A stretch of DNA of 64,000 bases. Origin: a virus. The translations under genes were made by a program, and so were the position numbers. Of the stretch, positions 1-64,000 are shown piece after piece; within the stretch, counting starts at the first letter, position 1, and the number at the start of each line of letters is the position of its first letter. The notes beneath the pieces are model-generated. The model did no database searches. It was given only the letters and a program-made list of their open reading frames with translations, and had not been told where the DNA came from. Location of the stretch: positions 1-64,000 of IMG/VR virus record IMGVR_UViG_3300030380_005901. One strand, written 5' to 3'.

Positions 1-21
1 CGTTTTATTTATAGAAAATTG

Positions 22-93
22 TAGCCCGTAGGGGAATCGAACCCCTGTTTCCAGGATGAAAACCTGGCGTCCTAACCCCTAGACGAACGGGCC
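22..93 (-). tRNA. tRNA-Glu (anticodon TTC), CCA not encoded
   Basis: Reverse complement GGCCCGT-TCGTCTAGGGGTTAGGACG-CCAGG-TTTTCAT-CCTGG-AAAC-AGGGG-TTCGATT-CCCCT-ACGGGCT-A folds as a cloverleaf and is followed by CA A, not CCA. Confidence 0.95.
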
Positions 94-127
94 ATTATTA
101 TTTATAAATATTAATATTAATAAATAT

Positions 128-442
128 TTGATTTATACATATAAATTTATTATATTTAATTTAAAACCAAAAAATATTATGAGTAGTAGATTATTAGATG
201 GTATTGTACACTATTATGAAAATGAAGATATTTTAACTGCGGATGGTTTCGATGAAGCGGTTATCGGCATTGATGATAAAACTATGAGAGTTATATATTC
301 TGTAACTAAATGTATAGAAATATTGATGACAGAAATGGAAATGAGTATGGAAGAAGCAGTAGAGTTTTTCGAATTCAACGTAAAAGGATCAGAGTTAGGA
401 GATAAGACACCTATATGGTGTGAAGATATGTTGATAGAATGA
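128..442 (+). CDS. conserved phage hypothetical protein (true start probably ATG at 179)
   Basis: ADGFDEAVIG...YSVTKCIEIL...EEAVEFFEFN...TPIW, a motif typical of a common small phage protein family. Confidence 0.7.
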   Translation: MIYTYKFIIFNLKPKNIMSSRLLDGIVHYYENEDILTADGFDEAVIGIDDKTMRVIYSVTKCIEILMTEMEMSMEEAVEFFEFNVKGSELGDKTPIWCEDMLIE

Positions 443-1704
443 TGAATAAAGTATTAATAGTTTTATTTTTATTATTATGTAAGATTGTTCTGTCTCAACC
501 ACCTTGTGCAACAGATGAATATAATAAACCTTTTATAGAAGATAATCCCCAAAGATATGATAAAATAGAAAAGGATATTCAAAACTATTTAAGGAGTCCC
601 AAAAAGAAATCTGAAGACAGTTACATAATTCCAATAGTAGTTCACATAGTTTATAATGATTGGAGAGAAAATCTACATGACTCTATAATCTATCAACAAT
701 TAAAGGTTTTAAATGATAGATTTAATCTTAGAAATGCCGATACGATATTATTAACTGATACTCTACAGAATTGGAAAGGTAATTTTAAAATCAGTTTTGA
801 GTTGGCACACTTAGATCCTGAAGGGTATCCAACAACTGGAATTACAAGAACTCATACAAATGTTAATGAGTTTTCATATTACAGTAATAATGTTAAAAAA
901 TCAAGTCAAGGAAAAAAGGGTTGGCCTAATGATAGATATCTTAATATTTGGATATGTGATCTCTATGACGGATTGATGGGTTATGCACAATTTCCTGGTG
1001 GAGAAGATTGGTCGGATGGTGTTGTTGTAGATTGGCAAAGCGTTGGGGATAGAGTTTATTCTTGGACATATCCAATGTTTAATAAATGGGCAAAAGGACA
1101 CGTTCTTGTACATGAAATTGGACACTGGTTAAACCTTCATCATCCTTGGGGAGATTGGGGTCCTTGTGGTGATGACTACATTCCAGAAACCGGTTTACAA
1201 GATGGACCCGTTTACCCAAGTGCTGAATGTCCTGATACTCTATTTAGTGAATGTGATACACCAGAAAGAGTGTTTGTAAAACATTATATGGAATATGCTG
1301 GTGCAGACTGTTTGTGTACTTTTACAAAAAATCAAGTCGCTAGAGGAATCGCTTCTATCGAAACCAATAGAATGGACTTATTAAATAATTACGTCCCCAA
1401 ACCTATTTTAAATGGTTTTGAAAATACTGTAGTTAGACCAACATTTACCAAAGGTAGGGTTATATTACAATTTCCAGAATATGAAGGTATTTTAGAAATT
1501 AGAATTTATGATATATTAGGTAGAGTAGTATATACCGAAACAACAACCTATCCATTCATTGATATGAGATTAAACGTACCAAACGGAACTTATATAGTAG
1601 ACGTACTTAAAGAGGGTGACAGAGTACACCAAAGAAAGATTATAATTAATTCAGAGTCTCCTTATGGAGCTTCTTTAAATATTTTTAACAATGATAAAGG
1701 ATAA
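439..1704 (+). CDS. secreted M43 (pappalysin/ulilysin-like) zinc metalloprotease with T9SS C-terminal sorting domain
   Basis: Signal peptide; IPIVVHIVY; YLNIWIC; GYAQFP; DGVVV; HEIGHWLNLHH zinc motif; Met-turn YMEY; C-terminal IYDILGRVV...GTYIV...KIII. Confidence 0.88.
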   Translation: MMNKVLIVLFLLLCKIVLSQPPCATDEYNKPFIEDNPQRYDKIEKDIQNYLRSPKKKSEDSYIIPIVVHIVYNDWRENLHDSIIYQQLKVLNDRFNLRNADTILLTDTLQNWKGNFKISFELAHLDPEGYPTTGITRTHTNVNEFSYYSNNVKKSSQGKKGWPNDRYLNIWICDLYDGLMGYAQFPGGEDWSDGVVVDWQSVGDRVYSWTYPMFNKWAKGHVLVHEIGHWLNLHHPWGDWGPCGDDYIPETGLQDGPVYPSAECPDTLFSECDTPERVFVKHYMEYAGADCLCTFTKNQVARGIASIETNRMDLLNNYVPKPILNGFENTVVRPTFTKGRVILQFPEYEGILEIRIYDILGRVVYTETTTYPFIDMRLNVPNGTYIVDVLKEGDRVHQRKIIINSESPYGASLNIFNNDKG

Positions 1705-1885
1705 AGAAAAAATGAGTGTAAGATTCCCTAACGAATCATTTTATGATGAAGTTTATAATTTCAATATAAAAGACTTCAATATGGAGAAGAAGTTTTCAGA
1801 TGAGGTATTCGGTTACTGGTGTGGTAGTTATGTAGTCATTAAGAGAGAAGATTATGATAGACTCACACAAAAAACCAAACCGTAG
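1691..1885 (+). CDS. hypothetical protein
   Basis: ORF overlapping the upstream stop, phage-like composition. Confidence 0.6.
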   Translation: MIKDKEKMSVRFPNESFYDEVYNFNIKDFNMEKKFSDEVFGYWCGSYVVIKREDYDRLTQKTKP

Positions 1886-1929
1886 AGGGGAGGGGCTGGG
1901 GTGAGGTGTCGATAGTTCCGCGGGTCAAG
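1884..1929. repeat. GC-rich dispersed element, copy 1
   Basis: GGGGCTGGGG-N12-AGTTCCGCGGGTCAAG; same blocks and spacing at 11065-11102. Confidence 0.9.
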
Positions 1930-1956
1930 TCTGTTTATTACAAAACTTTTACAATT

Positions 1957-2055
1957 CTATTTATACTTCCTTATATTACGTATGAGTGCAACGATATATC
2001 CACCCATTACTAATATAGGTAAAAGACCAAGCCATATTATTTGTTGTATGTTCAT
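1957..2055 (-). CDS. 32-aa single-TM peptide (MNIQQIIWLGLLPILVMGGYIVALIRNIRKYK)
   Basis: Hand-translated; hydrophobic core plus basic tail; TATTTAT-like motif upstream. Confidence 0.55.
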   Translation of the reverse strand: MNIQQIIWLGLLPILVMGGYIVALIRNIRKYK

Positions 2056-2130
2056 AATTTATATTTAAGAAAATAAATATACCCTTAGTGTAAAAAGTTC
2101 GATAAGTAATATTAAGAAATTGTAAAGTGT

Positions 2131-3456
2131 TTAATATCCTCTTGTGAATGAGTTCCAGTATTCTTCAGTCTTCTCCCATATCTCCCCTTGTAATGAACCC
2201 CAAACTCTATTAAATTCATTACCAGTGATAGCGTAAGTATCTTCGATATGTTTCATTAAATCAATATGCCAGTTAGTATTTGGCGAACTAATATCGTTAG
2301 TAAACGCATCGTCTGCAGCAACCGCAGATAAAAAATCATCGTCCCTAATACTAGCGGAATAGTTTATCATAGGGAAATAAACAAGTCCCCTATCAAAGTC
2401 CCACACTATTTCATTAAGGACTATATCGGTGACTTTTTCTACAAACCCCAAATCTACACTTTCATCTAATCTAGGTCTGGTTTTATAAGATAAATCGAAA
2501 AACCTTTTAAAGTATTTTTCAAAGATATCATTAAAATACGAATACATTACCTCCTCTATTTCATCAATTTCTGTAATACCAAACATTTCTAAATATCTGG
2601 TGAAAATCTTACCCATAGTAAACTCATCATCAAAATTCTCAACCATCTTTTTACAATAGTGTGCACTCAATACAAATACACTTCCTGTTTGTCTATCGGC
2701 AATAAATGGTGTTATAACACTAGCACCAGTTAAATTGAAGGGTTTAGTCTCTGACACCATTGTATCTACAACTTTTTGTAGGAATTCTGTTTGTTTATCT
2801 AAAAACTTAGATTCTCTTAGGTAATCAACATGTACTCTTAGATATGGTGATACATGTTCTTTTTTGGATAATACCATATTAATAATATGTTCATCGTACT
2901 TATCCCAAAATAGTTCTTCTATTTCATTATATGTTAATCCCCAATAATCTTTTAGATAATTTTCTAAACATTCTGGTATATAGTTAAAATAAGGTGCTTC
3001 ACTTCCCCAACGAATACCAACCTGTAAACTTTTACATTTACCATCATATAAGTCTATTTCCTTATAGGCTGCATCTCTGAATTTAGTATTCTTAACTAAA
3101 TCATTATATACGTAGTCTAAATAGTCTTTTTGTTTATCTTCTATAGATTCATTGGTAAGAAATCTATGCCAAGGTTTTTTCTTATGATTTTCGGCACATT
3201 TACCTTTTATGTTTTTTTTATATTGTCTCCACGCATAATCACACTCTTCATTAGTTAATCCATATATATTTTTACAATGTCTAATAAAGGGTGGATATTT
3301 AACAATGTGGGGTAAAAGTATATGATCTATACTCAATGCTAGTGTATTATCGACAGAAAAAGGTATATACATTTCTCTCTTATTATAATCTATTTCAGTT
3401 TCATTGATTAATCTACTTACTACCTTATCTAAAAATTCTTTTTGTACTTTATCCAT
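2131..3456 (-). CDS. polyprotein of four copies of the 'FLDKVV...YGL.EE..W..Y' repeat domain
   Basis: Repeats separated by LTNES, LRES, LDES. Confidence 0.85.
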   Translation of the reverse strand: MDKVQKEFLDKVVSRLINETEIDYNKREMYIPFSVDNTLALSIDHILLPHIVKYPPFIRHCKNIYGLTNEECDYAWRQYKKNIKGKCAENHKKKPWHRFLTNESIEDKQKDYLDYVYNDLVKNTKFRDAAYKEIDLYDGKCKSLQVGIRWGSEAPYFNYIPECLENYLKDYWGLTYNEIEELFWDKYDEHIINMVLSKKEHVSPYLRVHVDYLRESKFLDKQTEFLQKVVDTMVSETKPFNLTGASVITPFIADRQTGSVFVLSAHYCKKMVENFDDEFTMGKIFTRYLEMFGITEIDEIEEVMYSYFNDIFEKYFKRFFDLSYKTRPRLDESVDLGFVEKVTDIVLNEIVWDFDRGLVYFPMINYSASIRDDDFLSAVAADDAFTNDISSPNTNWHIDLMKHIEDTYAITGNEFNRVWGSLQGEIWEKTEEYWNSFTRGY

Positions 3457-3802
3457 TATCGTTAGGTGTTATCTTAATGGACTTACCATCTATTTCTACT
3501 TTAAAGTCATTTGGAGAAAGGTTTTCGAAATAATCTTTTAAATATTTGATCTTACCGTCTTTTCCCTTCATTGTGGTGGGAACATCCACTTGTCTTACAT
3601 AAGGTGGTTTAGGTGGTTTCTTTTCCACCCATTTAACAGTATTTTTGTCCGTAGAGTATGCATCGAAATCATCTTTCGTTGTAAACTCCCAATACTTATC
3701 ACCTTTACGTTTTCTATAATAGGTGTCACCACCTATATCTCTTACTTGATATTCGTACTGAGAAACTTCTTCTAATAATATTTTTCTTATTATGTCTCTC
3801 AT
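3449..3802 (-). CDS. leader-tagged hypothetical protein (MRDIIRKILLEE)
   Basis: N-terminal leader shared with 15129, 15658, 16184, 23749, 26746, 28038. Confidence 0.8.
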   Translation of the reverse strand: MRDIIRKILLEEVSQYEYQVRDIGGDTYYRKRKGDKYWEFTTKDDFDAYSTDKNTVKWVEKKPPKPPYVRQVDVPTTMKGKDGKIKYLKDYFENLSPNDFKVEIDGKSIKITPNDNG

Positions 3803-3812
3803 TTAAATAAAT

Positions 3813-4697
3813 TTATTGTAACATAATAGATACGATAGCACCACCCGGAGCAAAATTAATTTTTGCAACTTTCCCTTTTCCACTATTACTAGCGGCGTTA
3901 TTAATTGCATTTACAATGTCCTCTCTTTCTTCAGTATCACTACCCATAGCAGTAAACCCATCAGTAATAGTTTTATTTATAAATCCTTCTAATCCACCGT
4001 TGTTTCTTAATTCATAATCTAAGTCTACAATATCTGAATATGTTTCTAATTCTTTTATTGCGTTTACAATTGATTCTTCATCTTCATGAGCCAAATAATC
4101 TGCACCCCTCATTTTATCACCTACACTACCAATATCTTTTTTATCTAATCCCATAGTAGTAAGTGGACGAACTACAACAAATCCATATCTATCCATATCT
4201 CTAGGTACTGATCTATTTCTATCGTAAATTGGATTTAAATCACTAGGTTTGTAAGATGAATTAGTCTTAGTAGTAATTAAGTCTTCTATTATATCTTTAC
4301 CAACGTAATTACCTGTTGTGTCACCTACAATGTCAAATGCAGTAAATATTATATCTTTCATTTCTTCCATTCTAGCTCTACCTAATTCTGCGTTTCTATC
4401 TCTACTACCTGTAGAAGATGTGCCACTACCAATAGTAATAAATTTAGGTATGTTACCTTGTGACATAAATTTTTCTATTGTTGGTAGTGAATTCATAATG
4501 TCTCTAGATAATTGTTGTGCAGCCATCGTTTTATCACTGTCAGAAATAGTATCTTCACCTTCCTCAAAAAACATTTGGTATCCTACTGGGCGCGCACTTT
4601 GGTTTATAACTGGTTCTATACCTAATTTATCTTCACCTAATAATCTTTTATTAGATTCTATTATTAATTCTCTTTTTAATTTTGCTAATCTTCCCAT
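3813..4697 (-). CDS. leader-tagged protein with OmpA-C-like peptidoglycan-binding motif
   Basis: MGRLAKLKRELIIESNKRLLGE leader; ITIGSGTSSTGSRDRNAELGRAR resembles the OmpA-like G-x-T...G....N..LS..RA motif. Confidence 0.6.
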   Translation of the reverse strand: MGRLAKLKRELIIESNKRLLGEDKLGIEPVINQSARPVGYQMFFEEGEDTISDSDKTMAAQQLSRDIMNSLPTIEKFMSQGNIPKFITIGSGTSSTGSRDRNAELGRARMEEMKDIIFTAFDIVGDTTGNYVGKDIIEDLITTKTNSSYKPSDLNPIYDRNRSVPRDMDRYGFVVVRPLTTMGLDKKDIGSVGDKMRGADYLAHEDEESIVNAIKELETYSDIVDLDYELRNNGGLEGFINKTITDGFTAMGSDTEEREDIVNAINNAASNSGKGKVAKINFAPGGAIVSIMLQ

Positions 4698-4698
4698 T

Positions 4699-5400
4699 TT
4701 AGTATTTTTTATATTTAAATTTTATTTTAGCTAAACAATCCATAAAATCGCGCATATCACCCATTTTCCGATCAGTTGGTCTTCTCATATCATTTCCAAA
4801 TTTTATATCATTCCCAATTCCCACAGGTCGTGGTTCAGGTGGTGGACCTATTAATCCACTAATACAAATTTCCATTCCTTTACAATCATTTTGATATGAA
4901 TTTGGCATAGGCTCATCAAAACCTATTTGAGTACACGCACATTGAGTTACACAGAAGTCTTCTTTTCTAAGACTCGGTGTAAATTCCAATTCCTCACACA
5001 TCAATTCATATGTTTTTGGTCCAACTATACCATCCACTTTTAAAACTACACCGTATTTTCTTTGGAATTCCTCTACTGCTTTTTTGGTTTCTTTTCTAAA
5101 TAAACCATCACATTCTCTATAGTCTTTCATACAACCCTCTAAGATACCACCCCCTTCTTTGGGTACATTAAAACCATTATTATCTAAAAGATGTTGTATT
5201 TTTTTAACCATATCTCCATTAGATCCATTTCGTGCATGTTTAATATTACACTGTATCAAACAGAAGTCATTGTCACCTCTATCTATTTTACCCACACTAC
5301 TTTCTTGTAATAAGGATTTCTCTTCAACAATTAAATTAGATAATAATTTTTTATTTGCTTCTTCGATTAATTGTCTTTTTAATTTTTCTATTCTTCCCAT
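4699..5400 (-). CDS. leader-tagged peptidoglycan-binding-domain protein
   Basis: GSNGDMVKKIQHLL...DGLFRKETKKAVEEFQRKYG..LKVDGIVGPKT matches PG_binding_1. Confidence 0.85.
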   Translation of the reverse strand: MGRIEKLKRQLIEEANKKLLSNLIVEEKSLLQESSVGKIDRGDNDFCLIQCNIKHARNGSNGDMVKKIQHLLDNNGFNVPKEGGGILEGCMKDYRECDGLFRKETKKAVEEFQRKYGVVLKVDGIVGPKTYELMCEELEFTPSLRKEDFCVTQCACTQIGFDEPMPNSYQNDCKGMEICISGLIGPPPEPRPVGIGNDIKFGNDMRRPTDRKMGDMRDFMDCLAKIKFKYKKY

Positions 5401-5434
5401 TTTATTTTTTTATATAAATATGTCAATATTATTA

Positions 5435-6187
5435 TTAATTAGTTTTTATCGTATCAAATAATTTATTTAAAAATACCCTATAAGTATTAAAATTAGTGTA
5501 AGGTTCACCTTCTGCACCTGATAAATGATTATCTTTACCTATAAATTCATTTTTTATTTTTTTATTATGTGTTGTTTCAGTTGTTAAATCAAAGTAAGGG
5601 ATTTTTTTTAATTCAGATTGTATTTTTAATTCATTATTAAATAAAAAATGATTGTCGAATTGATTTTCATAGTCAATAACTGGCATTGTACGGACACCAC
5701 CGTTAAACATATACTTTTGTAAATCATATAAGTTTGGCATATTTAACCCATTGATAATAAATTTTATATTAGGAAAAAGTATTTTTAAATTATCAATGTA
5801 AACCATATAATTATTCACTAAATTTTTATAAAATTCTTTTTTATTAATACTTTCTTTTTTATTATAAACTTTAAAATAATAATTATACTCCACATCAACC
5901 TGTCCAAACTTCATTATAGAAAAAGTATTAACATCACTATTAGAAGGTTGAGTTTGTTTTAATATTTTCTCTATTGTTTTTGAATAATCTAGAGTACTAT
6001 CTGTATTTGTCAACCCTTTCATTGAAGCTGAAGATTTATAATTATTATATAATTTAATGTTATCAATAGATAAAGATTTATCTCTGAAAAAACATTTAGA
6101 GTGAGAATCCCCAAATATATGAATTTCATATTTTCTTTTAGTATCTATATTACTATCAATCTTAATCATCAAATTAAATTTTCTCAA
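5435..6187 (-). CDS. SGNH/GDSL-like hydrolase
   Basis: IFGDSH (block I), FGQVD, DNHL (block V). Confidence 0.7.
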   Translation of the reverse strand: MRKFNLMIKIDSNIDTKRKYEIHIFGDSHSKCFFRDKSLSIDNIKLYNNYKSSASMKGLTNTDSTLDYSKTIEKILKQTQPSNSDVNTFSIMKFGQVDVEYNYYFKVYNKKESINKKEFYKNLVNNYMVYIDNLKILFPNIKFIINGLNMPNLYDLQKYMFNGGVRTMPVIDYENQFDNHFLFNNELKIQSELKKIPYFDLTTETTHNKKIKNEFIGKDNHLSGAEGEPYTNFNTYRVFLNKLFDTIKTN

Positions 6188-9100
6188 TATCTAAATATTT
6201 TGCTCCTCTACCTTTATCCTTTAAAGTTATTTCTTTTTCATGTGGATAAAGAATATTGTTATTTAATGTCTCCATTACATCTACTTCACTTTTAGGTACT
6301 TTAACAGTTATTAAATATGCATCTTCTCCTTGTCCGTGTCCGTATATACTACCTCTATTGTAATGGTTATTAATTAAGTCTGTTCTGTCTTGCGAATAAT
6401 GACTACCTAACTCATCGTAATTTATTTTATTTTCATCATCTAAATAAAGTACTCTATATAGAAATAATTCTTCTGGTAAATCTTTTACCCACGTAATTAA
6501 TTCTCCTAATTCTTCTGATGCAATTTCTGGTGGAGTACCCATATCCCCAAAAGATTGTAATAGTGATTTATGTTCATCACCAGTTAAATCTTGTGTAGAT
6601 TCAGTAATACTATCTCTCCAATCACTCCATTTCTCTTGATATTCTTTTTCCCTTATAAAATCATCATCTGGAATATCTAAATCTGGATTTATAAGTTTTA
6701 AATGTTTTCTTTTTAATTTATCTGTATACATTGCCCATAAAAAATCAATCTCTGTGGTTTGTGTAATATTATTACCTACAGGAAACATAATTTGATTGTC
6801 ACCTACCGCATACGCATTATCTACATATTTCTTAAATTTCCTTTTTTCATCTTCAAACAACACTGCTAATTGAAATTTACCAAAAGGTGTTGTTGCAAAA
6901 GTAATAGTATTCATCTTCCTATAATATGATGGGTCAACACGGACATCCCTATGGAGTACATTATGGTGTATGGTCCTAGGTATCCAAGTAGGTCCCTCTA
7001 TTTCGATTTTAGTTTGTTCGTCCATCCTATTGGCAACATTATTTAAAAATCTAATTTCTTTACTATCAATTCTTTTATAGAATGGTACGTTGATGTCAGT
7101 ACTTAATACGGTAATACCTTTATCCTTAAATATTTCCTTATTTTGTTCTTCACCATAGTTTAAATGTTTTTCTCTCCAAGTATCATACAGGTGTCGTTCT
7201 GTTATAATTGCATCATCTGGAATATCAGGTAAACCTGGATTCACAAGTTTTAATTGTTTTCTTCTTAATTTATCTTTATACATTTCCCATAAAAAAGCAC
7301 TTTCTCTGGCTTGTGCAATACTATTACCTGTAGGAAACATTATTTGGTTTTCACCTACTGCATACATATCATTTACATATTTCTCGAACCTACTGTGTCT
7401 ATACTCATTCATAAATCCAAAATATTCAAATTTTCCGAAAGGGGTTATTAAAAGATAATCTCCATCAGATGGATCACCAACGGATTCTATTCTACTTTCT
7501 TTATCTAATCTGTCGGTAATCTTTTTTAAAAATCTAATTTCTTTACTATCGATCCTTCTATAAAATGGTACATTTATATCAGTACTTAATATATCAATAC
7601 CTTTAGTCTTTAATAAATTTATGTTTTGTTCTCTAGATCTTTCATCCCATTCCTCATAATGTTGTTCTCTTATTACGTTTAATGTTTTAAAATGGTTTCT
7701 AGTCTTTTCATCTGAATGAATATAATCACTTAAATAAATATTTTTAGAGTTTAAACTGTCCCATATAAGTCTTGATACCATTTCTGTCTCTGCCTGTGTT
7801 AGTGCATATGTATCTTTAGCATGTTTTTCTAAACCAGTCCAAAAACCATAATGACCTGTGGAATGTTCATTCCACGGACTGTAACCCCTCACTTTAACAC
7901 CTGAAAGTCCATAGTCATCATCAATTTCTATTTCTTTCATAATAGAGTCTGCAACTTTATATAGATATTTAAGATCCATTCCTTTAGGTTTTTCTGTAGA
8001 TTCATTAAGTCCTTTTAGGTAATTATAATTGGTTTTAATTTGATGGAAATACTCATCCCACACATAATCAATTTCTTCATCGGTTAACCCATAAACATCT
8101 CTACAATGTTTTATTGTGTGGGTTAAAAATCTATTGTACAAATAATCTAAATGATCAAACATTTTTATTGCATCCCAATTTTCATCTGGATCACCTGGTA
8201 GACTTATCATCATACCCCCATATTGAGAAGGATATATAATAGTTTCATTAACAAGTTGTTCAATAACCCTATCTAAAAATCTTCCTTGTTTATCTTCGAT
8301 AGATTCATTTAAGGATTGTTGTTTACTAAGATAAATAACCATCGCCTGATCAGCGTCTTGTTTATTCATCCCATACTTATCCATAAAAATGGATTTAATT
8401 TCTTTTTCGTTGGTTAACTTTTTATTATTACTAAATAAATCATCCACATCTTTATTTACTCTACTACTTAGTGATTCGTTTAACCTACCACCAATATCAA
8501 ATACCTCATCACCTCTAAACCACTCTTCTGGTTTATTAGTAGGTACTTTGTCATCCTCATTCATTTCTAAATAACTTTTATAAATATTGTTATAAAGTTT
8601 AGTATAATAGTTAAAAATCACTTCTTCAAGTTCTTCAGAATTTAGACCATATATGTTAGTTAGGTGTTCTTCTTCGTAGTCTTCTAGATATTCTTTTTTT
8701 CTTCTTCTCCTTCTAAATGCACTGTTTTTTATCGTATCCATAGAAAAAAACTCAATAGGTTCTTCTGTTCGTGTGTTAATAAGTGCAAATTTTATTTCTA
8801 CACGTATCTTATTAAGTTTTTGATGTTGGTGGTTGAGATTGTAAATATTTTTATCTTCCCATAATTTATACTCTGATTCCTTAAGTAATCTATCTACAAC
8901 CTTATCTAAAAATTCTTTTTGACTATCTATAGATTCAGTTAACATATTTTTTTCTTCACCTTGTGTTTTAACAATTTGTTTAAGAATCAAATAATAAACA
9001 TGATGTAATTCATTTAACTCATTTTCTGGTACTTCATACTTCTTTATATAGTTAACACTTTTACTTGGTGATTCTACTTCATAATCTCCGTCATAATTAA

Positions 9101-9293
9101 CATGAAGTACAGAGCTTCTTGATGGATATTTGTGTTTATGTACTAATTTAGAGCGGTGCAATAAGTCTTTAAGGATTTCTCTATAATATTTATAATTAAG
9201 GTATTTACTCCAGTATTCTCCCAGCGCATTATCCCTAACATCATCTAAAATGTCATCGAACCATGCATCGTACATATATTTACTATTATCCAT
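6174..9293 (-). CDS. 1039-aa polyprotein: ~7 repeat domains plus C-terminal ADP-ribosyltransferase-like domain
   Basis: Domains delimited by LTES/LNES/LNES/LNES/IREQ/ITER/ITES; C-terminus LYRV...GSHYS...HEKEI. Confidence 0.85.
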   Translation of the reverse strand: MDNSKYMYDAWFDDILDDVRDNALGEYWSKYLNYKYYREILKDLLHRSKLVHKHKYPSRSSVLHVNYDGDYEVESPSKSVNYIKKYEVPENELNELHHVYYLILKQIVKTQGEEKNMLTESIDSQKEFLDKVVDRLLKESEYKLWEDKNIYNLNHQHQKLNKIRVEIKFALINTRTEEPIEFFSMDTIKNSAFRRRRRKKEYLEDYEEEHLTNIYGLNSEELEEVIFNYYTKLYNNIYKSYLEMNEDDKVPTNKPEEWFRGDEVFDIGGRLNESLSSRVNKDVDDLFSNNKKLTNEKEIKSIFMDKYGMNKQDADQAMVIYLSKQQSLNESIEDKQGRFLDRVIEQLVNETIIYPSQYGGMMISLPGDPDENWDAIKMFDHLDYLYNRFLTHTIKHCRDVYGLTDEEIDYVWDEYFHQIKTNYNYLKGLNESTEKPKGMDLKYLYKVADSIMKEIEIDDDYGLSGVKVRGYSPWNEHSTGHYGFWTGLEKHAKDTYALTQAETEMVSRLIWDSLNSKNIYLSDYIHSDEKTRNHFKTLNVIREQHYEEWDERSREQNINLLKTKGIDILSTDINVPFYRRIDSKEIRFLKKITDRLDKESRIESVGDPSDGDYLLITPFGKFEYFGFMNEYRHSRFEKYVNDMYAVGENQIMFPTGNSIAQARESAFLWEMYKDKLRRKQLKLVNPGLPDIPDDAIITERHLYDTWREKHLNYGEEQNKEIFKDKGITVLSTDINVPFYKRIDSKEIRFLNNVANRMDEQTKIEIEGPTWIPRTIHHNVLHRDVRVDPSYYRKMNTITFATTPFGKFQLAVLFEDEKRKFKKYVDNAYAVGDNQIMFPVGNNITQTTEIDFLWAMYTDKLKRKHLKLINPDLDIPDDDFIREKEYQEKWSDWRDSITESTQDLTGDEHKSLLQSFGDMGTPPEIASEELGELITWVKDLPEELFLYRVLYLDDENKINYDELGSHYSQDRTDLINNHYNRGSIYGHGQGEDAYLITVKVPKSEVDVMETLNNNILYPHEKEITLKDKGRGAKYLDIEKI

Positions 9294-9327
9294 TATAATA
9301 ATAAATATCTCCTAATTAATTAAGCAT

Positions 9328-9360
9328 AAAAAAAAAAGGTACTACATAATAATACCTTTT
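9328..9360 (-). terminator. intrinsic terminator
   Basis: AAAAGGTA/TACCTTTT stem followed by a long T run on the minus strand. Confidence 0.55.
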
Positions 9361-9393
9361 AATTTTTCCTTTTTAGATTAATTTTTTTATAGT

Positions 9394-9861
9394 TTAATTT
9401 AAGTTATCTCTTAACGCATTTAATTTTCTTGACAACCTCTCTCTTGCTTCTGGACTTGTTATCGTTTTAATTCCCGCAATTAAGTGAGCTATCGCTCCCG
9501 CTGCAAATATCATAAGAGGTGCTTTCATCTTATTCTTTCCGTTCTTTCCACTCTCAATCTTTTCTATGTCTTTTTCTGCTTTCTCAATTTGTTTTTCTAA
9601 TTTTTTTTGGGTTTTCATTAGTTTTTTCTCTTTTTTAAGATCACTTAATGTCTTTTTAAATTGCATTTTACTAATATTTCTATCCATCACTAAACTTTCT
9701 AATTTTTTAGTCATAGATTCAATTTCTTTCTCTAACTCTTTATTGTGATCACTAACTTCTTTTTCTTTAGCATCTAACTTAGATTGTTCTACAATAATCC
9801 CTAAATTTCTTTGGTTGGCTTCTAAAATAGCCTGTCTTTTTAATTTTTCTAATCTACCCAT
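9394..9861 (-). CDS. leader-tagged coiled-coil protein with C-terminal hydrophobic segment
   Basis: MGRLEKLKRQAILEANQRNLGIIVEQ leader; K/E heptads; LMIFAAGAIAHLIAG. Confidence 0.8.
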   Translation of the reverse strand: MGRLEKLKRQAILEANQRNLGIIVEQSKLDAKEKEVSDHNKELEKEIESMTKKLESLVMDRNISKMQFKKTLSDLKKEKKLMKTQKKLEKQIEKAEKDIEKIESGKNGKNKMKAPLMIFAAGAIAHLIAGIKTITSPEARERLSRKLNALRDNLN

Positions 9862-9878
9862 TTTTTTTTAATAATTTT

Positions 9879-10097
9879 TTAAGTGTTTAAATCAGGTAAT
9901 GTACCTAACGCAGGAATAGCTCTTCTTCTCACACCACCATAACCACCTGCAGAACCACCTCTAACTACAACATCATATATTCTACTTAACATTTCTCTAT
10001 CCTCTTCAGTAAATGATACTGGACGACTCTCCCCTTCTACCCAAGATTGTTCAGAAATAATTTCTTTATATTGTTTTTCAGTTATTCTAATTTTCAT
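9879..10097 (-). CDS. leader-tagged small protein
   Basis: MKIRITEKQYKEIISEQ. Confidence 0.75.
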   Translation of the reverse strand: MKIRITEKQYKEIISEQSWVEGESRPVSFTEEDREMLSRIYDVVVRGGSAGGYGGVRRRAIPALGTLPDLNT

Positions 10098-10120
10098 AAT
10101 ATAATGTTTTTTTTAAATTA

Positions 10121-10444
10121 TTAATACTTTAAAACATGATCTACTAAATTTTGTAAATCATCGGATAAATAATCAATCTGATAGTGAAAATCTTCAATTA
10201 TAAATCTCGCTATCTTATCTATCACCATATCTACCTTATCTGAAGGTATCATCTCTAGAATCGCTTCTCTTTCCATTAAGCTATCCCTTACTTCTTTTTC
10301 AATCATTTCAATAGTAATGGGACGGTGAAAATGGTTAACCATTTCTTCATCACCCATACGTTGTTCAGATAGTGTTCTCTTTACAATTCTTTTAAGGTCT
10401 GATTCTGTTAATCTAATTACCTTACCATTTTTCTTAATTTTCAT
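10121..10444 (-). CDS. leader-tagged small protein
   Basis: MKIKKNGKVIRLTESDLKRIVKRTLSEQ. Confidence 0.85.
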   Translation of the reverse strand: MKIKKNGKVIRLTESDLKRIVKRTLSEQRMGDEEMVNHFHRPITIEMIEKEVRDSLMEREAILEMIPSDKVDMVIDKIARFIIEDFHYQIDYLSDDLQNLVDHVLKY

Positions 10445-10489
10445 AATATAATGTTTTTTTATTTTTTCTATTTATTAATTTATTTAAAA

Positions 10490-11005
10490 TTACAAACCAA
10501 AAAATCCATCCACATCAATTTCAGGATCAACCATAAATGTATCAGCTCTACCATCATTAGACTTTAGTGATAATGTACATGGTTCTTGCAACATACCATC
10601 TATCTCATCTACTATTCTCAATAACCAATTTTTTATTGGGGTATAGAATTTATTATCTGCATCTATTTCCTTTTCTAAATGATTTATAATCATATTTTCA
10701 TATGCTTCAGCAGCTTGTTTATCTAAATCAGACCCCAAAGTCTTATTAAATTTAGAAAAGAAATCAACATAGTTAGTACCTGTAGAATCGTTGGTTCTTT
10801 CAGGATCATCAAACATACCATCACTACCTTCCCACCAATTTTCTACTTCTTTGCAGAAATTATATGCTTCATTGTAATCTGTATCACTCATTAGTTTTTG
10901 TGTTAACTTCACCATATCAGACTGTTCGTTTATTACTCTTTTTACAATTCTTTTAAGATCCGATTCTGTTAATCTGATTACCTTACCGTTCTTTTTAATT
11001 TTCAT
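10490..11005 (-). CDS. leader-tagged acidic protein
   Basis: MKIKKNGKVIRLTESDLKRIVKRVINEQ; first 23 aa identical to the neighbouring gene. Confidence 0.85.
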   Translation of the reverse strand: MKIKKNGKVIRLTESDLKRIVKRVINEQSDMVKLTQKLMSDTDYNEAYNFCKEVENWWEGSDGMFDDPERTNDSTGTNYVDFFSKFNKTLGSDLDKQAAEAYENMIINHLEKEIDADNKFYTPIKNWLLRIVDEIDGMLQEPCTLSLKSNDGRADTFMVDPEIDVDGFFGL

Positions 11006-11060
11006 AATATAATGTTTTTTTATATAAATATAACAACTTTATAAAAACGACAATTTAATA

Positions 11061-11102
11061 AGAGGGGGCTGGGGGGAGATTCCGACAGTTCCGCGGGTCA
11101 AG
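11061..11102. repeat. GC-rich dispersed element, copy 2
   Basis: Matches 1884-1929 (16/16 in AGTTCCGCGGGTCAAG, 10/10 in GGGGCTGGGG). Confidence 0.9.
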
Positions 11103-11108
11103 AAATAA

Positions 11109-11195
11109 TTATATATCGTTTGGCGGAAATAAGTCATCTAATAATGAACCACTCACTAATAATAATATCCCCAATAAAAAAAATATTACCATCAT
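11109..11195 (-). CDS. 28-aa single-TM peptide (MMVIFFLLGILLLVSGSLLDDLFPPNDI)
   Basis: Hand-translated; same position relative to the GC element as the 1957-2055 peptide. Confidence 0.45.
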   Translation of the reverse strand: MMVIFFLLGILLLVSGSLLDDLFPPNDI

Positions 11196-11310
11196 TTCAT
11201 TATGAACTTTACAAAATTCTTTATAAGTTCGTATAAAAAGATTATTGTAAGTATTTTTTCAATATCCCCCATTTATCATTAATAATATTGTATCGATATA
11301 TTTTTTAACG

Positions 11311-11595
11311 TTATCTTCCATTGTTTAGTCTATCTCCAATAATTGTCTTATATTCATCCCACACATAATAAATCTCATCATCGTTTAATCCATATATATC
11401 TCTACAATGTTCAATGAAAGAAGGAGGGGTGGAATAAGTGGAGGAAGGGTGAAAAAACTTGGGGACATAGTATGATTCAAAAGGATAAGCGTGAAAGGAA
11501 TTAAAAAAAGGTATATAAATTGTTTCCTCATCAAAATCTATATTAGTTTCCTTAACTAAACTTTTTAATACGTTATTTAAATATTTATCTTCCAT
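11311..11595 (-). CDS. single-copy repeat-domain protein with pyrimidine-rich variable core
   Basis: YLNNVLKSLVKETNIDF...IPF[variable]FIEHCRDIYGLNDDEIYYVWDEY. Confidence 0.85.
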   Translation of the reverse strand: MEDKYLNNVLKSLVKETNIDFDEETIYIPFFNSFHAYPFESYYVPKFFHPSSTYSTPPSFIEHCRDIYGLNDDEIYYVWDEYKTIIGDRLNNGR

Positions 11596-11605
11596 TAGTG
11601 ATTGT

Positions 11606-12343
11606 TTATCTATCGAAGTTGATAATAGTCTTAGTACCCATTACATTATAGTATTTATTGTATATGTCATTGTCTACATAATATTTACGTATCTTACTAT
11701 CTAGAATACCTACATACATCTCATAAACATATCTCATTTCATTATTACTTAATGGGAATATACTTTCACAGTATCTAATAAAAGGTCCTGAAAAAGGTAA
11801 TGTATACTGGAAACTATAAGTTGTGTTTTCAAAAAAGGGGTAGTTTACTCTCCATTTTTCATAATCTATATCAGTCTCCCTTAATAGTTGTTCTACCACC
11901 TTATCTAAATACTCTTTTTGTTTTTCATTTTTTAAATTTCTAATGAAATTTTTTATAAACATATCTCTAAATTGTATATCTCTACTCTCATTAATATCAT
12001 GTCTACCTATATCCCATATATTGACACCTCTTATACTTTCAAAATCTGGTTTAAATCTTTTTACTATTTCCTTTTCTATAATTTCCATATATCTACGCCA
12101 TAGTATTGCCGACTCCTCATAAGTTACCCCATAGATATCATTTACATATTTCTCGAATCGTTGTGGGTATTTATGATTTTCCCACCTACCGTCAATCCAA
12201 ATTGAAACGGACAATAAAGAATCACCCGTTAATTCTTCTTGTTTAAATATTGCAAATGGAAACGTTATCTTACTATCGGTTATGACAGTCTCTTTGAGTA
12301 ACCTTTCTAATACCTTATCTAAATATTCTTTCTGTTTGTCCAT
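11606..12343 (-). CDS. two-copy repeat-domain protein
   Basis: KQKEYLDKV twice, separated by INES. Confidence 0.85.
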   Translation of the reverse strand: MDKQKEYLDKVLERLLKETVITDSKITFPFAIFKQEELTGDSLLSVSIWIDGRWENHKYPQRFEKYVNDIYGVTYEESAILWRRYMEIIEKEIVKRFKPDFESIRGVNIWDIGRHDINESRDIQFRDMFIKNFIRNLKNEKQKEYLDKVVEQLLRETDIDYEKWRVNYPFFENTTYSFQYTLPFSGPFIRYCESIFPLSNNEMRYVYEMYVGILDSKIRKYYVDNDIYNKYYNVMGTKTIINFDR

Positions 12344-12389
12344 TACTTATCTTTGTCCCTATAAGTAAATATATTTGAATACTAAAAAA

Positions 12390-12640
12390 TACCTGGAAAA
12401 TTTTTTCCCATTACCCTTTTCCCACCAGAAATGGGTTGTGTTTTCAGAACTACGAAATTTCCTGGAAAATTTATGGAGAACATCACCCCCCCTTATTTCG
12501 TCAAAACACCCCCAGAGGGAAGGGGGGATACGTAGGGGTACTGGAGGGGGGACCCCCCAGAGAGGTTAAATAGGGGGGAGATAATAACGAATAAAATGAT
12601 AATTTAAAGAGTCCCCCCCTACCTATGTTGGAAAATCTGT
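12390..12640. other. G/C-homopolymer-rich non-coding block (candidate origin, packaging site or RNA)
   Basis: Multiple G5-7/C5-7 runs; CCTGGAAAATTT twice; minus-strand promoter-like sequence at 12646-12677 points into it. Confidence 0.45.
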
Positions 12641-12687
12641 TATACAAATATACGTATAATAAATGACAATATCAAATATATGGGCAT

Positions 12688-12958
12688 AAAAAAAGGGGAG
12701 AAATACTTTGTTTAAAACTCTATATTCCCTACCCCCTTTAAGGGTTCTTAGGTTAAAACTATTGGGGAGTGTTTTACCTCATCGCCCTGTTTGTTTATAA
12801 ATGTTACGCTCGGTAACCAATCACTTTTACTATATATATTTAACAACCAAACTATCAATTATGACTCCCCCTCTAGGGAGGGAAAGGGATGAACCCTTCA
12901 TACTTAATCGAATACAGATTGTGTTACCTCATCTATAAACATTATATCAAACAACTAT
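12688..12958 (-). ncRNA. candidate structured ncRNA (~270 nt)
   Basis: No long ORF; nested AAGGGTTC/GAACCCTT and GGGGAGT/ACTCCCC stems; ends AAAGGGG...CCCCTTTTTTT; TATATTTA promoter-like element upstream. Confidence 0.5.
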
Positions 12959-13005
12959 ACTATAAATATAAACCTTTTATTTGGAATAGTCAATAGTAAA
13001 ATGAA

Positions 13006-13218
13006 TTAAACCTCATCATCCTTTTCTATTAGGGTTTTTATTACCATTAGTATTCCTATTGGCCATATTGTTATCATTAAAATACGCTCACTCATAGAGA
13101 ACGATTCGAATAAATCCTCATCACCGTTTAGGATCCGTATCTCCTCTGCGTGATACTTCGTTGACACTTCCACAATAAATGTGAACCCTAATCCTATTAA
13201 AAAATAATACCATATCAT
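13006..13218 (-). CDS. small membrane protein
   Basis: Two hydrophobic segments; ERILMITIWPIG motif. Confidence 0.7.
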   Translation of the reverse strand: MIWYYFLIGLGFTFIVEVSTKYHAEEIRILNGDEDLFESFSMSERILMITIWPIGILMVIKTLIEKDDEV

Positions 13219-13264
13219 ATTAATAAATATAATGAAAAAATTTCATAAAAAAAAGTCCATTATT

Positions 13265-13479
13265 ATTTGGCAGTCTCATTTTTTTTTCGTACCTTTATAT
13301 TATGGGTCTGGTTCTGAAATAATACCGAAAGAGTGGACTCCACCCTGCGTTATATTTTTTTATTTTATATATGGAGCGTAACGGAGTCTACCCTCTTAGA
13401 GGTGATGTTCCTCTGACCCGTCTCGGACTCTCATCCACTGACAATATAAAGGTACGCATAATTTTTGACACTACCAAAT
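13265..13479. promoter_or_regulatory. pair of inverted promoter-like repeats facing a 141-bp structured core
   Basis: ATTTGGCAGTCTCA-N9-CGTACCTTTATATT (+, 13265-13301) and ATTTGGTAGTGTCA-N9-CGTACCTTTATATT (-, 13443-13479). Confidence 0.75.
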
Positions 13480-13547
13480 TTTTTAACACTTTTTTTCACA
13501 AAAGGATGAGGTTTGTATATATGGATATTTTTTTGTATATTTGTAAT

Positions 13548-13742
13548 ATGGAGAATGAAGTAGATTTGTCGGATTGGATCGATATTCAAGTAGGGACTAA
13601 TGATCTTGTATTTAGTGTATGGGGAATTGATGATCCTGTGAGTGCCTATCATAAAATACAATCAGTTAAAAGACTAGAAGAAGTAGGTGTTCATGTAACA
13701 TTCTACAATAGAGATAAAATTATACATAACTATGAGAAATAA
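13548..13742 (+). CDS. hypothetical protein (start re-called at MENEVDL; probably leaderless or very short leader)
   Basis: TTTG...TATATTTG promoter ends 4 nt before this ATG. Confidence 0.6.
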   Translation: MENEVDLSDWIDIQVGTNDLVFSVWGIDDPVSAYHKIQSVKRLEEVGVHVTFYNRDKIIHNYEK

Positions 13743-14079
13743 ATTTAAATCGTTTACACCAAGAGTTGATACCAAACGGAGATTAGTGATGACACGTTTC
13801 TACGCTGGTGTCCGTAATGAAAATACATTCTGTTATATTATACATCGTATTACTAAAAAGGACACCATAGATAAACGTTTCAAATATCTATACTGTTATA
13901 GTACCGATGACTATACTAATGTAAAAGAATTTCACCACGCATTAACTGGTGAACCATATCGGATCTATAAAAGTTCCTTTAAGGGGATATTTAAATTAAA
14001 GGATAAATTAAATCCTGTAAACATATGGAAACATTCGCAAACAATATCGCAACAGTCACCACAACCGATCTATTCGTAA
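13732..14079 (+). CDS. hypothetical basic protein
   Basis: ORF coupled to the upstream gene. Confidence 0.6.
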   Translation: MRNKFKSFTPRVDTKRRLVMTRFYAGVRNENTFCYIIHRITKKDTIDKRFKYLYCYSTDDYTNVKEFHHALTGEPYRIYKSSFKGIFKLKDKLNPVNIWKHSQTISQQSPQPIYS

Positions 14080-14578
14080 TGGGATTATTAATATGTGGAT
14101 TAGTAGGACTGATGATACACATATTCTATAAGGATGAGGTGTAGTGGTAAATAGTGGGAAAGGTACAGTAAAATGTTAATAACTTTTTCTTAAAATGTTT
14201 GATTTTATGGGAAAAAATTAGTATATTTGTATACATCCTAAAAATTCTGGAAATAAAAATTAGTGAAGATTTACGGAGGACGCAATGTTATTCACCACTT
14301 TTATGCACTAATGTTAATGATAATCCCACTTTTTCCCACCTTAGAGTACGTTTTTAATAAATAGTGATATTCTATTAGGTCACAGTACTTTTTACACTAT
14401 GGTACAGTATTGTAATTTAATTGTATAGGTATTAGGTACATCGTAAGGTAATATCTTTTTATATAAATGGTAGGACATTATCGTGACATTTAACTGTCTT
14501 ATACGGTCTTATTTTAGGTTATAAAAAAACCCCTATTAATATAGAGGTTTAAATATTTTTATACTATGGGGAATTAAT

Positions 14579-14869
14579 TTAAATTGGCATCCACCAATCT
14601 TTAATTTCTTCTTCTAATTCATCTCTATAATCCCAATCATCTTCTCTTTCTGGTTCTTCGGTTTCTAAATATTTTTCAATACCCCAACCAATGACGTTAT
14701 CATAGTATGAGAATGCATCACCAAATTCATCCATATTATGTTTGTCCATTATTGGTCCAATATATTTATCTAATATATGTCTATACAATTCTTCTCCTGT
14801 TCTTTGTTCAGTTAATACTCTTTTAACTATACGTTTAATATCTGATTCGTTTAATTTAATTACTTTCAT
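14579..14869 (-). CDS. leader-tagged acidic protein
   Basis: MKVIKLNESDIKRIVKRVLTEQ; TATTTATA upstream. Confidence 0.85.
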   Translation of the reverse strand: MKVIKLNESDIKRIVKRVLTEQRTGEELYRHILDKYIGPIMDKHNMDEFGDAFSYYDNVIGWGIEKYLETEEPEREDDWDYRDELEEEIKDWWMPI

Positions 14870-14956
14870 TTATTTATGTGTTTCTATATAAATATATACA
14901 GTTGAAGGAATGTTTTTAGTATAGGGAGAATTATTATGATCGTGAGTTATGAATCA

Positions 14957-15100
14957 TCATCCTTTTTGATTTTCTTTTTTCCAATGATACGCTCCAGATC
15001 CTATATAATAATCCTTTACGTATCCTCTCTTTTTCATTTCCTCTTCTATGGTAGTCCCATTTCTTTTAGAGGATGTCATTGCATAATAACTGTCGTACAT
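14957..15100 (-). CDS. 47-aa protein MYDSYYAMTSSKRNG...HWKKENQKG
   Basis: Hand-translated; TTTGG...TACATTTG promoter immediately upstream. Confidence 0.55.
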   Translation of the reverse strand: MYDSYYAMTSSKRNGTTIEEEMKKRGYVKDYYIGSGAYHWKKENQKG

Positions 15101-15128
15101 ATCTTTTATTTTCTACAAATGTATGGAA

Positions 15129-15656
15129 TTATTTTGTTAATTCCAAATCATCATCCTTTTTGATTTTAAATTTACTTATATCTACTACTTTTATATTTTT
15201 ATCTGTTTTTAATTGTATCTCCTCCTCATATGGATATTTTATATTGTTAACTAAAGTAGCTTTATAATCTATGTCCTCTGTCGGAACAGATATAGTAATA
15301 ATCCATAAATCATCTTCTATGTCTGGTTCATCTTCTTTAAAATGAAATGGGTATAAATTTTTCACCCAATCCATATCATATACATCAGGATTAGTTACAT
15401 AATGGAATCCTAATTTTTTAACATCAATTTCTTCTTTATTTTTAACCCAAACTACTCGGTATAAAAAAATATCTTTATAAACTTTTAATTTATTTAAATC
15501 ATCTATTAAGTCATTTAAATTAAATTCACTTTCAGTAGTATAAAGTAAATCTTCTAAAACATTCCTTTCATCAATAGTTAAATTATCTATATCCCCATAA
15601 AAGTCATCATAATTTACTGTCTCTTCCTTTAATATTTTTCTAATAAGGTTTTTCAT
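15129..15656 (-). CDS. leader-tagged ADP-ribosyltransferase-like protein
   Basis: MKNLIRKILKEE; LYRVV...GFHYV...YEEEI; homologous to the C-terminus of 6174..9293. Confidence 0.6.
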   Translation of the reverse strand: MKNLIRKILKEETVNYDDFYGDIDNLTIDERNVLEDLLYTTESEFNLNDLIDDLNKLKVYKDIFLYRVVWVKNKEEIDVKKLGFHYVTNPDVYDMDWVKNLYPFHFKEDEPDIEDDLWIITISVPTEDIDYKATLVNNIKYPYEEEIQLKTDKNIKVVDISKFKIKKDDDLELTK

Positions 15657-15657
15657 T

Positions 15658-16128
15658 TTAAATTTCTTCTATAAAGTACTCTGTAGGATTTGTAGTAAAA
15701 ACTCTTAATTCTGATTCATTAAAATCACCATACAAATACATATCGAATGAATCATACCAGTTTATATCACTTAAATTAAATAACGCAGTTATTCTAAATA
15801 ATTTTAAATCATTGGGGTTATCTTCTACGGCTTCCCAATCTATTACCTCATCACCGTATTTTTCGAACGACCAATAATTACCAAAGGGTTTTCTAATATC
15901 TTCTTTATTTTTAACCGCAACATTTCTATACAATACAATTTTATCTCCCTCTACTATATATTTTTTAATAGTATCTATAAAATGTTTTTTATAGTAATTT
16001 ACTGATTCACCTTCACTATATTTTGAATGAGAATTTAAACCCCATTTACCTGTGGTACGATCAAAGTCGCTTTGATTATATTTGAACTCTATCTCTTCCT
16101 TTAATATTTTTCTAATAAGGTTTTTCAT
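15658..16128 (-). CDS. leader-tagged ADP-ribosyltransferase-like protein
   Basis: MKNLIRKILKEE; LYRNV...GNYWS...NESEL (R-S-E pattern). Confidence 0.6.
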   Translation of the reverse strand: MKNLIRKILKEEIEFKYNQSDFDRTTGKWGLNSHSKYSEGESVNYYKKHFIDTIKKYIVEGDKIVLYRNVAVKNKEDIRKPFGNYWSFEKYGDEVIDWEAVEDNPNDLKLFRITALFNLSDINWYDSFDMYLYGDFNESELRVFTTNPTEYFIEEI

Positions 16129-16183
16129 ATAGTAATAAATATCACTATAAACATGATTAGTAAACCATCATCCTTTTTTGATT

Positions 16184-16558
16184 TTAAAATAGTTCTTTAA
16201 ACACCGGTGGTACATTAGGATTGTCCAAATCCAATATTTTAGTTTTAATAGTATCTTCACCTATCTCTATTGCTTTTGTCATTCTATGATTACCATCTAA
16301 TATATAGGACAACTTACCATTTTTTTTTACTATTACTATGGGATAACTTAAATCCGCTTTTAGTATTCTTTCTGGTTCAGTTTTTACTCTTGTAAAAGGA
16401 TTATCTAATGTGTCTACTATATATTGTACAGGTATATCATATACTTTATGGTTAGATAAATAATTTAAAACGTCATGTATACTTATCTTCTCAGCATCTG
16501 TTACCCAAGAAGTATCTCCCCATCCTTCACTCAATATTTTTCTAATAAGATTTTTCAA
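16184..16558 (-). CDS. leader-tagged ParB/Srx-like protein
   Basis: ADLSYPIVIV...ILDGNHRMTKA. Confidence 0.8.
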   Translation of the reverse strand: MKNLIRKILSEGWGDTSWVTDAEKISIHDVLNYLSNHKVYDIPVQYIVDTLDNPFTRVKTEPERILKADLSYPIVIVKKNGKLSYILDGNHRMTKAIEIGEDTIKTKILDLDNPNVPPVFKELF

Positions 16559-17085
16559 TATATTTTTCGTTGTATACTATCGATTATACCTTGCCCATAT
16601 TCATATACCAAAGTCCTCTCATTATCATTCAATGTTTTATCTTCCATTGCGTCTTCTAATATTCGTTGTATTTCCCCTATATCGTATTCAGTAAGGTCGT
16701 CAAAACTAAGTTCGTCATGTTCGTCATACACCCCATTCTCCAAATGAATCGCAAACTCGGACAGTTCCTCTAACCAAAAATCCATTCCTTTGGGTTCAAA
16801 CTCCATTTGTTCATTCAATACCCTTTTTACTATACGTTTAATATCTGATTCGTTTATTTCAACTACATCCATTTCTGTAGGTGGTAATTCATCCGCTTTT
16901 AAGTTAAGTACCTCAACAGATTCGTTACATATGTATTTAGTTACTTTTACGTCATATAATTCATTAAACTTCTCTACTTGTTTCATACCTCTTATGAGAT
17001 ACTGTTCTTCCGTTGTATATACTCTACGATGTTCTAAATGTCTAGTGTCTGGATCTCTAGCTTCTATAATGTAAAAAATTTTCAT
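16555..17085 (-). CDS. fusion protein with internal copy of the leader (EINESDIKRIVKRVLNEQ)
   Basis: DNA at ~16827-16855 matches the leader of 14579..14869. Confidence 0.75.
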   Translation of the reverse strand: MKIFYIIEARDPDTRHLEHRRVYTTEEQYLIRGMKQVEKFNELYDVKVTKYICNESVEVLNLKADELPPTEMDVVEINESDIKRIVKRVLNEQMEFEPKGMDFWLEELSEFAIHLENGVYDEHDELSFDDLTEYDIGEIQRILEDAMEDKTLNDNERTLVYEYGQGIIDSIQRKIY

Positions 17086-17097
17086 AATATTTTATTT

Positions 17098-17835
17098 TTA
17101 ATCTACTGTACCGTTAAATAAATCATCTAACTCTCCTTCGTAATTCTCACCAAAATAACTTAGATTCTCTTCCATTTGATGTAATATTCTTTGGGCAACT
17201 CTTACAATATCCTCATTCAAATGAGGGTTGTTTAATTCTCTACCTCTTCTCATTTGTTCTCTAATTTCTGCCCTTATTATCGACTCTAACCTTCTTCGAG
17301 TTATACTAGTTTGTCGATATTCATAATGATCATCCGTATATTCTCTTTGTTCAGTTAAAGTAAATGAATCATCATCCATAAATAAAAACTCCGCATTTTC
17401 AAATACGTTAGTTAATATATCATTTAAATCCTCATAGGTTAGTTTAGTATCACTATAATCTAACATTGATATTATTTCATTTGTTAGATTATCTGCAATC
17501 ATCTCTTTGACTTGTTCTTTGTCAGAATAGTCTCTTGATTCATCCATAGGAAATCTATTTTCTTTACCCTTAGTATCAAAAAACTTTAATTCATATAATT
17601 TTTTCTGATATATTTGTTCCGCATCTTTAAGATCCCATGAAGTTTGTATACTTTCTTCTTCTAAGTAATCAGTATCTAACCATTCACCGGTATCTTTATT
17701 TACTACTATTCTTCTAAGTGCTAAACCTACATCATAATAATCATTATGTGGACCTTCTGGTGGTGAATATTCCTCTGCTTCTGATGGAGCTTGTTCTAAT
17801 AATATTTTTTTTATAATTTCTTTAGTTGATTTCAT
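17098..17835 (-). CDS. leader-tagged multi-segment acidic protein
   Basis: MKSTKEIIKKILLEQ; internal MDES and LTEQ. Confidence 0.8.
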   Translation of the reverse strand: MKSTKEIIKKILLEQAPSEAEEYSPPEGPHNDYYDVGLALRRIVVNKDTGEWLDTDYLEEESIQTSWDLKDAEQIYQKKLYELKFFDTKGKENRFPMDESRDYSDKEQVKEMIADNLTNEIISMLDYSDTKLTYEDLNDILTNVFENAEFLFMDDDSFTLTEQREYTDDHYEYRQTSITRRRLESIIRAEIREQMRRGRELNNPHLNEDIVRVAQRILHQMEENLSYFGENYEGELDDLFNGTVD

Positions 17836-17844
17836 TGTATTTTT

Positions 17845-18384
17845 TTATTCATTCATACTATTGGTTCTATCACTAAACCTTTGGTGTATTTTTAATATCA
17901 TCATACCCAACTCTTGTATTCTATCAGTTAAAGTTGCTATTTTTTCTGCAACTTGTAACTCTAATTCATCTTGTGTCATATCAAATGATAATCCTGTATA
18001 AAATGATCCACCATCATTCTCCCCACTACCAACTAACATTCTAAAGTATTTGTTTATTTTAACCAAAGCACTTATAAATGTTTTTAATACTGTTTTAAAA
18101 TCATCATCAATATATATTTCTTTAACATAATCAGGCATTTGTTTAATATATTCACTTATCTTTTGATTCAGATTATATATACCGTTTGTTAGTTCTGACT
18201 TACTTAACTCTTCATCTCTTACACCATTTGCTAATTTAGATACTAACATTAGTAACTCCATAGTTTTACCATTTATAATACTGTGTAATGGTCCGGCATG
18301 TGTTGCCATAACCTCTGGACTGTCATATCCGCCTACTTCTTTGAGTACTAATTTTAATTGTGATTCAGTTAATTTGATTTTCAT
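17845..18384 (-). CDS. leader-tagged helical protein
   Basis: MKIKLTESQLKLVLKE; TATTTATA upstream. Confidence 0.8.
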   Translation of the reverse strand: MKIKLTESQLKLVLKEVGGYDSPEVMATHAGPLHSIINGKTMELLMLVSKLANGVRDEELSKSELTNGIYNLNQKISEYIKQMPDYVKEIYIDDDFKTVLKTFISALVKINKYFRMLVGSGENDGGSFYTGLSFDMTQDELELQVAEKIATLTDRIQELGMMILKIHQRFSDRTNSMNE

Positions 18385-18414
18385 ATTATATAAATATGAA
18401 AAAATTTATAAATG

Positions 18415-18648
18415 TTAAGGTTTTTGATTCTTAGATTTGAATCTTTTAGATGGATTAGTTTTACTGTGTTTTGTTTTTCTACCTTTTACTCTTTCTCTCC
18501 ATAGTTTGAATGATGATTCTTTTAGGTTAGATCTCATTATCTTTCTAACCTCATTCTCCTTTATACCAAACTGAAATTCAATAGCCTCAAAAGGAGTACG
18601 ATCTTCCCACGCCATTTCTATTACTCTATCTAAGTCTTTTTCTGTCAT
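18415..18648 (-). CDS. TIGR03643/DUF2805 family protein
   Basis: DRVIEMAWEDRTPFEAI..QFG..E.EV..IMR..LK.SSFKLWRERV.GRKTKH. Confidence 0.9.
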   Translation of the reverse strand: MTEKDLDRVIEMAWEDRTPFEAIEFQFGIKENEVRKIMRSNLKESSFKLWRERVKGRKTKHSKTNPSKRFKSKNQKP

Positions 18649-19126
18649 TACTAATACTCAAATGCATCACCGTAATCAGAATTATTATATTCTATCTCAA
18701 ACGCATGTCCTACACAAGGAAGAATCGGTTTCTTTTTAGTATCTTCATTTTTAAATTCTGTTAACTTATCAACCAACCATTCAAAATCAACATGATTTCT
18801 AGTGGCTAACAATCTAAAGGATATTTCCTCCGCTATTTGTTTTGTTTTATTATTTTCCATACATATATTTTCTTAATATATATCGCAATAACTTATATTT
18901 AAACTTATACATCATTACTAATATAAATACCTTCTATTTGTTCACCCAACTGATCGAATACATCAATATCTAATTTACCATCACCACTGTAGGTAATTTT
19001 TACAATATATTCACCTAAATCTATTTCTTTTATTTCTTCTGTCATTCTATCATCATTAATAATATCATTACTATGGAAAAGATTACTATACCTAACCATG
19101 CTTCAAAACAACCTGTATTTTCTTCT

Positions 19127-19303
19127 TTACTCATCTTCTTTTTGGTTTAAGACAATTTCAACGATTTCAAACAAGTCTTTATCTGTAATAGGAACACGAC
19201 TTTCTTCTATTTGATGCTCGGCTCGTTCTATTGTATGTAACCAATGAATATTATTTTTGATTAGAACTTCTTTCTTTATCTCTATTATTTCTTCTTTACT
19301 CAT
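19127..19303 (-). CDS. 58-aa cassette ORF MSKEEIIEIKK...LNQKEDE
   Basis: Hand-translated between junction repeats. Confidence 0.7.
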   Translation of the reverse strand: MSKEEIIEIKKEVLIKNNIHWLHTIERAEHQIEESRVPITDKDLFEIVEIVLNQKEDE

Positions 19304-19421
19304 CTTTGTTTTGGTTTAATAGTTTTATCAATTTCTCATATACTTCTGTTAGGTCACAATCTTCTTGTTTTACACCCTTTTCATATACATCAAATAAAAT
19401 ATTTTCTATTTCTTTACTCAT
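19296..19421 (-). CDS. 41-aa cassette ORF MSKEIENILF...LNQNKDE
   Basis: Hand-translated between junction repeats. Confidence 0.7.
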   Translation of the reverse strand: MSKEIENILFDVYEKGVKQEDCDLTEVYEKLIKLLNQNKDE

Positions 19422-19433
19422 CTTTATTTTAGT

Positions 19434-19571
19434 TTAAAGCTTTGTCATTTGTACTATTTTCATAACAAAACAAGTCATCATAATTATTATAAACCAAAAT
19501 AATTGTTTGTTAGATGGTACTGGGTACATATGGTTGTCCTCATAATTATACCACTTTAAAAATTTATTCAT
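19434..19571 (-). CDS. 45-aa cassette ORF with TM segment (MNKFLKWY...)
   Basis: Hand-translated between junction repeats. Confidence 0.6.
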   Translation of the reverse strand: MNKFLKWYNYEDNHMYPVPSNKQLFWFIIIMMTCFVMKIVQMTKL

Positions 19572-19773
19572 CTTTGTTTTGGTTTACAAAATTTATTAAT
19601 TCATTTGCTATTGCCAATGCTTCATCATAATTTGCATATAAACAGAATGCTTGTTCTCCGCCTTCTTCGTTTGAATGGATACATACCCCATCTCTTTCAG
19701 GGTTAGGTTCTATTATTATAGATTGTTCTGCATCGCATGTAAAAATCTTTATTTGTTTCCAAGGTTTACTCAT
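19564..19773 (-). CDS. 69-aa cassette ORF MSKPW...NQNKDE
   Basis: ORF track; starts and ends in junction repeats. Confidence 0.8.
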   Translation of the reverse strand: MSKPWKQIKIFTCDAEQSIIIEPNPERDGVCIHSNEEGGEQAFCLYANYDEALAIANELINFVNQNKDE

Positions 19774-19931
19774 CTTTGTTTTGTTTTAAATGTTCTGATA
19801 GATTTAGGGATATAAGGTAATATTGTAACCTTGTTACCGTAATCTTCTTTAATGGACTTTATTATAGTCTCTCTTGTTTCTTTGTTATACCAGCTAAAAT
19901 CTTCTGGTGTATGTACTATTGTTTTACTCAT
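19770..19931 (-). CDS. 53-aa cassette ORF MSKTIVHT...KTKQR
   Basis: Hand-translated; ATGA overlaps at both ends. Confidence 0.7.
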   Translation of the reverse strand: MSKTIVHTPEDFSWYNKETRETIIKSIKEDYGNKVTILPYIPKSIRTFKTKQR

Positions 19932-20230
19932 CTTTGTTTTGGTTTTAATAAATCATCTCTAGTTTCACCTTTAGAGGTTTTATTTTTGGTTCTAAAGATA
20001 ACGCCAATTCGTTCATCTTCATATTTTTCTTTTTCAGTTAAATCTCTATCACCATATACGGACATATCAATAATACCTAAATCTTCTCGTATGGACACAT
20101 CTATATTTCTATAACCCTTTTTCTCATATTTTTTTTTGAGGTTAGTTAAGTTATCTATAAGAGAATCAACATTTATTTTACTAACTTCTCTTGGTAAATC
20201 TTCTATATGTTCCGTTATCTTATCTTTCAT
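19928..20230 (-). CDS. hypothetical protein ending in the junction repeat (LKPKQR)
   Basis: ORF track. Confidence 0.75.
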   Translation of the reverse strand: MKDKITEHIEDLPREVSKINVDSLIDNLTNLKKKYEKKGYRNIDVSIREDLGIIDMSVYGDRDLTEKEKYEDERIGVIFRTKNKTSKGETRDDLLKPKQR

Positions 20231-20374
20231 CTTTTTTTTAGTTTATAATTTAGTTATTGAATATAATAAAATACTTATGACAATTCCTATAAAAATACCA
20301 ATAGTAATTCCTTTTGATAAAGCCCAGTCCATATCTCTAACGTAATCTTCGTATCTCATCTTCTTTGTTTTGTT

Positions 20375-20677
20375 TTATTTAAATAAATTACCACTATACT
20401 CTTCTACTTTCCACTTTGGTTTAGATTCTCCGAGCATTTTATGTAAATCTCTATTTTCGTTCCAATCTTTGTTTGATCTAGACTGTTGTGTGTTTTTATA
20501 TTTAACGGCATCTTGCCTACTTTCAAACAACATAGGTTTCAACCCATCCTTTTTGTCCTCTGATAGTTTATATGGACAATGTGTATTCCATATATCACCT
20601 AAGTTTTTAGTATCCTCATTAATGAAATCAAATGAGTCCCAATTTCTACTTCTTTCAATTACAATATATTTTTTCAT
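20375..20677 (-). CDS. hypothetical protein
   Basis: ORF track; AAACAAAGAAG-ATG start context resembles the junction repeat. Confidence 0.7.
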   Translation of the reverse strand: MKKYIVIERSRNWDSFDFINEDTKNLGDIWNTHCPYKLSEDKKDGLKPMLFESRQDAVKYKNTQQSRSNKDWNENRDLHKMLGESKPKWKVEEYSGNLFK

Positions 20678-20693
20678 CTTCTTTGTTTTTTTT

Positions 20694-20963
20694 TTAATTA
20701 GTTTTTACATATAATTCTAATATGGTTCTCACATTACTGTATAACACACCCATTAAAATGATTATTGCATATAAAATAGAGTTTTCTATTTCACTTCTTA
20801 AGGCAAGAGTTATACCACACACAAACATCAGTTTGACACCTAAACTTCCATACATAAGTCCTATACCGTGTTCTGGAAATCTTTTGTAGATCTTTAATAC
20901 TACGTTTTGTGTTATAATTAAAAACACACACACCACTAAACCTAAAAGTAATGAATTTGTCAT
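20694..20963 (-). CDS. small multi-TM membrane protein
   Basis: Three hydrophobic segments. Confidence 0.7.
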   Translation of the reverse strand: MTNSLLLGLVVCVFLIITQNVVLKIYKRFPEHGIGLMYGSLGVKLMFVCGITLALRSEIENSILYAIIILMGVLYSNVRTILELYVKTN

Positions 20964-20969
20964 AATTTT

Positions 20970-21449
20970 TTATTTAAATATTGGTAATCTCATTCCTACA
21001 TTAAAGATACTTCTAACACCTAAAGATATGTCCGAACCCGTACCTATTTCTCCGCATACAGTAAAGTGTAATCCAGTGTTAGGTCTAATATTTAATTGCA
21101 TATACCCAGTTAAAGGATATGGTCTAACACCCAATACAACAGATATTTGTTCATTTTTACCGTAATAAGATCCAACTCCAACTTTACCTGTTATAATATA
21201 TGGGTAAACTAAACCAACTTGTATATCTATTAAACTGTAATCCCCCATTGGTATATTAGTACCTATAGATATTGTACCCATAAACCTATCATTGTTTTTA
21301 TAAGTTACACTCATATCTACAATGTCTATAACTTCATCTTCGTAATTTACTGTTGTACTTACACCCCCATTAGCTTCCACATAAAATAATTTATTTTGTG
21401 AATGTAATACTAAAGGTAAAAGTAAAATTAATAATAATATTTTTTTCAT
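20970..21449 (-). CDS. secreted, probably small outer-membrane beta-barrel protein
   Basis: MKKILLLILLLPLVLHSQ signal peptide; alternating beta-strand pattern; ends FNVGMRLPIFK. Confidence 0.6.
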   Translation of the reverse strand: MKKILLLILLLPLVLHSQNKLFYVEANGGVSTTVNYEDEVIDIVDMSVTYKNNDRFMGTISIGTNIPMGDYSLIDIQVGLVYPYIITGKVGVGSYYGKNEQISVVLGVRPYPLTGYMQLNIRPNTGLHFTVCGEIGTGSDISLGVRSIFNVGMRLPIFK

Positions 21450-21605
21450 TTTTTTTTGTTTTAAAAAGGGATCTTATACCCCTTATTGTTTAAATTTATT
21501 ATCTTTTTTTTTTGAACTTTAATATGTGTGAGACTTTATATTAAAGTTTTATTAATAACAATTATAATAAAAGTTTTTTAAAAAAACAAATTTTATTTTA
21601 TTTTT

Positions 21606-21932
21606 TTATAAAAAACCCAATTCTAATTTCGCAGCTTCACTCATCATTCTCATATCCCAAGGTGGATCGAATGTAACAGTTACCTTACATTCTTTTATTT
21701 TTTCCAAACTTTCCGCTTTATCTTTTACTTCCTGTGGCATTGTTTCTATCGCAGGACAATTTGGTGCAGTAACAGTCATTACTATTTCTACATCATATAA
21801 ATCTTTTTCTATAAAGGAAAGGTTAATTGAATATATTAAACCTAATTCGTAGATGTTTACTGGTAACTCTGGATCCGCTACCGTTCTTAACATATCTGTA
21901 ATACTTTCTTCTACCTTATCTTTTTCTGTCAT
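21606..21932 (-). CDS. DUF59 / SufT-like Fe-S cluster assembly protein
   Basis: DPELPVNIYELGLIY...MTVTAPNCP...TFDPPWD..MMSEAAKLELG. Confidence 0.92.
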   Translation of the reverse strand: MTEKDKVEESITDMLRTVADPELPVNIYELGLIYSINLSFIEKDLYDVEIVMTVTAPNCPAIETMPQEVKDKAESLEKIKECKVTVTFDPPWDMRMMSEAAKLELGFL

Positions 21933-21943
21933 AAAACAAAGTT

Positions 21944-22684
21944 TTATTTAATACTAGCCTTTAAATATTCTCTGTTCATTCGTGCAATATTCTCTAAGGA
22001 GATTCCTTTAGGACATTCAACCTCACATGCACCGGTGTTGCTACAATTACCAAACCCTTCCTTATCCATTTGACTTACCATATTTATTACTCTATCTTTT
22101 GCTTCTACTTTTCCTTGTGGTAATAATGAGAACTGCGATACTTTAGCTCCAACGAACAACATTGCGGAACTATTTTTACATGTCGCAACGCATGCTCCAC
22201 AACCAATACAAGTCGCCGCTTCAAATGATTTATCTGCATCTTCTTTAGTAATAGGAATAGTGTTTGCGTCTATTGAACTACCTGTATTAATAGAAATAAA
22301 CCCACCAGCCTGTTGGATTCTATCGAATGCACTTCTATCAACAACTAAATCTTTTAATATGGGAAACGCTTTTGCTCTAAAAGGTTCAACATAAACCGTA
22401 TCACCATCATTAAAACTTCTCATATGTAATTGACACGTAGTTACCCCTTTATCTGGACCATGTGGTTCTCCATTGATGTACATTGAACACATACCGCAAA
22501 TTCCTTCTCTACAGTCGTGATCGAAAGCAATCGGTGTTTCACCTTCATCAATTAGTTTAGAATTTAAAACGTCCATCATTTCTAAAAAAGACATGTCTCC
22601 TGATACGTCATCAATTTCATAATCAACTAATTTACCTTTGGAGTTAGAATTTTTTTGTCTCCATACTTTAAGGAAAAGTTTCAT
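21944..22684 (-). CDS. sdhB: succinate dehydrogenase/fumarate reductase iron-sulfur subunit
   Basis: [45 protein letters not shown]. Confidence 0.95.
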
Positions 22685-22924
22685 TTTAAATCTTCTTTAC
22701 CTGCCGACATAAAAAGTATTGTAACTATAAATCCAATCGCTAACCCATAAATTAGTATGTCGGGCACTTCTATTATTTTTCCTGATGCAGTTTCTCCTAA
22801 CTTTATCATAAAATCTTGTTGGTAATAATCCATATTAATATTTTTAATTTATTTTACTAAGTAATGTAAAAGTGCACTGATACCGAAGGCAATAATACAA
22901 AATAGAATTGTTCTTAAAATATCT

Positions 22925-23146
22925 TTAAATATTTCCATTTGTATAATCTTTTATCACTTTTATCGTGCTAGTTATTGCATATACTGGTGCCATTAGTATC
23001 ATTCTAAATCTCATATAATTAGTGATAGGTAATGGCTCACCATTAGTGTCTCTAATATGTTTATGAATTTTTCTTTCTATGTATTGAGATATTATTATAC
23101 CTATTAAAAAATAAGATGTAATAATTAGTATATATTTATTTTCCAT
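22925..23146 (-). CDS. small membrane protein
   Basis: Hydrophobic N-terminus. Confidence 0.6.
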   Translation of the reverse strand: MENKYILIITSYFLIGIIISQYIERKIHKHIRDTNGEPLPITNYMRFRMILMAPVYAITSTIKVIKDYTNGNI

Positions 23147-23460
23147 AATTTTATATTTTATTTATAAGTTTATTTAAATGATTGTGTCGTTCCGTCCATA
23201 TAGGATCTTTTATGTTTTTGTTTTTAATTATATTTTCTATAATTTCTTTTTCTTGATGTAAAAGTCTACCTAACAACTCAACATCCGTTTTATCTAATTT
23301 AATATCTTTCATTGTGTTGTATAGTGTTTATATAATCTAACTGATGCATATAAAAATAACCCAACCAATACTATCGGTGGGTACATAATACATAGTGGGA
23401 TAACTACTAACCCAACTATAATCCACATAAGTGCTATTTCTTCTTTATTTTTCATTTTTT

Positions 23461-23709
23461 TTAATCTTTAATTGCCTGAGATGCAGCGTAAGAACCTAAT
23501 ATCTGATTCTCTTCTTCTAATCTTAATACTTCGTCTAATATTACACTGTTTTCCATTTGACACTCAGTGTATTTTTCTGATATGTCCAAATACTCATCGA
23601 TAAGGTTAGTGTTTTTTTCTCGTTCTTTATCTAATGTATTATTTAATATTATGTTTAACCCTAATACTATGATAAACATTATTGATACTATGTAAAATTT
23701 TACCCTCAT
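23461..23709 (-). CDS. membrane-anchored coiled-coil protein
   Basis: N-terminal TM segment followed by heptads. Confidence 0.65.
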   Translation of the reverse strand: MRVKFYIVSIMFIIVLGLNIILNNTLDKEREKNTNLIDEYLDISEKYTECQMENSVILDEVLRLEEENQILGSYAASQAIKD

Positions 23710-23748
23710 ATTGTTTTTATACTAATATAAAGATTATTTTTTAATATG

Positions 23749-24414
23749 TCAAAATTCCCTACGTTTTTTTTCTATCTCCTTTTTGAAATGACGTGGTTGA
23801 TCCCACCATCCATCACCTGTTTCTCTGAAATCTCGTTCACTTTTAAAATTCCCCTCTTTATCGACATCAACTACCTTAATTCTTCTATTCCCATCACTAA
23901 AATCTGAATTGTTTGCAATTGCATTTATTTTTTGTTTATAATCGGCAAATAACTTTTCTATATTCTTTTTAAACTCTACAGTAACTTTCTCCGCTTCTTC
24001 ACTATAGGTTTTTAGGCTATCAATTGCATCTTTAACGTCATATAATTCATAATTACCTTTATCGGGTGTCGTATGACCCAATTTTTCTGTTTTGGGTTGG
24101 TAGTAAGGTGTAAAATATTCATCATCAGTATAGGTTAATAAGTTATATGGTTCATAATTATTATGAGGATCATCACCAAAAGAACCATGACCCTTACTCT
24201 CTATGTCTGTTTCACGAATACCTGCCGAAAGATTCCATGATTCAGGATTTATACTAAATGCAATTCTTTTCTTTATTTGTGGGATATATGTTCTCCACCC
24301 ATATTTAGACCTTGCCACTTCTAACTCTGTTTCTGGTGACATGTTAATTTCTGGTGATGTTAAATCATCAGGATTAAATTCTTCTTTAAGTATCTTTTGG
24401 ATAAGATGTTTCAT
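23749..24414 (-). CDS. leader-tagged hypothetical protein
   Basis: MKHLIQKILKEE; TATTTATA upstream. Confidence 0.8.
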   Translation of the reverse strand: MKHLIQKILKEEFNPDDLTSPEINMSPETELEVARSKYGWRTYIPQIKKRIAFSINPESWNLSAGIRETDIESKGHGSFGDDPHNNYEPYNLLTYTDDEYFTPYYQPKTEKLGHTTPDKGNYELYDVKDAIDSLKTYSEEAEKVTVEFKKNIEKLFADYKQKINAIANNSDFSDGNRRIKVVDVDKEGNFKSERDFRETGDGWWDQPRHFKKEIEKKRREF

Positions 24415-24806
24415 ATATTATAAATATATGAATAGATTAATTGCGTCTGTGAATTAAAAGATTTCTTTCTCTATCACCCATAGGTGTTCGTAAAAATCTA
24501 TGTCTACCTAAATCTATTACCTCTAACTCTATGAGTTCTTTAATGGTGTGTGATGGTATTTTACTCCAGTTAATATAAGGATGGAAATATTTACCTCTCT
24601 GTTTATAATGCCCTATTTCGTTTAAGAGTTCTCTAACTCTAACGTTTCTTCTGATTACTTCATTAGAATATATCATTTATTTTTGGTTAAAATATCTTTT
24701 ATGGTTACAACAATGACACCCACACAAACACCCAACATTACTATAATTAAAAATGCGTTTCCCATAACTTTTACAAATATAATATATATTTTTTAAAAAA
24801 ACAAAT

Positions 24807-25013
24807 TTAGTCTTCTATATCTATAGTGTTTAAACTTTTTAATCTATACCACTTACCTATTTCTAAAGTGTCTTTGGTAAGTATGATTTCTACTCCATGT
24901 TTTGGGTGGTGCATATGGTACATATTAACATTAAGTTCTTGTACGACTTGATACTGTCTACAACTTACTAAACATATAGAAAGAAGTAATAAAATTAGGT
25001 TGATTTTTTTCAT
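24807..25013 (-). CDS. small lipoprotein
   Basis: Lipobox LVSC. Confidence 0.65.
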   Translation of the reverse strand: MKKINLILLLLSICLVSCRQYQVVQELNVNMYHMHHPKHGVEIILTKDTLEIGKWYRLKSLNTIDIED

Positions 25014-25027
25014 AATAAATAAGTGAT

Positions 25028-26122
25028 TTATAATAAATACTCTTTTTTATTACTTAATTTGATTTTTTCTTTAAAATTACTTAATTTTTTTGAGGAATTT
25101 AAAAACTTTACATTTTTATCATCAATAAACCTATAACGTATAGTGAGTCTTTGGTGTGACGAAGATCTACCTTTGTTGGATAAATAAAGCTCTATATTTT
25201 CAATTGGGACAAAAACATAGTCTTCTAACATAATCCCTTTTATATTTTTCTTATATAATTCTAAAATTCTATTACCTATTTTCTTACCATTTAAGTTTTT
25301 ATAAATACCACCAATAATACTATTGTATATATGTAAATAATTTTCATTTTTAGGTATTATGGAGCCACTACGTTTTACTGGTGAAGTTAATGGTTCACTA
25401 TAATAAGAATCACTAACATTAATACTATTTTTCTTTACTTCAATACGATCACCTTCTTTTATAATATTAGACATACTTTCTGTTGCAATAATATCGTATT
25501 TGTCAATATCATCAATAGATGTTATATGATCTTCAATATTCTTAGTAATATAATTAATTACTTTTTTAACTTCTTTATCTTTATCTAAGTCTCCGTCACC
25601 TATCTCAATAATTTTATTGGTTAAATATGAAGTGGGTAATCTATGTATAATACCTTCATTCTTCCTTTCTTTCGGGTAATCGAAACCTCTTTTAAGGAAT
25701 GATCTTTCATATTGTTTATGGTTGGATACTCTAAATACTTCACTAATATCCTCAAAAGTAATTTTTTCTATCTTATACTTCTTTTTCTTAATACTATACT
25801 TATCTTTTATATTACCGTCTTCTATTAAACCATATAACATGTCAATAGTTTTATATAATCTGTGAAAGAATATATAGTCACTATATTTTTTTCTTTCCTT
25901 ACATAAATTTAACCACAATTCATTATATAAATCATGTCCTATATACTCATATATTATTTTTAATTTTTTATCAGAATTAGATTTTTCTTTAGTACCACCG
26001 TAATGATGATAATAGTTATCACCCCCATACCAGTTGTTAACATGATAGTCTAATTCTTTTAAATAGGGAAATTTTTGTATTTCTTCCCCTACAAATAGTG
26101 TAATCTGTTTTTCCATTATCAT
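25028..26122 (-). CDS. hypothetical protein
   Basis: Long ORF, no recognised motif. Confidence 0.7.
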   Translation of the reverse strand: MIMEKQITLFVGEEIQKFPYLKELDYHVNNWYGGDNYYHHYGGTKEKSNSDKKLKIIYEYIGHDLYNELWLNLCKERKKYSDYIFFHRLYKTIDMLYGLIEDGNIKDKYSIKKKKYKIEKITFEDISEVFRVSNHKQYERSFLKRGFDYPKERKNEGIIHRLPTSYLTNKIIEIGDGDLDKDKEVKKVINYITKNIEDHITSIDDIDKYDIIATESMSNIIKEGDRIEVKKNSINVSDSYYSEPLTSPVKRSGSIIPKNENYLHIYNSIIGGIYKNLNGKKIGNRILELYKKNIKGIMLEDYVFVPIENIELYLSNKGRSSSHQRLTIRYRFIDDKNVKFLNSSKKLSNFKEKIKLSNKKEYLL

Positions 26123-26327
26123 TTTAAAACGTTAACCGAGAAAAAAGGTAAAAAATTATTATGTTTTGGGGCTTTAACCCAATTGCTTTACACTCCATTA
26201 TTATTCTCTACCTTTCTCTCAGATTTACTGTGTACTATAGATTTATATACGACTACAGGTAGCCATAAGATAGAAACTATAGTTACGCCAATTATCATAG
26301 GTATAACCCACAAATAATCTTTTATTT

Positions 26328-26714
26328 TTAATTTACTTTCTCCCATTTACCATCTGTTGTTAATAAATATGAACCTAAATATTTTTTATTCCATTCATTT
26401 GGTGCAATTAAACTTAAAAATCTACCACCAATTTTTTCATATAAATAATAAGTTTCACCCATTATTGGTTCGAAATTATAATCAGATTCATATATTAATG
26501 TTGTATTTTCATAATCTTCAATTAATTTTATATATTCTTTTTCAATCTCACTTAATTTAGTTTTGAAGTATTTTGTAGCTTTAATAGAAGAGGTATCGTC
26601 TATTATTACCGGTGCAAAACTAGGTGCACCTACATTAGTAGGATAAGACATACTTTTAGCGTCAAATTCTGACGTTTTTTCGTTAAAAACTACGTTGTCT
26701 GGTTTCTTTTTCAC
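26328..26714 (-). CDS. DUF2452 family protein
   Basis: YPTNVGAP.F...Y.S.YNFEPIMGETYYLYE....FLSLIAPNEW. Confidence 0.8.
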   Translation of the reverse strand: MKKKPDNVVFNEKTSEFDAKSMSYPTNVGAPSFAPVIIDDTSSIKATKYFKTKLSEIEKEYIKLIEDYENTTLIYESDYNFEPIMGETYYLYEKIGGRFLSLIAPNEWNKKYLGSYLLTTDGKWEKVN

Positions 26715-26745
26715 TTTTTAAATATAAACAAATAAAAAGATAATA

Positions 26746-26967
26746 TCAATATCTACCCTCCAAATAAACATGTATTATTTGAGGAATTCTTACACACTTG
26801 TGTGGTTTGCCTTCTGAGTCTGTACAATCAATTTCCACTAAATTATTTAAATATTTTTTTATATTATATGGTGCATTAGATAATCTTCTCTCAATATAAA
26901 ACTTACTATATAACTTATCTTGATCGTAATATGATTCTTTTAATATTTTACGAATAGTCTCTCTCAT
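26746..26967 (-). CDS. leader-tagged small protein
   Basis: MRETIRKILKES; TATTTATA upstream. Confidence 0.8.
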   Translation of the reverse strand: MRETIRKILKESYYDQDKLYSKFYIERRLSNAPYNIKKYLNNLVEIDCTDSEGKPHKCVRIPQIIHVYLEGRY

Positions 26968-27005
26968 ACCTATAAATATGTGACAATAATAATATAAAAA
27001 AATAT

Positions 27006-27608
27006 TTATCTTATTTTTTTATAAACTTTAGTGTCCATATTATGAGTTGGTGACCAACTATAGTTAGACTTAATACCATCCATCACTTCAAAACCTATAG
27101 ACTTATAATTATTAATACCAAATACAGTTACTAATATTGTACCTTTATTTAATTTAGTTAATAATTCGACTGGTGGAGTTTTTGAACTACAAATATTATT
27201 AAAAATAACTAAATTTATTTTATTTAAATTTTCTATTTTTTGAAAATTATCCCAAGAATCTGCAACAAAATTAATTTTATGTTTAAAAGGGTAATCACAT
27301 TCTTTCATTTTAATTATACCATAATCTACTTTAGATTTCAATAATTCTATACCATTGCTAGAAATTACATTATCATATAAACCCATATGTAAAACAGATC
27401 TACCGTTACCACTACCTATATCTAAAAAATGTACTTTTTCAAATAAACCTAATTTTTTTAAACCATCGACTATCATATTTATACCTTCTTTAGTTACTTC
27501 ACCATACGTTAAATCTAAAATACTATGTGTTTCACTATATTTAAACTCATAGTTGTATTTAGGTACATAAATTTTTCCCTCATAAATTTTGTTTAATATT
27601 TTTTCCAT
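27006..27608 (-). CDS. DOT1-like class I SAM methyltransferase
   Basis: TYGEV...FLDIGSGNGRSVL...GIEL...IFNN. Confidence 0.75.
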   Translation of the reverse strand: MEKILNKIYEGKIYVPKYNYEFKYSETHSILDLTYGEVTKEGINMIVDGLKKLGLFEKVHFLDIGSGNGRSVLHMGLYDNVISSNGIELLKSKVDYGIIKMKECDYPFKHKINFVADSWDNFQKIENLNKINLVIFNNICSSKTPPVELLTKLNKGTILVTVFGINNYKSIGFEVMDGIKSNYSWSPTHNMDTKVYKKIR

Positions 27609-27613
27609 AGATA

Positions 27614-27967
27614 TTAGTTTTTAGGTGTCCATTTACTTGGTAGTTTCCATATTTGTCTAAATATCATTTTTTCATATTCATACATTTCCGACCACGTTTG
27701 TGGGAATATCTTTAAATATATCCATGTGATAGGTATAACCAACCAACCACTTAAAAATGGTAGGTAGTGATACTTAACATCACATTCAAGTAAAACTAAA
27801 GAAGTTAAAAATAATACCATCATAATGTAAAACATAAGGTGTTGATTCCACTTTGAGTCTGTCTTACCGTGTAAAATAGGACGATATAAGTTAACTATCA
27901 TTCTTCTTATCTTTTTATACCAGTTAGGGTATTCTTTGTTTAGGTTGTTAATTACTTTTTCATTCAT
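27614..27967 (-). CDS. membrane protein
   Basis: Two TM segments. Confidence 0.65.
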   Translation of the reverse strand: MNEKVINNLNKEYPNWYKKIRRMIVNLYRPILHGKTDSKWNQHLMFYIMMVLFLTSLVLLECDVKYHYLPFLSGWLVIPITWIYLKIFPQTWSEMYEYEKMIFRQIWKLPSKWTPKN

Positions 27968-28037
27968 AAGTTTCGTTTTAAGATAAATAATTTAATATCA
28001 ACCAAACCTTAAACAGAAATGTAATTAAATTGTAATA

Positions 28038-28706
28038 TTAATCGTATCCTTTCCTCATTAACTCAACCTCCCAACTATTATTATTTTTTAATTGTACCTC
28101 TATTTCTGGTCTCAATTTATTTAATAATGGTGAAAAAGACATAATGTATTCCCATATAATATCTTTTACTTCACCTTCTACTTCCCAACCAAAACTATCA
28201 TCGTTTAATGCATCATAAATAGAAAATTCTTTTAGTTCATATTCCCCATCATCTTCTTCTACGTTTATATGAACACTTCCTTCCGGATATATTGTTGCAT
28301 CTATCATTATTTCATCGTATAATATATCATTTACAAGTCCTTTCGAAATCATATGATCTCTCCATGCTGCATCTCCAGGTAACACCTCAGTACTTGAATT
28401 AAAAAAATCAGTTATTTTGTTAATAGTAAACTTAAAATCATAATTACCAATACCAACATCTAAAGGGAAATCTTTATCAAGTAACCATATTTTTTTACCT
28501 ATAGGTACATTTTTCAAATCCTCCACAATTTTTTGTCTAATGTATAGTGCCATATCAGAATCAATAGCGTAAGTATCTACAAATTGTTTAGTATTCATAG
28601 GATCAGTTTCCCACCTTTTTAATACATTATCCACATATTTTTTTTTGTTGTTTGAAATAACAACTTCAGTATGTTCTTTTAATATTTTACGAATGATATC
28701 TCTCAC
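28038..28706 (-). CDS. leader-tagged hypothetical protein
   Basis: MRDIIRKILKEH (GTG start); TATTTATA upstream. Confidence 0.8.
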   Translation of the reverse strand: MRDIIRKILKEHTEVVISNNKKKYVDNVLKRWETDPMNTKQFVDTYAIDSDMALYIRQKIVEDLKNVPIGKKIWLLDKDFPLDVGIGNYDFKFTINKITDFFNSSTEVLPGDAAWRDHMISKGLVNDILYDEIMIDATIYPEGSVHINVEEDDGEYELKEFSIYDALNDDSFGWEVEGEVKDIIWEYIMSFSPLLNKLRPEIEVQLKNNNSWEVELMRKGYD

Positions 28707-29011
28707 ACTTATAAATATAAGGATATACTTTTAAGTTACCAACCTCTACGTTTAACATCTTTATATATCCACACTACGTTTGCAATCAAACCCCCATAGG
28801 CAGCAATTGCTACTGCAATCTTTAAATACCACGTATCTAAGTAACCATCTTTCACCCAACCCGGATAAAGTATACAAAAAGCCAATAGTAATACTATGGA
28901 TGCAAAATCCATTACTCTTCTGAAAAGAAATTTTCTATTATTTAAACTCATATTTATGTTTTTTATATAATATTATTTTATATAAATAAATATGTACGAA
29001 ATATTATTTCG

Positions 29012-29470
29012 TTATAACCATTTGTGTTTTTTGAAGTAGTACCACATACCAACCGCAGTACCAATAGTGAGTGCAGTGAATATCCAAAAACCGTGATGGT
29101 TACTTAAGAATGGTACATCATCGAAGTTCATACCAAATATTCCTGTGTAAAATGAAAGAGGTAAAAATATGGTTGACCATATTGTTAAAAGGTTTAACCT
29201 CTTATTCATTAATTCATTATTAGACTTATCTAACATAGCTTCTAATATTAAATGCAGTTCCAATAAATCGTGATGTTCTTTTTTATTATCTATTAATATT
29301 TTCTTCAATAAATAAAACTCTTTGATGTCAATATCTTTATTTGCGAAGATATCATCTTCTATCTCTTTAATCCTTTTTTCTAATTCTTTTCTTTCCATAA
29401 GTCTAATGTCCATAAAACTGATTCTGTTAAATATAGTACACCCACTAACATCATCCCATAGTGAGTCCAT
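29012..29470 (-). CDS. CorA-family C-terminal (membrane) half; real start probably MERKELE
   Basis: LTIWSTIFLPLSFYTGIFGMNF...YFKKHKWL (GMN motif). Confidence 0.85.
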   Translation of the reverse strand: MDSLWDDVSGCTIFNRISFMDIRLMERKELEKRIKEIEDDIFANKDIDIKEFYLLKKILIDNKKEHHDLLELHLILEAMLDKSNNELMNKRLNLLTIWSTIFLPLSFYTGIFGMNFDDVPFLSNHHGFWIFTALTIGTAVGMWYYFKKHKWL

Positions 29471-29829
29471 TCACCTTGTGAACCATAGGTAAAGTCTTGA
29501 TATATTGATGGGATTGCAGAACCCATAATTGATAGGCTAAATAACAGTTTAACCCATTTGTTATCTAAAAACTTTTTCATTTTAATTCAACATATGTGCA
29601 ATTTGTGATTCTTGATGTGTAACACCTTCTAAATCCTGAAACCTCTCTGAGTTATACCCATTCCACGGTAAACCAAATTGTGTTCTACCTTTGTTTCTAA
29701 CACCAATTAACATATATGCTCTCTGATCAAAACTATTAATAAACGATTCTCTTACTGTGTAAGTTTGTCCTTCCACAACTTCTGCACCTAAAGGTAATTG
29801 TTTATCATTAATACATATTACTTTTTTCA

Positions 29830-30357
29830 TTATATTCTAAATGTTTTATTTTGAAATTGTTTTATAGTATCTAACATAACTTTTTTTATAATAGTTTGAG
29901 TTTCTGGACTTAATTTAAATTGTTGTCCACAACGTTTTATATTAGAGTCAAACTTACTCTCAAACGAATTTGTTGCTTCAACATTCTTAGCAGTTTTCTT
30001 TTTAGTTTTAATCATATCTGCATTACGAACTAAATTTTTATTAACATGTTTATCACCACTACCTTTAATTTCGTTACCAGCACTATCTAGTGAACTGTTA
30101 ATACACGCCATTAATTTATTGAAGTTACCACCAACAATAACTTTATTGTTGATTCCATTATCTTTTAATGCCTTTTTAATTTTCTTAGTTAATCTGTTTG
30201 ATTTAGATTTAGCAGTTTGTCTATACGCTAATATTGCGGCAGTTAAACCAATGACTTCATTAATTGGTTCTTTTTTTTCTGTCACTATCCTTTTAACTAT
30301 TTTTTTTAAATCTCCTTCACTTAAGTGAATAATTTCATTATTCTTTTTTATTTTCAT
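29830..30357 (-). CDS. leader-tagged basic protein
   Basis: MKIKKNNEIIHLSEGDLKKIVKRIVTE...INE. Confidence 0.8.
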   Translation of the reverse strand: MKIKKNNEIIHLSEGDLKKIVKRIVTEKKEPINEVIGLTAAILAYRQTAKSKSNRLTKKIKKALKDNGINNKVIVGGNFNKLMACINSSLDSAGNEIKGSGDKHVNKNLVRNADMIKTKKKTAKNVEATNSFESKFDSNIKRCGQQFKLSPETQTIIKKVMLDTIKQFQNKTFRI

Positions 30358-30382
30358 TTTTTTTACTTTTTTTATAAATATA

Positions 30383-31429
30383 TTATATTTTTTTAGTCAT
30401 TGCCCATACAGGACTACTAGTTCTACCACCATCACTACCATGAATTACCACCACATCAAAAAATTCTTCTAATATATCTTTTGCTTCTTTTGCAGTTTCA
30501 AATCCATATCTTGGCGAACTTGGAAAATTGGCAATAAATACACTATCATTGTTCATTGTTTTTAAAACATCTTCAATAGTCCGTCTCATCATTTGTTCTG
30601 ATCCTTGAACATTTAATACATTACTAGCAAATACCATATCATATATTTTATTTAGTGCGTTAGGATCATGATGATCATCATTTATATTATCACTAAAATC
30701 ATGTGCGGTTACATCTAACCCCATTTCTCTAAGTGCATAAGTATGTTTAGCATCTTTACCGGACCCAAAATCTAAAATTTTAATATTTCTATTTCCGGTA
30801 TCTGTAATATATTTCAAAACCATTCGTGGTGTAAGTGCTTTGGGTCCTACTGCACCACTACTTCTACTAGATTTATTAGCTTTGATAATTTCTTCAGGAC
30901 TAATATCAGTATAACTCATTTCCGTAATCAATTCTTTTTTCATCTTTTTACTTTCATTTATATGAGGTACAACTTTGGTATCCCAATAATTCTTATACCC
31001 AATCTTATTAAATTCTATATTTGGTACTTTTAACCATTTTCTACTTCTTTCTTTTGATTCTTCAGTATTAAATCCAGTGTAACCATCATTTACAAACAAC
31101 CATTTGTGGTGATAAATTTGTGGTGATTTCTTTTGTTTAATTAATCTTTCCGAACCGTCTCCTCTTATAAGTATCGCATCACCGACAATAGGTTCATCAG
31201 AACTATCCCAATCTGGTGAGTGAATAAATGTAACATTACCATTACTTTCATCAAATTTAACTATACTATAATCAAAATTTGTGGGTAATTTATCTTTTGC
31301 CAAAACAAGAACTTCGCTAGGTAATTTATCTTCCACTGATTTATGTAAGTAAATTGTGTTACCCACTTGTTTACCAACCCCATATTTATGAGATCTTTTT
31401 ATTTCTGTACCTTTCTCTGTTTTAATCAA
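30383..31429 (-). CDS. two-domain protein resembling the DNA-phosphorothioation-associated methyltransferase family
   Basis: N-terminal VGK....YLHKS...IVKF...P.WD..DEP...PQIYHHKWLFV; C-terminal ILDFGSGK...YDMVFASNVLNV; joined by INES..LITE. Confidence 0.6.
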   Translation of the reverse strand: MIKTEKGTEIKRSHKYGVGKQVGNTIYLHKSVEDKLPSEVLVLAKDKLPTNFDYSIVKFDESNGNVTFIHSPDWDSSDEPIVGDAILIRGDGSERLIKQKKSPQIYHHKWLFVNDGYTGFNTEESKERSRKWLKVPNIEFNKIGYKNYWDTKVVPHINESKKMKKELITEMSYTDISPEEIIKANKSSRSSGAVGPKALTPRMVLKYITDTGNRNIKILDFGSGKDAKHTYALREMGLDVTAHDFSDNINDDHHDPNALNKIYDMVFASNVLNVQGSEQMMRRTIEDVLKTMNNDSVFIANFPSSPRYGFETAKEAKDILEEFFDVVVIHGSDGGRTSSPVWAMTKKI

Positions 31430-31492
31430 AATATTTATTTATATATAAATATATGAGAAAAAAATAAGATTATAAATAAAATATAAGATTAT

Positions 31493-31523
31493 TTGGTAGA
31501 TTGAATTATTTTTTGTATATTTG
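31493..31523 (+). promoter_or_regulatory. Bacteroidetes sigma-A-type promoter
   Basis: TTTG-N19-TATATTTG upstream of 31544; similar sites at 13536, 14222, and on the minus strand near 55910 and 56805. Confidence 0.7.
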
Positions 31524-31543
31524 TATTAACAAATTTAACCGTT

Positions 31544-32224
31544 ATGAAAAACATATTTTATTTAATCTTATTATCTATTATAATTATGAGTTGTGGTTCT
31601 AATGTTGAATCACCGTCACCTATTGTTACAGAAACTGAACCAGAAGTAGTTACAACTAAAAAAGTTTTAACACAAAAAGAAATAGATTCTTTTTATGATG
31701 AAATAACTATGGGTACTGAATTAAGTAATTATACTCAAAGATTCTGGTATAAAAAAGATGTATACATATATCTCTATGATAGAGATGATAGTGTGTATGT
31801 TAATGAATTTAACAAAATAGTTGATGAATTAAACAATTTAATTGAGAGAATAAACATAGTTGTAACAGATGATATTATGGAATCTAATCTGCGTATTTCT
31901 ATTACGGATGCTGAAACTTTTATAAAACGTGCAAACTTAAATAATCCTAAAAATAAAGATATAGTGTATATGGCTTTAGGTGTCGTATTTTCTAAATTAG
32001 ATAAAGTATCTAATGAAATAGTATATTCCTACACATTCGTTCAAAAAACAAATAAGAAAAACGTTGACTTTTGTACGTTAAGAGAAGAACTTACACAATC
32101 TTTAGGTTTCTTTAAAGATACTTATTCTTTCTCCAACAGTGTATTCAGTCAAATTAAAACAGAAGAAGTGTTAGAGTATACAGAGTTAGACAAAGCAATA
32201 ATTAAAAAACATTATAGTAATTAA
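31544..32224 (+). CDS. lipoprotein, DUF2927-like (zincin-like)
   Basis: Lipobox IMSC; LREELTQSLG...DT....SVF....YTELD. Confidence 0.75.
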   Translation: MKNIFYLILLSIIIMSCGSNVESPSPIVTETEPEVVTTKKVLTQKEIDSFYDEITMGTELSNYTQRFWYKKDVYIYLYDRDDSVYVNEFNKIVDELNNLIERINIVVTDDIMESNLRISITDAETFIKRANLNNPKNKDIVYMALGVVFSKLDKVSNEIVYSYTFVQKTNKKNVDFCTLREELTQSLGFFKDTYSFSNSVFSQIKTEEVLEYTELDKAIIKKHYSN

Positions 32225-33903
32225 TCCTTTTTAAATTCTATTTTATTTAAATCTATCATGTTTAAATAAGATGGATCCACTCTGGTGTTATCTTGATCTC
32301 GATAAATTTTATCTTTTTCCATGTCGATAAAATCTTCAATAGATTTAGGATCTTCATTATAATGTTCTCTATAATATTTATCTATTTCTTCACCAGTTAA
32401 TATTTTACACTGTGGACAAGTATCTTCACCATCTATAATAAAATCTTCTGTTTGTACGGCATCCGCTATCATTTTTTCTCCCTTAACAATTCTAAATACG
32501 TCCATATATAATCTATATTTCCATGGTAATGATTTTATTACAGTATCTGACATTAAGTTAGGTAAAGAAAAAGATAAAGTTTTATTTTTACCATAAGATT
32601 TTTCAGTTTGTCCTCCAGTACTGACTGCACCATTTGACTTTTTAAATTCTATTTCTTCTTTAGAGTTACCCAACTTTCTATATAATCTAAACCCTATTTT
32701 AGATTCCTTATCACCCATATTAACAATTAAATTGTCACCATTAATTTTTACTGAACCTAATGGTGGAACTTGAGTTGTAATTGGGTCTACTTCATCTTCC
32801 TCTGGTGGTTCTGGTATCACCAATTCACCTCCAACATATTTTTTACACCATTGGCGAGTTAAATCGAATCCTTTTAGAGAAGTGTCAGTTACTTTTACAC
32901 CTAATTTGTAAGTGGCACTATCCGTACTCTGATTATTCCAACCTCCAGAACATAACATCTCAGGTAAGTTACTACCACTTTCTTTAAGTGCTTTAATACC
33001 TAATGCATAATTACCAGTCGCTTTATTACAGTCACTACTACTATGTCCTTTACAATATGTAAAATGTACAGTATCACCTGCACCAAACGGATACCATCCG
33101 TAAACTGGACCAATAAATACAAAAAACGTCCAAACTTGATTTACTCTTTTGGAAGAATCCTCAAAATGAAAAGGGTTTGAAGGTTGTTTACTAGATGCTA
33201 TATCCTGTCCAGTTTTACTTTTTGGTAAATCTATTGCAAAACCTTCTTGATGATTACTCTTCCCTACTGGTGCAGTTGATCCGTCTACGTAATCAACCAT
33301 TATTTGTTGGTGTATTGAATCCCTATAAGTAGATTCATAACCAAAACCACCAATAGCATCTCCGATTGCAGCTAAACTAGGTTGTGCACTGTTATTAACA
33401 TAATTATTATTTTCATAAGGATGATCACCACTCCCACTTTGATGGGTAAATATATGGTTATTTTCAGGTGTTACTCTAACTATCTCTGTTGCATTAAAAA
33501 ATTCTTTAGACTTATTCCAAATTCCTTTATCTTTTATAGATTCTTTATTTATATATTTATCATACCACTTAGCTGCTTGTCTTTTCCATGCATTACCTTT
33601 TAACCCCCTACCCTTATTTTTAGATCCATATTTTAATTTTTGTACAAATATTACAGGTATACCATCTGAGGTATTTTTTACTTCTTCCATTGAGGCAGGA
33701 TAAACATATTTTGCTCTATGGTCGGGTCCTGAACTATTAGAGTACGTACCATAAGGTGCCATAGTTTCACTATATTTTTTACACCCCTGATTGTTAAGAT
33801 TTCCACCACAAAAAGAAGGAATTGTCACTATCGCAGGCAGTTGCAATTCTTTTGATTCATTAATAATTAATTTTAATTGTTCTTCGGTGATTAATACTTT
33901 CAT
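32221..33903 (-). CDS. leader-tagged large protein with M15-type (SxHxxGxAxD) peptidoglycan peptidase motif
   Basis: MKVLITEEQLKLIINES; YR....Q...APVGKSNHQEGFAIDL...YGW...HF. Confidence 0.6.
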   Translation of the reverse strand: MKVLITEEQLKLIINESKELQLPAIVTIPSFCGGNLNNQGCKKYSETMAPYGTYSNSSGPDHRAKYVYPASMEEVKNTSDGIPVIFVQKLKYGSKNKGRGLKGNAWKRQAAKWYDKYINKESIKDKGIWNKSKEFFNATEIVRVTPENNHIFTHQSGSGDHPYENNNYVNNSAQPSLAAIGDAIGGFGYESTYRDSIHQQIMVDYVDGSTAPVGKSNHQEGFAIDLPKSKTGQDIASSKQPSNPFHFEDSSKRVNQVWTFFVFIGPVYGWYPFGAGDTVHFTYCKGHSSSDCNKATGNYALGIKALKESGSNLPEMLCSGGWNNQSTDSATYKLGVKVTDTSLKGFDLTRQWCKKYVGGELVIPEPPEEDEVDPITTQVPPLGSVKINGDNLIVNMGDKESKIGFRLYRKLGNSKEEIEFKKSNGAVSTGGQTEKSYGKNKTLSFSLPNLMSDTVIKSLPWKYRLYMDVFRIVKGEKMIADAVQTEDFIIDGEDTCPQCKILTGEEIDKYYREHYNEDPKSIEDFIDMEKDKIYRDQDNTRVDPSYLNMIDLNKIEFKKD

Positions 33904-34405
33904 TATAGTTTTTTACTATAAATATAAGAAAAATATAAAAAACTTAATCTTCTTGAGTCATAATTCTAGTGAGAATCTCAACGTAGTATGGGTGATATTT
34001 ATCTTTCATTAATATTAAATCTAATAAATCATCCACTTGTTCCCCCAAAGGTCTATTATCACCAATGAATATAACTTCACCAATAGATGCATAAGGATGG
34101 TAATCATTTTCACCCGTCTTTAATATCCACAAGTCTCCTCGTTTGTAATAGTAAACATTTTCTAAATCATTCATCATAAAAATCGTTTTCGATTGGGAAT
34201 TCATCATCGATATAATCATCCATTAATCTTTTGATTTCTATTTTATTATCTTCATAGAATTCTTTTTCTTCATTAGTTTCTAATTCCTCACCAGTCACTA
34301 ATTTAATTGCTAAAAATCTTATATTTTCAAATGAATTTTCCATACTCACTTATAAGTAGTTTTGATACTACCTATAAGTGGTGATGGATTGTAAAAGTTG
34401 TGTAA

Positions 34406-34744
34406 TTAAGATATAAGAGATCTTAATTTAGTGAGGATATCCCCAAAAATTCTTTTAAAAGTAGATTGTACTTTACCCAAAACTTCTTCTTTAGTTTCTT
34501 TGTGATTACTACTTTGTTGTAGTAACTTTTTTTGGATATCTTCTAAGATAGTTTCCATAACATCTAAAAACATTTCTTCTTGTTCTTTAATGTATTGATC
34601 AATCTCTTCCTTACTAATTATATTATCTGAATTACTGTTATTTTGTAATATTTTTTCAGCATTTGCTTTTAACTCAGATGTGTACTTATACACTAACTCC
34701 TCAACATTTTTGTTAAGAGAGTCAAATAATTCTTCTTTAGTCAT
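34406..34744 (-). CDS. hypothetical helical protein
   Basis: ORF track; TATTTATA upstream. Confidence 0.7.
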   Translation of the reverse strand: MTKEELFDSLNKNVEELVYKYTSELKANAEKILQNNSNSDNIISKEEIDQYIKEQEEMFLDVMETILEDIQKKLLQQSSNHKETKEEVLGKVQSTFKRIFGDILTKLRSLIS

Positions 34745-34807
34745 AATTTAAGTTTTTATAAAGTTGTTATTATATATAAATACTTAAAAAAACTATTAAT
34801 TATTCAT

Positions 34808-35269
34808 TTATTTGTCAATTATTTGTAATTTACCTTTAGAGTCCTTATCGGATATGGTTAGAGTCCCCAATGTACCTACATGTGACATTATAACGTCACT
34901 AAGAGAAGGTATGTCACTCCAAATGATACTATGTTCAGATTCAGGATTATATTCACCCTCAACCGCATATGTGAAAATGGTATTATCTTCTAATGTAAGA
35001 TAACCGTGTGCATAATTATTCGATACATGTAAGGGTTCGGAATATTTATCTAATAAATAAAATTCCAACCTGTCTGTTTTTAAATCGTACAATATATCTA
35101 ATACTTTTCCTTCTATAATTTTAACTGTCTTAGATTGTGGTGGGTTTGTTTGATAATGTAACCCCCTAAAAGTAAATTTACGTTTATTAGTCACTACATT
35201 TACTTGATCACAATTATTTGCATCAAATAAAACAAAATCCCCTCTATGATCATTAAATTTCTTAATCAT
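34808..35269 (-). CDS. rmlC: dTDP-4-dehydrorhamnose 3,5-epimerase-like protein
   Basis: DHRGDF...FRGLHYQ..PQSK.V....G.VLD...AHGYLTLED...Y.PESE..I.W.D...ISDKD. Confidence 0.88.
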   Translation of the reverse strand: MIKKFNDHRGDFVLFDANNCDQVNVVTNKRKFTFRGLHYQTNPPQSKTVKIIEGKVLDILYDLKTDRLEFYLLDKYSEPLHVSNNYAHGYLTLEDNTIFTYAVEGEYNPESEHSIIWSDIPSLSDVIMSHVGTLGTLTISDKDSKGKLQIIDK

Positions 35270-36348
35270 AATAAATGTGGTTTAGATTCTAACATACCAG
35301 AGTTGGTTATCTCTACCCATTCTGCATTTTTATTAAATTCTTTTATTGTCCTACATCCACTGTAAGATAATGCAGATTTTAACCCGTCATTAAGTTTTTC
35401 TACAATATAACTTACACTACCTTTAAATGGGATGGTGGTAGATTCACCTTCAATATGTTTAGTAGATTGATTATGTGCCGATTTAGTTTCCAAACTAGCA
35501 GAACCTCTGTATCTTTTATATAAAGAACCGTCTAATCTCTCTACGATATTACCGGGTGATTCTTTAGTACCCGCTAGTAATGAACCTAACATAACACATT
35601 CTGCACCTACTGCCAATGCTTTGGCAATATCTCCACTATTACGTATTCCACCATCTGCCATAACTGGAATATTTGACATCATAGTGTTTGTAGTAACACA
35701 ATTTATAATAGAAGTAATGTTAGGTATTCCATGTCCTGTTTGTACTCTTGTGGTACATAAACTTCCACCACCTATACCAACTCTAAAACCGTCTACACCC
35801 CATTCACATAAAGCTACTGCAGATTTTAATGTAGATATATTACCAGCAATAATGTCTATATGTTGTGGTATGATACTGAAAAGTTTTCCCAACATTAACT
35901 TAACATTTTTATGGTGACCATGTGCAACATCAATCAACAATACATTTGCACCACACTCAACTAATTTCGTTGCTCGTTTAATATCATCTTCACTTACACC
36001 AATCGCAGCCATAATAGGTATCTGTGGGATATTAGTATGCCAATCATCATCTATCTTCCACTTTTCCATCATACGATTATCATACATAAATTTTTTGACT
36101 TTTGTGACTTCGTTAGATTGTTCTTCAATTGTCATAAATCTATGTATACAACCAACCCCACCTAACTCCATCATTTTAATTGCCATTCTACTATCACATA
36201 CTGTGTCCATACAAGATGCCACATAAGGTGTTAATAATCCGTAATTTCTACTGAGTTTTGTTCTCAAATCTATGTGAGACCTACTTTCTATATCTGAGTA
36301 CTGAGGTACTAATAAAATATCATCATACGTTAACGCTTTCATATTCAT
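35266..36348 (-). CDS. guaB: IMP dehydrogenase / GMP reductase family, lacking CBS domains (start re-called at MNMKALTYDD)
   Basis: LTYDDILLVP, MDTV, IDVAHGH, VGIGGGSLCTTR, ADGGIR..GDIAKAL, YRGSAS. Confidence 0.88.
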   Translation of the reverse strand: MNMKALTYDDILLVPQYSDIESRSHIDLRTKLSRNYGLLTPYVASCMDTVCDSRMAIKMMELGGVGCIHRFMTIEEQSNEVTKVKKFMYDNRMMEKWKIDDDWHTNIPQIPIMAAIGVSEDDIKRATKLVECGANVLLIDVAHGHHKNVKLMLGKLFSIIPQHIDIIAGNISTLKSAVALCEWGVDGFRVGIGGGSLCTTRVQTGHGIPNITSIINCVTTNTMMSNIPVMADGGIRNSGDIAKALAVGAECVMLGSLLAGTKESPGNIVERLDGSLYKRYRGSASLETKSAHNQSTKHIEGESTTIPFKGSVSYIVEKLNDGLKSALSYSGCRTIKEFNKNAEWVEITNSGMLESKPHLL

Positions 36349-36352
36349 AAAA

Positions 36353-36517
36353 CTATTTTTTAATTTTTGTTGTCCCTTTTTTATATTGTGGTTCATAAGG
36401 ACAATTTAAACAATGTGATCCACAACAAAACTTTCTTTTTTTTAAATAGTGTTCGGTAAAAATCATAAAACCATTTTCATCGTAACTATAATCTTTACTT
36501 TTAACTAACCTCCCCAC
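36353..36517 (-). CDS. DUF5522-like small Cys-rich protein
   Basis: Hand-translated: YDENGFMIFTEHYLKKRKFCCGSHCLNCPY. Confidence 0.75.
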   Translation of the reverse strand: MGRLVKSKDYSYDENGFMIFTEHYLKKRKFCCGSHCLNCPYEPQYKKGTTKIKK

Positions 36518-36939
36518 TAATATTTTGTATATTTAAATGGTAATTGGTATTTTGTAAACTCATGTGGTAAACCATAATTATAATTACCAAAACATATATC
36601 ATATTTTTCTATCCATTTTAATTTTAATAAATCTAAAACAGTAGTTATTTCACTAGGTTTGATATTTTCACTAATTAAAAAGTTTGTTATTCTTCTTGTT
36701 GCATTTATACCATTGAATATTGTACATTTATTGTAACTACCACATCTATAAGGGGTATGGTTATCTTTGTCATCAAATTTAAAAACAAACCATATAAATT
36801 CTTCTCTATCACTATTTATTTGCATCGTCACCTCTGTACCATCAACAATACGATCAACTAAGTATTCGTAATATTTTTGACTGGCAACTTCTAATTTAGT
36901 AAGAGATTTATCTTCCCTGACCTCTGTATTTTTTAACAT
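36517..36939 (-). CDS. hypothetical protein (start uncertain)
   Basis: QKYYEYLVDRIVDGT weakly resembles the repeat-domain N-terminal helix. Confidence 0.6.
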   Translation of the reverse strand: MLKNTEVREDKSLTKLEVASQKYYEYLVDRIVDGTEVTMQINSDREEFIWFVFKFDDKDNHTPYRCGSYNKCTIFNGINATRRITNFLISENIKPSEITTVLDLLKLKWIEKYDICFGNYNYGLPHEFTKYQLPFKYTKY

Positions 36940-37039
36940 AATTCTTTGCGTTTTTACTTCTAGATGTTTTACTCTTTGCGTGTATACCCTTTCTTTTTTT
37001 CTTAATTACGTCTAATTTATTTGTACTTTTTACTGCCAT
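36908..37039 (-). CDS. 43-aa basic phage peptide ending KKYRGQGR
   Basis: Hand-translated MAVKSTNKLDVIKKKRKGIHAKSKTSRSKNAKNYVKKYRGQGR. Confidence 0.75.
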   Translation of the reverse strand: MAVKSTNKLDVIKKKRKGIHAKSKTSRSKNAKNYVKKYRGQGR

Positions 37040-37044
37040 TGTTT

Positions 37045-37446
37045 TTATTTTAATATATTTTTAACTATTTGTGATACAACTTTATTATCTGCTCTACCAC
37101 CATACTCTTTATTGAATTGTCCCATAAGTTTTCCCATATCTTTCATATCACAAAAATTGTGGGTTACGATTAACATTTTAATAATATCTTCTATTTCTGG
37201 TTCACTCATCAACTGAGGTAAAAATGGTTGTAACATTTCTATTTCAGATTTAGATTTTTCATCACCAACAGTTTCTAAGTTCTTTACAAATTTTTGTATT
37301 ACTTTGATTGTTTCTTGTTCTGTTAGTTCTTTCTTACCGTCTTCTAATCTAGATATTTCCCCTTTTAAAACTCTAAAAAGATTTAATTTATCTTTATCAC
37401 CGTTTTTCATTGATGATTTAATTATGTCGTTTATTTTATTTTTCAT
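37045..37446 (-). CDS. GatB/YqeY domain protein
   Basis: MK.GDK.KL...R.LKGEI...EIE.LQPFLPQLMSE.EI...KDMGKLMG......GRADNK.VS. Confidence 0.9.
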   Translation of the reverse strand: MKNKINDIIKSSMKNGDKDKLNLFRVLKGEISRLEDGKKELTEQETIKVIQKFVKNLETVGDEKSKSEIEMLQPFLPQLMSEPEIEDIIKMLIVTHNFCDMKDMGKLMGQFNKEYGGRADNKVVSQIVKNILK

Positions 37447-37487
37447 ATCTATATAATAGTAATCATAATTTTTTAAAAAAACAACTT

Positions 37488-38057
37488 TTATATGTTTTTT
37501 TTATATTTTTCATAATAATTTTTAACAAACATATTTTTTTCTTTTTCTTTTATATCATTACAATAAATCCAAGCGTAAGTCTTTTTCATATTTTCAATAG
37601 ATAATTTCTTTTCTTCTATTATTGAATTTACCATCTCTATTTCCTCATTAAACTCATCACCTAAATCCATACCTAATTTCATTGCGTTTAACAATAGAGG
37701 TGCGTAATTTTCATTTTGATACCCCTCAACAGTTTCCTCATAAACTTCTTTAAAAACTTCCTTATCTTTTTCTTCTATGTTTTTTTCTAATTTATCTGGA
37801 TGTGTATTACTAACTATTTTTCTAAATAATTTTTTATATTTAGTAGGTGCGTCACTAGGTTTTAATTCTGTTTCTTTTTGTTTTGTAGGTTTTTTATTTA
37901 TGGGTGATTTTTTTTCTAAACCATTATCTCTCATAAAATGATGAATATCATTGGTAAATTCAGTCTGAAAATCTATTAATAAATCTTTAGTGTCCTCTTC
38001 TTGTTTCTTAAGGAATTCGAACTCATTTAATAATAACTTAAATTTTTTTTTCATCAT
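37488..38057 (-). CDS. protein with J-domain-like HPD motif
   Basis: YKKLFRKIVSNTHPDKL. Confidence 0.6.
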   Translation of the reverse strand: MMKKKFKLLLNEFEFLKKQEEDTKDLLIDFQTEFTNDIHHFMRDNGLEKKSPINKKPTKQKETELKPSDAPTKYKKLFRKIVSNTHPDKLEKNIEEKDKEVFKEVYEETVEGYQNENYAPLLLNAMKLGMDLGDEFNEEIEMVNSIIEEKKLSIENMKKTYAWIYCNDIKEKEKNMFVKNYYEKYKKNI

Positions 38058-38767
38058 TATTTTAATTTATAATCTATCTTATATGTTGGGTATTCTGTGT
38101 TCCATAAATCAATAGACTCAGTAAAATCTTCTATATTTTCTGAAGATAAAGATAACCAAAAACCGTTATCTCTATCCTTTTTTAGAGAGTTTTTACTAAT
38201 TTTATAAGGTGGGGTTTTAAATATGTTTGTTAACTTATAATCTACTTCTATATAATTACCCCATTTATTTATACATGTTAATAAAAGTGACCCCCACATA
38301 ATTTTGAAGTCTTCTACTCTCATTTTCTTTACGATTATTTCGTGTTCTCCACCATAAACATCCTTTAAGGTAGTTACCCTATGATACCCATCTATTAATG
38401 AATTATTTTTATTTATAATTGGGGGTTCATATTTTCCACTTTCATCATATTTTCCCTTAATAATATTATCTTTCACTTTTAATTGTTCCTCAGTCCAACT
38501 AAGATTTTTTACACCTAAATTTATTTTTTCATAAGGTATATCATCATCACCTAAAAATTTTTTAATAACTTCTTTAGAAAAAAAATTATTAAAAAATTGA
38601 TAATCGGTAGTAATATCTTTTAATTTTATAGTAATAGGTTTTTGGTAAGAGTCATCTAAATAAAGTGTAAAATATAAAATAAGTAACCTATTTTTTAAAG
38701 AAGGATCTATTTTTCTATAAAAAATAAAAAATAATAATAATCCTATTGAATATAAAAACCTTTTCAT
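38057..38767 (-). CDS. ParB/Srx-like domain protein
   Basis: PPIINKNNSLIDGYHRV. Confidence 0.65.
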   Translation of the reverse strand: MKRFLYSIGLLLFFIFYRKIDPSLKNRLLILYFTLYLDDSYQKPITIKLKDITTDYQFFNNFFSKEVIKKFLGDDDIPYEKINLGVKNLSWTEEQLKVKDNIIKGKYDESGKYEPPIINKNNSLIDGYHRVTTLKDVYGGEHEIIVKKMRVEDFKIMWGSLLLTCINKWGNYIEVDYKLTNIFKTPPYKISKNSLKKDRDNGFWLSLSSENIEDFTESIDLWNTEYPTYKIDYKLK

Positions 38768-40335
38768 CTATATATAAGTATTTATAATTCCCAAATGGAA
38801 TTTCTTTTTTTACGATTTGGTTTTTTATATGACCACCATAATAATATCTTACCTATCAGCCTCTTCATCATTTTGTTCATATGCAGAAGGTGAAGGTAAT
38901 CCACTGTAATGACAATAATCTTTAGCGGGATAACTTTCTATAGTACTAAAACTATATTTTAATTTTTCTTTTTCTTTCTTTTTTGATTGGGGGGAATCTA
39001 CCCCAGTTTCCGTGTCCATCATAATCTATTATATCATCTTTTAATGTTGGTTTTTCTTCTATTTCTTTCTTAGTAGTAAACATAAAGAATATAACATATG
39101 TTGAGAATATTATAAAACCAATAATAAAAATTAAGAATCCCATTTCTCGTCCTCAATTTTTCTTACTTTGTATTTCTTTACAAACTCTTTAGTTGGGCCT
39201 AACTTTTCTCTTTTTTTATAGTTATACCTACCTTGTTCTCTTTCTTGTTGTTTATGAGCTCTATTTATCATCCTAACCAGAAAATACATATAAGTAACAA
39301 ATATTACTAAACCTATTGCAAATATTAAAATATCCATAACTCTACTTTTTTAATGTGTTAAAGAAACAACCTAACCCTAAAATTGAAGGGACCCATATCC
39401 CAACAAACATACCTTCATCTTTATGCCCAATAAACCATAAGGTTACTGAGAATAAAAAACTAATAAACGCCAATAATATTGGGTAATACTTTTCTAATTT
39501 TTCCATTTTTTTATTTTTTTTACTAATTTAATAATTTATTTTTTAATAGTCAAATTTTGTTTGATAATGATTTCAGATAATTATTATACTTAATAAATAA
39601 TGTTCTAGTTAATTCATCTGCACAACCAGTTTCTATTGCCTCTTTAGTTATTTTACGTCTAAGTTCCACAACCCTTTCCTCAATAAAATTTTGATGTTTT
39701 TTATATTTCAAATATTCTTTTAATAAATGTAATCTTCTTCTCATTTAATTGGTTTTTTTATTATCAAACAAATCGTCCAAATGTGGAGGAACAATATCTA
39801 CAATGTGTTTTTTCCACCACTTTTTAATTTTTAATAATATTTTATTCATCTTCTACCAATCTAAAATCAATATCATCTGTAGCCGGTTTGTCTCTTAATA
39901 AATCATAGTCTAAGTCCCATAACCATTCTGGTTCTTCTATTTCACCAGTTTCATCATTTTCCCAAGCTAAATATTCTTTTTCTTGTTCTTTGGTAATTTC
40001 AGCTTCATACCAAAGCCAATCTGTTTGTGTAACGAATTTTTCTATTTTAGGCATAATTACGATTTATTATTTTTTACAAAATCTTCAATAATTTTTGAGT
40101 CTATTTCATCAACCCCACCTTGAACTCTACCGACACATTCTTTAACATATTCTATTAATTTACTTTCAGTAAATCTATGTGTTACAAACTCATAATCATT
40201 ATGTGAAACAGGTGGTCTATACCCATATCCTTTTGATTGTCTTAATTCTTCTAACGTTCTTTGTTTAGTCATTTTATTTATATTTTATACAAAGATAATT
40301 AATTTTTTTCATAAAATCAACATATTTATTGCCAA

Positions 40336-41328
40336 ATGAATACGTTTAAAGCCGGTAAAAAAATAAAATCTAAAAAATTCTTTGACGCTAAAACTAAAAT
40401 GATGTGTGAACATGCATGGGAATGGGCAAAAAAAGAAGGCGCGATGAATGTTGGTGAAGGTGATGCTCTTTGGAGAACAGGGTTGGCATATATTGCATGG
40501 AAAGAACCTTTAATGAAAGAAGGTATATTAGAATGTTATCGTCCGTTTGGTGAGAACTATCATTTCAAAAATAAAATGTATCAAGCATCAAGACACACAG
40601 GTAGATATGGTGAAGACGATGTTTCAAGAGATCAAACAATTATGTCTTTGGCAGCATTAAAAGTAAACGGAGATTTAGAAGAATTAGATGAAATTGCTAG
40701 TCATTTACCCTACAGACTTTCTAGAAGATTCGTAATGGGTCCCGGTATGTGGGCATGGGTAAAAACACTAACCTGTAACAAACATATTAAATTATATACC
40801 AACATCACATGTGGTTTAGGTTTGATAGAAAAATCTATTGCAATTGGATTAAATAAACTTATTGCACCAATATGTGGTTTTAAAAGAAATGTAATTAAAA
40901 ATAATGATTATACTTCTAGAGTTCATTATGATTTAAAAGAAAAATGGAATGGATTTCAAAAACAACTATCAAGAGCATATTATCCCGGTTTTGCATTTCA
41001 TTTGGCGTGTTGGGAAATTTTTACCCTACCAGAAGATTATAATCCATTATTAAGGAAACTTTATACTAAACTGATGTTAAGTTATTGTGAGAAAGAAAAC
41101 TACCTTTGTAGACTTTTATTGGGTGATAAAACAGTCACTTGGGAAGAAGTAGAAAATTATAACCCTAGAGAAGGTTTTAGGTGGCAAGCATATTTAGATG
41201 GTAGTTGGTCTAACTATAATGGAGAAAAATCACAAGAATGGAAAGATAAATATCTTAAATGGAATCAAATGGATAAAGATTGTCTTATTACTATTTGGTT
41301 GAAGGTGAGAAAAATAGATTCTATATAA
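40336..41328 (+). CDS. hypothetical aromatic-rich helical protein
   Basis: 330-aa ORF; TATTTAT upstream. Confidence 0.8.
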   Translation: MNTFKAGKKIKSKKFFDAKTKMMCEHAWEWAKKEGAMNVGEGDALWRTGLAYIAWKEPLMKEGILECYRPFGENYHFKNKMYQASRHTGRYGEDDVSRDQTIMSLAALKVNGDLEELDEIASHLPYRLSRRFVMGPGMWAWVKTLTCNKHIKLYTNITCGLGLIEKSIAIGLNKLIAPICGFKRNVIKNNDYTSRVHYDLKEKWNGFQKQLSRAYYPGFAFHLACWEIFTLPEDYNPLLRKLYTKLMLSYCEKENYLCRLLLGDKTVTWEEVENYNPREGFRWQAYLDGSWSNYNGEKSQEWKDKYLKWNQMDKDCLITIWLKVRKIDSI

Positions 41329-41330
41329 AT

Positions 41331-41360
41331 AAAAAAAGGGAAACCGAAGTCTCCCTTTTT
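41331..41360. terminator. bidirectional intrinsic terminator
   Basis: A7-GGGA...TCCC-T5 between convergent genes. Confidence 0.75.
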
Positions 41361-41416
41361 ATTATAAAACTATGTATTATTACTTTTTAATTAAAGATTA
41401 TATAAAAATGTCCTTA

Positions 41417-44400
41417 TTAAGGCTCCATTTCCGTTCCATCTTCATTTAAAGCTTTAATATCTAAATTTTCATCCATTAATTCAAATTCTGGTGGATTCGT
41501 TGCAATTGCTTTAGGTCCATCACCTACTACTCCGATATTAAAATATCCTGTAGTTTTGACTTCTCTAGGTTCTTCACCTATCATTGCATCGTATACTTTG
41601 CTTTCTGTGTTTTTGTTTACATCTGAAACAGTTGCAGATCTTGTTATATTTCTAACAGATTCTGCAGAAGAACAAAATTCGTCTGCCACTTCTTCTGCTG
41701 CTTTTAACTTAAATACAATATCTGCTTCATTATCTTTGGCACTATCAATAGTCTTACTCAATTTCTCTATTAATGATTCCGACTCTGCTTTTACATCAGA
41801 TGCAAGAGCTTTATTATTCTCAGAAATAGTTCGAGTTGCTTTGTTTGATGCCAAAGCAGATTGTCTTTCCTCAAATTCATTAGTAGCGTTGGAGGTATCC
41901 TCTTCTAAACCACTAACAGTTTTTTCAAGATCAGAAATATCTGATTGAAGTGATTTTTCGATATCTCTATTCTCAGCCAAAACAGCGTCTAGTGCTTCTA
42001 GCTCTTTCTTAGCATCTGCGATGTTTTGATTATACATATCTAATACACTTTGATCAGGAAACGGTCTAGCTTCTTCAGCAGCTTTTAAAGTTTCATTTAA
42101 CTTAACAGTGTTATCTGCTTCTGCCATACTACTTTCATTACTTATAATATCCTTCTGAACCTCATCTAACTTTGTATTCTTTTCAGATAACTCTGTTATA
42201 CTCACCTCATAATCAGCTTGTAATGTTTTTAATTCAGCCATAATTTTCTTCATTTCTAAATTAATTGTATTCATGTTTTCAGAAGCTTCATCTATTGCTT
42301 TAGTATACTCCTCAATTGCTGCAGTAAGATCTGCTACAAATGTTTCTTTAACATCTTTAGCTTCTTTACTTTCATCAATATTATATTGAGTTGAATCCAA
42401 CAGTCTTCTCAGTTTAACAATAGCCCTTCTAGACTCACTACATTTGTATGTACCTTTTTTAAGTATATCATCAATTGAAAATTCACAATCGTCTACTACT
42501 GGTGTATTTAAGTTAACATTCGTAGTTTTTTCTACTAAAACAGAAATTTGTGATCCTAATGCCGGTGCAAAATCAAATTCTAATTCTCCCCTTTGACCAA
42601 CAAATCCATTTTGTATCAAACCATTTAATGTAACAAGAATTACTTTATATTCTCCTTCTACTACGATATTAAAACTAGTTCTATTACCGTCAGGGAAAGG
42701 AAATATTAAAGCTTCTTCAATTGATACATTATCTACGGCTTCGTTGATGTCACTAACCAATCTTTCAGATATACAGTCAGATGTATTCAAAATCTCACCT
42801 ACTGCGTCAGAAACGTTAGTCTCTAAAACGTAGTTTTGCCATTCTGAATAAGCAACAGTAGAGTTAGAATCTTTTCCAAATCTATCTATATGTGCTTTTG
42901 CAGCTTCTACTACACTCTCAGGATGTGAACCAATCGGTGATTTTAAAATTGCAATCGCTTCTTCTGTTACTAATTTAAATACAGTTTTATTTACCTCTAA
43001 ATCCGTAACTGTTTCAACAGGATTTAATCCTATCTCTTCTTTAGTTTCCGCTCTGTATGATTCTTCGTCAGTATTATGTTCATTAAGATACCAAGCAAAA
43101 TGTCCAGCTTGACATTTAGCGTATGGTTCTAAATTTGTCTCACAAGTATAATCACTTAAATTTTGATTAATTTTAGAAATTTCATCTTCTAATTTAGCTA
43201 TTTCATCTTCTTTCTCTGCGCCTTCAAGTGCTCTTTGAACTTTAGATAATAACTGTTTTAGCATATCAATATAATCTACATATTGTTTATATACATCTTC
43301 TCTAAAATCTACTTGATTTAACCTGTCTCTCCAGTCATCGTAAGAAAATACTGAAGCTAATGTAGATGTTAAAGTAAAAGTATTTCTAAACCATACGGCT
43401 TTTTCATAATTAAACATATCTTCATCATCTAATTCTACACCATCTTCATCTGCTTTGTCTGCCATATCAAGTATAGCTTTCATTTCGGCAGCTTTTTCCT
43501 TAAATTCATCATTTAATACTCTGTAGTATTCACCTGTTCCTTCAGTGCTACCATCAACGCCAATACCTAATGCTCTTTCCGCTAACCCTGTTCTAAAAGA
43601 ATTTTCGTTAGTGTCATGCTCATTAAGATACCAAGCAAAATGTCCAGCTTGACATATAGCGTGTGAATCTAAATTTGTCTCACAAGTATATAAAGATAAC
43701 TCATTATCAATTTTAGAAATTTCATCTTCTAATTTAGCTATTTCATCTTCTTTCTCTGCGCCTTCGAGTGCACTTTGAAATTTAGATAACATCTTTTTTA
43801 AAGAACTAATAAAATCTACATATTTTCTATATACATCTTCTTTAAAATCTACTTGATTTAATCTATCTCTCCAGTCATCGTAAGAAAATACTGCAGCTAA
43901 CGTAGATGTTAAAGTAAAAGTATTTCTAAACCATACGGCTTTTTCATAATTAAACATATCTTCGTTATCTAATTCTACACCATCTTCTTCTGCTTTTTGA
44001 GCCATATCAAGTATAGCTCTCATTTCGTCAGCTTTTTCCCTAAATTCATCATGTAATACTCTGTAGTATTCACCTGTAAATTCAGTATTACCATCAACAC
44101 CAATACCTAATGCTCTAGTTTCTAAAATTTCTTTAAATTCATCAAAAGCATTTGTATCAATATCAAAAAAGTATTGAATCCCTTTCTCTAAGGTTGCAAT
44201 TCTTTTTGTTACATCTTCAGGATAAAGTTCATCTATATCTGTAATTCTTTCAAATTGTTCAACTATATCTGTAATTTTATCTTCTAGTTCAGCGTATTCA
44301 GGTTTGTTTACATCCGTCTGTTCTAGTTCAGAGTATAAGCTAACTAATTGTTTTCTTAACTTTTCAACGTGCTTACTATACTGTTCCATTTGAGATGAAT

Positions 44401-44935
44401 CTAAATCATCTACTACATTACTGAAATCTTTCAATTTCCAAGCTAAGAAGTGGATTGCACTATAAGTCTCACCAAAGTTTGATAACCATAATCTTGCATA
44501 TTCTGCTTCACCTGGTGCTGCACCATCTCCGGATTTAATGATTTTAATTGCTTCTGCTTGTTCTGCTAAATAATCTGTAATATCAGATTTTATTACTTCA
44601 GCAGTAAACTCACTATCTTTATCACCTGTTAAGAATTTTAAATCCTTTTCGATATTATCAATAGAGCTAGCAATACCATCACTTATACCTTCTATCGAAC
44701 CTGCCACTTTTTCAATTCTGGAAGTATTTTCTGCGATTTCTCCGCCTAATTCTTCTCCTTGTCTTGTAATCTCCTGACCTAACTTAGCATCTCCATCACT
44801 AATTTCTGATTGTAAACGAGTTTTAAATTCAGAAGATTCCGCGTTAGTTTGTCCATCGATATCTAATCTTGTACCTTGTTGAGGTACTTCTGGATTTCCT
44901 TTAAAAGGATCTCCGTCTTCGGGTATGTGTCCCAT
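41417..44935 (-). CDS. 1172-aa acidic coiled-coil protein with 180-aa-period internal duplication and a fibre-type beta module; likely virion appendage
   Basis: Long heptad regions; PDGNRTSF...VTLNGLIQ...FDFAPALGSQISV resembles modules in phage tail/fibre proteins. Confidence 0.7.
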   Translation of the reverse strand: MGHIPEDGDPFKGNPEVPQQGTRLDIDGQTNAESSEFKTRLQSEISDGDAKLGQEITRQGEELGGEIAENTSRIEKVAGSIEGISDGIASSIDNIEKDLKFLTGDKDSEFTAEVIKSDITDYLAEQAEAIKIIKSGDGAAPGEAEYARLWLSNFGETYSAIHFLAWKLKDFSNVVDDLDSSQMEQYSKHVEKLRKQLVSLYSELEQTDVNKPEYAELEDKITDIVEQFERITDIDELYPEDVTKRIATLEKGIQYFFDIDTNAFDEFKEILETRALGIGVDGNTEFTGEYYRVLHDEFREKADEMRAILDMAQKAEEDGVELDNEDMFNYEKAVWFRNTFTLTSTLAAVFSYDDWRDRLNQVDFKEDVYRKYVDFISSLKKMLSKFQSALEGAEKEDEIAKLEDEISKIDNELSLYTCETNLDSHAICQAGHFAWYLNEHDTNENSFRTGLAERALGIGVDGSTEGTGEYYRVLNDEFKEKAAEMKAILDMADKADEDGVELDDEDMFNYEKAVWFRNTFTLTSTLASVFSYDDWRDRLNQVDFREDVYKQYVDYIDMLKQLLSKVQRALEGAEKEDEIAKLEDEISKINQNLSDYTCETNLEPYAKCQAGHFAWYLNEHNTDEESYRAETKEEIGLNPVETVTDLEVNKTVFKLVTEEAIAILKSPIGSHPESVVEAAKAHIDRFGKDSNSTVAYSEWQNYVLETNVSDAVGEILNTSDCISERLVSDINEAVDNVSIEEALIFPFPDGNRTSFNIVVEGEYKVILVTLNGLIQNGFVGQRGELEFDFAPALGSQISVLVEKTTNVNLNTPVVDDCEFSIDDILKKGTYKCSESRRAIVKLRRLLDSTQYNIDESKEAKDVKETFVADLTAAIEEYTKAIDEASENMNTINLEMKKIMAELKTLQADYEVSITELSEKNTKLDEVQKDIISNESSMAEADNTVKLNETLKAAEEARPFPDQSVLDMYNQNIADAKKELEALDAVLAENRDIEKSLQSDISDLEKTVSGLEEDTSNATNEFEERQSALASNKATRTISENNKALASDVKAESESLIEKLSKTIDSAKDNEADIVFKLKAAEEVADEFCSSAESVRNITRSATVSDVNKNTESKVYDAMIGEEPREVKTTGYFNIGVVGDGPKAIATNPPEFELMDENLDIKALNEDGTEMEP
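43077..44116. repeat. intragenic tandem duplication, 540-bp period
   Basis: ATTAAGATACCAAGCAAAATGTCCAGCTTGACAT at 43082 and 43622; CAATACCTAATGCTCT at 43561 and 44101. Confidence 0.95.
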
Positions 44936-45117
44936 AATTTATTTATTTTTATTTGATTGTTATTATTTTGAATTGTTTTTTATTATTGCGCAATTTATTC
45001 AATTCACTATATAAGTATACCCAAAATATAAAAGGTTAAGGGCGTAATTTAAATATTACAAAACAATTACAAAAACCTTACTTTTCAGTGTATTTTGGGG
45101 TATTTTTTCTTAAAAAT

Positions 45118-46713
45118 TTATATTAAATTTTCGTTAAGATATTGTTTAATTACTGATGGTATTTTAGACTCATCAACAGGGTAAGTTTTATTTAAATCTA
45201 TAATTAAAACATTAGGGTTAATTCCCATCGCTTTAGCGGTACAAAGTCTAGTATTTCCTGCCACTAACCAGTATCGATCATCAAATCTTGCAATAATAGG
45301 TGGGTGATAATTTCCCTCATTAAATTTCTTTTTTAATTTTAATGGATTACCTTTTTGATATTTGTTTGCAATTTTAAATACTTCATCAAAATCTCCCTTG
45401 TTAATATCTACTGATTCACTATTTTCTAATTGATTCCATATTTTATATTTTAAAGGTTGTGGTGTTGCGTTTTCTATCTCTTTTGATACATCTTCTACTG
45501 TTGTATTAAAATTATGGTGTCTACTTAAATCTTGTACTACTCTTTGTATCTCATCCATTTCTTTTTTAACATCCTTTTTAGATTCCCATATATTATATTT
45601 TTTATTATATTTTTCCTTTTGTTTTCGTCTCTTTTCTATAAGAGGAATTTTTAATGTCTCCACCTTTTCTTTTAACTTTTTAAGGTATTCGGAATCGAAA
45701 TACTCTAATTCTCCTCTTGTAGAAAAACCATAAGCCTCAATTAATTCATTGGCAAAGTATTTAATAAAAGAAGACATTCTTTCAAAATTTTCGTCTAATA
45801 ACCAAGTTATATTAAATTTATACTTTTTATCATTAGGGAATTGTGGGGTGATAAAATTTCCAAACCAAGGACTACTTGTTGACCAAGCATCATAGTCCGT
45901 CACATATAAGTTCATTTCAGTTTTCTCAACCATTCTTTTAACCACCTTATCTATAAAGTTTTTAACTTCTTCATTGGGTATAGTTTCATCATAATTATTA
46001 AAGGATTCATTTATTGATTCTCTAACACTACTCCTAAGTTTGGTATCTTTGTTGAGATTAATAACTTTAATTTTAAAATCTAAGTATGAATCTTTTTTTC
46101 TTATTAGCCATTCCCTTTCTAGTGTTCTTTCTATTTCATCTTGTAAAGGGTGTTGTACTATAGCAGTAGGTTGTCCATCATCTTTATCTATGTAAACAGT
46201 GAATATCATTTCGCCCCACATATCATAAGTCCATGTTACATTTATAACTTCGTCCCATCGTTGTTCTATAAACTGTGCCAGTTTTTCTACGAACTTTTCA
46301 CTTACAGTTGGGTGTCCCATAATTTTATTAAAACCTTTTCTGGCGTATTTTTTGAATATGTTTTCTTCGTTGAGTTCTTCTGAAGTTTCCATATTCTCTA
46401 TTATGAAGTTACTTATTTTTGTATACATCTCTTTTAAGTATATTTCATATACATAATATGTTTCTCCTTTAGATAATGCGTATATATCTTCTACAAAATT
46501 CTCAAACCCTACTTTGAATAAATCTTGATGTGAACCTTCTCCTTTAAAATATGCCGCTGCAGTTGTTTTATGGTTATTAAATGGTACTGCAACTCTTACA
46601 TCATTCCATCCACCATCTCTAATAAAAGTAAGTTTAGTTGGTTTCCATAATAGTTTGGATTCCCCCACTAAACTATCTACTACATTTTTTATGAATTTTT
46701 TCTTAGGACTCAT
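45118..46713 (-). CDS. polyprotein: repeat domains plus C-terminal ParB/Srx-like domain
   Basis: KFIKNVVDSLVGES, NFIDKVVKRMVEKT; linkers LNEE, VRESINES, IWES; PPIIARF...LVAGNTRL. Confidence 0.8.
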   Translation of the reverse strand: MSPKKKFIKNVVDSLVGESKLLWKPTKLTFIRDGGWNDVRVAVPFNNHKTTAAAYFKGEGSHQDLFKVGFENFVEDIYALSKGETYYVYEIYLKEMYTKISNFIIENMETSEELNEENIFKKYARKGFNKIMGHPTVSEKFVEKLAQFIEQRWDEVINVTWTYDMWGEMIFTVYIDKDDGQPTAIVQHPLQDEIERTLEREWLIRKKDSYLDFKIKVINLNKDTKLRSSVRESINESFNNYDETIPNEEVKNFIDKVVKRMVEKTEMNLYVTDYDAWSTSSPWFGNFITPQFPNDKKYKFNITWLLDENFERMSSFIKYFANELIEAYGFSTRGELEYFDSEYLKKLKEKVETLKIPLIEKRRKQKEKYNKKYNIWESKKDVKKEMDEIQRVVQDLSRHHNFNTTVEDVSKEIENATPQPLKYKIWNQLENSESVDINKGDFDEVFKIANKYQKGNPLKLKKKFNEGNYHPPIIARFDDRYWLVAGNTRLCTAKAMGINPNVLIIDLNKTYPVDESKIPSVIKQYLNENLI

Positions 46714-46732
46714 AATTATAAATATTATCTAT

Positions 46733-47311
46733 TTATAAAAACAAGTTGAATTTAATCATTTTGATTGCAATTGCCAAACATATTATACCGAATACCTTAC
46801 GCAATACCATCATACCATTCTTACCCAATACCTTAGATAGTCTGTCACTAAACTTCAAAGTAATATATACTACAATTAAATTTAGAATGATACCAATTAG
46901 TATAGTCCAAAAAGGGTAAAGAGAATTAAAAGAGATTATTGTAGTTAAAGAACCTGGTCCTGCGATAAGGGGAAACGCCAATGGTACTATAGATGAACCT
47001 TCCGTATCTGGTTCACTTTTAAAGAAGGTTAAACCTAAAACCAACTCTAACCCCATAAAGAATAATATAAGTCCACCAGCGATAGAGAATGAAGCCACAT
47101 CAATCCCTAAAAAGGATAAAGCTCTTTCACCAGTAAATAAAAACAAAACCATAATAAAAAAAGATATAAGAGTTGCCTTAAGACTTTCTATCTTTCCAAA
47201 TTTTTCTCTTAAATCTAATACTATGGGTATAGAACCAAATATATCTATCACCGCAAATAACGTCATCGTTATAGTTATAATTTCATTAAACATAATACCA
47301 CTTATATTCAT
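46733..47311 (-). CDS. marC: MarC family membrane protein
   Basis: LFAVIDIFGSIPIV...FSIAGG...SIVPLAFPLIAGPGSLTT...RKVFGII. Confidence 0.92.
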   Translation of the reverse strand: MNISGIMFNEIITITMTLFAVIDIFGSIPIVLDLREKFGKIESLKATLISFFIMVLFLFTGERALSFLGIDVASFSIAGGLILFFMGLELVLGLTFFKSEPDTEGSSIVPLAFPLIAGPGSLTTIISFNSLYPFWTILIGIILNLIVVYITLKFSDRLSKVLGKNGMMVLRKVFGIICLAIAIKMIKFNLFL

Positions 47312-47404
47312 ATAATTTATTTTATTCCTTTATTTAAATATAACATTTTGTAAAATAATTACATTAATTATTTGTTAATTTTTAAAATTATGTAGGGGAT
47401 TAAT

Positions 47405-47638
47405 TTATATCAATTTAGACAACTCAATACACTTTTCAAAATCCTCAGATTCTTTAAAATAATTTAACATATTTTCAATATCTTGTTTAGTGGGATTAGT
47501 TTCTATATTATGTGCAAATACTAAGTTTGAAATACCGTTTTCAACTATTAATTCTTCAATACTTTTATGATTCGTAAGTAAATCATAAGAATTATTCATC
47601 GCATTTTCCATATGTTTTAGTAAATCTATTTCGTCCAT
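47405..47638 (-). CDS. small protein with UvrB/C-like C-terminal motif
   Basis: YFKESEDFEKCIEL. Confidence 0.65.
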   Translation of the reverse strand: MDEIDLLKHMENAMNNSYDLLTNHKSIEELIVENGISNLVFAHNIETNPTKQDIENMLNYFKESEDFEKCIELSKLI

Positions 47639-47682
47639 ATTACTAATATAATATAAAAATATTAATAAATAAACAAAGTTTA

Positions 47683-48387
47683 TTATAAATTTTCTTTAGG
47701 GATGTATTTAAAATATTTGACTATAAAATTAGATTCTTCTTTACTATTAGGGTTTGCTTTTGTATCTACACTATTATTTATTATTACATTCATATTAGTG
47801 TGTCTAAAATGACGTAACACATAAGTATTAGTTATTTCTCTAACCATTTTATCATTATAAAATATTTGTATTTTGTCTCTATCCCATAAACACCCATACT
47901 TTATAAAATTTTTAGAAGGGTCTTTAAATCCCATCCAATGAGTTTCTGCACCCTCACTAGTATTATTAGGTACATCACCATAGTGAAAATTAGTTTGGAC
48001 ATTCCAAAACCCAAAGGGGTTTAAAAAATCAAAAGAAAAATACCCATTAGTTCTTCTTGTGTAACCCTCAAAAATATCTATTTCTGGTGGCCAAGAATCC
48101 CAAGACCACATCCAAAACGCTGGCCATAAATTCTTACCTCTCGGTAGTTTAGCTTCTATCTCAAAATATCCATACCCAAATTTTTCAGTACAAGATACTA
48201 AACCAACACCAATATTACTAGTTAGGTTTAATGATTCAAATTCTTTAGGGTTGTGATGTGTTTTGAGGTTTAAGTATCCATTATCATCAACAGACACTGC
48301 GGAAGGATCATACCAACAAATAGGTTTGTCAGGATGAATGTTTCCCCATCTTTCTTGTTTTATCCATTCGTATCCACTCCATTTCAT
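47683..48387 (-). CDS. glycoside hydrolase family 16 (laminarinase-like)
   Basis: FGYGYFEIEAKLP.G.NLWPAFWM......PPEIDIFE (ExDxxE). Confidence 0.92.
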   Translation of the reverse strand: MKWSGYEWIKQERWGNIHPDKPICWYDPSAVSVDDNGYLNLKTHHNPKEFESLNLTSNIGVGLVSCTEKFGYGYFEIEAKLPRGKNLWPAFWMWSWDSWPPEIDIFEGYTRRTNGYFSFDFLNPFGFWNVQTNFHYGDVPNNTSEGAETHWMGFKDPSKNFIKYGCLWDRDKIQIFYNDKMVREITNTYVLRHFRHTNMNVIINNSVDTKANPNSKEESNFIVKYFKYIPKENL

Positions 48388-48447
48388 ATAAATAAATAGG
48401 AAGTATGATTACCATTATTTAGATAGATTTGTAAAAGTTTTGTAACC

Positions 48448-49233
48448 CTATTTCTTAATAGGTGTCATTTTTTTCCATTTAGAAAGTATAAAATTTTCTA
48501 TTGTTACCCCCAATAATGTAGAAGGTCTAAATGCTATTTCGCCCGCATAAAACTTATTTTCTTTTTTACTGTAAAAGAAATCTATTCTAAAAAAGTCTAT
48601 TCTAAGTTCTTTTGCAATTTTTTTACAAATGTCATATTCTTTATCCCAATTAAAATAATTATTATTTTTATCTATGATATCTACCCTATCCCATTCTTTT
48701 GATCCGTCTCTTAAATCACCAACAATAGGACAACCATATAATACGAATACTTTAAACTCATAATCATAGTCTATAAACTCTTCTACTAACATTCCTTTTT
48801 CTGTTTCTTTCATCATTTTAGGTTCTGTTGATCTTGATGTTTTTTTTAGATTATCATTAAGACTTTTATTAACTTTTTCATAATTCCTATCATTTATGAA
48901 AACTCCATCACTTTCAGACATATGTGCTGGTTTTGCAACGTATATTTTGTGATATGATAAAATGTGTGCAATATCTCTCTCTATATTTGTATAATAATAA
49001 AGTTTTGGAACGTTCAACTCAAACTTTTCAAAAAACTTTTTAACTTCATACTTGTTGTAAAGTTTTTTAATAGTTTCACACTCAACACTATTTTTATGTG
49101 TCAAAGTTTTACGATAACTATATTCTATTGAAGTTTTATATTTATCATCAACATAATCATAATCAAATTGGGGTTGCCAGTTAATTAAGTTTTTAGTATT
49201 AAATTTTTTCATAACTAACAGATATTGGTTCAC
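48448..49233 (-). CDS. ATP-grasp (TupA-like) amidoligase
   Basis: NKYEVKKF...VAKPAHMS...LVEEFI..EFKVFV..G...FFRIDFF...AGEIAFRP. Confidence 0.8.
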   Translation of the reverse strand: MNQYLLVMKKFNTKNLINWQPQFDYDYVDDKYKTSIEYSYRKTLTHKNSVECETIKKLYNKYEVKKFFEKFELNVPKLYYYTNIERDIAHILSYHKIYVAKPAHMSESDGVFINDRNYEKVNKSLNDNLKKTSRSTEPKMMKETEKGMLVEEFIDYDYEFKVFVLYGCPIVGDLRDGSKEWDRVDIIDKNNNYFNWDKEYDICKKIAKELRIDFFRIDFFYSKKENKFYAGEIAFRPSTLLGVTIENFILSKWKKMTPIKK

Positions 49234-49831
49234 CTTTTTTTATTATTTTTTTAGATCTCAAAAAAATTTCTTTACCTTTTTTAATAAGTAGAGAATTTGG
49301 GTTACCAGACTCTAATAAATACCCACCGATAGGGTTAGGTTCATAACAATCTGTTTTACTATAATAACTGTGGGAATGTCCAAAATCAAAATCTTTTATA
49401 ATATCTTTAGTTGCATAAAGAACATAATTCCCATTTCTTTCTTCTATAGAAACACAATCTGGTAGAGGAATGTAATGTTTATTTTTGTCAGTATCAGGTT
49501 TTGTAGGGTCATACCAACTATATTTTAGTAAAACCTCTTCACCTTTTTTAATATCTTTTGTGGTTATTAATTCAGTAACATATCCTTTACCGTTAGAAAA
49601 TTCTTTTTTTACTATGGGTAACCATGCGTTTTTATTGACTGAGTAATTAAAAAAACCCACAAAAGGGTTTCTTAAATGTTTAACCGGTGTTTCACTATAA
49701 TCGTAATAATGACATATACCTAAATTGCTTCCTTTTGGGATAAATTCTGTTGCAAAATAACCCAACCCATGTAATGGTGACTTTTTAAGTTCTACACACT
49801 TTGGTATGTTATATCCTTTTTTAATGTTCAT
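49199..49831 (-). CDS. tandem SET-domain protein
   Basis: SPLHGLGYFATEFIPKG...FFNYS...DIKKGEEVLLKY, then a second degenerate copy ending IKKGEPISVSY. Confidence 0.85.
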   Translation of the reverse strand: MNIKKGYNIPKCVELKKSPLHGLGYFATEFIPKGSNLGICHYYDYSETPVKHLRNPFVGFFNYSVNKNAWLPIVKKEFSNGKGYVTELITTKDIKKGEEVLLKYSWYDPTKPDTDKNKHYIPLPDCVSIEERNGNYVLYATKDIIKDFDFGHSHSYYSKTDCYEPNPIGGYLLESGNPNSLLIKKGKEIFLRSKKIIKKGEPISVSYEKI

Positions 49832-50792
49832 TTCTTAATTCATTTAACTTCATCAAATAATAAAAATAGTTCATTTTTGTAAATACTTCTAAATTTTTAG
49901 TTTTTGGTATTGTATATACATTCATAAGTCTATGTTGGGTGTACTCATCATCTTCTAATATCTCTATTTCTACATCTTTATTAGTTATTTTATTATATAT
50001 TAAATAGTTTTTGAAATGTTTAACAAAACTGTCATTCTTTATTCTACAAGAAAAAAATTGTGTGTTTTTTTCAGTATCATATAATGAAGAAACATTTACT
50101 AAAAAATTTAAAGATTTATCTAAATTTTTATGAATTTCCTGTTTATTGTAATCGCCAAATATTATGTTGTCATCCCACTTAAACCCATTAGCTTGACATA
50201 TTAAAACATTTAACGGTTTTATTTGTGTAGATTTAACTTTTATGAAAAGGTGTCTATATTTTTTATCTAAATACCTAAGTTTATAGTTTACATAATTTAA
50301 ACTTATTTTATCTAATTTTAAATTATTAGTTAAATATAATTTATTAGACATATATTTTTCATTACCAATTATATTAAAAACATTATTTTTTAATTTAACT
50401 TCTTTAATGTCATCTTTGATTATGTCAACGTTAGATCTACTTTTAATTTTTTCTATTAGCTCTTTCATAAATAAATTAGAACCTAAATTGATGTGATAAA
50501 GGGAAAAAGTAGTATATATTTTTTCTGTTATTGTATAAACATGTGGTAGTGGTCCTTTTATTTCAAATTTACTATCAACTTTTTTTAAGTCGTTATTTAC
50601 AATGTCAATATATTTTTTATGTTCTTTACCAACCCATTGCAAATGTACTCTAGCGTCTGATATTTGCCAAGCACCCCCTAAATTATCCTCTTTATCAATT
50701 AAACAAAGGTTTAAGTCTTTGAATGAATTAATATAACAATCTAATAAAAAAGAAATATTAGAAGAAATATATGTTATATCATATTTTTTCAT
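49821..50792 (-). CDS. degenerate FAD/Rossmann-type oxidoreductase-like protein
   Basis: N-terminal YDITYI...LIDKEDNLGGAW, but the GxGxxG motif is lost. Confidence 0.5.
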   Translation of the reverse strand: MKKYDITYISSNISFLLDCYINSFKDLNLCLIDKEDNLGGAWQISDARVHLQWVGKEHKKYIDIVNNDLKKVDSKFEIKGPLPHVYTITEKIYTTFSLYHINLGSNLFMKELIEKIKSRSNVDIIKDDIKEVKLKNNVFNIIGNEKYMSNKLYLTNNLKLDKISLNYVNYKLRYLDKKYRHLFIKVKSTQIKPLNVLICQANGFKWDDNIIFGDYNKQEIHKNLDKSLNFLVNVSSLYDTEKNTQFFSCRIKNDSFVKHFKNYLIYNKITNKDVEIEILEDDEYTQHRLMNVYTIPKTKNLEVFTKMNYFYYLMKLNELRNEH

Positions 50793-51363
50793 AGATATAG
50801 AAAGATTGTTTTTCCATCCAACTAACTGGATAGTAATGTGGGGTAATATATTTTCTTTGATCTTTATTCTTACTAATAGGTCTATAACTAATTATACTTA
50901 CTTTAGGCGTTTTTTTTAGTAAATCTTCGTTTGCATTATAAACATCTTTAGCATTAAAACACAAATTACTTTGCCATATTAAATCCCCTTCAGAAAATTC
51001 AAAATCATAAAAAGAGGTTTCCGAGAAAGTAATATTTTTTAAATTAAACTTGTCCACCATTTTTTTTGCAAAATTAACACGAAAAGAATGTATGTCAATA
51101 CCAATAGTCTCAACATTAGGATATAACTCATTCCAATAGAAATTAATCCATCCAATACTGGAACCCACCACCACCAGTCTTTTAGGTTTTATTTTTAAAT
51201 TATTTAATAGACTTTGAAATGTTTTTTGTGGTGTACTACCATAAGTAAATGCTATAGATTTTAAAGAATATTTGTACTTACTTTTTTTAGTACTTACAGT
51301 ATCTTCTGATCTAAAATTTTCCATATAATTATTTAGATCATTTAATAGTTCGGTGTTTTTCAT
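50779..51363 (-). CDS. class I SAM methyltransferase, DOT1-like
   Basis: FTYGSTP...VVVGSSIGW...IGIDI...IWQSNLCF. Confidence 0.7.
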   Translation of the reverse strand: MKNTELLNDLNNYMENFRSEDTVSTKKSKYKYSLKSIAFTYGSTPQKTFQSLLNNLKIKPKRLVVVGSSIGWINFYWNELYPNVETIGIDIHSFRVNFAKKMVDKFNLKNITFSETSFYDFEFSEGDLIWQSNLCFNAKDVYNANEDLLKKTPKVSIISYRPISKNKDQRKYITPHYYPVSWMEKQSFYIYEKI

Positions 51364-51429
51364 ATATAGTTTATATATAAATAACCAAACATTTTTTAAA
51401 CTTAGTAGAGTTTTGTCAAATAAATGTTA

Positions 51430-51651
51430 TTAAAGTTTAACTATTAATTCTGCCTTAGATAAAAATCCATATTCAGATGTTAAACCATAATCTACTAAAA
51501 CTTCATCTACAATTTTTTTCATGTTATCACTGTGTCCTGTAATAATAGTAACTTCATTTGTACCTTTTTGTAGATGTTCACCTAAAAATACATCTACTTT
51601 TCTAGGTACTTCATGATGTCTTATACCATGTAAATCTAATTTACTCATCAC
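51430..51651 (-). CDS. Smr-domain protein
   Basis: LDLHG...IITG. Confidence 0.85.
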   Translation of the reverse strand: MMSKLDLHGIRHHEVPRKVDVFLGEHLQKGTNEVTIITGHSDNMKKIVDEVLVDYGLTSEYGFLSKAELIVKL

Positions 51652-51946
51652 TTATTTTTTTTAAAATTTTATGTACTTTATTACATAATTCATACTCTTC
51701 CTCTTCTAAAAAATGAACTAAAGATTTATTTAAACTATCTTCCCAATTATCTTTTGTAACACACAATACAAATGTAATACCTCTAAAATTATTAATTACT
51801 TTTACTACCTCTATTGAGTTCACATCATTATCATATGCAAATTCTACAGTATCCATAATTTTAATGTGTAATTGTGTTTTATAGTTTCTAAGGTAGTCTT
51901 GTTCTTCAGACTCACTATTAATATGTATAGTTGGTAATCTAGACAT
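51641..51946 (-). CDS. hypothetical protein with UvrB/C-like motif
   Basis: HFLEEEEYELCNKV. Confidence 0.7.
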   Translation of the reverse strand: MSRLPTIHINSESEEQDYLRNYKTQLHIKIMDTVEFAYDNDVNSIEVVKVINNFRGITFVLCVTKDNWEDSLNKSLVHFLEEEEYELCNKVHKILKKISDE

Positions 51947-53337
51947 TAATTATAAAAACTTGATATAATTTCAATCTTTTTCATTATTTCTAAACGAACA
52001 TTAGGATTTGTTTCAGTTAATAACTGTTCTCTTAAAAATTTTAAGTCGTTCATTACCCTTTCATCATTGTGAATAGAATTCATTTTTTTCTTCTTTTTTC
52101 TTAATAGTAAATAAATTACTAAACCAAATATAAGGGTGGGGATAATAAAAATAAAATATATCATGTCTTTTTTTTCATAAATATGAAAAAACTATGAAGA
52201 CATCACAAAATCTATATATTGTTCATACTTTTTTTGTACGATATATTCTGCAATTTGATGACAATCCTTTTGAGGTAAGTACATATGTGACTCTAATAAC
52301 TTAGCGATATTTAATGAAACGTAATGTCTCTCTACTGATTGGGTTACACAAAAGGAAACATAAGGATAAGTAACAGGATCTAATGTACTTTTTTCGAATC
52401 TTTTTACCTTAATTACTGATGGTATACCTAAAGGATTAGTTGTGTATGAAATATATTTATCAAAAAAACTTTTACCTTTTTCTACGAAATGTTTAATATG
52501 TTTCTCTGTTAACATATTATAAAAGTACAAAAAAATTATTTATTATCCAAATATATTTCGTTTAATATGTCAACTACTTGATCATCTTTTAAAAAAAAGT
52601 TATCTTTTACAACAGATAAATGTACTGTTTCGTCATCAAAACACTTTTCATAGTCTTGAAATTTAAGTAGTAAATCATTGAGTGAATCTAAATAATCATA
52701 AAAAAAAGTTTTATCCTTAGTATTTGTTATTACTTCAATTGCACCTTCATAATCATCTTTGAATATTCTTTCGTTTAAAAGGTTAATATTAGACTTAATT
52801 ATATTTCTTTTACAGTTCAGTAAAGAATTATTTATAACCTCTCTTATTGTTTTTAATTTCTCACTATCACTTAATAATTCATTATAAGTATTTTCATTGA
52901 TTAAATCTCTTTTTTCTAAAAAAGATATGATAGCTTCTTTTACTTTATCATTCATTTAATAAAGATACTTTATTTTTTTAATATAGTCAAATATTGACAT
53001 ATTAGATTTTTTGTACTATTTTTGTATATCTTTTAAATAAATAATATATACTTATATTATAGAAAACAAAAAAATAGTACAAAAAGAAAAGACTATTTAT
53101 TAATTTCATATAAAATGGATCGTAAGTTAAAGTTAGTTGGCAAAAAAGTATTGCTAAAAAACGTATATAATATTGACACAGATAAGGGAATTACAACTGA
53201 AGGTTATACTGACATAGAAGGTGTATTAGAAAAATTAGGTAGTAATGACTTTTTTGGGTGGGATATTTGTGCGACAGTAAATGGACGAATGTATAAATTG
53301 GATAATTTATCTCAAATATTGCCTATTTATAATTAAG

Positions 53338-54078
53338 ATGAGAACAATACTATTTAAAAAAAATGGATCTTTACACTTAATAGATAAGGTTAGTAAGGAA
53401 GTAGAAAAAGTGGATACAATTATAAACTATTTAGATTGTCCTGTACAATTAGAAGATGGTATAACTTTTAAAACATTCTTTAATCACGTAATTAAAGAAA
53501 AAGAATCATTAAATATAATTTTTAAAGAAACGATGAAGGGTTCGTCTTTAGATTTATTTTTACATGAATGGGATAAAAAAGGTAAAACTGTCAACCCCAC
53601 AAAAGGAATACAACACTTAAAAGCTTATAAAATATTTGATTATATCCAACTAAATGAAGAAAAAGATTTTATCGATATTAGAGTAGATTTTGACGGTATT
53701 GGGAATGAAGATCAATTATATAATTTAGAATTTATTCCCCTAAATGAGTTAAAAAATATACCTATAGTTATTGCGAATAATATGTCTATATATAGAACTG
53801 TTTCTAATTTAAGGGGGGAAGAATTATTTTTTAGGGGTAACTCCTTTATATTGTTATTTGAGTTATTAGGTACAATTTTATACATTTTAACTATACATAA
53901 AGATCCTAAAGGAAGAAATTCTGCTAAAGAAAAATTTATACAGATTTTAGGTAACACTAATATTATTGATATGTTAGAGGAACAAAAGGAAGAAGCAGTA
54001 GAAATACAAAACTTTGAAGAGGCCGCCCAATTAAAAAAGATTTTAGATAGATTACAGAATGGATTTACTAATGAGTAA
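53338..54078 (+). CDS. hypothetical protein with C-terminal UVR motif (start re-called at MRTILF)
   Basis: LEEQKEEAVEIQNFEEAAQLKK. Confidence 0.75.
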   Translation: MRTILFKKNGSLHLIDKVSKEVEKVDTIINYLDCPVQLEDGITFKTFFNHVIKEKESLNIIFKETMKGSSLDLFLHEWDKKGKTVNPTKGIQHLKAYKIFDYIQLNEEKDFIDIRVDFDGIGNEDQLYNLEFIPLNELKNIPIVIANNMSIYRTVSNLRGEELFFRGNSFILLFELLGTILYILTIHKDPKGRNSAKEKFIQILGNTNIIDMLEEQKEEAVEIQNFEEAAQLKKILDRLQNGFTNE

Positions 54079-54359
54079 TATCTGTTATACTATACTCATT
54101 TATTTTTTTAGGTAATATATAATACATCTTCATTAACTGATGAAAATTATATTCCACCTCATCTTTACTATATCCAGTTAATTTCATTAAACCTAAATTA
54201 CTTATAACGTTACCAAATCTATCATAAGATTCTTTTATATATTCACCAAAATATGGGTTTAATGTGTAATCATATTTAATAGTATATAGTTTCACTTTAG
54301 ATGATATCTCATTTTTATTTTTAATATTCTGTTTGTAAAACGTTTTAGGTAACATACTA

Positions 54360-54872
54360 TTAAATATCTCCATCTTCTATAATAACATCTTGAATTAATT
54401 TTTTTTCTATTTTAGTGTTAAGTAATCTTATAACATATATTAAATGAAAAATACATATAATTAAAACTTGTACCAACTCAAAAATCATTAAACTAAAAAA
54501 TATTAGTGGGTAAAGAGATAAGGAAAGTTTACCAAAACCACTTACTCTTTTATCGTTCCACATTGCAAATGTTGCAAATATAAAAAAGAATATTGCACAA
54601 CTATAATGTAAGAATGGAAACCGGTACATATCAAAAATAGATAAACATATTAATGCCATTGCAGATATTTTCCATTCGTTATTACTATGTACATATAAAC
54701 CAACAGACAACGTAGAAAAAATCATAGTAAAACCAATAGGTATGTATTGATAGTATTGACTATAACTACCTTCCCACCCGTAGATTATAGGCAATAAGAT
54801 TATGGACAGTATACCCAATATTACCAGTGTCAAACGAGTGCACAAATTCAGTTTACTTGGCACATTTTTCAT
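54360..54872 (-). CDS. multi-pass membrane protein
   Basis: About five TM segments; SYSQYY; LHY..A..FF. Confidence 0.7.
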   Translation of the reverse strand: MKNVPSKLNLCTRLTLVILGILSIILLPIIYGWEGSYSQYYQYIPIGFTMIFSTLSVGLYVHSNNEWKISAMALICLSIFDMYRFPFLHYSCAIFFFIFATFAMWNDKRVSGFGKLSLSLYPLIFFSLMIFELVQVLIICIFHLIYVIRLLNTKIEKKLIQDVIIEDGDI

Positions 54873-54924
54873 TAAATTAAAAGGTTTCTATTAAATAAAT
54901 ATGTAGAAAAAAATAATAAATAAA

Positions 54925-55159
54925 AAGAGTACTGGTCAACCACTCGCATCCCACCGATTTGTTGTTGTTCATAACGTTAGTCCAAACGATTAAAAAGGGT
55001 TTTGGCCTCCTGACTGTCTAGAATTTTCAGGTTTTATTATGTACCATTCCGCTACTTCCTCTGTTACACTTTTATATCTGAATGTAACAAACCTTTTTAA
55101 TCTCCTACCCTTATTATGTCACAACTCACTCGCCATAGCCTTGTCCGTTGTGTACTCTT
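54925..55159 (-). ncRNA. candidate ~235-nt structured RNA directly downstream of cca
   Basis: Terminal AAGAGTAC/GTACTCTT; inner GATTAAAAAGG/CCTTTTTAATC, TGTTACA/TGTAACA and CCTGA/TCAGG stems; T run after the minus-strand end. Confidence 0.6.
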
Positions 55160-55892
55160 ATTTCTTTGTTGATGGTAGTAACCATATATCACCACCAAAC
55201 ATAACCTCTAATAGTTTAGGTTCAATCTTATCAATTTTCGCCAGTAACCTTAAAGTAGATACTGTATCGTGTTTCATCATTTTAGAAACCTCACCTTGTA
55301 TCCTTTCTTTTGATACTACGTTCTTTAAGTGTTCAATTAATCCCGGTTCAAACATTGCATCCCAAACTTCAGAATCAATCTCAAAACCTTTAGTAATTGA
55401 AAACCTTAATGCTCTAATCATCCTTAACGGATCGTCAAAGAAAGTTTTAATTGGATTTAGTGGGGTAACTAAAATACCTTCCTCTAAATGTTTTCTACCC
55501 TCAAATAAATCAACGATAGTTCCATCTAAATCTTTTGCCAATGCATTAAGAGTAAAATCCCTTCTCCTTAAGTCATCTTCCAATGTACCTAACTCTAATA
55601 TAGGTTTTCGTGTTCCTAATATGTAACCTACTTCCTTACGAGCCATTACAAAGTCTGCAACCAACCCTTCATTCACATGTCCTTTAGGGAACTTAGCTCT
55701 AACAGTAAAACAATCTTTGGTTTCCAAAAATATTTTGAACCCTTCAGTTTTTAAATGGGTTAACATTTCGTCCCATCCCTCGTCTACTGTTTGATCGGTA
55801 TTATCTAAAACGAATGTGAAATCAATATCGTTGGTGTGTACCCCTATGATTTCATCTCTTACACATCCTCCTACTTCATATATCTGTGGCAT
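55158..55892 (-). CDS. cca: tRNA nucleotidyltransferase (CCA-adding / poly(A) polymerase family)
   Basis: VGGCVRD...DID...ARKE...EDDLRRRDFTLNALA...DDPLRMIRALRF...SKERI. Confidence 0.92.
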   Translation of the reverse strand: MPQIYEVGGCVRDEIIGVHTNDIDFTFVLDNTDQTVDEGWDEMLTHLKTEGFKIFLETKDCFTVRAKFPKGHVNEGLVADFVMARKEVGYILGTRKPILELGTLEDDLRRRDFTLNALAKDLDGTIVDLFEGRKHLEEGILVTPLNPIKTFFDDPLRMIRALRFSITKGFEIDSEVWDAMFEPGLIEHLKNVVSKERIQGEVSKMMKHDTVSTLRLLAKIDKIEPKLLEVMFGGDIWLLPSTKK

Positions 55893-55936
55893 AATTAATT
55901 TGTTTATACAAATATAGAAAAAATAATTTAATAAAC

Positions 55937-55963
55937 AAAAAAAAAGGGAGAATTTCTTCCCCC
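55937..55963 (-). terminator. intrinsic terminator after the DUF932 gene
   Basis: GGGGGAAG..CTCCC followed by T9 on the minus strand. Confidence 0.55.
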
Positions 55964-55990
55964 TAATTTTACAAACAAATCAAACCACTA

Positions 55991-56782
55991 TTACACCATA
56001 GTCTCTGATAAACTCCACAACATTTTGTTAACCTTTAGATTTTCATCTATCGACTTAACTGCTCTGGTTTTATTATATTTAATTTTTCCGTCTTTTTTAA
56101 CGTAGGTATTTAAACCTCCTCTAATCATTCCCTCTTGTATTCTGTTGAATACTGTCCACAAATCATTTCCTTTGTCTGCGGCTCTGTTAATGGTTAGTAA
56201 TTCGTCTAAGTTAACGTGTCTGTCTTTACCCCATCTTTCGATTACCGCTTGTTGTGCGAAATCTCTTCGTTGTTGAGGTGTGAGTTCCACACCCATCATA
56301 CCTTGTACTTTACCAACAACCTGTGGGATATGTGTAGTAATCTGTCCTACAGTATCTAAGATTGAGGATTTTTTAAATCCTTTGTGACGAATAGTATATT
56401 CATCAAAAGTCTGATCTGCAACTACTAATCCGTTACTACAAACCAATCTGAAAAGTCCTACATGAAATTTGAAGGATGATCTACCGTTGTGAGAGTTCGT
56501 TAATACAATCTCTGGGTGAGTATCTCCAATCTCAGATGAAAGGTTATCTAACTCTGTGTTTCTGAAACGTAAAATGTGTTTCTTGAATGGTACAGTATCT
56601 TCGTAACCTGTACGAGTACGAGTTTGCATCGCTGCGGTTGGTTTCCAATTCTTCTCTTCTAAGATATCAATTACCCTAGTAGTAGGAATGTGTTTGTAAA
56701 TGTGTGAAAGATGTCTTGATTGTGTCTGTGTTAATGCCGAAGGACACTGTGCTCCGATTTGTTCTAAATTTAAGTATTCCAT
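55991..56782 (-). CDS. DUF932 family protein
   Basis: Y.HIPT..VI..L....W...KHILRFR...EIVLTNSHNGRSSF.FHVGLFRLVCSNGLV...DLWTVFNRIQE. Confidence 0.9.
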   Translation of the reverse strand: MEYLNLEQIGAQCPSALTQTQSRHLSHIYKHIPTTRVIDILEEKNWKPTAAMQTRTRTGYEDTVPFKKHILRFRNTELDNLSSEIGDTHPEIVLTNSHNGRSSFKFHVGLFRLVCSNGLVVADQTFDEYTIRHKGFKKSSILDTVGQITTHIPQVVGKVQGMMGVELTPQQRRDFAQQAVIERWGKDRHVNLDELLTINRAADKGNDLWTVFNRIQEGMIRGGLNTYVKKDGKIKYNKTRAVKSIDENLKVNKMLWSLSETMV

Positions 56783-56822
56783 AGTTATTTATTTTTGTTA
56801 TTACAAATATACGGCAAATATT

Positions 56823-57308
56823 TTAAACTGCCAAACATTCTTCCATAAAATGTGGAATATTTCTTTTTTTCCACTTAGAAAAGTGTTTTTTCTCTCTAAT
56901 ATAGTACTCTCTGTATGACTCCACCGCATTACCAATTTTACATTCTTCTGGCATCGCCAATCTAAATGGTGTTAGTTTACCTAATTCTTCCAAAGGAGGA
57001 TGATTAATCATACACCATTCAATTATGTCTTGTGATTTGTGTCTCTTTTCATAACGGTAGGTATATTCTTTACATAACTCAATACCTAAATCACATAACC
57101 ACACATAATTTTCTATACACTCTCTTGCCCATATGGAACAAGGGTGGTTCTTATGAGATAAACCATAAGGTACATCTAAACCTGATTCTACCATATGATG
57201 GACACCACATAAAAGTTGTGCACTTTCTAATATCATTTTAACTACGTGCTTATCGTTGTGATACTCAGCACATTTTTTCGGATCTTCGTCTAATATAAAA
57301 ATATTCAT
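56823..57308 (-). CDS. pyrimidine-dimer DNA glycosylase (DenV-like) family
   Basis: MNIFILD..P..CA..H.DKHVVKMILESAQLL...HKNHPC.IWAR...EYTYRY.KRHKS. Confidence 0.88.
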   Translation of the reverse strand: MNIFILDEDPKKCAEYHNDKHVVKMILESAQLLCGVHHMVESGLDVPYGLSHKNHPCSIWARECIENYVWLCDLGIELCKEYTYRYEKRHKSQDIIEWCMINHPPLEELGKLTPFRLAMPEECKIGNAVESYREYYIREKKHFSKWKKRNIPHFMEECLAV

Positions 57309-57388
57309 ACCATAAAAGTATAATATTTTTTTTAATTATCCAAATTTATTACTTTATTTTTAATATTTATAGTTATAAATTTAATTTT

Positions 57389-59254
57389 ATGGACAAATTT
57401 TCTAAATTAGAAATAAAAATAATAGATTTTATCAATAAAGAGTTTGTTGGTACTTACCCTAGTAAAGCAAAGGTGTTACAGTGGTTAAAAACTACATTAG
57501 GATTTACTAATGAAGAAGCTCAACAATGGTACGCATTATGGTTTTTAAATAAAGATACCAAATCTTATGTTGATATTGGAAATGATAAATTTAGAATACC
57601 TTGGGAAACCATTGAAAATGTTAATAGGGGAGATGCATTATACAAATTTGTAGAAAGACTAAAAGAAAAAGATGGTGATGAAGATGAAGTATTAGAAGTT
57701 TATTACCCTAGTGATGAACACAATAAATTAGTTAAGACTTTATTGGGTGATAATTTTTATTATTGCGATTCTAGCGGATATGTAAAAACCCCTTGTGTTA
57801 ATTTTGAAAGAGATGGATTAGAAATTGCGGGTGATGGTGGCGACTTTGAACAGTTTATATCTGGTGTTGGAGATCAGTCTTGGAGAATTGGTGATGATGG
57901 TGCTAATAATGAAGATTATGATAATGAAGAATTCAACTATGTAATGTATAATGATAAAACATTAGATATTATAAAAAAGATAGGTGATATAGTAGGTGTT
58001 TATGTTGATGATCCTAAATATGGTGGTATGGACAACGATGGTGGACTATACGAATATTTAGATGACTTTCTTACTAATGATGATAAAGAAGATGTAATAA
58101 ATGAATATGTATGGGCATTAAATGGTGAAACTGGTAGGTATAGATCAGAACAAGTAACAAAAGTGTATGAAGATGAAATTACTTACGTCCCTTACACCAG
58201 TCAATTTTCTTATGGTCCACACACCATAAAGATACCATATGAAGATTTATTAGAGAAAATTAAAGAACATGGTATTTTTACATTTAGTGATTTACAAGAT
58301 TTAGAAGAAGAACTAAACCCTTGTGGTAATTGTGATTTAGATGATGCCTATTGGAGTAGTGATTATATTGACGATGCAGGTGCAGAATATGTCAAAGAAG
58401 TATTAAACGCAGAACTAGAACGAAAATTACATAAATTAGAGGAGGATGAAAATTACACAGAAAAAATAATATTAAAAAAAGAGTTTGAGAAATTCCTTAA
58501 AAAAAGTGGGTTTACACATCATAGTTGGACTAAAAAATGGTCTAGTGGTGACGGAAAATTACAATTTTTAGATAAAGATTTGGATTTTGACGAAAAAATG
58601 ATTACTTTTGTTTATAACGGAGAAAAACATAAAACTTCGTTAGAAGATTTCACTCCTTGGGTACAAGGTAGTGTATTAGATTTAAACGAATGTGTAACAG
58701 TAAGTAAATTCAGATTAATTATGGAAACAGTAGGAGACCCTTTAGATATTAACAAGATTGCAATATTTGACTTTGATGGTACTTTGATGGACACACCTCT
58801 ACCAGAAAAAGGTAAAGTAGAATGGGAAGAAAAAACTGGTTCCCCATACCCACACAGAGGATGGTGGAGTAAAAGAGAATCTTTAGATACAGAAGTATTC
58901 GATATCCAACCTATTAAATCTACAATAAGTGATTATGTTATTGAAAGTGATACACCTAACACTTATATGGTTATGTTAACAGGAAGACTACCAAATCAAA
59001 AAGATCAAGTAGAAGATATATTACACAGTAATGATATTGTTTTTGATGAATACCATTATAAAGATGATGGAGATACTTTAAATAGTAAGTTAAATACTAT
59101 TGTAAGTCTTTTAAATAGGTTTCCAAATACTGAATTAATAGAAATGTATGAAGATAGAGAACCTCACGCTATTGCGTTTGAGGAGTGGGGTAAAGAAAAT
59201 GGGGTTAATCTAAAAGTAAACTTAGTTACTAAACCTCAACTAGATTTTAAATAA
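57389..59254 (+). CDS. fusion: acidic N-terminal region plus C-terminal HAD phosphatase (Swiss-Army-Knife RNA-repair type)
   Basis: IAIFDFDGTLMDTP...WWS...MLTGR...K...YEDR; linker LNE...IME; TATTTAT upstream. Confidence 0.8.
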   Translation: MDKFSKLEIKIIDFINKEFVGTYPSKAKVLQWLKTTLGFTNEEAQQWYALWFLNKDTKSYVDIGNDKFRIPWETIENVNRGDALYKFVERLKEKDGDEDEVLEVYYPSDEHNKLVKTLLGDNFYYCDSSGYVKTPCVNFERDGLEIAGDGGDFEQFISGVGDQSWRIGDDGANNEDYDNEEFNYVMYNDKTLDIIKKIGDIVGVYVDDPKYGGMDNDGGLYEYLDDFLTNDDKEDVINEYVWALNGETGRYRSEQVTKVYEDEITYVPYTSQFSYGPHTIKIPYEDLLEKIKEHGIFTFSDLQDLEEELNPCGNCDLDDAYWSSDYIDDAGAEYVKEVLNAELERKLHKLEEDENYTEKIILKKEFEKFLKKSGFTHHSWTKKWSSGDGKLQFLDKDLDFDEKMITFVYNGEKHKTSLEDFTPWVQGSVLDLNECVTVSKFRLIMETVGDPLDINKIAIFDFDGTLMDTPLPEKGKVEWEEKTGSPYPHRGWWSKRESLDTEVFDIQPIKSTISDYVIESDTPNTYMVMLTGRLPNQKDQVEDILHSNDIVFDEYHYKDDGDTLNSKLNTIVSLLNRFPNTELIEMYEDREPHAIAFEEWGKENGVNLKVNLVTKPQLDFK

Positions 59255-59577
59255 AGCCCAAATAAAGTTGCCGCAATACCAAAAATAATCTGTACTACCA
59301 CCCATACAGTAGTAGACATAGTTTTAAATGTTTTTAAATCACTAACTTCTTTTTGTAATTCTTTTAATTGTGTAGGTGAAGATACTTCATCTACATTACC
59401 TTTCCAATCTTTTAATGAAGATATTTCGTCTTTAAATTGTTCTAATTTAGATAGTTCTTGTTTAATGTCGTTATTTTCCTCAGTTAGTGAATCTACTTTA
59501 TTATTCAATTTCTCTAATTCTGCTAAGACAAGTCGTGAATATTCATTCCACCCATTTTGATTTCCGTTATTACCCAT
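59236..59577 (-). CDS. coiled-coil protein with C-terminal TM helix
   Basis: NGWNEYSRLVLAELE...VWVVVQIIFGIAATLFG. Confidence 0.7.
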   Translation of the reverse strand: MGNNGNQNGWNEYSRLVLAELEKLNNKVDSLTEENNDIKQELSKLEQFKDEISSLKDWKGNVDEVSSPTQLKELQKEVSDLKTFKTMSTTVWVVVQIIFGIAATLFGLYLKSS

Positions 59578-59579
59578 TA

Positions 59580-59999
59580 TTAATTATCTTTTACTACTTC
59601 ACAAGTACAAAGTAATACATCCTTACCATCAACTTTTTTTAATGTAATTTTAGATATAAAATCTTGTCCTGACTTATGTGGACATTTTATAACACCTTGC
59701 CAACTCCCTTCATTATTTAACTTACTATTAATTTCATCAATAGGTCTTTCAGGAATTTTAAGGAATAATTCATAATGTCTTTTCCCCACCATATCATTAG
59801 GGTTTTCAAACCCATAAAGTTCAGCAAACAATTCATTTACTAACAGATATTTCCAATCTTCTGCCATAATAGCCATAGGACGAGGAGAAGTTAAAAATAC
59901 GTGTTCTAAAATATCGAAATGTTGAACTTTTTGTATTAAATCGTGATCTCGTAGTGATAAATCCTCAACTAGTTGTCTTAATTTGTCAATATTGCTCAT
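59580..59999 (-). CDS. stand-alone PAS domain protein
   Basis: MAIM...YLLVNELFAELYGF....MVGK...WQGVI...HKSG. Confidence 0.8.
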   Translation of the reverse strand: MSNIDKLRQLVEDLSLRDHDLIQKVQHFDILEHVFLTSPRPMAIMAEDWKYLLVNELFAELYGFENPNDMVGKRHYELFLKIPERPIDEINSKLNNEGSWQGVIKCPHKSGQDFISKITLKKVDGKDVLLCTCEVVKDN

Positions 60000-60593
60000 T
60001 TGCGTCTTTTATATATAAATATATAAAAAACTTAATAAATTATCTAATACCGGATAAGTACCACTTTTTTACATTGTTACGTGGCTTTTCGTTTTCGTTG
60101 ATGTTATTTACTATAATATTTGCTTCATCTTCATCTTTAACTCTATAAGATAAAGTATTAAAAATCTTACTACTAGTTTTACCATCAATAACTTCTGTTT
60201 TCTTATTGACTCTTTTTAAATGTATTGTTAATCTTTTCATTTTATTTTTATTTTATTTGGTAATTCTTCTTTACTTAAAAAACTATCTTTAATAAACTCT
60301 ATAACAACTTCTTCACTGTGGTTATAATCTTTCCATTGTATAAAGTTAAAACCTTCGTCTGAATAATGTTCTTCCTCATCCCAATCATTTGTAAGTGGTT
60401 CACCACTTATTTCATCATTATAGTTTTCATCAACCCAATAATAATATTCGTTTGTTTCTAACAACCTATATGTATTTTCTTCATCTTCTTCTAAAACAAA
60501 TTTAACAGTTAGATTTCCATTGTCATCACAATCCATTTCCAAAACTTCGTTAATAAAATATTTTTCCATAACTTTTTTTGGAAATAAATATGT

Positions 60594-60800
60594 CTATTTT
60601 TCTAAAACTTCATTTAGTGAAATAAGTTTATCTAAATACTGTTTTGCCTTATAGAGATCTTCTATACCATTTTTATCTTTCCATCTTGTAACATATTTTA
60701 CAATATTACCTTCGAAAAAATCAAGATTATGTGAATGTGAATAGTCCCACATTTCAATTCCTCTATTATAATGTTTAGGGTGTTTTACTCTTTCCGACAT
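60594..60800 (-). CDS. DUF3310 family protein
   Basis: VKHPKHY...E.WD...FFEGNIVKYVTRW..KNGIEDL.KA..YL. Confidence 0.9.
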   Translation of the reverse strand: MSERVKHPKHYNRGIEMWDYSHSHNLDFFEGNIVKYVTRWKDKNGIEDLYKAKQYLDKLISLNEVLEK

Positions 60801-60849
60801 ATTATTATTAATTTTGATTAAATATAATAATATATTATTTAAATGTCAA

Positions 60850-62142
60850 TTAATTATTCCTAAACAAATAAAAAGTATCGGAATAATTACCATCTTCTTG
60901 TGTAATTGTTTCTTCATTTTCATATCCATCGTACCCCGCTAACCAATGTCCTAACCCATCATCACTGACTGCACCTTCCATAACCTTATCTTTATCAATG
61001 TCTATATAACCGTACTCATATGCTTCAGAAATTTCCATACTCCCATAATCTAAAAAACTGTCTATATCATCTACGAATTCTTCTGTTCTATTGGCAGTTA
61101 CTTCTTCAATATACATTTCAATAAGACTTTCACCACTATATTTTTCTAATAGGGTTTTACTTTCTTCTAAATTGGTTTGTAGCTTATCTAATTCTCTATA
61201 AGATTCCTCCAAATATGTTTCCAATTCGTCAAAAATTCGTTTGTAATTATTATAGGTACTTTGTAACTCCTCAATCTCTTCACTATATTCCATATCCCTA
61301 TAGTTAGTTTCGTCATCACTATAATAATCTAATCTTTCAATATCTTTTTCTAATACTATTAATTCTGACTCAACATTGTCTTTTTTAAACTCTTTCTCTT
61401 GAATTTCTAATGATAGTTTTTTTATCTCCTCTTTATATAATTTAGTGTCATCCTCTGCACCTTCATATTCATTCCACTCCTCACTATTATAACCAAACAA
61501 TTCCTCTCTTAATTCATCTTCATCGTAATCTCTCACCCTTTCTTCTGTCCCTTCTCTTACATATAACTCTATTTCCCTTTCATCTGGTTGTACGTAATCC
61601 ATTAACCATTCTTGATTTAATGCATCATATCCTTCACTTTGAATTATATCATACACTCTAGTTTGTGCTGCGTTCCACGCTTCATCATAATCTCTAGCAA
61701 TTTGATAAGTTTCATAACCACCTCTAGCAACATCAAAAATTCTATACTCTGGTAGATAAGTGTTATAATAATCCCTTATATCTCCTTTATAAACTTCAAC
61801 AACAAATGTCTCTGGTATTCCTTTAAATTCTGACAATACTTTAATATAATCATTACTAGCAGTAGTATCTAACTCTACTACCTTATCCATATCTAAGAAA
61901 CCTCTTTTATGTTTACGTGCAGAAGGTGCATTTAACATATATAAATTAATTAATCTAACTTGTGTTTCTAAATCATCTATCGCCAATGTATCTTTTAAAA
62001 ATTTATATATTAGTTTATCAGTATTTTGACTAATTCCTTTATCATACATAAACTGTAATAACTTTCTATCTACGGGAGTTAGTTCAGTATACGTTACGTT
62101 ACTGTCATTAGATTCTGATATGAGGTTATATAGTTTCATCAT
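60850..62142 (-). CDS. leader-tagged acidic coiled-coil protein
   Basis: MKLYNLISES; N-terminal domain shared with 57389, 62139, 63161. Confidence 0.8.
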   Translation of the reverse strand: MMKLYNLISESNDSNVTYTELTPVDRKLLQFMYDKGISQNTDKLIYKFLKDTLAIDDLETQVRLINLYMLNAPSARKHKRGFLDMDKVVELDTTASNDYIKVLSEFKGIPETFVVEVYKGDIRDYYNTYLPEYRIFDVARGGYETYQIARDYDEAWNAAQTRVYDIIQSEGYDALNQEWLMDYVQPDEREIELYVREGTEERVRDYDEDELREELFGYNSEEWNEYEGAEDDTKLYKEEIKKLSLEIQEKEFKKDNVESELIVLEKDIERLDYYSDDETNYRDMEYSEEIEELQSTYNNYKRIFDELETYLEESYRELDKLQTNLEESKTLLEKYSGESLIEMYIEEVTANRTEEFVDDIDSFLDYGSMEISEAYEYGYIDIDKDKVMEGAVSDDGLGHWLAGYDGYENEETITQEDGNYSDTFYLFRNN

Positions 62143-63161
62143 CTTAATACTGATTTAAATGGGTGATTTGTTTGACCGAATCTCCACTCCTCCATTTCAT
62201 TTCTAAGAGTATTCTCTCCAAAATATTTAATTTTATCCGCCTGTTCATATAAAGGACTCTCATAACTATCATTATCTGGATTATATTCATCTTGTTCGGT
62301 ATCAAAAACTTCATCACTTAGGACAATTACCCCTTCATCGTTTTCAATCTTATCTTTCCAATCAGTATAACTCTCAGTGTAGTAATTACGTATTTGTGTA
62401 CCCGGAGATGGTAATTTTACTGGTGATATTAATTTAATTAGCATTTCATTAATTTCTTTATAATACATAGTTTCACATATCTCTGTGTCTCCACCACACC
62501 AATGACAATCTTCATCAGATCTACCATCACCATGACATTCATCACATTCTACTTCTTCGTATCCATCACCATTACATTCGTCACATTGTTCTTCTTCTCC
62601 TTCATCATCTCTAAAACTTCCTTCACCGTCACAATACCCACATTCTAATCTTTGTTCTCCTTCACCATCACAATACCCACAATCTTCATCTTCATATCCA
62701 CTACCACCACATTCTTCACAAGTCTCACATTCTTCCTCTTCTTGATCACTTACATAGTCATCATAATAATGAATATCATAAAAGTAATAATCATACGGTT
62801 CTAAAATAGGATCTGTCATCCAATCTTTAACCTTTAAATTAGTTGCCAAAAGAAATGCTAATTCATTTATTTTATCTTCATCTAAAAATAACGAATCTTT
62901 CATAAATTGATAGATATTATTATATGGTAAATCTCTATTCTTTTCTTCATCATTACCTTTGAAATACCTATTGAAAAATATATGTCTTTTACTACTCCAA
63001 CCCCACTTAGATGCTGCACCTCTAAAATAATCAAAATCAAACTTTTGTGAAATTATGTTCATTAACTTTCTATTAATTAGAGTATCTAATTTTGGTGCGG
63101 TGTAATTATCTTTTCTAAAGTTTGCACCGTATTCTTCCATTATGTTAATAAACTTTATCAT
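62139..63161 (-). CDS. leader-tagged protein with six DnaJ-type CxxCxGxG zinc-finger repeats
   Basis: CEECGGSG, CGYCDGEG x2, CDECNGDG, CDECHGDG, CHWCGG. Confidence 0.85.
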   Translation of the reverse strand: MIKFINIMEEYGANFRKDNYTAPKLDTLINRKLMNIISQKFDFDYFRGAASKWGWSSKRHIFFNRYFKGNDEEKNRDLPYNNIYQFMKDSLFLDEDKINELAFLLATNLKVKDWMTDPILEPYDYYFYDIHYYDDYVSDQEEEECETCEECGGSGYEDEDCGYCDGEGEQRLECGYCDGEGSFRDDEGEEEQCDECNGDGYEEVECDECHGDGRSDEDCHWCGGDTEICETMYYKEINEMLIKLISPVKLPSPGTQIRNYYTESYTDWKDKIENDEGVIVLSDEVFDTEQDEYNPDNDSYESPLYEQADKIKYFGENTLRNEMEEWRFGQTNHPFKSVLR

Positions 63162-63970
63162 TATCTATGTTCAATTAAATTTCTAAAATACGTTCTAAAT
63201 CTTATATTGTCAAAACTTATATCGCCTTGTGGATAATACACACTAATTTTTCCTTCCTTATCTTCTAAATTATCTATTTCAAAACTAGAATCTGTGTCTT
63301 CCCATCTTTCATACATTGTTATTAAAAGACCACTATTTTCATAATACCACTTTTCAAAGCTTTCCCATTCTCCAGTTTCACTTTTTAAAGGTTTATCTAA
63401 ATTAGGTTCGTTACTGTAAAATATTATTGTATCATCTGTTAGATGATATTCATCCTCAGTATAGTAATCAACACCAGATCCTTCACAATACTGACAATCA
63501 TCTTCTAATTCTCCACCACCACCACAGTCTTCGCACTCTACATTACCTTCACCATAATCATATTCTCCCGAACCCTGACAAGTTTGGCAGTCATTATTTT
63601 GTGTACCCATTCCATCACAATCTCCACACTCACCATCTAACTCCACTTGTTCTTCTTGTATTTCACCATAGTGACCTACTTCATACACATAAAACGTTTC
63701 ATCTGTTTTTATAGAATCAGTTAAATAATCTATCGGTCCATTTAAAAATATTATCCAACATAACTCTGAAATTTTTTGGTAATCTAATACCAATGTCTCT
63801 TCCATAAATTTAACAATACCTTTTTCTTCTATCTGCTCAATTATTGGGTTGGATAGATCACCATATCTAATATTTAAATCAAACTTTTCTGCAACTATAT
63901 TTAATAGTTTTCTATTAACTAGTGTATCTAAATCTTCGGATTCTTTTAGTATGTCTTTGAATCTAATCAT
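63161..63970 (-). CDS. leader-tagged protein with four CxxCxGxG repeats (paralog of neighbour)
   Basis: MIRFKDILKES; CGDCDGMG, CQTCQGSG, CEDCGGGG, CQYCEGSG. Confidence 0.85.
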   Translation of the reverse strand: MIRFKDILKESEDLDTLVNRKLLNIVAEKFDLNIRYGDLSNPIIEQIEEKGIVKFMEETLVLDYQKISELCWIIFLNGPIDYLTDSIKTDETFYVYEVGHYGEIQEEQVELDGECGDCDGMGTQNNDCQTCQGSGEYDYGEGNVECEDCGGGGELEDDCQYCEGSGVDYYTEDEYHLTDDTIIFYSNEPNLDKPLKSETGEWESFEKWYYENSGLLITMYERWEDTDSSFEIDNLEDKEGKISVYYPQGDISFDNIRFRTYFRNLIEHR

Positions 63971-64000
63971 ATACTAATAAATATGATTAAGAATAGATTT

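Follow-up and report, generated by a model that had tools for sequence, protein, structure and literature searches.

Three classes of short N-terminal leader recur as tags on 18 minus-strand open reading frames (ORFs) of the window, the 64-kb stretch of viral DNA that we analyzed as a whole, and one further copy lies inside an ORF (Table 1). The source contig (G000; IMG/VR record IMGVR_UViG_3300030380_005901; 159.6 kb, ~48% complete) carries 26 tagged ORFs in all. Our analysis leans toward the three leaders being variants of one T4-type capsid-targeting propeptide, greatly expanded, a reading within which we infer prohead-core binding, cleavage after Glu, presence in the virion, and delivery into the host.

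Profiles of the three classes, run against all six frames of the 159.6-kb contig, separated cleanly from background. The class 1 profile gave 8 matches at 21-27 bits (next best 7.7) and the class 3 profile 4 matches at 49-55 bits (next best 5.8), while the class 2 profile gave 14 matches at 22-35 bits plus one internal match at 12 bits. The leaders comprise 11-27 residues from Met1, start with Met-Lys/Arg, and are basic and amphipathic, with one core in common to classes 1 and 2. Every leader of classes 1-3 ends in [LIV]-x-Glu (hydrophobic-x-Glu); among the class 1 copies of G000 and two relatives, G001 and G004, P3 is always Leu and P1 always Glu (16/16), and P2 is variable. The residue directly C-terminal to this Glu is usually Gln or Glu, unlike T4 cleavage sites, where a small residue follows. 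A Sec, Tat, or lipoprotein signal peptide was ruled out, as the leaders are charged amphipathic helices without a hydrophobic core; elsewhere in the genome, ORFs with true signal peptides do occur (e.g., 20970-21449).

The tags are strictly N-terminal well beyond this contig. In IMG/VR, an ATG lies exactly 4 codons upstream of the class 1 core in 78/128 matches and 6, 7, or 11 codons upstream of class 2 in 50/52, and about 145 of the best 150 profile matches start at residue 1, a fixed position far beyond chance. In an alignment of 150 representatives, the terminal Glu is conserved at 90% or more. The class 2 tag stands at the head of 4,214 protein clusters, and all clusters sampled came from marine metagenomes; sources of these sequences include the viral fractions of Tara Oceans. 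A text search of the literature for IRKILKE and LTESDLKRI found no paper, and a word-based homolog search with residues 1-40 of one class 1 protein, a method unsuited to short tags, returned only the query itself.

The original prediction, made from the letters of the window alone, had proposed four leader classes on unrelated bodies. The ORFs that it listed exist, but the numbers given for them are the low (stop-codon, 3′) ends of minus-strand ORFs, and the leaders lie at the high ends; it had also missed the internal class 2 copy. Class 4 did not hold up as a portable leader. The ORFs at 60850, 62139, and 63161, together with two outside the window at 66498 and 67663, are full-length paralogs in a family that extends to 68.8 kb, and we therefore rejected this class as ordinary paralogy. 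We note that the first 10 residues of the class 4 ORFs do end in hydrophobic-x-Glu-Ser.

Table 1. Leader-bearing ORFs and related features of the 64-kb window (nt, positions in the window)
Feature	Coordinates	Strand	Leader and remarks
Class 1 ORF, 117 aa	3449..3802	-	MRDIIRKILLE, nt 3770-3802
Class 3 ORF, 294 aa	3813..4697	-	MGRLAKLKRELIIE, nt 4656-4697
Class 3 ORF, 233 aa	4699..5400	-	nt 5359-5400; PG_binding_1 domain in body
Class 3 ORF, 155 aa	9394..9861	-	nt 9820-9861
Class 2 short form ORF, 72 aa	9879..10097	-	MKIRITEKQYKEIISE, nt 10050-10097
Class 2 long form ORF, 107 aa	10121..10444	-	27 aa, nt 10364-10444
Class 2 long form ORF, 171 aa	10490..11005	-	27 aa, nt 10925-11005
Class 2 ORF, 96 aa	14579..14869	-	21 aa, nt 14807-14869
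Class 1 ORF, 175 aa	15129..15656	-	MKNLIRKILKE, nt 15624-15656
Class 1 ORF, 156 aa	15658..16128	-	nt 16096-16128
Class 1 ORF, 124 aa, TTG start	16184..16558	-	nt 16526-16558
ORF with internal class 2 copy, 176 aa	16555..17085	-	copy at residues 72-92, nt 16810-16872
Class 1 ORF, 245 aa	17098..17835	-	shifted by 3 residues (MKSTKEIIKKILLE), nt 17794-17835
Class 2 short form ORF, 179 aa	17845..18384	-	nt 18337-18384
Class 1 ORF, 221 aa	23749..24414	-	nt 24382-24414
Class 1 ORF, 73 aa	26746..26967	-	nt 26935-26967
Class 1 ORF, 222 aa, GTG start	28038..28706	-	nt 28674-28706
Class 2 long form ORF, 175 aa	29830..30357	-	nt 30277-30357; body basic
Class 2 short form ORF, 560 aa	32221..33903	-	MKVLITEEQLKLIINE, nt 33856-33903; M15/VanY-type motifs SNHQEGFAID, DTVH
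"Class 4" ORFs 60850-62142, 62139-63161, 63161-63970	60850..63970	-	full-length paralogs, one family

When the leaders were stripped from the 26 tagged ORFs of the contig, blastp sorted the bodies into 24 families, confirming that classes 1-3 sit on unrelated proteins. Among tagged representatives, 136 bodies fell into 94 families, and a Pfam domain was present in only 9/150 representatives, a different one each time. The cargo is mostly acidic (pI < 6 in 16/25 bodies, median 5.0), with only 6 basic bodies. Enzyme-type cargo includes an NlpC/P60 domain, an M15-like motif, and peptidoglycan-binding domains; the protein at 101049, which is PG_binding-like, Gly/Asp-rich, and amidase-like, has no tag. 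The proposed cargo domains were borne out only in part: a PG-binding domain is present in 4699-5400 and an M15/VanY-type metal-binding motif in 32221-33903, while a Pfam search of the tagged ORFs (E<=0.01) did not find the OmpA, ART, ParB, or Zn-finger domains. The M15 assignment rests on the motifs and a weak language-model lead of 0.77, since the AlphaFold2 model from a 9-sequence alignment (mean pLDDT 51, catalytic region < 50) was too poor for a structure search and a sequence search against the PDB found nothing. By eye, the tagged body at 117787 resembles a homing-endonuclease-type protein, which is odd as capsid cargo.

The source is an uncultured marine phage, a distantly T4-like jumbo myovirus with a genome of about 300 kb. 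Its host is probably a member of the Bacteroidota, with a marine Flavobacteriia the likely choice in view of the TAnnTTTG boxes and the relationship to Flavobacterium phage immuto. Its contig is syntenic with G001 and G004, with about 50 proteins in common (baseplate wedge 45% identical, RNR 78% identical). No capsid, portal, scaffold, or protease gene was found on the 159.6 kb, about 48% of the genome, including in searches for Peptidase_S77 and Gp23, so the link between tags and protease rests on relatives. A gp21-like protease, which the original prediction had proposed to locate elsewhere in the genome, was found only in these relatives: tags of both class 1 and class 2 occur in G001 and in G004, and each of the two encodes a capsid protein (Gp23) and a gp21-type protease (Peptidase_S77; in G004 at L168:11778-12563, minus strand), and this protease and a gp23-type shell are also encoded in G002, G003, and Flavobacterium phage immuto. 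Gp23 is present in 5/5 tag-bearing records of 98% completeness or more and in 9/10 further large tag-bearing fragments. However, large IMG/VR contigs commonly have T4-type capsid genes, as did 2/4 control contigs with chance hits, so this association is only weakly discriminating. The tag-bearing phage belongs to a T4-type lineage, the complete members of which have genes for a protease of the gp21 type and a capsid protein of the gp23 type. We found no cultured phage carrying the tags, and tblastn of a 1172-aa ORF and one tagged family against cultured phages gave no match or uncultured matches only. The nearest cultured relative, Flavobacterium phage immuto, has none of the class 1-3 tags and carries its own triplicated N-terminus, MENFDLKKFLVEN.

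Upstream of the capsid, scaffold, protease, portal, sheath, and baseplate genes of G001 and G004 lies a TATTTAT box, a putative promoter motif. This box, which also precedes some non-structural genes such as that for a DnaB-like helicase, is 3-4 times enriched before tagged genes (12/25 tagged versus 43/193 in G000, p=0.012; 10/18 tagged versus 75/338 in G004, p=0.003), and it lies 11-25 nt upstream of many of them. The host-type TAnnTTTG box, by comparison, precedes 0-1 tagged genes per genome. Early expression, which the original prediction had named as counter-evidence to packaging, is therefore not what these boxes suggest: the apparent preference of tagged genes for the box of the head and tail genes speaks against an early class.

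A further connection to head genes comes from the distant relative G003, in which a related tag, ELExLIENKVRxILKE, is found on 19 ORFs. Twelve of these 19 lie within a 16-kb stretch surrounding the genes for protease and capsid (the head-morphogenesis module). The likeness of this tag to class 1 is limited to an 8-9-residue core, and the G003 profile detected none of the G000 tags. Because of the T4-type lineage, the hydrophobic-x-Glu ends, the head/tail-type promoter box, and the clustering in G003, the analogy to T4 capsid targeting that had been proposed is the best-supported reading. The accompanying idea of class-specific addressing, in which each class would mark its own head location or place in the ejection order, is unsupported because orthologous bodies can have a leader of one class in one phage and of another class in the next; moreover, classes 1 and 2 share their core and class 4 is paralogy.

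The tags are portable, among unrelated bodies as well as among orthologous ones; for example, the body of 3813..4697, which has a class 3 leader, is homologous to that of a metagenomic protein with a class 2 leader. We explored whether DNA rather than peptide is what spreads, in which case the tag would be an expression cassette (promoter, translation-initiation region, and first codons) propagated by recombination for strong late expression, and the peptide would be functionless. Some copies within the genome are indeed near-identical in DNA: three adjacent genes (starts 10097, 10444, and 11005) have the 5′ UTR AAAAAAACATTATATT in common, and the internal copy in 16555-17085, which keeps its own Met, nearly matches the leader DNA of 14579-14869; this ORF is either a fused two-module protein or one with an alternative start. 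The placement of TATTTAT boxes close upstream of many tagged genes and the A-rich leader codons also fit a cassette. However, amino acids are held across phages while codons vary freely, with all six Leu codons, both Ser families, and AGA, CGT, CGA, and AGG for Arg in use at conserved leader positions, so that selection acts on the tags at the peptide level and not at the DNA level. The upstream DNA of tagged genes is otherwise not conserved, and in the 32221 family the leader remains about 80% identical in homologs whose bodies are 33% identical. An identical copy of the protein of 32221-33903 is encoded on a public contig of 285 kb. Tags also occur at junctions inside two-module proteins, where they have no promoter role and are as expected if these are protease-cut polyproteins. 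We consider a cassette improbable, and its purely DNA-level form was rejected on the free codon variation at conserved residues.

Portability, N-terminal position, and peptide-level selection would be predicted equally by any hub-binding model, and the tag could be a docking helix for a common hub other than the prohead core. Candidates include a phage chaperone, a modifying enzyme, a tail or baseplate assembly intermediate, and a membrane or DNA-associated complex; in that case the hydrophobic-x-Glu at the end of the leader would belong to the helix and have no role in cleavage. The mostly acidic cargo favors such a hub and counts against capsid targeting, because T4 internal proteins are highly basic (PMC8442874). 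We nevertheless regard another hub as rather unlikely, if the most serious of the alternatives, given that no candidate partner gene was found and that the protease model specifically predicts what is observed, namely a P1 Glu that is invariant while P3 is hydrophobic and P2 varies, a late-type promoter box, and the clustering near the G003 protease. Acidic bodies would also suit scaffold-like parts of the prohead core, which, like T4 gp22, gp67, and gp68, would be broken down and expelled as the head matures; T4 core proteins are cut to small peptides, which exit the head (PMC9958956), and the tagged ORFs of G003 are placed as the genes for these three proteins are in T4, between the protease and capsid genes. 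NlpC/P60, M15-like, and peptidoglycan-binding cargo makes little sense as disposable scaffold, and 24 unrelated, fast-evolving bodies and thousands of clusters resemble accessory proteins more than assembly parts, leaving only a slim chance for this reading.

Under the favored capsid-targeting reading, we hypothesize that the leader forms a short helix at the N-terminus, basic and amphipathic, by which each new protein would dock on the scaffolding core while the prohead assembles, and that the hydrophobic-x-Glu at its end would be the cut site for the gp21-type (Peptidase_S77) prohead protease of the lineage. The phage would in this way tag dozens of unrelated, fast-evolving, mostly acidic small proteins as well as cell-wall enzymes, and may gain new cargo by copying or swapping the tag. 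Tentatively, and with less confidence than for the leaders themselves, we propose that a widespread uncultured marine T4-like jumbo clade uses interchangeable tags to load dozens of unrelated effectors and cell-wall enzymes per genome, which would be protease-trimmed and co-injected with the DNA. If so, the tagged protein clusters, more than 4,000 in number, would form a larger repertoire of phage-delivered proteins than any now known, with a natural plug-and-play recruitment of new cargo. If the tags are capsid-targeting leaders, one sequence rule would tell where thousands of "dark matter" proteins of the ocean virome go, first into the virion interior and later into the infected cell, making them candidate first-wave host-takeover or anti-defense proteins. 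The principle of the T4 capsid-targeting sequence (CTS), which serves a few E. coli phage proteins, would then have been scaled up, in jumbo phages that infect marine bacteria, to a modular system for cargo.

The T4 CTS is the ~10-residue MKTYQEFIAE, with a single cut next to the tag (PMC8442874); T4 propeptides span 10-20 residues, with protease cleavage on the C-terminal side of Glu (PMC5694885). The internal proteins of T-even phages form a very varied group in which the CTS is the only shared part (PMC3012670). Like T4 IPI, IPII, IPIII, and Alt, the tagged proteins combine a short N-terminal Met-Lys leader ending in hydrophobic-x-Glu with diverse bodies, occur in a lineage with a gp21-type protease and a gp23-type capsid protein, and are encoded mostly outside the head cluster, in variable regions. 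They differ in number (26 in half a genome, compared to a handful of tagged genes in T4), in having three leader forms of up to 27 residues, and in the residue after Glu and the additional tags at internal module junctions; IPI-III are small, highly basic, and DNA-associated, whereas the cargo here is mostly acidic. The giant phages phiKZ, 201phi2-1, and SPN3US contain many inner-head proteins with N-terminal propeptides that a T4-related protease removes after Glu, and their paralogs can have identical N-termini, which are thought to be CTS-like (PMC5694885). Unlike the leaders described here, the motifs of these phages are A/S-x-E, most of their propeptides exceed 100 residues, and no single short portable tag is found across unrelated proteins. 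Encapsulin cargo-loading peptides are likewise short and portable and send unrelated cargo inside an HK97-fold shell, but they usually sit at the C-terminus, no protease removes them, their binding partner is the shell protein itself, and they have no sequence likeness to the tags.

Profiles were built for three leader classes, short N-terminal peptides on unrelated ORFs, and searched over six frames of the whole source contig (159,562 bp, 28.5% G+C; the window is its opening 64 kb). Class 1 (M[KR]x[LI]IRKILKE) gave eight matches at 21-27 bits with a runner-up at 7.7, class 3 (MGR[LI]xKLKRxLIxE...) four at 49-55 bits with a runner-up at 5.8, and class 2 fourteen at 22-35 bits, in a long form, (MKIKKNGKV)IxLTESDLKRIVKRVLxE, and a short form, MKIKLTESQLKxIIxE. 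Eighteen tagged ORFs lie within the window, all at 3.4-33.9 kb, and eight beyond it (73.6-75.9, 97.5-99.0 and 117.8 kb). After trimming of the leaders, the 26 proteins fall into 24 blastp families; with matches well clear of the runner-up, this upholds the original prediction that leaders of classes 1-3 sit on unrelated bodies. The ORFs it listed are real and on the minus strand, which carries almost all genes of the contig, but its positions are stop-codon ends, with the N-termini at the high ends. Its class 4 is ruled out as a portable tag, the ORFs being full-length paralogues of one family.

The tag observation is genuine and large in scale. When IMG/VR was scanned by degenerate DNA patterns of the class 1 and 2 cores, an ATG lay exactly four codons upstream in 78/128 class 1 matches and 6, 7 or 11 codons upstream in 50/52 class 2 matches; class 3 was restricted to five contigs, N-terminal every time. 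Searched against 1.84 billion cluster representatives, the class 2 leader profile reached E<=0.001 with 4,214 proteins, of which 240 passed E<=1e-10. In the best 150 of these matches, the tag starts at residue 1 in ~145, the bodies form at least 94 families, and just nine have a Pfam domain, all nine different. Some proteins bear a second tag between two modules in addition to the N-terminal one. All ten class 2 clusters looked up came from marine metagenomes, none from a cultured phage, and a literature text search found neither the class 1 nor the class 2 motif string. Separately, the sole long plus-strand gene of the contig (648 aa) has class 1-like and class 2-like motifs separating its three parts, the former (SIKNILREEL) at a domain junction. 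It has no Pfam domain and resembles a fusion, or polyprotein version, of tagged modules.

Features of the contig, in contig coordinates
Feature	Position	Strand	Remark
tRNA-Glu (anticodon TTC)	21-93	-	extreme start of contig
PG_binding_1	4699-5400		tagged ORF
Internal class 2 copy	inside ORF 16555-17085		own Met kept, residue 72
M15/VanY-type motif pair	32221-33903		tagged ORF
PG_binding + NlpC/P60	97553-98566		tagged ORF
Weak internal class 2 copy	inside 114666-116612 (L003:10666-12612)	+	648-aa gene
Upstream-box examples	5401-5425, 24415-24430, 26968-26982, 28707-28721		
~100-aa repeated domain	2131-3456, 6174-9293, 11311-11595, 11606-12343, 45118-46713		one to several copies per protein
Untagged protein	101049-102044 (L002:17049-18044)	-	amidase-like body by eye

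Leader classes are interchangeable. A body adjoining the capsid gene is headed by a class 2 leader in G001 but by a class 1 leader in G004, two syntenic tag-bearing IMG/VR relatives, the bodies being 66% identical; the body at 3813-4697 follows a class 3 leader on our contig and a class 2 one in its metagenomic homologue (34% identity, E=9e-44). Because orthologous bodies swap leaders and the core [LIV][IV][KR][KR][IV]L-x-E is common to classes 1 and 2, the earlier idea of a separate class for each location is disfavoured.

The contig is 48% complete (CheckV), without a terminal repeat. Tara Oceans and other marine assemblies contain identical or near-identical proteins, one on a 285-kb contig; since the protein of ORF 32221-33903 recurs identically on 13 contigs (longest 285,471 bp), public assemblies probably hold a near-complete genome of this phage. 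Among cultured phages it is closest to Flavobacterium phage immuto and Microcystis phage Mel-JY01, judged by baseplate wedge and capsid protein (27-45% identity). Apart from the tRNA-Glu, the window has no tRNA or Rfam match. At 12350-14570 (~2.2 kb) strand skew is weaker, plus-strand ORFs are only short and odd, no minus-strand ORF is convincing, and Rfam (gathering threshold) and ARAGORN gave no match.

Gp23 capsid protein and Peptidase_S77, the gp21-type prohead protease, occur in all four tag-bearing records G001-G004 (257-295 kb, 98-100% complete); Gp23 is also present in a fifth complete record (349 kb) and in 9/10 other fragments with tags (98 kb or longer). This T4-likeness alone is weak evidence, because Gp23 occurs in two of four large control contigs with chance tag matches only, at weaker scores. 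Synteny is more telling: our contig has ~50 proteins in common, and in the same order, with G001 and G004 (baseplate wedge 45%, RNR 78% identity), which carry three class 1 and 12 class 2, and five class 1 and 14 class 2 tags, respectively. The original prediction called for a gp21-like protease and similar sites in capsid/scaffold genes elsewhere in the genome. No head genes were found on the contig itself; judging from these relatives, its missing half very probably encodes their T4-type head module too. The protease is in G001-G004, and candidate maturation sites of the leader type (...LINE|A, ...LISE|V) were noted, by inspection only, in capsid proteins of G001, G003 and G004.

The 8-mer TATTTAT(A) is the top enriched upstream word in all three syntenic genomes, preceding capsid, scaffold, protease, portal, sheath and baseplate genes; ahead of genes for nucleotide metabolism and repair stands a Bacteroidota-type TAnnTTTG box instead. 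The former is enriched 3-4 times before tagged genes, which almost never have the latter. On our contig, TATTTAT(A) precedes 55/218 genes within 45 nt and 60/218 within 80 nt, and its start is often 11-13 nt ahead of the ATG; TAnnTTTG often starts exactly 12 nt ahead in G001 and G004. These fixed short distances suggest that 5′ leaders are very short or missing and that the promoters fall into two temporal classes.

We consider the most likely mechanism, by a modest preference, to be that the tags are T4-style capsid-targeting propeptides, which would then be removed by the S77 protease. Every leader terminates in [LIV]-x-Glu; in class 1, Leu at P3 and Glu at P1 (positions before the predicted cut) are invariant and P2 is variable. 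The more distant G003 has a 21-residue tag, M-K-x-K-E-L-E-x-L-I-E-N-K-V-R-x-I-L-K-E, that heads or punctuates 19 ORFs, 12 of them within a 16-kb block of protease and capsid genes, the place equivalent to that encoding T4 core proteins. However, this likeness depends on a short core, [IV]-R-x-I-L-K-E, the residue following the leader Glu is mostly Gln or Glu, and TATTTAT(A) also occurs outside structural genes. Of the cargo types predicted earlier, a PG-binding domain and, as an M15/VanY-type motif pair, an M15-like peptidase were recovered; with NlpC/P60, these would fit entry enzymes. Against the proposed mechanism, most tagged bodies are acidic (median pI 5.0). The untagged protein at 101049-102044 has a peptidoglycan-binding-like segment resembling that of 4699-5400 and, unlike the tagged cell-wall enzymes, is probably the true endolysin.

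The main rival, which we hold to be possible though rather unlikely, is a docking signal for another hub. Disposable scaffold components seem less probable still, and a pure expression cassette is similarly doubtful. Some neighbouring tagged genes do share 5′ UTR and leader DNA, which suggests recent copying of a cassette between them. Against the cassette, selection acts on the tag peptide, because codons vary freely at conserved residues: in the distinct IMG/VR contexts compared (31 for class 2, 104 for class 1), each of the six Leu codons is found at these residues, as are both codon families for Ser and for Arg. Leaders vary at synonymous sites and upstream DNA is unconserved except for a short promoter-like box.

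Two further patterns were seen. The ~100-aa repeats, invisible to the tag profiles, open with a helix, for example FLDKVVSRLINET or YLDKVLERLLKET, that likewise ends hydrophobic-x-Glu-Thr/Ser; they could represent the same cutting rule applied a second time, in polyprotein style. In immuto (MW353176.1), an N-terminus MENFDLKKFLVEN(KLT), ending Leu-Val-Glu, occurs in triplicate, at ~118588 and in two more genes, one copy adjoining terminase and portal genes; immuto could be a culturable model for T4-like leaders beyond enterobacterial phages.

The T4 protease cleaves C-terminal to Glu (PMC5694885), and the T4 capsid-targeting sequence, MKTYQEFIAE, is ~10 residues long and removed by one cut (PMC8442874). 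The leaders described here are likewise short and end in hydrophobic-x-Glu. Unlike our mostly acidic cargo, the internal proteins of T4 are highly basic (PMC8442874). If T4-style capsid targeting is the mechanism, it would be a greatly expanded form of the known system.
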